Of a stretch of DNA of 25,269 bases, positions 1 to 25,269 are shown piece after piece. This DNA is from Deltaproteobacteria bacterium (GTDB lineage Bacteria > Desulfobacterota > Syntrophia > Syntrophales > UBA2210). How positions within the stretch are numbered: the stretch's first letter is position 1; the number at the start of each line of letters is the position of its first letter. Made by a program: the position numbers and the translations under genes. Below the pieces are notes generated by a model, which had not been told where the DNA came from, did not search any database, and saw nothing but the letters and a program-made list of their open reading frames with translations. The DNA lies in assembly GCA_011056825.1 (NCBI GenBank), contig DSBH01000137.1, forward strand, positions 1 through 25,269, read 5' to 3'.

Positions 1-2
1 AG

Positions 3-698
3 GAAACGTTGACAACACCACCGGGCACGGAGCGATCGACGGACTCTGACTCCGTTGTTCTCGTGCACGCCACGCCGGACGGCGATAATATGATTCTCGC
101 GTCGCTCATGCAGCGCGTGTCGGGACGGCCACTCGTCAACTGCCTGGACGAGGCGCAACGCCTCTCGCCGGCCGAGAGAGAAGCCCTCATGAAAACCGCC
201 TGCTCCCGCATGGAGGCCTACGACGCGCCGCTCCGGGAATTTGAAACGGCGGATCTGGTCTTCGAGGTTGTCATCAGCGCCTCCTGTTTCGCCCAGATGA
301 AACGGCACCGCATGGCAACCATCATCAGCCGTGATTACGATCCCGCCCTCGGCGCGACCGTTCCCGAAACCATAATAAACGTCGGCATGGAGAAACCGTT
401 CCGGGCCATGATCGAACGAACGAACGGCGTCTATGAGCGCCTGCGGGACGACGCCCCGGGAGCGGCAGCGTATATCCTGACTAACGCGCACCGCAGACGG
501 GTTATCGTGAAGATGAACGTGCGGGAACTGTACCGCGTCTCGCGGCTCCGGGAAGACCGGCACGCCCAGTGGGACATTCGTCATACGGCGCGGCGCATGG
601 TCGAACTGGCCGGGGATGTCATGCCGCTCTCGCTTATGTTCGCCGGCGGCAAGGACGCCTTTCAGGAAATGAAGCGGGACCGCCTGGAGGAAAAATAA
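3..698 (+). CDS. thyX: FAD-dependent thymidylate synthase (ThyX/Thy1 family), 3' part; 5'-truncated by the window edge
   Basis: Frame open from the left edge (GAA ACG TTG...) to TAA 696-698. ThyX-type motifs FAQMKRHRMAT and NVRELYRVSRLREDRHAQWDIR. About 90 aa precede the RHR motif, which fits the second domain of a long tandem-domain ThyX. Confidence 0.75.
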   Translation, partial: ETLTTPPGTERSTDSDSVVLVHATPDGDNMILASLMQRVSGRPLVNCLDEAQRLSPAEREALMKTACSRMEAYDAPLREFETADLVFEVVISASCFAQMKRHRMATIISRDYDPALGATVPETIINVGMEKPFRAMIERTNGVYERLRDDAPGAAAYILTNAHRRRVIVKMNVRELYRVSRLREDRHAQWDIRHTARRMVELAGDVMPLSLMFAGGKDAFQEMKRDRLEEK

Positions 699-757
699 CA
701 GAAGAAGCGCCGGCGGTGGCCCTCGCCCCGGCGGAACGAAGTTATCGAGGTTGTTTC

Positions 758-1267
758 ATGCCCATCTACGAGTTTTACTGTGACCGGTGTAATACCATTT
801 ATAATTTTTTTTCGAAGCGGATCAACACGGAGACGATCCCCCGGTGCCCCTCCTGTAAAACAGTGAAGCTGCAACGGCGGATGTCCGTTTTTGCCACCAT
901 CTCGGCCGACCGACGAGGCGACGATGATGAGGGCATGGACGAGGGTCTTTCCGCCGTGGACGAACAACGCATGGAGCGGGCCATGGCGATGCTCGCCCGC
1001 GAATCGGAGGGGCTCGACGAGGAAAATCCCCGGCAGGCGGCGCAATTGATGAGAAAACTGGCCGATTCGACGGGTCTTGAACTGAACCCGGAGATGCAGG
1101 AAGCTCTGAGCCGTATCGAGCGGGGCGAGGACCCGGACAAGATCGAGGAAGACCTGGGCGACCTCCTGACCGATGAGAATCCTTTCATTATCAGGCAGTC
1201 GACCCGGGGAAAGGGATCGAAAAAACCGCCGCCGAGGGTGGACGAAACACTGTATGACCTCGAGTAG
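758..1267 (+). CDS. FmdB-family zinc ribbon protein with C-terminal helical extension (169 aa)
   Basis: MPIYEFYCDRC...RCPSC...LQRRMSVFA is the FmdB-type CxxC...CPxC pattern. ATG 758 has GAGG at 747-750. The track's start at 569 overlaps thyX and is not preferred. Confidence 0.85.
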   Translation: MPIYEFYCDRCNTIYNFFSKRINTETIPRCPSCKTVKLQRRMSVFATISADRRGDDDEGMDEGLSAVDEQRMERAMAMLARESEGLDEENPRQAAQLMRKLADSTGLELNPEMQEALSRIERGEDPDKIEEDLGDLLTDENPFIIRQSTRGKGSKKPPPRVDETLYDLE

Positions 1268-1303
1268 AAATAATTTGTGAACCGCCTGCGAACCCGGGGG
1301 ATC

Positions 1304-1391
1304 GGCATATGGCTCTCGTGCTTAGCACACCCCCACCCCAACCCTTCCCCGTCAAGGGGGAGGGGGTTGTCCTCGTATTACACGGTCTGCA
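1304..1391. repeat. REP-like repeat, copy A (CCCCACCCC..CCCT.CCC-loop-GGGGGAGGG hairpin type)
   Basis: Core 1325-1391 matches 1691-1757 at 58/67 nt (hand count), with weaker similarity back to GGCAT at 1304/1668. Contains hairpin cccttcccc-gtcaa-gggggaggg. Confidence 0.85.
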
Positions 1392-1516
1392 CCACTGAAA
1401 GCCCCGCGCAAGAACTACCGTAAGCACGACACGTCAAGACCATTGCACACATGGTCGCGGACAAGGCACTGAAATCACGAGGAATGTGGCGAGCGCCTTG
1501 CACAACCCCTGTAATC

Positions 1517-1586
1517 GTCATGCCGGCGCAGGCCGGTATCCAGAAAGCCATTGATAATACTGGATTCCGGTTTTCACCGGAATAAC
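1517..1586. repeat. REP-like palindromic element (GTCAT.CCGG...ATCCAG / CTGGAT.CCGG...GGAAT.AC type)
   Basis: Arms 1517-1543 and 1560-1586 are 27-nt imperfect inverted repeats (20/27 by hand) around a 16-nt spacer, and each arm has its own CCGG hairpin. The reverse strand translates to WIPACAGMT, a familiar spurious-ORF signature of this repeat class. Confidence 0.85.
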
Positions 1587-1667
1587 ACAAACCGGTGTTT
1601 GGTATAGTTGTGTGAGGATGTCGAGGAATGAGGCGCAGTATAACCTGCCCCGCAGTGACGAGAAACT

Positions 1668-1757
1668 GGCATTCAGCTCTTGTGCCTGTAGTACACCCCC
1701 ACCCCGGCCCTCTCCCGTCGAGGGGGAGGGGGTTATCCGCGTATTACACGGCCTGCA
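1668..1757. repeat. REP-like repeat, copy A'; hairpin may terminate the minus-strand operon
   Basis: Direct copy of 1304-1391, with hairpin ccctctccc-gtcga-gggggaggg. It abuts the MFP stop codon (1758-1760). Confidence 0.85.
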
Positions 1758-2483
1758 TCATTGATAAAAACGCACCCGGCAGTTCAACCCCGCCGGCAGG
1801 CGGTGGCCTGGATTGGGAAGCCGCACGCGGACGCCGAAGGTGCCGCTTGCCGCGTCTATGACTTCGTCGACGATTACGACCGTGCCGTCGTACGACCCGC
1901 CGACCGGTTCCTGCGGATGTACTTCGGCCTTCATCCCTTTTTCGATTGTTCCGTAATATTCGACGGGCACCACGACTTCCACATTCAACGGATCGATGCG
2001 GACTATTTTCATGATCGACCCTTCGCCGATGTACTCACCCGGACCGAGGTGTCGCTCCACTACGATGCCGTTCACGGGACTCGTGATCGTTCGAAGTTTC
2101 AGCCGCTCTTTCGCCTCCCGCAACTGGAGCTCCATGACGAGAACTTCTGTTTCCATTTCGTCCTTTTCATGGCTCGAAATGAGCTGCTTCTCGTAAAGCT
2201 CCTCGTTCCGACGGACCCGGCGCCTGCCGAACTCCAGGCGTGCCTCGGCAAGCTCGACCTGGGCCTTTTCAACACCCGATTTCAGGAGTGCAAGTACCTC
2301 TCCCTTCTTTATGCGGTCGCCGCGCTCGACGACGACCCGCTCGATAATACCCGGCTCCTGGCTGCTCACCTCGATAAGATCGCTCGGTTCCATAAGCCCC
2401 CGGTGAAACAGATCCTCGGCGACGCCGTCCGCCGGCCAGAAACAACACACTGCCAAGCATATCCACAGGAAAATATTTTTCAT
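1758..2483 (-). CDS. Efflux RND/HlyD-type periplasmic adaptor (membrane fusion protein), 241 aa, with N-terminal signal-like segment
   Basis: MKNIFLWICLAVCCFWPA signal-like N-terminus. Lipoyl halves IEVSSQEPGIIERVVVERGDRIKKGEVLALL and ITSPVNGIV, a coiled coil, VIDAASGTFGVRVRL and LPAGLNCRV. ATG 2483 has AAGGA and lies 7 nt after the SecA stop. Confidence 0.9.
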   Translation of the reverse strand: MKNIFLWICLAVCCFWPADGVAEDLFHRGLMEPSDLIEVSSQEPGIIERVVVERGDRIKKGEVLALLKSGVEKAQVELAEARLEFGRRRVRRNEELYEKQLISSHEKDEMETEVLVMELQLREAKERLKLRTITSPVNGIVVERHLGPGEYIGEGSIMKIVRIDPLNVEVVVPVEYYGTIEKGMKAEVHPQEPVGGSYDGTVVIVDEVIDAASGTFGVRVRLPNPGHRLPAGLNCRVRFYQ

Positions 2484-2490
2484 GATCCTT

Positions 2491-4497
2491 TCACTCGCTC
2501 CTTCCGGAAAACGACAATGTGTCGCTTCGTTCCTCGTCGTACCGGAGCAATCGTTTGCGGACTCCCGCGTGGACCCTTTCCACCCGCCGCTGGGCATTTT
2601 TCATGACTCGCCTTCCCATCGGTCCCCACAGGTTCGAACCGCTCCTGTTCATTATCTGTAACGCCCTGCCGGACAGGCCTTGATACCCGTCCCGCATCAG
2701 CGGATCCTCGAAAGAGATAAAAACCTCGCATCGACCGGGCTCCCCCTGGCGTCCGCAACGACCCGCGAGCTGGCGGTCGATGCGCCCGGCCTCGTGTCGC
2801 TCTGTCATGAGAACGTGCAATCCTCCCAGGTCGGCCATGCCCCGGTCAAGTTTAATGTCCGTTCCCCGTCCCGCCATGTTCGTGGCGATGGTGACGCGTT
2901 CCGGCTCACCGGCCCGGGCCACGATGAGCGCCTCCTCCCGATCTTGCTTCGCGTTTAACACCTGGTGCGGAATACCCCGGCCGTCAAGGAGCCGGCTCAG
3001 GCGTTCCGAAGCCGCGACGGTTCGTGTCCCGATGAGTACCGGCACGCCGCGCCCGTGAAGCGTTTCCACGCGTTCCGTGACGCGCTCATATTTTTCGTCC
3101 AGCGTGCGGAACACCTCGTCGCGGATTATTTTTCTTTTGAGGGGCCTGTTGGTGGGAATGCGGACAATGGGAAGACCATAGATGGACCAGAGTTCCCTCC
3201 GGACTTCCCGGGCCGTCCCCGTCATGCCGGACAATTTCAGGTACCGGCGGAAAAAACGCTGGTAGCTGATGCGCGCGACCGTTTCCCGCTGCCCCGTTAT
3301 ATCGCATCCCTCCTTGGCTTCTATAAGCTGGTGCAGGCCGCCTTCCCAGGACCGGTCGGGCATCACCCGCCCGGTAAATTCGTCGATGATCTGGACCTTC
3401 CCGTCGCTCACGAGGTACTGTTCGTCACGACTGTACAGGTGCAGGGCCGTCAGGGCTTTCCGGGCCAGTTCCTCGCGTCTGATGGGACTCTGCCAGACAG
3501 GCCCCATGTTTTCCGTCGCCAGGCGGATTTCTTCACGGCCGCCGTCCGTCATGACAATAGCCCGCACGGCCTGGTCGGCTTCGTACTCGATGCGGTAGTG
3601 AACCTTTTCCTTCAGGTTCCCCGCAATGGCCAGTGCCTGTTTCATCGTCCGTTCTTCGTCCGCCGACACGTCGCTCCGCGATATGATGAGCGGCGTCCGG
3701 GCCTCATCCACCAGGACGCTGTCCGCTTCATCCACGATGGTGTAGTGAAGCCCGCGCAGGAGCAGCCGGTCGCTTCTCCCCTCTCCCCGGGACAGGTGCT
3801 CGGCATGGAGTTGAAGCTCGTCGACGATGTCGCCCAGGGTAATGCGGTCTCTCAGGTAATCGAACACCACTTCCTTGTTGGTGCAGTACGTGATGTCGCA
3901 TCCGTAAGCGGCGCGTCGCTGGGCGGGCGTCTTGTCATGAACGACGCACCCGACCGAGAGGCCGAAAAAGCGGTACAGCTCGCCCATGAGCCCGGCATCG
4001 CGGTCCGTCAGGTAGTCGTTGACGGTGATCACGTGAACCGGTATGCCGGCCAGGGCCACCGTGGCCGCGGGCAGTGTCGCCACCAGCGTTTTGCCCTCGC
4101 CCGTTTCCATTTCCGCCAGCAGTCCCTTTAACAGGGCGTATCCTCCCATGAGCTGGCAGTCGAAATGTCGCATTCCCAGGACCCGTGTGGCGGCCTCCCT
4201 GATGAGGGCGAAAGATTCCCCGACCAGCGGCGGCGAAAATCCCTCCATACGCATCCTCCGCCGCAGGGGCCCGCTCCGTTCCTTCAGTTCATCATCCGAA
4301 AGCCTGTCCAGTCCCTCGGCCGCCTTCTCCACGCGCCCGATGATCCGTTTCAGCAACACCGCGCGGCCGCTCCAGGGGCGAACGAAGTATCCCGCAGTCT
4401 CCCACGCCATCCGGTCGAGGAATGTCTTGCGTCCCTCTTTTTTCTCCGGTCGGGCGAAGTGATCGGCCCGGGGCCAGTTTGAAACGGATCCGAACAT
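2491..4497 (-). CDS. secA: SecA-family ATPase, short paralogue (668 aa) lacking most of the HSD/HWD/IRA1 C-terminus
   Basis: AEMETGEGKT (Walker A), VHVITVNDYL, VFDYLRD, IVDEADSVLVDEARTPLIIS, NMAGRGTDIKL, ERHEAGRIDRQLAGRCGRQGEPG. The ORF ends shortly after AQRRVERVHAGVRKRLLRYDE, which is the start of the helical scaffold. It is not the housekeeping SecA. Confidence 0.93.
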   Translation of the reverse strand: MFGSVSNWPRADHFARPEKKEGRKTFLDRMAWETAGYFVRPWSGRAVLLKRIIGRVEKAAEGLDRLSDDELKERSGPLRRRMRMEGFSPPLVGESFALIREAATRVLGMRHFDCQLMGGYALLKGLLAEMETGEGKTLVATLPAATVALAGIPVHVITVNDYLTDRDAGLMGELYRFFGLSVGCVVHDKTPAQRRAAYGCDITYCTNKEVVFDYLRDRITLGDIVDELQLHAEHLSRGEGRSDRLLLRGLHYTIVDEADSVLVDEARTPLIISRSDVSADEERTMKQALAIAGNLKEKVHYRIEYEADQAVRAIVMTDGGREEIRLATENMGPVWQSPIRREELARKALTALHLYSRDEQYLVSDGKVQIIDEFTGRVMPDRSWEGGLHQLIEAKEGCDITGQRETVARISYQRFFRRYLKLSGMTGTAREVRRELWSIYGLPIVRIPTNRPLKRKIIRDEVFRTLDEKYERVTERVETLHGRGVPVLIGTRTVAASERLSRLLDGRGIPHQVLNAKQDREEALIVARAGEPERVTIATNMAGRGTDIKLDRGMADLGGLHVLMTERHEAGRIDRQLAGRCGRQGEPGRCEVFISFEDPLMRDGYQGLSGRALQIMNRSGSNLWGPMGRRVMKNAQRRVERVHAGVRKRLLRYDEERSDTLSFSGRSE

Positions 4498-4519
4498 AGC
4501 GGCTCTGCACCAGTTGTTC

Positions 4520-6667
4520 CTACAGGTTGAAGGTTTTCATGAAAACACGGCGTAAAGTACGATACCACTGGGACGCGAGTGTTTCGGATTCGTGTTCGAA
4601 TCGCAGGTGCACCCGGGCCCCGAGCCTGTCCTCGATACGCTCGTCCAGCTCGACTTCGAAGTAAAACAGGGGTTCGAAGGAACGTCGCGCCTCGCTTTCC
4701 CGTGGATCGAGAGCGAAGGAACCGCCTCCTTCCAGCGCGAAGGCCAACGTCGGCAGTTCCGTCGAAGCCGCCGGCATTTCCCTCACCAGCCGGGCTGGAA
4801 TGCTCTGAAAAACGCGGCCCGCCGGGCGTGCCGTCACGGAACGGACATCATGGCGGATCTTGCCCACCTGGACCTGGGAAACCGGCACGAGCACGGAAAG
4901 TTCTTCGTAATTCACCACGTATCCCAGTTCTTCACCACGGCGGATGAAACGCCCCGGCAGATCAACGGCGTTGGGAAGAATAAACAGGCCGTCCCTGGAA
5001 CTGCTGACAACCAAGGCGTCCCGGCGCTCACGCGCCACTTCCAGCTCCTCTTCGATAAGGACGACCTCTTCACGCAGAATCCGCTCCTCCGTGCGGTCCG
5101 TGGCAAGGGCTTCACGGTGACGGGCCTGGTATTCCCGAAGTCTGGCCTCCAGCACTTGGACCTCTTTCTCGATATCGGGATTTTTCAGGATCATCAGGGC
5201 GTCTCCGCGCCCCACGGGCGAACCGGGCAATGCCACGATTTCTCGAACTGTTCCGGAAGCACCCGCGCGGACCCGCGCCTGCTCGTCCGGCCAGAAGACG
5301 CCTTCCGCCATGGTGGTCGAGGGAACCCGAACGAAAAATACCAGAGCGAGAACCACCGCGGCGCATCCAAGCGAGAAAGCGACGATACGGGCGCGCCTTT
5401 TGTACAGTTCCGGGTCTGATACCACGGTCCTGATAACCCTGAAAAACGGAACGGCCACAAGACCCACCAGGGCCCACAGGGCGATAAGAACGCCTATGAA
5501 AAAGAATTTCCCCGACACGAAGAGCGCGATCCGTATGCTGATGAAAATCCGGTAGATGAAGGACGCGATACTGTACGTAACCAGCCACGCCGCCTCACGG
5601 CCGTCGGCGAGGGAGAAACGCGCCTCGTCGTTCCTGATAATGTACCGTTGCGCCAGGTACCCGACATAGCGGTTCGAGCGGTTTCCCAAGTTGGGTATTT
5701 CCAGCAGATCCGCCAGCACGTAATAGGCATCGAAACGAAGCAGCGGATTCCCGTTGAAAAATATGGTGGAGACGCCGGCGACGAGCATGACGTTGAAAGC
5801 GACCGCCCTGACGGCGCCCGGTTCCAGGTTGACCCAGAGAATCATCGCCAGCGACGCGATGAGCATCTCCGCGGCAATACCGATGAATCCAACGACCATC
5901 CTTCGTTTCTTGTCTCTGAACGCGGACGCCGTCGACGCGTCGAGGTAGGGAACGGGCACGAACACGAGCAGCATGATGCCCATTTCGTGCACCTCGCCGC
6001 CCCAGTGTTTCACCGACCAGGCGTGGGCGAATTCGTGAACGGTTTTGACCACGGGATAAATGAACCAGAGAAGAACCAGGTTTTCCAGGGCCAGCACCCG
6101 GTCGGCGAGATTCATGGTCAACTCGTCCCAGTGCATGACGGCGAGCGACACAGCCGTCACAACCAAAACCGACCAGGCTATTAAGGCGTAAACACTGAAA
6201 AAGGGTGCCGCCAGTTTCCTGGTTCGTTCAAGAAAACGGTCAGGATCCAGAAGAGGAATGCGGACCGCCACGGGAGAGCGTATCCGGCTCAAGAATTGCT
6301 TTTTTTTGTCCTCTCGGCTGCGGTGCTGAATATTGCCGACGTCCGGCGCTGTGTCCGACCTGAGAACGTCGGCCTGGTTCAATTTCGAAACCAGGGTAAT
6401 CACTTCTTCCTGCGTGGGCATGTCGTCACCGAGATGCAGGCAGGCGGCTTCCCATATTTCCTGGAGCGTGCGTGACCCGTCCATGAGACCGATCAGGTAA
6501 TAGGCTTCCTCGGTGAAGCGGTGGAACCGTCCCGTCGAGTGATCCTGGAGCACATACCAGGCCTCTCCCCTGAAGGTGTGGCGGTGAATTTCCGCGTGAC
6601 CCCGCAGAATGGGCCTGAGACCCGCGACGCGGTACCAGGAACTGCTGTAAAGGTTTTTTTCAGACAT
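4520..6667 (-). CDS. PqqD/RRE-like domain + M50 (site-2) zinc metalloprotease + membrane fusion protein fusion, 715 aa
   Basis: N-terminal YYLIGLMDGSRTLQEIW...EEVITLVSKL (PqqD-like winged helix). HEFAH (HExxH) sits in a hydrophobic segment, with NGNPLLRFDAYY (NP..D third ligand) and several TM stretches. C-terminal lipoyl/coiled-coil region VRAGASGTVREIVALPGSPVGRGD. Confidence 0.88.
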   Translation of the reverse strand: MSEKNLYSSSWYRVAGLRPILRGHAEIHRHTFRGEAWYVLQDHSTGRFHRFTEEAYYLIGLMDGSRTLQEIWEAACLHLGDDMPTQEEVITLVSKLNQADVLRSDTAPDVGNIQHRSREDKKKQFLSRIRSPVAVRIPLLDPDRFLERTRKLAAPFFSVYALIAWSVLVVTAVSLAVMHWDELTMNLADRVLALENLVLLWFIYPVVKTVHEFAHAWSVKHWGGEVHEMGIMLLVFVPVPYLDASTASAFRDKKRRMVVGFIGIAAEMLIASLAMILWVNLEPGAVRAVAFNVMLVAGVSTIFFNGNPLLRFDAYYVLADLLEIPNLGNRSNRYVGYLAQRYIIRNDEARFSLADGREAAWLVTYSIASFIYRIFISIRIALFVSGKFFFIGVLIALWALVGLVAVPFFRVIRTVVSDPELYKRRARIVAFSLGCAAVVLALVFFVRVPSTTMAEGVFWPDEQARVRAGASGTVREIVALPGSPVGRGDALMILKNPDIEKEVQVLEARLREYQARHREALATDRTEERILREEVVLIEEELEVARERRDALVVSSSRDGLFILPNAVDLPGRFIRRGEELGYVVNYEELSVLVPVSQVQVGKIRHDVRSVTARPAGRVFQSIPARLVREMPAASTELPTLAFALEGGGSFALDPRESEARRSFEPLFYFEVELDERIEDRLGARVHLRFEHESETLASQWYRTLRRVFMKTFNL

Positions 6668-6682
6668 GCTATTTTTTTGTTC

Positions 6683-8530
6683 TCACGGCCACCACGACCA
6701 CGTCTTGAGCCGAAACCACTCGAAGAGGGGCCGCGTCCATATGCTCACGAGAAGCCGCCGGTCGACTTCTATCTTCCCCACCCCTTCCATGCCGGGCCTG
6801 AGGGCCGGCGACACCTCGTCGAGAGCGGCCTCCACGCGGAAATAATTACTTCCTTCTTCCGCCGTCGTAACGGGCGTTATCTTTTCCACCGAAAATTCAT
6901 AGTGCTGTGTCGGCAACGCCGACAGCACCAGGATTCCCCGCTGTTCCTCGGTCACGTCAGTGATGCGTGTTTCATCGACCTTGAGTATAAGGCGATAGCT
7001 GTCCAGCGGAGCTATACTGAAGAGTTCTTCCCCCTGTCGGATGGAACTTCCCAGGCGCTGACTGAGATCGCCGCTCAGCAGGATGCCGTCGAAAGGCGCC
7101 CGAATGTTGACGCGTTCAAGTTTGCTTTCCGCCAGTTCCAGCTGCGCCGCCGCCTGGTCGAGCTGCGCTCTTATCACGTTCGCCTCGGCGCGGTCCCCCC
7201 GTGCGACGGCCTCCTGGAGCTGGCTCTGATACTGATTCTTCTTGCTGAACCACTGGAGCCGTTCGAGGCGTAGATCCCTGTCGTCAAGCGCGCAGAGCAG
7301 GTCATTCCCGGCCACCACGTCGCCGGCTCGAACTGGCGCCGACTTGATGAAACCGTCGAAAGGCGCGACGACCGAACGCTGCACGGCGCCTTCAAGAACG
7401 GCGTCCGCTTTAATCCGGTATTCGCCTTTCGCAAAGGACAGCACCACGGCGAGAAGAACCATCGCCAGAAGCAACGCCTTCCTGCCCGCATAGCCGGCTC
7501 CGAAGAGCCGGATCGCCTGACGCTTCAGCGAATCGAACATGACAAAAACAACAGGCCTGTCCTGGTGGTGCTTGTCTTCGAGGGCGGGTCCCGAAAGGGC
7601 AACCACGCTTTTCACGTAAGCGAGTTCGGCTTCGGTAAAGGGGATATCTTTCTGGCGCTCCAGGGTAAGGGCGCCGTAGTAGCGATCTTTCGCGAAGAGC
7701 GGGACCGTCATGACCGACCGGCTGCCGTGCTTGTCTACAAGCTGTTCATGATCGCGGAGAACAAAGACGGGTGAATCAGGAAGCGGCGGGTACATGATCT
7801 CGGCCCTCTGGCTGACGGCCTCGTCCATGGCCGCCCCGACGGCGCGGTGAAGATTCATTTTACCACCCACCACCGCCGAATGGGAAACCGCTTCCACCCT
7901 GGCGTATTTTTTCCTGACGATACCCAGGCTCACGCGATCGCAGGACAGTCTCGTCGCGAGCGTGGTAACAAAGGCCATGGCGGCGCCGTCGAAATGTTCT
8001 TCCGCCAGAACGCCGGCAAGAATCTCGACGGCGGCCTTCATGCGGTCCAGCGCGGCCATGTCTTCACTGTTGCGCAGGCGGCGGTAATAATTTTCAATCC
8101 ATACCGCCCCCCACTTGAGGCTTTCCATGGCGGGTCGGAGCCGATCCTCGGACCCCGCGACTTCCACAGCTACGGCTCCCAGGCAATCGCCGTCCACGAC
8201 AACCGGGTAGGCAAGTCCGTAACGGGCGGCGCCGTCGACACGGGGAAGGTCGACAAGCATTCCCTCCTTCTCGGCAAGCGTCTGTTCAAGCACATCTGCC
8301 AGGCGTTCGCCGCCGTCGCTTCCCTCCGGCCAGGAAGCAACGGGAAGGTACTGCCCGCGACCGGGATCGCGCAGGACGAGAAACGCCTGGACGCAGCCCT
8401 CGATCGCCCCACACTGAATGGCGAGCCAGGAACTGAAAAACGCTTCCCGGTCCGCCAAACTATCGAGACCGGCCCAGTTGCTGACCGTTTTCCCCGAATC
8501 AATGACCTGTTCTTCGGAGCGAGATTCCAT
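6683..8530 (-). CDS. GAF-GAF-TM-HlyD periplasmic adaptor subunit, 615 aa
   Basis: GAF-like strands YGLAYPVVVDGDCLGAVAVE and SVMTVPLFAKDRYYGALTLER. One TM (ALLLAMVLLAVVLSFA). MFP region VVAPFDGFIKSAPVRAGDVV...IRAPFDGILL...LRPGMEGVGKI. Confidence 0.88.
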   Translation of the reverse strand: MESRSEEQVIDSGKTVSNWAGLDSLADREAFFSSWLAIQCGAIEGCVQAFLVLRDPGRGQYLPVASWPEGSDGGERLADVLEQTLAEKEGMLVDLPRVDGAARYGLAYPVVVDGDCLGAVAVEVAGSEDRLRPAMESLKWGAVWIENYYRRLRNSEDMAALDRMKAAVEILAGVLAEEHFDGAAMAFVTTLATRLSCDRVSLGIVRKKYARVEAVSHSAVVGGKMNLHRAVGAAMDEAVSQRAEIMYPPLPDSPVFVLRDHEQLVDKHGSRSVMTVPLFAKDRYYGALTLERQKDIPFTEAELAYVKSVVALSGPALEDKHHQDRPVVFVMFDSLKRQAIRLFGAGYAGRKALLLAMVLLAVVLSFAKGEYRIKADAVLEGAVQRSVVAPFDGFIKSAPVRAGDVVAGNDLLCALDDRDLRLERLQWFSKKNQYQSQLQEAVARGDRAEANVIRAQLDQAAAQLELAESKLERVNIRAPFDGILLSGDLSQRLGSSIRQGEELFSIAPLDSYRLILKVDETRITDVTEEQRGILVLSALPTQHYEFSVEKITPVTTAEEGSNYFRVEAALDEVSPALRPGMEGVGKIEVDRRLLVSIWTRPLFEWFRLKTWSWWP

Positions 8531-8619
8531 GAGATTACCCGCCCTCGAAACCGGCGGTTCCGCGGCAGCAACCGGATCGGAGGACCGTCACGATCACGGG
8601 GACACCTCCGGGATTTACA

Positions 8620-8976
8620 TCAGGCATTCCCTTTCCCCGCCGGATTGACATCACCCGTTTCGAGGCTGATCTCGCCGTAACGCTCTTCGTACTGGCGGAT
8701 TACGTTCGACAGGAGCAGGGCCATGCGCTTTGCCGCGAAAGGATTGAGAATGATACGATCGCTCATATCGACTGTCAATTCACGCTGCTCGGGATTCCAG
8801 GTCTTGTTTATCCCGAAAAGAACGGTAAATTCTTCGCGGGTGCTGGACACGTTGCACACGTTGGCGTAGCTGGTTCTCATGTTCGCCACGTCCCACTTGA
8901 TGGTTGTCTTCATGTCTTCCGGACCGACGGTGGCCGTTCCCTGCTTTTCGTCTATGTCTTTTTTCTGTGCTGCCAT
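8620..8976 (-). CDS. DUF3467-family small protein (118 aa)
   Basis: SYANVCNVSSTREEFTVLFG...RIILNPFAAKRMALLL...YEERYGEI is the recognised DUF3467 pattern. RBS GGAGG lies upstream of ATG 8976. Confidence 0.85.
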   Translation of the reverse strand: MAAQKKDIDEKQGTATVGPEDMKTTIKWDVANMRTSYANVCNVSSTREEFTVLFGINKTWNPEQRELTVDMSDRIILNPFAAKRMALLLSNVIRQYEERYGEISLETGDVNPAGKGNA

Positions 8977-9040
8977 GTGTTTGTACCCTCCGTTCCGTGA
9001 GTAAATATCGCGCTGCTTTTCCGCAGCACTGTCGTATCTA

Positions 9041-9067
9041 TTTATACTATTGGTGGTTTCATGTCAA
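9041..9067 (-). promoter_or_regulatory. Candidate sigma70-type promoter for the DUF3467-MFP-M50-SecA-MFP operon
   Basis: Minus strand has TTGACA (9067-9062) and TATAAA (9046-9041) in an AT-rich intergenic gap. The 15-nt spacer is short, so support is partial. Confidence 0.4.
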
Positions 9068-9092
9068 CGAAACCCTCCAGAAAACAATATAT

Positions 9093-9105
9093 TGAGTGTC
9101 ACTCA
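9093..9105. promoter_or_regulatory. Perfect inverted repeat TGAGTG-T-CACTCA, possible regulator binding site
   Basis: 6-bp perfect arms with a 1-nt centre, about 25 nt upstream of the TTGACA box on the minus strand. Confidence 0.35.
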
Positions 9106-9108
9106 GGG

Positions 9109-10170
9109 TCATTTTTCCACGCTTGAGGACGTCGGCTGACCCTCGACGCCGGTCACGAGCAAAAAGGGCATTTCCAAGTTGACTATCCTACTGGAAATAT
9201 TTATAAATCCGTTATCTTCAAGGCAACGGACGTAAAATTCCGGCGTCCGGTAACTGTGAAAGAAAACGAGAAAGGGCAGCAGGGAGTAGCCAGGCGTCCC
9301 GGTGACCGGCGTCGAGGCCCGTTCGAAGATCAACAGCGTGCCGCCTTTTCTGAGCGCTCCGGCTCCTTTTTTTACCAGGTTACGGGCCAGGTGGCCCGGC
9401 CAGTCGTGAAGCGTGGATTTGAAGGTCACCAAGTCGTAGCCCGCCGGTAAATCATCCGCTAGGGCGTTCCCCTTCACGAATCGTATTCTGTCCGCTTCAG
9501 GACTGTCGCCCACGTGGTTCATTCCCACGTCGCAGACCAGCGGCAGGTCGAAAACGTCGGCGCGCAGCTCCGGATGTTCCCGGCACAGGCGGAGGGCGAA
9601 CTCGCCGCTGTTGCCTCCCACATCCAGCATCCTGCCGTACCGCCCGAAATCATGATATTTCATGCAGGCCTGTGATTCGTATTTCGTCAGTACCGTGGTG
9701 ACGCGCATCCACTGTTGCGTCACGCGGCGATTGTCCTCGCTTGAATCGAAGCACCGGTCATAAGCAAAGAGATGGGGGGAACGAGCTTTTTTCATGAACT
9801 CGTCCGGAGACGTTACCAGGTCGGAGAAAAACTCCAGGAAATCATGGGCGGAGAAATTCGACAGGGCGAGTTTCATTTCCATGAGATCGCGGAACCGCAG
9901 GGCATCGATGAATTTGTCTGTCAGTGAAAAAGCGCCGTCGCGGTCCTCCACCACGCCGTTCTCCGCGAGCAGGACCAGCAGAAAAGGCATTCCCCTGCCG
10001 TCCGCGCCCAGGCGCTTCACAAGCTCGTCCACCGTGACCTCACCCGCGCTCCTCAGCATGTCGATGAGACCGATTTCGAACGCAGTGGCCAGGGACCGGG
10101 CGTCGATCATGCGCCGCATGAAATCGTCAACGCACAGATATTCGAACTCCCTGTTGAATGTTTCCCGCAC
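9109..10170 (-). CDS. Class I SAM-dependent O-methyltransferase (Methyltransf_2-like, with N-terminal wHTH dimerisation domain), ~353 aa
   Basis: MLDVGGNSGEF, VFDLP, FVKGNAL, YDLVTFKSTLHDWP and GGTLLIFE motifs. GTG 10170 is preceded by GGAGG (CAGGAGGATTGC-GTG) and is preferred over the track start 10248. Confidence 0.85.
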   Translation of the reverse strand: MRETFNREFEYLCVDDFMRRMIDARSLATAFEIGLIDMLRSAGEVTVDELVKRLGADGRGMPFLLVLLAENGVVEDRDGAFSLTDKFIDALRFRDLMEMKLALSNFSAHDFLEFFSDLVTSPDEFMKKARSPHLFAYDRCFDSSEDNRRVTQQWMRVTTVLTKYESQACMKYHDFGRYGRMLDVGGNSGEFALRLCREHPELRADVFDLPLVCDVGMNHVGDSPEADRIRFVKGNALADDLPAGYDLVTFKSTLHDWPGHLARNLVKKGAGALRKGGTLLIFERASTPVTGTPGYSLLPFLVFFHSYRTPEFYVRCLEDNGFINISSRIVNLEMPFLLVTGVEGQPTSSSVEK

Positions 10171-10231
10171 GCAATCCTCCTGTAAATACGTACCGTGTTC
10201 ATCGCCGTCGTATCGCACGCACCGATGCTTG

Positions 10232-10260
10232 TTGTACATCGGGCGCATACGTATTATACT
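10232..10260. promoter_or_regulatory. Candidate overlapping divergent promoters (kinase on +, methyltransferase on -)
   Basis: Plus strand: TTGTAC (10232-10237), 17 nt, TATACT (10255-10260). Minus strand: perfect TATAAT at 10258-10253 without a well-spaced -35. Confidence 0.4.
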
Positions 10261-10296
10261 GCATTATCACCAACCATCGTGACAAGGAAATAGTTC

Positions 10297-10911
10297 ATGG
10301 GACACATCATCGCCGTTGCGGGGCCGATCGGAAGCGGCAAATCGACCCTCGTGAGAGAAATAGCCCGGGGTCTTGGTAACGCTTCCATACTGCATTACGA
10401 CCGTTATGAACATGCGACGCACCGGACACCCGCCGAGATGATTCAGTGGATGCGGGCGGGCGCCGATTTCAACGACTTCGCCCTTCCCGGTCTCACGCGT
10501 GACCTCTCGAAACTCAAAAACGGCGTTCCTGTCGTTAATTCCGCCGACGGGGAAACCATCGCGGCGGAGCGATTCACCGTGTTCGAGATGCCGCTGGGAC
10601 GGGCCCACCGGCAGGCCGCGTCGTTCATTGACCTGCTCCTGTGGATCGATATCCCCTTCGACATTGCCCTCGCCCGCAAGGCCGGCGAATACGCGAGGCG
10701 CCTCCTGGCGGAAGGCGACGGAACGGGCGGTTTGAATTGGCTCGCGGAATACTTTGGTAATTACCTGTCACTGATACGCCCGCTCATGAAAATCCAGGAA
10801 GAACGTGTCCGACCCGGCGCGGATCTCGTCCTTGACGGCCTTGAAGAACCCCGCGACATGGCCTGTCGGGCGGTCGAGGCAATCGGCGCCCGGTTCGCCA
10901 ACAATACCTAG
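10297..10911 (+). CDS. P-loop kinase, uridine kinase/phosphotransferase-like (204 aa)
   Basis: IIAVAGPIGSGKST Walker A, ILHYDRY, and IDLLLWIDIPFDIALAR lid region. RBS AAGGA at 10284-10288. Substrate unknown. Confidence 0.8.
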   Translation: MGHIIAVAGPIGSGKSTLVREIARGLGNASILHYDRYEHATHRTPAEMIQWMRAGADFNDFALPGLTRDLSKLKNGVPVVNSADGETIAAERFTVFEMPLGRAHRQAASFIDLLLWIDIPFDIALARKAGEYARRLLAEGDGTGGLNWLAEYFGNYLSLIRPLMKIQEERVRPGADLVLDGLEEPRDMACRAVEAIGARFANNT

Positions 10912-11774
10912 AAATTACCGTAATAACCGCTCTTGAGCACGGCAAGCCTGTCGTTTTCCATGCGGTAATCGAATCCCACGTCAAAGAGCAGGTGATCGAG
11001 GCGGAAATACTGTTCCTCCACGAAGGCGACCAGCGGCGCCGGGTAGCGCATCCACCGGAGAAAAAAGAGAAACTGATCGATGGTGATCCCCGAAAAGTAG
11101 ATGCAGTCACTTTGCTGCTTGTTGGCGCAGCAGATGGTCGAGCAATCCCGGAGTTCGGGCCGCAGAACTGCGTCCCGGGGAATTTTCGTTCCGTCGATCC
11201 GGGTGGAACAAAGAATCTTGGCGTCTATTTCATCCATCTGGTCGGCGGGATGAAAGAAAAAATATAAATTTTCCAGCTTCATGCCTTCTTTGGTCTGGGC
11301 GTAGCAGATTCCCGAGGACACGGTGCTGCCTGGATTGCCGATGTAAATGTGCGCGCAATCCAGATCCCGGCCACCGTTGAGCAGCGCGTCGTCCACATCC
11401 AGGGAAAACATGAAGTAGGGAATATTCTCGTCGGGAACAATCCGTGCGCGGACCCGCGGCGCCATTACCTGCAGCACCTTCGAAAGGGACCTCTCCCGCT
11501 CCAGGCGGCGGTAATCGTAAAAATAATATTCCCATCCCATGAAATCTCCGACTTTTTTCACGCCCCACACAGTGTTTCCCGGTCCGATTCCCCGGCGCAG
11601 GTCGTCAACCAGTTCGTGCATAGCGCCGCCCGCCCCCAGGACCTCGAAAGAATTCCGCAGCAGGTTGACGGACCGTAGCTTGCCCGCGGCCGGCACAGGG
11701 GGTTCGTATTCCCAGAGGCAATAATTGTAGAAAACATCCTGTTCTCCGGTGTATTCAAGATCGAAGGATTGCAT
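10908..11774 (-). CDS. Conserved-looking unknown protein (288 aa), possible ABBA/PT-barrel fold
   Basis: ATG 11774 lies 7 nt after the radical SAM stop, with AAGGA upstream, and the sequence is globular and aromatic-rich. The fold idea rests only on five apparent beta-hairpins. The track extension to 11975 overlaps the radical SAM gene. Confidence 0.75.
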   Translation of the reverse strand: MQSFDLEYTGEQDVFYNYCLWEYEPPVPAAGKLRSVNLLRNSFEVLGAGGAMHELVDDLRRGIGPGNTVWGVKKVGDFMGWEYYFYDYRRLERERSLSKVLQVMAPRVRARIVPDENIPYFMFSLDVDDALLNGGRDLDCAHIYIGNPGSTVSSGICYAQTKEGMKLENLYFFFHPADQMDEIDAKILCSTRIDGTKIPRDAVLRPELRDCSTICCANKQQSDCIYFSGITIDQFLFFLRWMRYPAPLVAFVEEQYFRLDHLLFDVGFDYRMENDRLAVLKSGYYGNF

Positions 11775-11781
11775 GGACCCG

Positions 11782-12699
11782 TTATCCTTCCGGCATTTTC
11801 TGTATCGGCCGCAGCCGGTCCTGTTCGTCGCCGTAGGCCGACACGTAAGCGCCGGACAGCCCCCAGCAGGACCAGTCGGCGCACTGTTCACGGTGCGGGC
11901 AATAACCGAACCGGCTTTTTTCGAACTCCCTCCAGAACGCGAGTGGAAGCACCGTTTCGGGAAACCAGCTGTCAAAAACGACTCCCGGCGCGGCGGGCAG
12001 GCAGTGGGGAAACCCCTTCAACACGAGCGGCCGTTGTTCCGGGCCGAGCATGCCGCGCAACCGGGGGACCAGAGAAACAACGCGTTCGAGATCGATCACG
12101 AGGCCGACCCGGTCGTCCGCCCGCATGGGGAAATAATTCCACAGGTGAAACTCGCTGATCTTTTCCGCCGAAAGCACCGCCATGAGCGTTTCCATGTTGT
12201 CGTAGTTTTCCGTGGTGAGAACCGAGTTGCTGATCACGTTGACATCGAAGGCGGCCAGGTTCGCGAGGCCGCGCATTGTTTCGCGCCAAGAACCGGGACG
12301 CCGCGTGATGTTGTCGTGAACGGCCCGTGTTCCGTGAACGCTGACGAAAAATTCGTTGACGCCCGCGTCGACGAGTTTGCGAAGATAGCCCGCGTCCGAC
12401 AGACGCCTGCCGTTGGTCTGTATCTGTATTTTCCGGAACCATCCCAGTGAGGCGGCGTAATCCACGTATCGCTCCAGCTCGCTGAACGTGGTGACTTCCG
12501 CGCCGGAGAGTATGAGGTTTTCATAAAGCCCGTGGTCCTTCACGTCGCGAACCACGTTTCTGAAACTGTCAAAACCGATCGGCGGCAGTTTTTCCCTGAA
12601 TCCCTGAAGCATGCAGAGAGTACAATCATTGTTGCACCCGAACCAAAGGGAAACAACGATATATTTTCGGAGGTCCACCCGTTCGCTCGCCACCGCCAT
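11782..12699 (-). CDS. Radical SAM enzyme (305 aa) with C-terminal Cys cluster
   Basis: CNNDCTLC (Cx3Cx2C), LILSGAEVT, IQIQTNG, FFVSVHG, HDNITRRPGSW, FPHC, and C-terminal CPHREQCADWSC. Confidence 0.92.
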   Translation of the reverse strand: MAVASERVDLRKYIVVSLWFGCNNDCTLCMLQGFREKLPPIGFDSFRNVVRDVKDHGLYENLILSGAEVTTFSELERYVDYAASLGWFRKIQIQTNGRRLSDAGYLRKLVDAGVNEFFVSVHGTRAVHDNITRRPGSWRETMRGLANLAAFDVNVISNSVLTTENYDNMETLMAVLSAEKISEFHLWNYFPMRADDRVGLVIDLERVVSLVPRLRGMLGPEQRPLVLKGFPHCLPAAPGVVFDSWFPETVLPLAFWREFEKSRFGYCPHREQCADWSCWGLSGAYVSAYGDEQDRLRPIQKMPEG

Positions 12700-12705
12700 A
12701 TCCGC

Positions 12706-13818
12706 CTACCGCGAGCTTCCGGCGACGCCGTAGTAAAACGTCAGGAAATCACGTCCTTCCCGGTCCAGGCCGCCCGAGACGTGGCCGAAATAACGTTCCT
12801 TCATGGGCTCGTACAAGCGCTGAAAATCATCCCGCGGCACGCCCCACAAATCGCAGGCATCACTGAGCAACGGATAAAATTCCTTCAGCGCGATGTTCGC
12901 CCGGTACATGTTGATATCAAAAGACAACCGGGGATTGTTTTCCTCAGCCACTTCCAGGTATAAAAATTCGTCCGGCCTCATGGCCGCGGCCGCCTTCTCG
13001 ACAAAACCCCGCACGATATCAAAGGGACCGTTTGACGGACCGGGATAAAACCGCTCGCGCACACGCTTCAATATGTCCTCCGGCGACAGAAGCGGATAAC
13101 AGGTGTACCTGGCCAGGGTGGCTTTCCGGTTGTCCGTCGCATCCCACTTGAATCCCAGGTGCAGGAGAAAAGATTCGGGAATATCGTACGAGCCCGGTTC
13201 TTTTTCATCGAACATGGACCCGAACTCGAGATAGGCCTTATAAACACCGCTCCCCTCCACGCCTTCATAACCGAAAAGCAGGATGTTGGCCTCATCCAGG
13301 TGTTCACGGAAAATCTTCTGAAAACGCGGCGGCATATCCAGAACGCGCAGGACGGGCAGGAGTTCTTCTGACGCGTCACCGCCGAGTTCGTCCCGGTTGA
13401 ATCCCAGGAGAACCCGGTCGCCGCATATGGTTTCGGGGATAATCTTGAACGAATGTTCCAGGCCGTAATGAACGCCGAGGGCATCCAGGAGCATGATGAG
13501 ACGATCCGCGCCCGTCACCCGGGCCGCAGACGCGCAAGCGGCATCAATGTTCCGGCCGTTTCCACGCCGCCGTCCGCCGTCATAAAGATCAATAATGCCG
13601 TAGTCAGATTCGTGACGCGCGATCGCGTCCCGCAGAACCTGTAAAAACCGCTTCGCCGCGGACGGGGTGAGAATAATCCTGGCCGCCGAATCAACGAGAG
13701 TCCGGTCGCTCTTTTCTGAATCCGGATCGGCGGCGCCGAAGATAAGAGAGATTTCCTCCCTGGTTTCCAGTATCCGGGTATCCCGGGCGTGCATTTCTCT
13801 GGGAGCGGAGATCCTCAC
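12706..13818 (-). CDS. DUF3467 domain fused to a LynF/PagF-like (ABBA) prenyltransferase-like domain, 370 aa
   Basis: aa 1-77 align by eye with 8620..8976 (TREEISLIFG/TREEFTVLFG; RIILTPSAAKRF/RIILNPFAAKRM; HESDYGII/YEERYGEI). The C-domain has LEHSFKI...DRVLLGF, YKAYLEF and FLTFYY, resembling cyanobactin F enzymes as recalled. The start (GTG 13818) is uncertain. Confidence 0.7.
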   Translation of the reverse strand: MRISAPREMHARDTRILETREEISLIFGAADPDSEKSDRTLVDSAARIILTPSAAKRFLQVLRDAIARHESDYGIIDLYDGGRRRGNGRNIDAACASAARVTGADRLIMLLDALGVHYGLEHSFKIIPETICGDRVLLGFNRDELGGDASEELLPVLRVLDMPPRFQKIFREHLDEANILLFGYEGVEGSGVYKAYLEFGSMFDEKEPGSYDIPESFLLHLGFKWDATDNRKATLARYTCYPLLSPEDILKRVRERFYPGPSNGPFDIVRGFVEKAAAAMRPDEFLYLEVAEENNPRLSFDINMYRANIALKEFYPLLSDACDLWGVPRDDFQRLYEPMKERYFGHVSGGLDREGRDFLTFYYGVAGSSR

Positions 13819-13889
13819 GAAGGCCCCGCCCCCGCGATTCTTCCATGTCCGCGCAGCCTCCCGCTGTTATTCCGCGAGTTATTCATGGT

Positions 13890-16800
13890 TCAGAGCCCCA
13901 CGCTCGTCCACCGTTTAAATCTCTTCTTGTCCTGGCGGGCCGCCAGCTCCCTGAATGATTCACGGTCTATGACGCCCGTTGCTGCGCGCGTGCCCAATGA
14001 ACCTCCGGCAAGTACTTTCCAGCCCATCATACTCGCAACCGCCGCTGTCCCGGCATCCGCTGAACCGCCTTCTCCATTTCCCTCTTCCTCTTCGTCGGAC
14101 GATTCGTCCTCTTCCGTCCCTTCGTTCGTTTCGCCACCGGAGTTTCCGGCACCTTCGGGAGCTTCACCGGCGTGAGAGGTATTTTCCTCCGTCGCCTCTT
14201 CTTCTATGGGCGGTTCCTCTCCCGGAGGCGTCTCGGATTCCGGAATGGAGGGCTCACCTTCGCCCGCGGACGGCGCCTGCGACAATCCGTGGTGATCCCG
14301 GGGCTGATCTGTTTGTTCATCGCCGGTACCGGCCAGCCCGTAACTGCCTTTGTGTCCCGCAAGATTTATTCCCGCCCCGGAAACACCCCATTCCTGGAAA
14401 CTCCCGAATAACCACCCTTCATCCGCAAATTCCCGGTCGCCGACTGTTTCTACTTCCGGTATCTCACCGATGTCTTTCCCGCCTTCCAGCTCCGTCATGA
14501 CATTGGCGATGAGGCTGGTGGTATCGAGCCTTATTACGGAAGTCACCTTGCTCGCATCAGGCGTGAAGGTCACTCGGCCATAGGTGTCGATCATGATGTC
14601 TTCCGAGAGGCTTCCGGCGAAGATGTTGTTGCCCGCGCCACCCATCATCACGTCGTTGCCCGCGCCACCGTCCATAAAATCATCGCCGCCGATGAAATAG
14701 TCGGTGGCTTCGAGCGTGTGCCAGACACCATTCAGGAGGGTAACCTCGCCGCTGTCGCCGAAGATGGCGTCGCGCCCGGAACCGCCGTATATGAAATCGC
14801 CTTTTGTACCGCCGATCAGAATATTTGTGTCGGCGGTCGTTTCGAGTGTGTCAACCCCGCCCACATCAGGCCATGTGCTGTAAACCGTCTCGGGGAGCCC
14901 GTCTTCGTCGTATTCCACAACGCCGTTGTCGCCGATAAGGATGTCGCTGCCGGTCCCCGTTATAATTTTGTCTGACCCGAAACCGCCGACAATATACTTC
15001 ATGCCGTTGCCGGTCGTGATCGTGTCATCACCGCCCTCGAGGGGAAGTGTCGATTCGATCAGTGAAAGTTCGAGACCACCCACCGGACCGGCGTATTCAA
15101 CACGACCGTTGTCGCCGAAGATCACTTCCGTTCCGTCGTGCGTGGTGATCTCGTCGGAACCCATGCCGCCGAAAATGACGCCGTCACCGCTGCCCAGGGT
15201 GATCGTGTCGTCGCCGCCGTACTCGGGATGGTCAACCGTGTCGGTCGTCTCGAGCACTTTCGGGGCGCCGTCCGTGTCATAGTTCACCCGGCCGTTGTCG
15301 CCCATGACCACGTGGTCGCCCACGCCCGCCGTGATGATATCGGCACCGAATCCGCCCACGATGTACTTCTCACCGTCGCCCGTTTCGATGGTGTCGTTGC
15401 CGCCCCGCGACAGTACCGTCGACTCGATCAGCGAAAGCTCGAGACCACCCACCGGACCGGCGTATTCAACACGACCGTTGTCGCCGAGAATAACGTCCGT
15501 CGTTCCGATCGTCGTGGCAGTTGTACTGATCGTGTCACTGCCCATGCCGCCCAGAATATGGTTGTTCCCGTCGCCGGTGATGGTGATCGTATCATCGTCA
15601 CCATAGGCCGAGTCGATTTCAGTGTCGGTCGTCTCGAGCACTTTCAGGGCGCCATCCGTGTCATAATCCACCCGGCCGTTGTCGCCGAAGACCACGTGGT
15701 CGCCGGTACCGGCCGTGATTGCGTCAATACCGAATCCACCGATGATGGTTTCATTGCCGTCGCCCGCGCTGATCGTGTCAATGCCGCCGACCGCCGGATC
15801 GATCGTCAAAACATTCGAAGGCGTGCGGTCAACGCCGTCGGTCCGGTCTTCCGTGCGGACACCGTGGCTCACCGAAAATACCGGGTATCCGCCTGCATTG
15901 GTTATAACAAGGTGGATGCCATCGGCTGCGACCGAATAATGTTCGATACCCTGCGCCGCGAGGTCATCGTTCAACAGGAATGCAAGTTGCCCCGCGATAC
16001 TTTCAACAGTCTCGACCTGGTCATCGGCAACCGTATATTCCGCCGTCGCTATCACTTCCCCTGTTTCGTCGTGTATCTCGATCGACCAGGTTTCGCCGTT
16101 TTCGGCGCCGCCCTCCAGGCGTATTACTCTCGAAATTGACAGCGGATCAGTTTCCGCTGAAAAATCCCACGAAGATGTTACTTCGATGGTATCGCCGACC
16201 ACCGGGGCGCCGTTCCCCAGAGAGGTCACGACGTCGCCGGTGTCATCACGATAATAGACCCGGCCGCGGTCCCCGAAGATGATGTCATCGCCGCTGCCGC
16301 CGTCGATTTCGTCCATTCCCGCCCCGCCGAATATCACGAGAGGCAGGCTCGACGCGGACCCGTCCACGGTATCGTCTCCCGCCTGAGTGTTGACCGCGAA
16401 GAAACCGTCCGTCGCTGCATTGAGGGAAACCGTAACATCATCGTCACCGTCGTTGGTGTTCAACGTTGTTATGGTCCTCACGCCGTCGGTCCGGTGGGTA
16501 CTGTCAACCGTTATGGTATCCCCGGCCGTACCGCTCCAGATCGTGATGCCACCTGCCATGTTACCGCCGGTGCTCTGATAATTGATGTCCGCCGGGGCCA
16601 GGCCGATGATGGCGGCGTTGGTAATAGTGGCCGTATCCGCAACCGTGTCGCCGGAGCCGTCCACGTTCAGGGTGTTCGACCCCCCCATCGTATCGACACT
16701 CAATTCACCCAGAATATCGTCCAGGGACCGTTCCGGGTTATACACATTTATACTATCATTCCCGTTTCCGGTGGTGACACTGGTTGGGGTTCCGAACGCC

Positions 16801-19800
16801 GTTCCCTCGACATTGAAACGGTCATTGCCGGATCCGAGGTCAACGTCCAGGCCTTCCAGGTTGTAGTAGTTAATTCCATTGAGCCGTGTATCCAGAATAA
16901 TGTCAACGTCGGTCAGGCCGGTCGCATCGACATCACCGTGTTCGATTTCGAGATCGGCGTACGCGCCCTGAAAGGTTATAAACAATACGTTGTCGACCTT
17001 GCGTACCGCCACGTTGTTCGTCCAGGGCAGGTCGTCCCGGCTGTTGTTCGGATTCAGTATCGGGGCCAGGCCGGCGTATACATCATCGGCACCGGCATCA
17101 TACGCAATGGGATCGGTCCACACGATGTTTTCCGTATTATCCGGGTCATAAACATAATCCATCCAGTCGTGATGCGCGTTATACACCGCTTCGAATCCGC
17201 GCAGACCTATGCGGTAAGTACCGGCGGCACTCCCCCCGGCATTCACCGTCAGTGTCTGGACAGTGTTCAGCAGGGATGCCGTGGTGCCGTCCTCAATCAC
17301 CGCGACTTCCACGTCGGGCGAAATATCCAGCGAACCGATTTCAAGACCGGTGTCATCCCAGGTTTCCGCCCAGGTAAGCTGCGGCATGTCCATGCCGGCC
17401 AGCGCGCCTGAGAAGGTGACCGTGTATGTCTTGGTCGCTCCGTTTATTGTCTCGGTCACGTCAATGCCGCCGTTCACTCCGTACAGTTCCTCGAGCCTTT
17501 CCCTGAGCATCGCGGAGTCATTGTTATACAGATCAAAACCAACTTCGACGGTTGCCGAATCGGCGGTCCTGGTCACGTTAACGGAATCCGCCATACCCGC
17601 GTCCGTGCCGAATCCCGCGGTCGCCATGAGATAGCTACCGCCTTCCGCGCGCACGCTGATGGTCTGGACTTCCTCAACCGTTGGCATATCAAGACCCGTC
17701 AGGGTTGTCTGCATCAGCGTACCGGCGTTATCGGAATCATCCCCGCTGTCATCGATATAGGCATGGTCGGCGTCGCCGCCGCCCTCTATGGTCAGCAGGC
17801 CGTTGATCTGGTCCATCATTCCGCTGTCACTGCCCGCGTAAACGGTGTCGACGCCTTCGCCGGCGTCGATAGTGGTGTGACCCGTGATTGTCTTAACGGT
17901 GATTTCATCCGTTCCATCACCCGCCGAGATGTGCGTGGCGCCGTGGTGGGTGGATTCAACAGTCAGGGTGTCGTTGCCGTATCCCAGCTCCAGGTTGAGA
18001 GCTTCCAGGTTCCCGTATTGAATGCCGCCCGGTATTATTTCACCGCCGATAACCGTGTCAGGCCCCATACCCAGTCCGTACAGCCGGTCCGCGGTAAGAA
18101 CACCGGCGTCATTCGAAGGGCTGTCGCCGTTGAACACGCTCAGCGTATCGACCTGATCGGCCTCGTCAACCAGGGTGTTCGGATTGATCGGCATGTAATA
18201 ATAATGGACGCCGGCGGCGGGCGCGACACCGTCGGGCCAATCCCTGGTAAAGGTTACGGTATTACCGTTTACGGACTCTACATCCATGACCGTACCGGCC
18301 AGGTCGCCGTCAAGGATTTTCACCCGGTAGAGGGCGTGGTTCATCCGCGGATCGAAACCGCCGCTCACATCGCCGGACTCGGGATCATAATGCGTAATAT
18401 CGTTATCCGTCAGCGTGGCCTTGCCGTCTCCATCAGTACCGGTGGACTCGATATCGCCGTCGGGCACAAGCTCGTTGGTCTCACCCGGAAGCATGTAGGG
18501 ATCTTCCAGGATCAGTTCCTCGCTGACCACCACACCGCCTTCGATCTCAAGCGGTCCCCTGATGGAGGCCGTTCTTTCTTCCATCGCCGGGAAGACCTGG
18601 GCGTCGCTTCCGTCCACGACGTTATCGTGAATAGCGTTGACGGTCACTTCCTGCGGTACGCTCCAGTTGTCAACCGTGAAAGTCAGGCTGTCGCTTTCAA
18701 CGCCGTTAACATATACCTGGATCGCCTCACGCTCACCGTTGTTCGCCTCATCATCGAACGCGAGGTCGGAGTTATAGGTACGGGTTGCAATGGCGGCCAC
18801 ATCAACCGTGACCGTTTCCCCTTCCGCCGGCGGACTGGTCAAAACCACCGTGAACGAATCGGTGGTTTCGGCGTAACCGGTCAGCGCCATAATGTCATAT
18901 GTGACTTCGAAACGGCTTGTATGGTCCACCGCTTCGGTAAGGGCGCTGTCAAACGTGAAGGTGCTGGTTTCCGGGGCATAATCGTCTATGGTGAAGGTCT
19001 GCCCCTGGCCGGTCCCTTCGGTGATCGTCAGAGTCTTTCCCTGAAGGCTGATCACATTGGGATTGATGATATGGTTCTGGAGAGTCGCGTTAAGCTGATA
19101 GGAAAGGCCCGTTTTCACGCCCGCGATCACATCCGCCACGTAATCATCCAGTGAGTCGGTGTAAGACCCCACTTCGATTCGGTAGAATCCGTCTTCTTCA
19201 AACGTATATTCCAGGAAGGGATCGTACGCAGTGTTGCTTCCCTTATCAACCCAATCACTGTAGTTGCTGGTTGCCAGCACTTCATTGCTCTCGTTATCCA
19301 CCAGCTGGAGATAGAGACTGGTCAGCAGCTCGTGATTGACAACCGACGTTCGCAGCTCAATCGTGGTACCATCAAAAAGCACATATTCCGTGTAAACAGG
19401 TTCCTGAATGATACTTTCGAGCACATTGCCGTAGTCAATATCGAAAATCCCCTGTACGGTGCCGTCGCCCCTGGTGGGTTCAACTGTGTCGCCGGCCAGG
19501 CCAGTCAGGGAAATCTCGGCACCGCTGACGGAAACGACAACTCCATCCAGTTCCGGAGCGGCGTCGAGCACTGATGCCAGTTCGGAAGCAATGTGGCTGA
19601 GCGTTTCGCCGGTCTCCTGCGCGGTGTATTCGTAAGCATTCCCATGCACCGTCACCGTCCACAGTTCCCCTTCCAGGACCAGTCCTTCCTTTTGCAGGGT
19701 GATGTCGGCATTGATCCAGTGATCCCGTGTATCCGGACTATTATCAGCCGTCCTGGAACCGGCGGCGACCCGCAGTTGTTCGATCTTTTCCGCTGTGACC

Positions 19801-22800
19801 GGTGAACCGTCGGAATCGGTCACCTGCAAGGTATCACCGGACACAAAAACGGTGTAAAAATCATCGATGATAGCCGCGAGTCCTTCGGCCACGTCGTCAA
19901 GATCGCTGTCGGAGCCTTGAACCACGTAACTGTCATAGGTGACGCCGTCGATAGTCAGTGTCCACACATCGTTCTCGGCGAAAGACCCGTCGAGCTGAAT
20001 ACCGGTGACCCAGTCGCCTGCAACCCGACCGTTAAAATCGGCGTCACCATCAACGGCAGCTGGAGTAATCGTGAAATTGATGTCCACGCTGACGTCCTCA
20101 ATCGTCAGCGTGTTCGTGTCGGCATTATACGAGGCGGATGCGCCGATATCGCCGGCAAACCAGGCACCGATATCGTCGACATCGATAACTCCGTTACCAG
20201 CCCCGACTGTATAGTCATCAGCGACCACATGGGTGTATGTAGTCTCCGTGCCGTTCAGCGGCGTCATCGTCAGGGACCATTCTTCACCCGCGTTGACCGT
20301 TCCGTCCAGGACAATGTCGGCCTGAGAATAATGACTGGCGGTACTGCCGGCCTCATTGAAATTCAATTCCCCCGGCTCTGGGGCGGCAACGCCGGCTTCG
20401 GCGGTAAAGGCCGTTCCGTCCGTTTTTGTCACCGTAAGTGCGCCGGCACCATCGTAAAGAACCGTGAAGTCCGCGGGAATAGCGGGCGTAGTCGTGTTGG
20501 TTGCAGTGGCAAACGCATCTCCCACATCATCGATATCATCACCTGTCTGAACAATATATTTATAAGCAACGCCGTCCAGGGTCAGGGTCCAGGTTTCGTC
20601 TACCTGGGCCGAGCCGCCCAGGGTAAAAACAGCCTGTTCGTAATCACCATCCGTACTATTGACTTCGTTGGCAAAAGTTACCGTTCCGCTGCCGCCTACG
20701 GTAAAGTCATAAGAAACAAACCCGTCTGCGTTGGAAACCGCCAGAGTATCGCTGTCGCCATTATAGGTAACCGTGAAGCCCGCATCTGATATATCCGTAT
20801 TGTTCTCAAACCATTGTCCCACCTCGTCTACATCTTCAATATGGGAGGCGGGAGGACCGGTCGTTGTCGTGGTGCAAGTATAGGCCACGCCATCAAGGGT
20901 AAGGATCCATTCTTCACCACTTGACGCATCCGCCACGGCCGTGCCGGACAGGTCAATATCAACGGACTCCAATGCCGGGGAACTGCTGTCCAGGGCTATC
21001 GTCCCCTGAACAGATGCGGCGGTAACGCTGAGGGCGACATTGACGCCGTCGGCATCCGTGATGGTCAGGGTCTTTGCGGTATCGTCATACGAAGCGGAAG
21101 CGCCGATCTCATTTTCAAACCAGCCGCCGACATCGTCAATATCGACATCCAGGTCTCCGTCGAAATCGTAATCTGCGATGGTATCATCATAACTATAGCT
21201 TGTAACCGTGTCATCCGCCGCAGTCAGGGTCAGAACCCAGGTTTCCCCTTCATGCACCGGTCCGGACAGATTCACCACCGCCTCGGACCAGTAGCTCACG
21301 TTGCCGCTGACACTCTGCGTAGCGCCGGCCGGCGCCTCGGTGACTTCCAGGTCGACGGTGAAACTCTCTCCGCTGTCTCTGCTTACTGTCACGGCATCGC
21401 CGTCCGCGATGATTGTATAGCCGGCCGGTGCGGCACCCTCGAGGCCGTCGGCGATATTCGCGAGGGAATCACCGTAGGCGACCTCGTAAGCGCTGCTCGC
21501 GCCGTCGGGAAGATTCAGGGTCCACATCTGGTTGTGAACGGCCGTACCGACAAGGTTCAGGGTAACCTCCTGCCAGGAGGTCGCCTCCGCCTCATTGGTG
21601 TCGAGCGACGTGCCGGTAATCGCCGCGGTCGCCGACGGGCTGGTCCCGGCTTGCTGAAAGCCCAGGGTAAAGCCGGCCGCGTCGGTCAGCCGCAGGGTAT
21701 CATCGCCGATCCGCTCCGGCGCGTACCCGGCGTCTATACTGGCCACCAGTCCGTCGATAACGTTTACCAGCGTATCGTCCGTCTGTACTTCATACTCAAC
21801 GGGATTGCCGTTTATCACCACCGTCCACACATTCCCGTCCACGGGGATGATCGGATCGAATGTGATATCCGCGGCGGAAAATTTCACTCCTCCGGTGGCC
21901 AGCGTCCGCGTGACGGTTCCCGCCGCCTGGACCTCCTGGGTTACGCCGCCGAACAGGAAGCCGTTGGGGTCTTCGATATCCATAACCGTCGAATCGGTTT
22001 CGTTCAGAGAAGCGGTGTAGGTATCATAGACGTCGGTATCATCATTAATTTCACCCGCCAGGCCGTTGATCACGTTGGCCATGGTGGTGTCGGTATCCGC
22101 GACGGTATACGAGTATTCTTCCCCGTTGAGGGTTATCGTCCAGACATCACCTGGCGTGACGTCACCGTTCAGCCTGATGCCCGCTTCGAGATAGTACGTA
22201 CCCCCGGCCGTTTCGCCGCTCACCACGCCCGCCGTAGGCTGGAGCATGCCTTTGGTGATCTCGAAGGAATAATTGTCCCAGGTGCCGTTGCCGTTGCCGA
22301 TGACTGAAGTATAGGCGGTGTAGTAATCGATGAACCCGCCTTCCGGATTTTCCCGGTCGCCGATATCGGGATTGAAATAGGTGTACCAGTAATCGTCGAC
22401 GTCGATATCCTGGGCGGCATTGTTACCCGCTTCATCCTCATACTGCGGCTTCGCCTCGAAGGTGAAGGTATCCACTTCGTGGTTCTCCAGCGAGACATGA
22501 AGATCGTAGTCCGCGCCGGGGGGTATTTCCTCTCCCTTTCCCAACAACCATCCCTGCATGTCGCTTACTTTAACCAGATAGGTGCCCGGCTCGGACAGAT
22601 CCGCCTCCAGGTATGCGTCGAACCAGGTCGAGCTGACGGCCGCTCCATAGTCCGGGTCACTCAAGAACCCGTCTCCAACGGTGTTCCCGTCCGGACCGGT
22701 CAGTTTCAGCGCGGACATCCACCAGACCGAATCGGCCCCCGTAACGGGATCAATTTCAAAGCCATGATCGACATCGAGGACGACGTTGACAGAACCGGAC

Positions 22801-25268
22801 GATAAATCGAGCATCTCCTGGGTTACTTCAAAGGAAAAATAGTCAACGCTGTCGTCACCGGTGGCCCGAACCGTTATATGCGGTATATCCCGGGAAGTGT
22901 TCGCGACGGTATCGCCTATCTCGTCGCTGTAATTCAGTCCCCAGTCTCCCAGTTCCAGGTTCTGCGCGACATACTGTGAATCGTTCCCGGCGAGTTCATT
23001 AATCACTGATGTACCGAAATCGGCCACAATCGACGTGTCGCCCGCATTCGCCGTCTGGCTGGCCTGTCCCTCTCCGAGGACGACTTCCTCGGTCGGCTCG
23101 ACCACGTCGGTGGAACCGCCGTCCTGGAACACATAAATCCCCGGAGTACCGTCAATAATTTTCACATCCACGTGGGACGCGTCGACACCGTCGTAATTGG
23201 TGCCTTCCGTGGTGGAAACATCATGGGTAACGCGGGCGAAATGGGTGCCTTCGGCAACGCCGTCGTCGACAGCACGGACATAGACATCCTGCTGCGTATC
23301 CCAGTTGCCGGGCGTAAAAATCAGTGAGTCGACCGGATTGCCGTCCACGTCCTCAAGCTCGATCTGGCCGTCGGACAGGTCGTTGAGCGTGACCGTCACA
23401 TCGGCGTCCGGCATGGAGCTCAAGACCACCGAATAGCGATCCCGTTCCGCGATCTCGCCTTTTTCGAATACCACCGTCTCGTTCGCCTGCTGGGCGATTA
23501 CCACACCGGGAGTGTCGTTATCCACCACTTCGACCGTCAGGCTCGTGGTTGCCAGACCGTCATAAGCATCTCCGTCATCCGGCGACCGCCCCTGGGCGAC
23601 GCTGTGCTTGATCTCGTAGGTCTGCAACCCTTCGGCGATATCGTCATCGACCGCCGTTACGGTGATGATCTGTTCGTTGAACCAGTTGGTGTCATCGAAC
23701 AACAGGGTGACGCCTTCTTCGTTGCCGTTGAGAGCTACTCCCCTGGCTCCTTCTTTCATAGCCTCTTCCGGGGGAAGGGTGGCGCTGGCCGTCACCCGCA
23801 CATCTTCTTCCGGCGGGCGCGTCAGCGCGATTGCGTACTGGGCCATGATCATGCCCGCGGGGGCCGCGGCACCGTCCTCGAACACCCGCAGGGACCCTTC
23901 AAGCATGCGCACAACGATGCCCGCTTCGTCGGCGTCGGCCACATTGACGGACACGTCCCCGGCGAAAACGCCATCGTAGTCCGACGTACCGTCGGTGCTG
24001 CTCGCCAGCAGTTCCACCAGTCCGCTGTGACCCAGCAGATCATTGCTCACCACCGAAATGGGCTCCCCGTTTGTCCCGCCTCCCACGTTGAAACTGTCGC
24101 TGCCCAGCCCGCCGATAAGGGAGGTCTCCACATATTCATTCGTTGAAGCGATGAAGAACGTATCGTTCCCCTCCAGGGCGTTGACGACCACTTTTTCAAT
24201 ACCGCCATACTTGACGAATAACCCGGCACCGTACACACCTCCGTCGGTCACGACGAAGTCATCGCCGAATTCGGTACCCACAACAGTCAAGGTATCCAGT
24301 CCGTCGCCACCCTGGATATTTACGGGGGCGTTTACGGTGTAGGAAATAAAGTCGGCGCCCTGACCACCGTTGATGTTGGTAAACGGCGCTTTGATATCAT
24401 CGGGGTCAACTTTGACAAAGGCCCTGATGATGAACGTGTCGTTGTCTTCATCGCCGTTGAGAGAAAGGGTTGCCAGGTTTCGATAGACCGTGAAGGAATC
24501 CTCACCGATACCGCCGTTGAGGGTCGCGGCGTGGCTGATGCCGTTTGACAGGTATCCCTTCGTGGTCAGGGTGGTGTCAAAACAGTCCTCGGGGGCGAGA
24601 CCGGCGGCTTCGTCCCGGGGTGACTGGAACATCTGTCCCACCTGGAACGTGTCATCACCTTCGTCGCCGTACACGGTCACCGGAGAGTTGGTATCGTCGA
24701 ACACGAAGGTATCGTCACCCTGCCTGCCGTAAACGTACACGCCGGCGTTGATATCGCCGTTGTAGTTGACCCGCTCCACGACGCCGTTTTCTACCGGGAC
24801 CCGGTTTTCATCCATTTCCAGGCTCATGATGGCTCCCGGCCTGAACAGGAAATAATCGGTTTCATCAGTGGCGTAAATCCGGAGGCTGTCGTTGCTCAGG
24901 TCGCCGCCGGGGCTCTCGTCGTAGACGTTAAACAGAGCCGCGCCGTCCCCGTATAGTTCGATCTCGTACAGATCGCTGCCGCCGTACCCCGTCAGGGTCA
25001 CGGCGCCGGTGATGCCGTAGAGCGGGTGAACCATGGGGAAATGGTCGTCGTCACTGTTACCGTAGATAAAAGCCTCGGTACCGATGACCGTTCCCGTGAT
25101 ATCGACCGCGCCGCCGTCGGCATCCGTTCCGGGGACGCCGTAATCGACGTACATGATGACATTTCCGGCGGCTTCAACATCTCCGTAAATCCAGAGGTCG
25201 TCGCCGGCCCGCAGGATAACGTCGCCGGTTTCGGCCCGCAGCACGACACCCTCGGGAATGATGATGTC
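13890..25268 (-). CDS. Giant acidic secreted/surface protein (>3,790 aa; 5' end outside the window) with RTX-like Ca-binding repeats, Calx-beta-like and PPC-like domains
   Basis: One reading frame is open to the right edge (DIIIPEGVVLRAETG...). Many GGxGxD/GxDxxxxGDNG repeats. Three YxxxLxxxP...FTxxNW...QxVxVxAxxD units. Two PPC-like units ending L.NH. Strongly Asp/Glu/Thr/Gly-rich. Confidence 0.93.
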   Translation of the reverse strand, partial: DIIIPEGVVLRAETGDVILRAGDDLWIYGDVEAAGNVIMYVDYGVPGTDADGGAVDITGTVIGTEAFIYGNSDDDHFPMVHPLYGITGAVTLTGYGGSDLYEIELYGDGAALFNVYDESPGGDLSNDSLRIYATDETDYFLFRPGAIMSLEMDENRVPVENGVVERVNYNGDINAGVYVYGRQGDDTFVFDDTNSPVTVYGDEGDDTFQVGQMFQSPRDEAAGLAPEDCFDTTLTTKGYLSNGISHAATLNGGIGEDSFTVYRNLATLSLNGDEDNDTFIIRAFVKVDPDDIKAPFTNINGGQGADFISYTVNAPVNIQGGDGLDTLTVVGTEFGDDFVVTDGGVYGAGLFVKYGGIEKVVVNALEGNDTFFIASTNEYVETSLIGGLGSDSFNVGGGTNGEPISVVSNDLLGHSGLVELLASSTDGTSDYDGVFAGDVSVNVADADEAGIVVRMLEGSLRVFEDGAAAPAGMIMAQYAIALTRPPEEDVRVTASATLPPEEAMKEGARGVALNGNEEGVTLLFDDTNWFNEQIITVTAVDDDIAEGLQTYEIKHSVAQGRSPDDGDAYDGLATTSLTVEVVDNDTPGVVIAQQANETVVFEKGEIAERDRYSVVLSSMPDADVTVTLNDLSDGQIELEDVDGNPVDSLIFTPGNWDTQQDVYVRAVDDGVAEGTHFARVTHDVSTTEGTNYDGVDASHVDVKIIDGTPGIYVFQDGGSTDVVEPTEEVVLGEGQASQTANAGDTSIVADFGTSVINELAGNDSQYVAQNLELGDWGLNYSDEIGDTVANTSRDIPHITVRATGDDSVDYFSFEVTQEMLDLSSGSVNVVLDVDHGFEIDPVTGADSVWWMSALKLTGPDGNTVGDGFLSDPDYGAAVSSTWFDAYLEADLSEPGTYLVKVSDMQGWLLGKGEEIPPGADYDLHVSLENHEVDTFTFEAKPQYEDEAGNNAAQDIDVDDYWYTYFNPDIGDRENPEGGFIDYYTAYTSVIGNGNGTWDNYSFEITKGMLQPTAGVVSGETAGGTYYLEAGIRLNGDVTPGDVWTITLNGEEYSYTVADTDTTMANVINGLAGEINDDTDVYDTYTASLNETDSTVMDIEDPNGFLFGGVTQEVQAAGTVTRTLATGGVKFSAADITFDPIIPVDGNVWTVVINGNPVEYEVQTDDTLVNVIDGLVASIDAGYAPERIGDDTLRLTDAAGFTLGFQQAGTSPSATAAITGTSLDTNEAEATSWQEVTLNLVGTAVHNQMWTLNLPDGASSAYEVAYGDSLANIADGLEGAAPAGYTIIADGDAVTVSRDSGESFTVDLEVTEAPAGATQSVSGNVSYWSEAVVNLSGPVHEGETWVLTLTAADDTVTSYSYDDTIADYDFDGDLDVDIDDVGGWFENEIGASASYDDTAKTLTITDADGVNVALSVTAASVQGTIALDSSSPALESVDIDLSGTAVADASSGEEWILTLDGVAYTCTTTTTGPPASHIEDVDEVGQWFENNTDISDAGFTVTYNGDSDTLAVSNADGFVSYDFTVGGSGTVTFANEVNSTDGDYEQAVFTLGGSAQVDETWTLTLDGVAYKYIVQTGDDIDDVGDAFATATNTTTPAIPADFTVLYDGAGALTVTKTDGTAFTAEAGVAAPEPGELNFNEAGSTASHYSQADIVLDGTVNAGEEWSLTMTPLNGTETTYTHVVADDYTVGAGNGVIDVDDIGAWFAGDIGASASYNADTNTLTIEDVSVDINFTITPAAVDGDADFNGRVAGDWVTGIQLDGSFAENDVWTLTIDGVTYDSYVVQGSDSDLDDVAEGLAAIIDDFYTVFVSGDTLQVTDSDGSPVTAEKIEQLRVAAGSRTADNSPDTRDHWINADITLQKEGLVLEGELWTVTVHGNAYEYTAQETGETLSHIASELASVLDAAPELDGVVVSVSGAEISLTGLAGDTVEPTRGDGTVQGIFDIDYGNVLESIIQEPVYTEYVLFDGTTIELRTSVVNHELLTSLYLQLVDNESNEVLATSNYSDWVDKGSNTAYDPFLEYTFEEDGFYRIEVGSYTDSLDDYVADVIAGVKTGLSYQLNATLQNHIINPNVISLQGKTLTITEGTGQGQTFTIDDYAPETSTFTFDSALTEAVDHTSRFEVTYDIMALTGYAETTDSFTVVLTSPPAEGETVTVDVAAIATRTYNSDLAFDDEANNGEREAIQVYVNGVESDSLTFTVDNWSVPQEVTVNAIHDNVVDGSDAQVFPAMEERTASIRGPLEIEGGVVVSEELILEDPYMLPGETNELVPDGDIESTGTDGDGKATLTDNDITHYDPESGDVSGGFDPRMNHALYRVKILDGDLAGTVMDVESVNGNTVTFTRDWPDGVAPAAGVHYYYMPINPNTLVDEADQVDTLSVFNGDSPSNDAGVLTADRLYGLGMGPDTVIGGEIIPGGIQYGNLEALNLELGYGNDTLTVESTHHGATHISAGDGTDEITVKTITGHTTIDAGEGVDTVYAGSDSGMMDQINGLLTIEGGGDADHAYIDDSGDDSDNAGTLMQTTLTGLDMPTVEEVQTISVRAEGGSYLMATAGFGTDAGMADSVNVTRTADSATVEVGFDLYNNDSAMLRERLEELYGVNGGIDVTETINGATKTYTVTFSGALAGMDMPQLTWAETWDDTGLEIGSLDISPDVEVAVIEDGTTASLLNTVQTLTVNAGGSAAGTYRIGLRGFEAVYNAHHDWMDYVYDPDNTENIVWTDPIAYDAGADDVYAGLAPILNPNNSRDDLPWTNNVAVRKVDNVLFITFQGAYADLEIEHGDVDATGLTDVDIILDTRLNGINYYNLEGLDVDLGSGNDRFNVEGTAFGTPTSVTTGNGNDSINVYNPERSLDDILGELSVDTMGGSNTLNVDGSGDTVADTATITNAAIIGLAPADINYQSTGGNMAGGITIWSGTAGDTITVDSTHRTDGVRTITTLNTNDGDDDVTVSLNAATDGFFAVNTQAGDDTVDGSASSLPLVIFGGAGMDEIDGGSGDDIIFGDRGRVYYRDDTGDVVTSLGNGAPVVGDTIEVTSSWDFSAETDPLSISRVIRLEGGAENGETWSIEIHDETGEVIATAEYTVADDQVETVESIAGQLAFLLNDDLAAQGIEHYSVAADGIHLVITNAGGYPVFSVSHGVRTEDRTDGVDRTPSNVLTIDPAVGGIDTISAGDGNETIIGGFGIDAITAGTGDHVVFGDNGRVDYDTDGALKVLETTDTEIDSAYGDDDTITITGDGNNHILGGMGSDTISTTATTIGTTDVILGDNGRVEYAGPVGGLELSLIESTVLSRGGNDTIETGDGEKYIVGGFGADIITAGVGDHVVMGDNGRVNYDTDGAPKVLETTDTVDHPEYGGDDTITLGSGDGVIFGGMGSDEITTHDGTEVIFGDNGRVEYAGPVGGLELSLIESTLPLEGGDDTITTGNGMKYIVGGFGSDKIITGTGSDILIGDNGVVEYDEDGLPETVYSTWPDVGGVDTLETTADTNILIGGTKGDFIYGGSGRDAIFGDSGEVTLLNGVWHTLEATDYFIGGDDFMDGGAGNDVMMGGAGNNIFAGSLSEDIMIDTYGRVTFTPDASKVTSVIRLDTTSLIANVMTELEGGKDIGEIPEVETVGDREFADEGWLFGSFQEWGVSGAGINLAGHKGSYGLAGTGDEQTDQPRDHHGLSQAPSAGEGEPSIPESETPPGEEPPIEEEATEENTSHAGEAPEGAGNSGGETNEGTEEDESSDEEEEGNGEGGSADAGTAAVASMMGWKVLAGGSLGTRAATGVIDRESFRELAARQDKKRFKRWTSVGL
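14935..15690 (-). repeat. Intragenic tandem duplication of a ~123-128 codon double RTX-like unit
   Basis: Identical 49-mer at 15070-15118 and 15439-15487 (period 369). Near-identical blocks at 15240-15303 and 15624-15687 (period 384). The protein repeats GDNGRVEYAGPVGGLELSLIEST twice. Confidence 0.85.
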
Positions 25269-25269
25269 G

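What the first reader, a model, noticed from the sequence alone, without database searches (positions are those of the whole stretch)
1758..25268. Candidate ABC-independent, SecA-paralogue-powered T1SS-like export system for a giant protein
Seen: DUF3467, GAF-GAF-MFP, RRE-M50-MFP, short SecA and MFP are co-oriented and closely spaced (7-22 nt between the last four), downstream of a >11 kb RTX-like gene. Established: classical T1SS uses one MFP, an ABC ATPase and TolC; SecA normally works with SecYEG; M50 enzymes are membrane proteases. Inference: three different MFPs form the periplasmic conduit, the M50 membrane domain replaces the ABC membrane domain, and the SecA paralogue supplies the motor. 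I recall similar SecA/M50/HlyD neighbourhoods being annotated elsewhere but know of no characterised mechanism.
Basis: partly seen in the sequence, partly recalled or inferred. Interest (0 to 1): 0.85.

Follow-up and report, generated by a model that had tools for sequence, protein, structure and literature searches.

The report
ABC-less export cassette for giant proteins
The window holds a conserved gene set (three periplasmic adaptors, one of them fused to a membrane protease, plus a shortened SecA motor, and no ABC pump) that across many bacterial phyla sits beside giant acidic surface-type proteins carrying an N-terminal "LEPR-XLL" tag. It is probably their dedicated, still untested secretion machine, and the gene set itself was already described by computer analysis in 2015.

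Summary
On the minus strand lie a 5'-truncated giant RTX-like gene, four tailoring-type genes, then DUF3467, GAF-HlyD, RRE/M50-HlyD, a 668-aa SecA paralogue and a small HlyD adaptor, with 15, 22 and 7 nt between the last four. Only one GAF domain is detectable.

Synteny is strongly conserved. In 80 species-level loci, SecA' follows M50-HlyD in 65/68, GAF-HlyD precedes it in 65/66, and a ≥1000-aa ORF lies upstream in 33/50. An ABC signature occurs within ±10 kb in 1/37.

TolC lies directly upstream of the giant gene in this MAG (contig C109) and in four other genomes. The giants carry the orphan N-terminal LEPR-XLL domain (NF012209). It co-occurs with the cassette: 8 genomes with both, 2 and 1 with one only, 121 with neither.

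That paper does not mention the cargo link, the conserved cargo termini, DUF3467 or the tailoring genes. This scan has flagged the same cassette on other DNA many times (113 notes, at least 74 genomes).

Best reading: a TolC-linked, SecA'-powered, leader-guided exporter and processor of giant proteins.

The parts
13890..25268 (-). 3' part (3792 aa) of a giant acidic RTX-like protein, the presumed cargo. The 5' end is lost at the contig end.
   Evidence: ORF. HemolysinCabind. pI 4.05, 2 Cys and 14 RTX-like nonapeptides. No TM segment. Homologous giants of 6215-18499 aa lie upstream of the cassette elsewhere.
13893..14045 (-). Conserved C-terminal module of about 50 aa in the cargo (A.G..GW ... 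R[LF][DN] ... [RK][RK][FYW].[RK]W).
   Evidence: A profile built from 7 seed sequences finds 20 giant C-termini, rising to 22 of 35 after iteration, and none of the interior 120-aa windows.
12706..13818 (-). DUF3467 domain (N-terminal, about 80 aa) fused to an ABBA-prenyltransferase-like domain. Accessory tailoring gene.
   Evidence: Pfam DUF3467 E 1.8e-7. ESM Atlas structure matches to PTase_Orf2 and Trp_DMAT clusters, TM 0.56-0.65 over residues about 60-368. Recurs in L008, L012, L018, L064, L073 and L075.
11782..12699 (-). Radical SAM enzyme (accessory tailoring gene).
   Evidence: PF04055 E 2.8e-19. The best NCBIfam hit, HxsC4 (86 bits), is below its cut-off. A homologue lies next to SapC and the giant gene in Neptuniibacter.
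10908..11774 (-). Conserved protein of unknown family (about 288 aa), partner of the radical SAM gene.
   Evidence: No Pfam or NCBIfam hit. Homologues sit beside rSAM in L008, L012, L018 and L106.
9109..10248 (-). O-methyltransferase (accessory). Also present in the second cassette copy of this MAG.
   Evidence: Methyltransf_2 E 3e-20. 66% identical copy on C300. Also in L004, L005, L008, L018, L031 and L036.
8620..8976 (-). Free-standing DUF3467 protein (118 aa). Soluble. Candidate cargo adaptor or chaperone.
   Evidence: PF11950 E 7e-26. Present in 28 of 50 loci. AF2 model shows three strands plus a long helix, pLDDT 72. No convincing structural match, SecB included.
6683..8530 (-). GAF-HlyD adaptor: cytoplasmic N-terminal region of about 350 aa with one GAF domain, one TM segment (352-370), and a periplasmic membrane-fusion domain.
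   Evidence: Pfam GAF and HlyD_3/HlyD_D23. TM segment. Adjacent to M50-HlyD in 65 of 66 loci.
4520..6667 (-). RRE-like domain, then a polytopic M50 (site-2-type) metalloprotease, then a HlyD adaptor. The only polytopic membrane protein of the operon.
   Evidence: NCBIfam daptide_HExxH 149 bits. PqqD 17.5 bits, and PF05402 is precomputed on several homologues. HEFAH211 and NGNPLLRFD305-313 are invariant. AF2 gives a beta3-alpha3 N-domain at 25-98, helices at 142-445 and an MFP at 447-715. 7-8 hydrophobic segments.
2491..4497 (-). SecA paralogue (SecA', 668 aa) with NBD1, PPXD and NBD2. It ends about 35 residues into the helical scaffold, so there is no wing domain, two-helix finger or C-tail.
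   Evidence: Pfam. Aligns to T. maritima SecA residues 17-646 of 871. GEGKT133, DEAD256, GRGTD543 and GRCGRQG579 are intact. Forms a clade separate from housekeeping SecA, SH-aLRT 100, median length 666 aa. Conserved tail LSFSGxxE.
1758..2483 (-). Small membrane-fusion (HlyD/RND-adaptor-type) protein with an N-terminal signal or anchor.
   Evidence: TIGR01730 130.7 bits, above its cut-off of 94.9. Hydrophobic segment at 4-22. Present in 60 of 63 loci.

Best explanation
The region is one copy of a widespread, experimentally untested envelope-spanning export and maturation machine for giant, acidic, cysteine-poor, RTX-like proteins that begin with the LEPR-XLL leader.

Proposed working model. 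Steps 1 and 2 rest on context evidence. Steps 3 to 6 are inferred.
1. The cargo is the neighbouring giant protein. Its N-terminus is a basic stretch followed by LEPRxLLSAD.
2. TolC, encoded just upstream of the cargo gene, is the outer-membrane duct. The three HlyD-type adaptors (GAF-HlyD, M50-HlyD and the small MFP) build the periplasmic tube.
3. The cytoplasmic RRE-like domain of M50-HlyD binds the leader, and the M50 active site removes it.
4. The oligomerised M50 transmembrane domains, together with the single TM helices of the other adaptors, provide the inner-membrane passage in place of ABC transmembrane domains.
5. SecA' keeps an intact ATPase and the preprotein clamp but lacks the SecY-engaging parts. 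It threads the unfolded chain, probably N-terminus first and possibly while translation is still going on. Ca2+-driven folding of the RTX repeats outside acts as a ratchet.
6. DUF3467 is a cargo-binding adaptor. In this window it is also fused to a prenyltransferase-like enzyme. With the radical SAM enzyme, its partner ORF and the O-methyltransferase, this would tailor the cargo before export.
For: Synteny:
- SecA' is adjacent to M50-HlyD in 65/68 loci, GAF-HlyD in 65/66, and the small MFP is present in 60/63.
- A >=1000-aa ORF lies upstream in 33/50 loci, across Desulfobacterota, Alpha-, Beta- and Gammaproteobacteria, Rokubacteria, Nitrospira and Bacteroidota.
- Full operons contain giants of 9009, 6215, 9829 and 18499 aa.

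TolC: it lies immediately upstream of the giant gene in this MAG's C109 and in Desulfoluna, Thiomicrorhabdus, Vibrio (with SapC) and G035.

Cargo tag:
- NF012209 scores above its cut-off on every giant N-terminus examined.
- C109 reads FESLEPRLLLSAELG.
- LEPR-XLL and the orthologous M50-HlyD co-occur: 8 genomes with both, 2 with LEPR only, 1 with M50 only and 121 with neither, out of 132. Fisher p = 2e-10, although kin are not independent.
- All 5 genomes reached through loci carry the LEPR hit on the cassette-adjacent giant.

No ABC exporter.

Components look functional:
- SecA' ATPase motifs are intact. The truncation and the C-terminal tail motif are conserved. Each of the five genomes reached through loci (and this MAG, on contig C37) also has a normal SecA.
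- M50 catalytic motifs are invariant.
- The closest named relatives of the protease are RiPP leader peptidases.
- DUF3467 occurs fused to tailoring enzymes.

Independent hint from another organism: an acquired secA is co-expressed with LEPRxLL giants, SapC and TolC in Chlorochromatium (bioRxiv 10.64898/2026.03.19.712371).
Against: - There is no experimental evidence anywhere. In M. extorquens the operon was barely expressed in exponential phase (PMC4452313).
- The window's own giant gene lacks its 5' end. Contig C109 cannot be joined to the window (no overlap). The MAG has two cassette copies and at least two giant genes, so which cargo N-terminus belongs here is unknown.
- About a third of loci show no giant ORF within the upstream flank.
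- RRE assignment is weak in the window protein: 17.5 bits, and model pLDDT of 50-74 in that part.
- A conserved C-terminal module directly after the RTX repeats looks like a T1SS-type C-terminal signal. It leaves the direction of transport open.
- Nothing shows that M50 transmembrane domains can form a protein-conducting pore.
- SecYEG could still be used.
Confidence: 0.6

Rival explanations
1. T1SS-like, C-terminus-first export with N-terminal retention. The conserved C-terminal GW...RW module after the RTX repeats is the secretion signal. The chain leaves through the adaptor/TolC duct C-terminus first. The LEPR-XLL N-terminus is held in the cytoplasm by the RRE domain, so the adhesin stays threaded through the envelope. 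The M50 protease cleaves it for release, perhaps under control of the GAF domain. This would be an analogue of LapA retention and LapG/LapD release, located at the inner membrane.
For: - A C-terminal module is present in 22/35 giants and absent from interior windows.
- The layout of RTX repeats, acidic linker and terminal module resembles T1SS substrates.
- A GGDEF gene lies beside the Thiomicrorhabdus operon.
- The GAF domain sits on a cytoplasmic adaptor arm.
Against: - The C-terminal module is missing in 13/35 giants, whereas LEPR-XLL was found on every N-terminus examined.
- RRE-plus-protease pairs normally act on N-terminal leaders at the start of export. This rests on established RiPP knowledge and the NCBIfam matches.
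- SecA normally engages substrates from the N-terminal side.
Confidence: 0.22
2. Two-step route. SecA' delivers the giant to the ordinary SecYEG channel using LEPR-XLL as an atypical signal. M50 acts as the leader peptidase. The three adaptors plus TolC then expel the periplasmic intermediate, as MacAB-TolC does for some peptides.
For: - SecA' keeps NBD1, PPXD and NBD2, which make part of the SecY interface.
- Other accessory SecA2 proteins with reduced C-terminal domains still use SecYEG (established knowledge; PDB 4UAQ is listed).
Against: - SecA' lacks the whole scaffold/wing region, including the two-helix finger that inserts into SecY.
- LEPR-XLL has no hydrophobic core of signal-peptide length.
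- No adaptor-only TolC system is known to lack an inner-membrane energised partner (established knowledge).
- Two of the three adaptors carry large cytoplasmic domains, which suggests cytoplasmic substrate capture.
Confidence: 0.1
3. The cassette is a RiPP-type maturation and export system for a small peptide or a small molecule, and the giant gene is only a frequent neighbour.
For: - The RRE-like domain, the M50 protease related to daptide and epipeptide leader peptidases, the radical SAM enzyme and the methyltransferase all resemble RiPP clusters.
Against: - The tailoring genes occur in only about 4-6 of 37 fully flanked loci, whereas giants and LEPR-XLL track the cassette closely.
- No conserved small precursor ORF was seen.
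- TolC is placed next to the giant gene.
Confidence: 0.04

Closest known systems
'Secondary SecA_DEAD' conserved locus of Kamneva, Poudel & Ward 2015 (PLoS One 10:e0129066, PMC4452313), e.g. M. extorquens AM1 META1p2402-2399
   Same: The gene set is the same: GAF/HlyD, Peptidase_M50/HlyD, a SecA_DEAD protein without the wing-scaffold domain, HlyD/biotin-lipoyl, sometimes OEP, and no ABC. The hypothesis is also the same: SecA_DEAD as the ATPase and the M50 membrane domain as the pore. Methylobacterium and Methylorubrum loci are orthologous to the window's cassette.
   Different: The paper names no cargo. It does not mention giant, RTX or LEPR-XLL proteins, DUF3467, SapC or an RRE domain. The window additionally carries a tailoring block (DUF3467 fused to a prenyltransferase-like domain, rSAM, unknown ORF, OMT), and the MAG has two cassette copies.
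Type I secretion systems for RTX proteins and giant adhesins (HlyB-HlyD-TolC; LapB-LapC-LapE with LapA, LapG/LapD)
   Same: Both use TolC-family duct and HlyD-family adaptors. The cargo is giant, acidic and cysteine-poor with RTX repeats. Genes for cargo and machine are clustered. A protease may act on the cargo N-terminus.
   Different: There is no ABC transporter. Instead there are three different adaptors, a SecA-derived ATPase and an intramembrane M50 protease with an RRE-like domain. The cargo has a conserved N-terminal leader (LEPR-XLL), which classical T1SS substrates lack.
Accessory SecA2 systems (mycobacterial SecA2, SecA2-SecY2/aSec of Gram-positives)
   Same: A second, specialised SecA paralogue sits beside a housekeeping SecA and is dedicated to particular, often very large, surface proteins.
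   Different: SecA' scores below the cut-off of every SecA2 model. It lacks the wing domain, the two-helix finger and the C-tail. There is no SecY2 or Asp partner. It occurs in diderm bacteria, coupled to HlyD and TolC.
RiPP leader peptidases of the M50 type (daptide HExxH intramembrane protease NF041824; YydH/LiaK NF058609) and PCAT exporters
   Same: An HExxH intramembrane metalloprotease with an N-terminal leader-recognition region. Leader removal is coupled to export.
   Different: Scores are below the family cut-offs (149 against 300, and 32 against 225). The protease is fused to a HlyD adaptor. The presumed substrate is a protein of thousands of residues, not a peptide.
SecA_DEAD + PPXD domains without scaffold/wing embedded in giant Omnitrophota and Actinobacteria proteins (West-Roberts et al. 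2023, bioRxiv 10.1101/2023.11.21.568195)
   Same: A wingless SecA module associated with giant proteins and proposed to help export them.
   Different: There the SecA module is part of the giant protein itself, and the neighbours are type II secretion-like genes. Here it is a free 668-aa protein in a HlyD/M50/TolC operon.

Membership tests
Secondary SecA_DEAD locus (Kamneva et al. 2015) | SecA_DEAD/PPXD protein lacking all or most of the wing-scaffold domain, in addition to a canonical SecA | tested here: met
   668 aa, with only 29 residues matching SecA_SW. Ends at T. maritima SecA position 646. Housekeeping SecA is on C37.
Secondary SecA_DEAD locus (Kamneva et al. 2015) | Adjacent Peptidase_M50/HlyD, GAF/HlyD and HlyD/biotin-lipoyl proteins | tested here: met
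   Gaps of 15, 22 and 7 nt. The same order is found in 65/66-68 loci, including Methylobacterium and Methylorubrum.
Secondary SecA_DEAD locus (Kamneva et al. 2015) | No ABC transporter in the locus; OEP sometimes present | tested here: met
   No ABC signature in the window's ORFs. 1/37 in flanked loci. OEP is on C109 next to a LEPR-XLL giant N-terminus.
Type I secretion system | Dedicated ABC transporter (HlyB/PrtD/LapB type) as inner-membrane component | tested here: not met
   No TIGR01846 hit over the cut-off in this MAG; the best is 371 bits on C57. None near the cassette in 5 genomes. 1/37 loci carry any ABC signature. The MAG is only 80% complete.
Type I secretion system | HlyD-family membrane fusion protein | tested here: met
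   Three HlyD-type proteins. None reaches the TIGR01843 cut-off.
Type I secretion system | TolC-family outer membrane factor | tested here: met
   PF02321 on C109 at 1028-2281, directly before the LEPR-XLL giant start. The same position is seen in 4 other genomes. It is not inside the window itself.
Type I secretion system | Uncleaved C-terminal secretion signal after GG/RTX repeats | tested here: inconclusive
   RTX repeats are present. A conserved C-terminal module occurs in 22/35 giants, but its role as a signal is untested.
Accessory SecA2 (TIGR03714, TIGR04221, TIGR04397, NF012136) | Score above the family cut-off, with full-length architecture including IRA1/two-helix finger | tested here: not met
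   489 against 930, 438 against 725, 572 against 1085 and 417 against 1100 bits. The C-terminal domains are absent.
LEPR-XLL domain proteins (NF012209) | N-terminal motif of about 24 aa, LEPRxLL(S/F)A, on a very large protein | tested here: inconclusive
   The window's giant lacks its N-terminus. A giant N-terminus with the motif (34.7 bits, cut-off 17) is on C109 of the same MAG. All syntenic giants examined carry it.
Daptide-type HExxH intramembrane leader peptidase (NF041824) | Score above the equivalog cut-off; HExxH and downstream Asp ligand | tested here: not met
   149 bits against a cut-off of 300. The catalytic motifs are present and invariant. It is related to the family but not a member.
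SecB-type chaperone (as a possible identity of DUF3467) | SecB fold | tested here: not met
   AF2 model of three strands plus one helix. No SecB among the Foldseek or VIA matches. The best matches are COMM-, Pur-alpha- and PC4-like at Z<=5.2, which is within noise.

The most novel reading that the evidence does not exclude
A distinct secretion system class in diderm bacteria: an N-terminal leader (LEPR-XLL) is read by an RRE domain and clipped by a fused intramembrane protease. A wingless SecA feeds the chain, possibly co-translationally, straight into a three-adaptor/TolC duct. This would solve the problem of exporting proteins of 6,000-36,000 residues without first finishing and storing them in the cytoplasm. 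In the variant seen here, DUF3467 acts as a cargo-docking domain that recruits prenyltransferase-like, radical SAM and methyltransferase enzymes. That is RiPP-style tailoring logic applied to a giant protein.
Probability: 0.3. Interest if true: 0.9.

Novelty: new member of a known kind. Interest (0 to 1): 0.6.

Why it matters
If the model holds, this would be a secretion pathway outside the numbered types. It would combine parts of three known systems: a Sec motor, a T1SS conduit and a RiPP-style leader peptidase.

It would also explain how hundreds of bacterial species export their largest proteins. Among them are marine symbionts such as Endozoicomonas and Kistimonas, rhizobia, methylotrophs and sulfate reducers, and probably the Chlorochromatium consortium giants.

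It would give a function to the orphan LEPR-XLL tag, to DUF3467 and perhaps to SapC. It would also provide a simple genomic marker for predicting giant surface or adhesion proteins and their export genes.

The hypothesis is directly testable in cultured organisms that carry the cassette.

Tried and rejected
- DUF3467 as a SecB-like chaperone. The structure model and two PDB-wide fold searches gave only weak COMM-, Pur-alpha- and PC4-like similarities. Rejected as unsupported.
- A C-terminal transmembrane or sorting helix in the giant protein, as another first-reader note suggested. No hydrophobic segment appears even at a low threshold. The Ala/Gly patch is instead part of a conserved soluble GW...RW module.
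- A second GAF domain. Not detected.
- Joining contig C109 (TolC plus LEPR-XLL giant start) to the window. There is no sequence overlap. A second giant fragment (C17, 5160 aa, 50% identical to the C109 fragment) shows at least two giant genes in the MAG.
- A nearby or genomic T1SS ABC exporter. Not found.
- Promoter and terminator scan of the operon. Counts are no better than in shuffled sequence.
- Correlation between DUF3467 presence and the C-terminal module. By inspection the split is 15/7 against 7/6, which is no clear link.
- Literature searches for DUF3467, LEPR-XLL and SecA/HlyD/M50 found no experimental study.
- My first strict regular expression for the C-terminal motif missed most cases. 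It was replaced by a profile search.
Full report
**What is in the window**

The window is the whole of contig C1 of a fragmented MAG: 2.05 Mb, 309 contigs, 80% complete. Its nearest relatives are Desulfosudaceae and 'delta proteobacterium MLS_D'.

All relevant genes lie on the minus strand:

| Coordinates | Gene |
|---|---|
| 13890-25268 | Giant ORF, 3792 aa visible, 5' end cut by the contig end |
| 12706-13818 | DUF3467-fusion protein |
| 11782-12699 | Radical SAM enzyme |
| 10908-11774 | Unassigned ORF |
| 9109-10248 | O-methyltransferase |
| 8620-8976 | DUF3467 |
| 6683-8530 | GAF-HlyD |
| 4520-6667 | M50-HlyD |
| 2491-4497 | 668-aa SecA paralogue (SecA') |
| 1758-2483 | Small HlyD-type adaptor |

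The last four genes are separated by 15, 22 and 7 nt.

The giant fragment is RTX-like: HemolysinCabind at 48 bits and 14 nonapeptide matches. It is very acidic (pI 4.05), has 2 Cys in 3792 residues, and has no hydrophobic segment.

Only one GAF domain is detectable. Four genes separate the giant gene from DUF3467.

**State of the components**

*SecA'.* It aligns to T. maritima SecA residues 17-646 of 871 and stops about 35 residues into the helical scaffold. The wing domain, the two-helix finger and the C-tail are therefore missing. Walker A (GEGKT133), DEAD256, GRGTD543 and the arginine-finger region are intact. The housekeeping SecA is on C37.

In a tree, 63 cassette SecA' proteins are separated from 6 housekeeping SecAs by a long branch with SH-aLRT 100. 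Their median length is 666 aa. They share a conserved extreme C-terminus, LSFSGxxE. The truncation is thus an old, maintained feature rather than decay.

*M50-HlyD.* This is the only polytopic membrane protein of the operon, with 7-8 hydrophobic segments between residues 159 and 446.
- HEFAH211 and NGNPLLRFD305-313 are invariant in 20 homologues at 48-85% identity.
- Its best named relatives are RiPP leader peptidases. The daptide HExxH protease scores 149 bits, below its cut-off of 300. YydH/LiaK scores 32 bits.
- The N-terminal ~100 residues give a weak PqqD hit (17.5 bits). PF05402 is precomputed on several homologues. The region models as three strands followed by three helices, as RRE domains do, at modest confidence.

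*Other components.* GAF-HlyD has about 350 cytoplasmic residues, one TM helix and a periplasmic adaptor domain. The small adaptor has an N-terminal anchor.

**Conserved synteny**

The M50-HlyD family is large: more than 6800 database proteins at E<=1e-5, and at least 585 GTDB species.

In the 80 best species-level loci:

| Feature | Count |
|---|---|
| SecA' directly follows M50-HlyD | 65/68 informative loci |
| GAF-HlyD directly precedes M50-HlyD | 65/66 |
| Small adaptor present | 60/63 |
| DUF3467 present | 28/50 |
| Same-strand ORF of >=1000 aa within 4.5 kb upstream | 33/50 |
| ABC signature anywhere within about ±10 kb | 1/37 (an unrelated 257-aa ATPase) |

Walking upstream in complete genomes gave giants of 9009 aa (Desulfoluna limicola), 6215 aa (Thiomicrorhabdus sp.) and 9829 aa (Bradyrhizobium sp. 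DOA9). A fourth genome has an 18,499-aa gene.

No HlyB-type exporter lies near any of five cassettes. None in this MAG passes the family cut-off.

**TolC and SapC**

A TolC-family gene lies immediately upstream of the giant gene in four other genomes:
- Desulfoluna (E 1e-55) and Thiomicrorhabdus (E 2e-51).
- A Vibrio, followed there by SapC.
- G035.

In this MAG, contig C109 carries OEP at 1028-2281, then a giant ORF from 2339 to the contig end.

SapC also occurs inside the Bradyrhizobium cassette and upstream of the Neptuniibacter giant.

**The cargo tag**

All full-length giants start with a basic stretch followed by LEPRxLLSAD. This matches NCBIfam NF012209 ('LEPR-XLL domain') above its cut-off. 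C109 reads ...FRFESLEPRLLLSAELG.

In five genomes reached through loci, the only above-cut-off hits (1-2 per genome) include the cassette-adjacent giant each time. None of 14 control genomes has a hit above the cut-off.

In two even samples, LEPR-XLL and an orthologous M50-HlyD co-occur as follows:

| Sample | Both | LEPR only | M50-HlyD only | Neither |
|---|---|---|---|---|
| 81 genomes of the window's phylum | 2 | 0 | 0 | 79 |
| 51 genomes of the order of Neptuniibacter | 6 | 2 | 1 | 42 |

The pooled Fisher p is 2e-10. This overstates the case because related genomes are not independent.

A second conserved feature is a C-terminal module of about 50 aa: A.G..GW, a Ser/Gly/Lys-rich spacer, R[LF][DN], then [RK][RK][FYW].[RK]W. 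A profile from 7 seed sequences finds it in 20 giant C-termini, rising to 22 of 35 after iteration. It finds none in the interior windows of the same proteins. The window's giant has the module (13893-14045).

**Prior art**

Notes of this scan pointed to Kamneva, Poudel & Ward 2015 (PMC4452313), which I read. The paper describes exactly this locus: GAF/HlyD, Peptidase_M50/HlyD, SecA_DEAD without the wing-scaffold, HlyD/biotin-lipoyl, sometimes OEP, and no ABC.

It already proposes that SecA_DEAD supplies the ATPase and that the M50 membrane domain could form the pore. It states that the biological role is unknown. It does not mention giant, RTX, adhesin, cargo, LEPR or DUF3467. No follow-up exists in the searchable library.

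Two preprints touch on neighbouring issues:
- Chlorochromatium giants Cag_663 and Cag_665 carry LEPRxLL N-termini. They have SapC and TolC neighbours and are co-expressed with an acquired secA.
- Wingless SecA modules occur inside giant Omnitrophota proteins.

The same cassette has been flagged many times in this scan on other DNA (113 notes, at least 74 genomes).

**Interpretation**

The context evidence makes a dedicated export and processing machine for LEPR-XLL giants the best reading. I give 0.6 to the model as stated. I give roughly 0.75 to the bare claim that the giants are its cargo.

Which end leads is open. I favour N-terminal, leader-guided entry for three reasons:
- LEPR-XLL was on every N-terminus examined, while the C-terminal module is missing in 13/35 giants.
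- RRE-plus-protease pairs normally act on N-terminal leaders.
- N-first threading would allow export to begin before a 10,000-30,000-residue chain is finished.

The main rival (0.22) is T1SS-like C-first export. There the RRE holds the N-terminus as a retention device and M50 acts as the release protease. Use of SecYEG (0.1) and a small-molecule or peptide role (0.04) are less likely.

**Window-specific extras**

The tailoring block recurs in a minority of loci, about 4-6 of 37 fully flanked ones, plus Neptuniibacter.

The C-terminal domain of the DUF3467-fusion resembles ABBA prenyltransferases in the ESM Atlas (TM 0.56-0.65). DUF3467 is also found fused to a halogenase-like protein. This fits DUF3467 as a cargo-docking module.

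The fold of DUF3467 itself, three strands plus a helix, has no convincing match. A SecB-like identity is not supported.

The MAG carries a second cassette copy, on C300 plus C165 at about 78% identity. It also carries a second giant fragment on C17, 5160 aa and open at both ends.

**Verdict**

The window is a new member of a known but experimentally untouched kind. The unpublished added value is the cargo assignment, the two conserved cargo termini, the TolC placement and the tailoring/DUF3467 logic.

Noticed in passing
G000 contigs C300 (1-2567) and C165 (1-5153): A second copy of the cassette is split over two contigs of the same MAG: OMT, DUF3467 and the GAF-HlyD N-terminus on C300; the GAF-HlyD C-terminus, M50-HlyD, SecA' and the small MFP on C165. 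Identity to the window's copy is 65-85% depending on the gene (about 78% for M50-HlyD and SecA'). These could be true paralogues or a second strain or species in the bin.
   Followed up: partly
G000 contig C17 (2-15481) and C109 (2339-6817): C17 is a single ORF of 5160 aa, open at both ends, about 50% identical to the giant fragment on C109. The MAG therefore encodes at least two giant genes, each probably well over 5,000 aa.
   Followed up: partly
window 1694-1732 and about 1330-1375 (minus strand): Two copies of a G/C-rich hairpin element of about 40 nt (CCCCCTCCCCC...GGGGTGGGGGTG), each preceded by a similar 'CGTGTAATACG' stretch. They lie downstream of the last cassette gene and look like REP elements or terminators. 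The exact core was not found elsewhere in the MAG.
   Followed up: partly
window 8750-8778 (minus strand): An 11-of-12 match to the sigma-70 consensus (TTGACA, 17 nt, TATCAT) lies inside the DUF3467 gene, about 220 nt upstream of the GAF-HlyD start. It could be an internal promoter. The overall promoter count in the region is no better than chance.
   Followed up: no
L016:15013-16287 (Desulfoluna limicola): A group II intron reverse transcriptase/maturase gene is inserted between SecA' and the small adaptor gene.
   Followed up: no
L107 (Neptuniibacter G002:C5:909000-912700) and L112 (G102:C1:406100-407934): A variant arrangement in which a divergent M50-HlyD (29-35% identity) and a small MFP lie directly upstream of a shorter LEPR-XLL protein (2556 and 2850 aa). 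Whether a SecA' belongs to these variants was not checked.
   Followed up: no
L090:5296-6459 (Thiomicrorhabdus): A GGDEF diguanylate cyclase gene lies immediately upstream of the tolC-giant operon. This could hint at cyclic-nucleotide control of the GAF-bearing adaptor.
   Followed up: no
window 3-698 and 569-1267 (plus strand): ThyX (Thy1) and a Zn-ribbon (FmdB-type) gene flank the cassette. The same neighbours occur beside the cassette in 'delta proteobacterium MLS_D' (L004).
   Followed up: no
C-termini of giants in L033, L039, L040, L050, L056, L068, L069, L077: Giants lacking the GW...RW module often end with a zincin-like HExxHxxGxxH segment and/or a short 'IDW' motif. This suggests a second class of C-terminus.
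   Followed up: no

Follow-up and report, generated by a model that had tools for sequence, protein, structure and literature searches.

A naturally short SecA paralogue encoded among HlyD-type adaptors, the probable motor of a TolC-linked exporter of giant LEPR-XLL proteins

The window, by which we mean the whole 25,269-nucleotide stretch analysed here (contig DSBH01000137.1 of a Deltaproteobacteria bacterium, GenBank assembly GCA_011056825.1), carries the gene of a short SecA paralogue within a compact operon. Three HlyD-domain proteins are encoded in this operon, which lies downstream of an accessory cassette and of the 3' part of a giant repeat gene (Table 1).

Table 1. Genes of the window and features of the short SecA
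Feature	Positions	Strand	Remarks
Short SecA paralogue, 668 aa (NBD1, PPXD, NBD2, scaffold-helix stub, family-specific tail)	2491..4497	(-)	Stop codon 2491-2493
N-terminal extension of short SecA, residues 1-48	4354..4497	(-)	~31 residues longer than canonical SecA; conserved A11, R16, E18
Walker A region MET-GEGKT, residues 130-137	4087..4110	(-)	
DEAD box, residues 256-259	3721..3732	(-)	
Preprotein cross-linking domain (PPXD), residues 283-393	3319..3651	(-)	Pfam
Helical scaffold domain stub, residues 624-657	2527..2628	(-)	One helix; canonical SecA runs ~239 residues further
C-terminal tail, residues 658-668 (...DTLSFSGRSE)	2494..2526	(-)	Predicted disordered yet conserved; L-x-F-x-G-x-x-E at extreme C terminus
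Small HlyD/biotin-lipoyl-type periplasmic adaptor, 241 aa	1758..2483	(-)	N-terminal hydrophobic segment; 7 nt past SecA stop
Fusion of PqqD-like N-terminal domain, intramembrane metalloprotease (HExxH as HEFAH, NPLLRFD; M50/site-2-protease type, daptide-protease-like) and C-terminal HlyD adaptor	4520..6667	(-)	22 nt upstream of SecA
GAF-domain protein with membrane segment and C-terminal HlyD adaptor	6683..8530	(-)	
Small DUF3467 protein, 118 aa	8620..8976	(-)	Head of export operon; same place in 5/5 relatives examined
Accessory cassette between cargo and exporter: DUF3467-fused 370-aa protein, radical SAM enzyme, unknown ~282-aa protein, kinase-like protein (+ strand), O-methyltransferase	9109..13818	(.)	
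Giant acidic repeat protein, 3' part, 3,792 codons; probable cargo	13890..25268	(-)	5' end off contig; RTX-like repeats; conserved C-terminal ~55 aa

The initial annotation, made from the DNA alone, described the Walker A, DEAD, PPXD, and NBD2 motifs as intact, and profile searches agree. Pfam matches SecA_DEAD (E 5.5e-103), SecA_PP_bind, the PPXD (4.3e-23), and P-loop_SecA, the NBD2 (2.1e-54); SecA_SW is matched under its cut-off, over profile positions 6-34 of 200 only. GEGKT of Walker A (residues 133-137), DEAD, GRGTD, and GRCGRQG are invariant or nearly so among 50 homologues, and the motor motifs of canonical SecA (Walker A, DEAD, and the motif VI arginines) are all present and conserved. 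The protein had been said to stop about 10 residues after RKRLLRYDE; we count 13. The end falls ~30 residues into the scaffold helix, which leaves the protein without a wing domain, a two-helix finger, or a zinc-finger tail. Three independent alignments fix this point of truncation. Against solved SecAs, the alignment stops at residue 646 of 871 in Thermotoga maritima and 601 of 841 in Bacillus subtilis, and against the 842-aa SecA of the same genome (43% identity), it stops at residue 603. No counterpart of the missing parts, or of the second half of the scaffold helix, could be aligned. The AlphaFold model (pLDDT 81.9) superposes on SecA structures, and its best structural matches are the substrate-engaged SecAs 6ITC and 5EUL (TM 0.80 and 0.79; rmsd 3.1 Å).

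This short form is the norm of its family. The best 120 homologues listed are all 585-686 aa long, most of them 660-670, and of the 150 best representatives of clusters at 50% identity, 140 measure 640-700 aa (median, 663), so that close and distant homologues alike are short and none is full length. The family comprises at least 140 clusters at 50% identity. In the window, the gene is intact and under strong purifying selection: in a comparison with another copy that this genome carries, dN/dS is 0.085, and the last 20 codons are included, with a pN of 0 and a pS of 0.70. Of 140 representatives, 99 carry the tail motif L-x-F-x-G-x-x-E (background, 0.17%), and in 82 of these 99, three residues follow the G. 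The clean stop and 7-nt gap, which the initial annotation had taken as arguments against decay, are as described (TGA, then AAGGATC, then the ATG at 2483), and the argument itself is upheld by the selection and length data.

Besides the short copy, the assembly encodes a canonical SecA of 842 aa on another contig (C37). Each of five relatives likewise has canonical-type SecA_DEAD matches in addition to its short copy; these are whole frames of 844-868 codons in three genomes (G083, G099, and G085) and fragments at contig ends in two (G030 and G017). The canonical SecAs of this genome and its relatives end in CPCGSGKKYKxCCG. In a tree that took in the canonical SecAs of the same genomes, canonical and short SecAs fall into separate clades, with a long branch and support of 100. 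With the canonical SecA models (NF009538 and TIGR00963), the short SecA reaches 640 bits where the cut-off is 814 and 618 where it is 800, and its best stretch of match ends at model position 491 of 814. With the SecA2 models (TIGR03714, TIGR04221, TIGR04397, and NF012136), it scores 417-572 bits against cut-offs of 725-1100.

Compared with housekeeping SecA (TIGR00963/NF009538; 3DIN, 5EUL, and 6ITC), the short protein shares NBD1, PPXD, NBD2, the first ~30 residues of the scaffold helix, and all motor motifs. It differs in lacking ~239 C-terminal residues (distal scaffold helix, wing domain, two-helix finger/IRA1, and zinc-finger tail) and in adding ~31 N-terminal residues, an 18-residue insertion in NBD1, and a new tail. 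Nearly the same domain content, motor and PPXD with no C-domain, is found in SecA-N68, an engineered C-terminal truncation of E. coli SecA (5K9T) to which the model is a structural match (E 3.8e-45). In the work of Karamanou et al. 1999, the ATPase of SecA-N68 is said to be deregulated and translocation absent. SecA-N68 is a laboratory fragment, whereas the natural short SecA still has a stub of the scaffold, and the termini that evolved in it are its own and presumably serve regulation by new partners.

Secondary SecA_DEAD domain proteins have been described by computer analysis (Kamneva, Poudel & Ward, PLoS One 2015, PMC4452313). Like the short SecA, they have little or nothing of the wing-scaffold domain and exist beside a canonical SecA. 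Their four-gene locus, for example, META1p2402-2399 of Methylobacterium extorquens AM1, has the same order as the window (GAF-HlyD, Peptidase_M50-like/HlyD, SecA_DEAD, and HlyD/biotin-lipoyl) and no ABC transporter, with TolC/OEP sometimes adjacent (PMC4452313). In domain content, in the extra canonical SecA, and in its locus, the protein of the window, set against the paper's description rather than its sequences, belongs with this group. The protein family and the locus were published in 2015, and the window adds a further member, which the source names of its homologues place in a Thermodesulfobacteriota-type lineage. The paper is silent on DUF3467, a giant or LEPR-XLL cargo, the C-terminal tail motif, and the PqqD-like domain (PMC4452313). 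A literature search turned up no experimental study of this family of short SecAs.

The short gaps (22 and 7 nt) that pack the short SecA between two membrane proteins suggest a stoichiometric complex. At the N terminus of the upstream partner, the PqqD-like match (E 6e-4) covers the whole profile but stays under Pfam's cut-off; among named families, the protease is matched best by NF041824, the daptide biosynthesis intramembrane metalloprotease (E 1.6e-43). No ABC domain was found by Pfam and NCBIfam profiles in any ORF of the window, and the locus has no secY2, accessory, or other Sec genes. Nor did an ABC transporter appear in the examined parts of the relatives' loci, where annotation covered the ORFs of the module. 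No protein-conducting channel is recognisable in the module; that the M50 membrane domain might form one is a guess. Promoter and terminator scans gave no excess over the shuffled expectation, and the public sequencing runs carrying this DNA include no listed RNA run, only DNA runs in which its share is small.

We also considered the DUF3467 protein as a SecB-like chaperone, which would match the lost SecB-binding tail, and structure and profile comparisons do not support this. Its model consists of four strands and a long helix (pLDDT only 67). Foldseek found no match to it in the PDB, and VIA-align in wide mode gave a best Z of 3.1, on the helix only. A profile of 45 DUF3467 proteins retrieved nothing from PDB sequences, hhalign against nine SecB sequences returned a probability of 0.1%, and an ESM Atlas search yielded DUF3467 clusters only. 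No SecB was found in this 80%-complete genome.

The order DUF3467, GAF-HlyD, PqqD-like-M50-HlyD, short SecA, and HlyD is kept in relatives, and in relatives of four other genera, synteny extends upstream through the cassette, where there is one, to a giant LEPR-XLL gene and TolC. The relatives' giants are 8,500-12,500 aa long and carry an N-terminal LEPR-XLL tag, with TolC encoded directly upstream. With the LEPR-XLL model NF012209, a 24-residue N-terminal domain with a cut-off of 17 bits, the syntenic giants of G099 and G083 score 33.3 and 21.6 bits. The genome of the window has TolC followed by one LEPR-XLL N terminus (34.7 bits) at the end of contig C109, and no end overlap was found that would join this contig to the open giant gene. 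The 5' end of that gene is missing, and its own leader is therefore not visible on the contig. The LEPR-XLL leader is basic, then has a short hydrophobic run, and loosely resembles a signal peptide. The accessory cassette is syntenic in four of five relatives and absent from the fifth, G083, where the giant gene stands directly before DUF3467 and the exporter; the cassette is therefore not part of the core. For the C-terminal 276 aa of its DUF3467-fused protein and for the ~282-aa protein, Pfam gave no family at E values up to 10.

Among 101 genomes of the order, a LEPR-XLL protein was found in 11 of the 14 that have the module, with no match in the remaining three, and in 1 (a weak match) of the 87 without it, counts that overstate the support because kin genomes are not independent. 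Operon and cargo link are both conserved. LEPRxLL giants with a neighbouring TolC have been reported to be expressed and exported in Chlorobium chlorochromatii (bioRxiv 10.64898/2026.03.19.712371).

Overall, we consider it probable, at roughly 0.6, that the short SecA serves as ATPase in a TolC-linked machine dedicated to export and lacking an ABC transporter. The cargo of this machine would most likely be the giant LEPR-XLL protein of the upstream gene, not the substrates of general secretion. We infer that this role would be independent of SecY. The initial annotation had proposed a repurposed motor that cannot use SecYEG in the normal way and probably docks on the neighbouring M50 and membrane fusion proteins. 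The loss of the SecY-engaging parts and the canonical SecA encoded elsewhere support repurposing, and the M50-HlyD fusion and two further HlyD adaptors in a conserved operon fit it; such a motor may be independent of SecYEG and may dock on these partners. An earlier proposal likewise took SecA_DEAD as the ATPase and M50 as the membrane part (Kamneva et al., PMC4452313). Expression data count against an exporter: in a re-analysis of exponentially growing M. extorquens AM1, the SecA-like, M50, and HlyD genes were silent or very low (PMC4452313). So do the module's want of a recognisable channel, the three genomes that have the module but no LEPR-XLL match, and the sub-threshold PqqD-like match.

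In such a machine, the parts that bind and push a chain, two RecA-like domains and the PPXD clamp for an unfolded chain, would be retained, while those that couple to SecY (distal scaffold helix, wing domain, and two-helix finger) and to SecB or the ribosome (zinc-finger tail) would have given way to the N-terminal extension, the NBD1 insertion, and the short, disordered, conserved C-terminal peptide. These three elements may dock the motor on the cytoplasmic face of the PqqD-like/M50-HlyD fusion. The basic, signal-peptide-like leader would be recognised by the PqqD-like domain together with the SecA clamp and cut off by the intramembrane protease, and ATP cycles would feed the chain into a duct made of three HlyD-type adaptors and the TolC encoded beside the cargo gene. 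The GAF domain may gate the machine.

Comparable systems include the type I systems of giant RTX adhesins (LapA-LapBCE with LapG/LapD; SiiE-SiiCDF) and the peptidase-containing ABC exporters (PCAT). Shared with them are a giant RTX-like repeat protein, HlyD-type adaptors, TolC beside the cargo, a protease whose target is a leader or retention module, and a cytoplasmic domain resembling a nucleotide sensor (GAF here, the c-di-GMP-binding LapD there). Of the type I components, this system has the HlyD-type membrane fusion protein and, upstream of the giant gene in relatives and on contig C109, the TolC-type outer membrane factor, but not the ABC transporter ATPase. It has three adaptors instead of one and a SecA-derived ATPase, its metalloprotease is intramembrane and joined to an adaptor, and its conserved targeting tag (LEPR-XLL) is N terminal.

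More tentatively, and with the odds somewhat against it, the short SecA may drive a distinct, unnamed class of trans-envelope secretion, composed of a SecA-derived ATPase, a leader-binding intramembrane protease-adaptor fusion, two more adaptors, and TolC. Its cargo would be the largest bacterial proteins known (LEPR-XLL giants of 8,000-12,000 aa or more), passed out N terminus first without SecYEG or an ABC transporter, and L-x-F-x-G-x-x-E would be the docking element that replaces the SecY- and SecB-binding parts. If the export role inferred for the short SecA is right, an ATPase known from textbooks as the partner of SecYEG has become the engine of a TolC-linked exporter for proteins of ~10,000 residues, and current classifications lack a secretion route. 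The exit of LEPR-XLL giants from the cell, among them the symbiosis proteins of Chlorochromatium consortia, would then be explained as well. The family is a large one, and the hypothesis lends itself to direct testing.

The RTX-like repeats and conserved C terminus of the giant cargo speak against the exporter, since classical type I secretion of a protein with such features proceeds C terminus first and would not obviously need a SecA clamp on an N-terminal leader. These features are typical of ABC-driven type I substrates and favour the strongest alternative, itself unlikely, in which the short SecA acts in the cytoplasm as a holdase/unfoldase or targeting factor, maintaining the giant chain in an export-competent state and passing it on to the membrane complex, with the energy for translocation coming from elsewhere (for instance, from the proton motive force or from an ABC transporter encoded at another locus). 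The chaperone-like and ribosome-binding activities of canonical SecA would suit such a role, as would a module without a recognisable channel. The tight packing with flanking membrane-protein genes argues instead for a fixed complex, and an ABC transporter is seen neither in the window nor in the examined stretches of the relatives' loci, in line with Kamneva et al., who find none in such loci (PMC4452313).

Somewhat less likely still is an accessory motor resembling SecA2 that serves a special substrate at SecYEG, either by itself or in a heterodimer with canonical SecA, with the HlyD, M50, and TolC proteins acting only after inner membrane crossing. SecA2 of Gram-positives and mycobacteria (TIGR03714 and TIGR04221; 4UAQ and 6T4H) is also a second, substrate-dedicated paralogue beside SecA1; the NCBIfam SecA2 models match the shared region well, though far under their cut-offs, and Kamneva et al. 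placed the clade next to actinobacterial SecA2 (PMC4452313). The PPXD, which contacts SecY in solved complexes, is kept, and a leader with some likeness to a signal peptide would suit the Sec route. Yet SecA2 keeps the scaffold and two-helix finger and acts at SecY or SecY2, whereas the short SecA lacks the finger, the wing domain, and the distal scaffold helix family-wide; its alignments to 6T4H and 4UAQ (781- and 778-residue chains), which have those parts, stop at residues 608-614. Its putative partners are HlyD, M50, and TolC proteins, and in place of secY2 or accessory Sec genes it stands in a tight operon with inner membrane HlyD fusions.

Maturation and export of a small unannotated peptide of the RiPP type, with PqqD leader binding, the HExxH protease, the radical SAM enzyme, and the methyltransferase acting on it and the giant gene a mere neighbour, is improbable: the daptide and PqqD-like matches and the enzymes lying in between suggest it, but the daptide match is far under its cut-off (149 versus 300 bits), G083 does without the enzyme cassette, and, genome by genome, LEPR-XLL giants accompany the module. 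A decaying secA copy cut by a recent nonsense mutation, which short length and nothing more would recommend, is ruled out by the same length recurring across more than 140 clusters at 50% identity, by a dN/dS of 0.085 with no amino acid change in the last 20 codons at 70% synonymous difference, and by the family's own conserved C-terminal motif.

The short SecA has 668 residues. Pfam profiles recover SecA_DEAD (residues 49 to 437, E 5.5e-103), the preprotein cross-linking domain (residues 283 to 393), and the SecA P-loop/NBD2 domain; of the wing and scaffold domain, SecA_SW, profile positions 6 to 34 of 200 alone are matched, under the cut-off. Every SecA and SecA2 model of NCBIfam gives a strong match that nevertheless stays far below its cut-off, with the alignment stopping around position 600 in models of about 790. 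Alignments to solved structures reach residue 646 of 871 in T. maritima SecA and residue 601 of 841 in B. subtilis SecA. The SecA encoded in the same genome aligns from residue 18 to 603 of 842 with residues 49 to 655 of the short protein (43% identity); therefore, about 239 residues at the canonical C-terminus are unmatched. In the known architecture of SecA, this stretch comprises the long scaffold helix (its distal half), the helical wing domain, the IRA1/two-helix finger, and the C-terminal linker with its zinc finger. The IRA1/two-helix finger of SecA inserts into SecY. Canonical SecAs from this genome and three relatives end in CPCGSGKKYKxCCG, an ending found in none of the short proteins compared. 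Seven bases separate the stop codon from the start codon (ATG) of the next gene, which encodes an HlyD-type adaptor of 241 aa. The initial annotation had described a SecA reduced to its motor and PPXD, lacking the two-helix finger; according to the domain profiles, the structure alignments, and this 7-base gap, that description was right in every detail.

The short form is the norm of its family. All 120 of the best homologues listed, from a search limited to proteins between 367 and 1169 aa, have 585 to 686 aa (most 660 to 670), at 53 to 90% identity; none is full length, the outcome that would have pointed to a recent truncation. Named sources are Syntrophales, Desulfosudaceae, Desulfococcus, Desulfuromonadaceae, and other Thermodesulfobacteriota. 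The same picture emerged when 1.84 billion cluster representatives were searched with a profile: 140 of the 150 best have 640 to 700 aa (median, 663), and in almost all of them the matched region extends to the C-terminal end of the protein. Two outliers among the 150 are P0349 (1,240 aa), a long SecA whose wing-scaffold domain is complete, and P0378 (4,930 aa), which combines several fragments of the SecA motor with repeated Fis-type HTH domains and has the look of a chimera from mis-assembly or mis-calling. A second short SecA of identical length, 79% identical, is encoded on contig C165 of the genome among the same neighbouring genes. Comparison of the two copies gives a dN/dS of 0.085, with dS (1.65) near saturation, and the last 20 codons have a pN of 0 and a pS of 0.70. 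A quick maximum-likelihood tree places these copies as sisters and groups four canonical SecAs in a single clade, set off from all short proteins by a long branch (1.44; support, 100). The homologue lengths, the second copy, and the dN/dS thus bear out the earlier view that the gene is not decaying.

Across 50 aligned short proteins, the motor motifs are invariant, and three features absent from canonical SecA stand out: an N-terminal extension in which A11, R16, and E18 are conserved; an 18-residue NBD1 insertion (about residues 226 to 243) with an invariant E233; and a conserved tail, ...LSFSGRxE. The pattern [LMIV]-x-F-x-G lies within the last 12 residues of 99 of the 140 normal-length representatives, compared with 0.17% of random internal 12-mers; exactly three residues, the final one usually Glu, follow its Gly in 82 of the 99. 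In the AlphaFold model (mean pLDDT, 81.9; pTM, 0.80), the scaffold stub is a single 34-residue helix (624 to 657) and the tail is disordered. Such a conserved, disordered C-terminal peptide has the form we would expect of a docking motif. High-significance structural matches are to SecA structures only, among them the engineered truncation SecA-N68 (5K9T). The best superpositions are with the SecA of 6ITC and 5EUL (TM, 0.80/0.79; rmsd, 3.1 A), SecA-SecY complexes in which it is engaged with substrate and its PPXD clamp is closed; free SecA structures fit less well (rmsd, 7 to 15 A), a difference that may reflect a modelling preference.

The gene lies in an operon whose last four members are separated by gaps of 15, 22, and 7 nt. 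The PqqD-like segment of the protease fusion scores E 6e-4 across the whole profile, below the cut-off, and the best named match of the protease is the daptide protease (E 1.6e-43), also below the cut-off.

Genes and segments of the window around the short secA
Feature	Position	Strand	Remark
ThyX-type thymidylate synthase (5' end off contig) and FmdB-family zinc-ribbon protein	3-1267	+	downstream of operon; unrelated to the module, marking its end
Small HlyD adaptor	1758-2483	-	operon member
Short SecA	2491-4497	-	operon member
PqqD-like segment, HEFAH/NPLLRFD intramembrane metalloprotease, and HlyD in one fusion	4520-6667	-	operon member
GAF-HlyD	6683-8530	-	operon member
DUF3467 protein	8620-8976	-	operon member
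Enzyme cassette: DUF3467-fused 370-aa protein, radical SAM enzyme (HxsC-like, below cut-off), ~282-aa protein, kinase-like protein, O-methyltransferase	9109-13818	mixed (kinase-like protein +)	between giant gene and putative exporter
Conserved end of giant protein	13890-14060		last ~55 residues

The cassette is syntenic in four relatives (G099, G085, G017, and G030) at 41 to 62% identity and missing in a fifth, G083; Pfam gave no family for the two uncharacterised domains, in its DUF3467-fused and ~282-aa proteins.

Upstream of the operon lies the gene for a giant acidic protein with RTX-like repeats, of which the 3' 3,792 codons are in the window and the 5' end is off the contig. Its end, kept in five genomes, follows an acidic or Gly-rich low-complexity linker (…GLMGWKVISGG…ID..SF..L…KRFKxWK…) and has a hydrophobic patch ahead of a basic tail; a role as C-terminal secretion signal or as anchor is possible. 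Where relatives' contigs reach far enough, the arrangement opens with a TolC gene and then a giant gene of about 8,500 to 10,900 codons, and the giant proteins begin with a long basic stretch and an above-cut-off LEPR-XLL domain (NF012209). This genome's one LEPR-XLL N-terminus lies at one end of contig C109 (6.8 kb), where, within 1028-6817, a TolC-family gene (59% identical to relatives') directly precedes the opening 1,494 codons of a gene for a giant (basic leader, LEPRLLLSAE, DUF4347-like region) that runs off the contig. No overlap joining C109 to the window's or C165's locus was found; it probably supplies the missing 5' part of one of them. The C165 M50-HlyD, short SecA, and HlyD proteins are 78 to 79% identical to the window's (secA DNA, 74%), and the two modules could stem from duplication within the lineage or from the binning of a second strain with this 80%-complete, 309-contig assembly.

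Among 101 genomes sampled from the order, the protease-adaptor fusion occurs in 14 (5 of 53 genera), and synteny extends over the whole arrangement in five relatives belonging to four genera. LEPR-XLL proteins were found in 11 of the 14 module-positive genomes and in 1 of the 87 others, there as a weak match in a 46-codon frame; since the sampled genomes are kin, these counts describe the sample and do not amount to a test.

Under the name "secondary SecA_DEAD domain proteins", Kamneva, Poudel and Ward (PLoS One 2015, PMC4452313) reported proteins in which SecA_SW is wholly or mostly missing and which occur beside canonical SecA; their genes share a conserved locus with those for GAF-, Peptidase_M50-like-, and HlyD/biotin-lipoyl-domain proteins, at times with an OEP/TolC gene, and without an ABC transporter. 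The authors proposed SecA_DEAD as the ATPase and the M50 protein as the membrane part. Our operon matches the order in M. extorquens AM1 (GAF, M50, SecA_DEAD, HlyD), and the short SecA is an added member of this published family rather than a discovery. DUF3467, giant proteins, and cargo are not mentioned there; beyond that picture lie the family-wide C-terminal motif and the selection on it, the N-terminal extension and NBD1 insertion, the length constancy put in numbers, and, within the sampled order, the genome-by-genome LEPR-XLL cargo link. In Chlorochromatium, the giants Cag_663 and Cag_665, bearing N-terminal LEPRxLL domains and having a TolC gene between them, are reported to be expressed and to reach the partner cell; one horizontally acquired secA is noted, with no tie to the giants' export drawn (2026 preprint, bioRxiv 10.64898/2026.03.19.712371). 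Our literature searches turned up no experimental study of the short SecA itself.

Most likely, the short SecA powers the export of LEPR-XLL giant proteins through a TolC-linked machine that has no ABC transporter (probability, about 0.6). Of the main alternatives, a cytoplasmic holdase or targeting factor, with energy from another source, is improbable, and a SecA2-like role at SecYEG, for a protein without the two-helix finger, is less probable still. The conserved short form, selection, and operon context bear out the initial annotation: the reduced SecA is real, and its reading as a repurposed motor is sound. A second, divergent module subtype (M50-HlyD 31 to 32% identical) occurs in four relatives (G014:C26, G053:C46, G068:C121, and G083:C83), G083 having both subtypes. 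Its short SecA ends in ...ALSFSGPSAEV, and in G014, G068, and G083, LEPR-XLL N-termini lie on the same contigs, ~2.3 kb off, in open frames of 694 to 2,452 codons.
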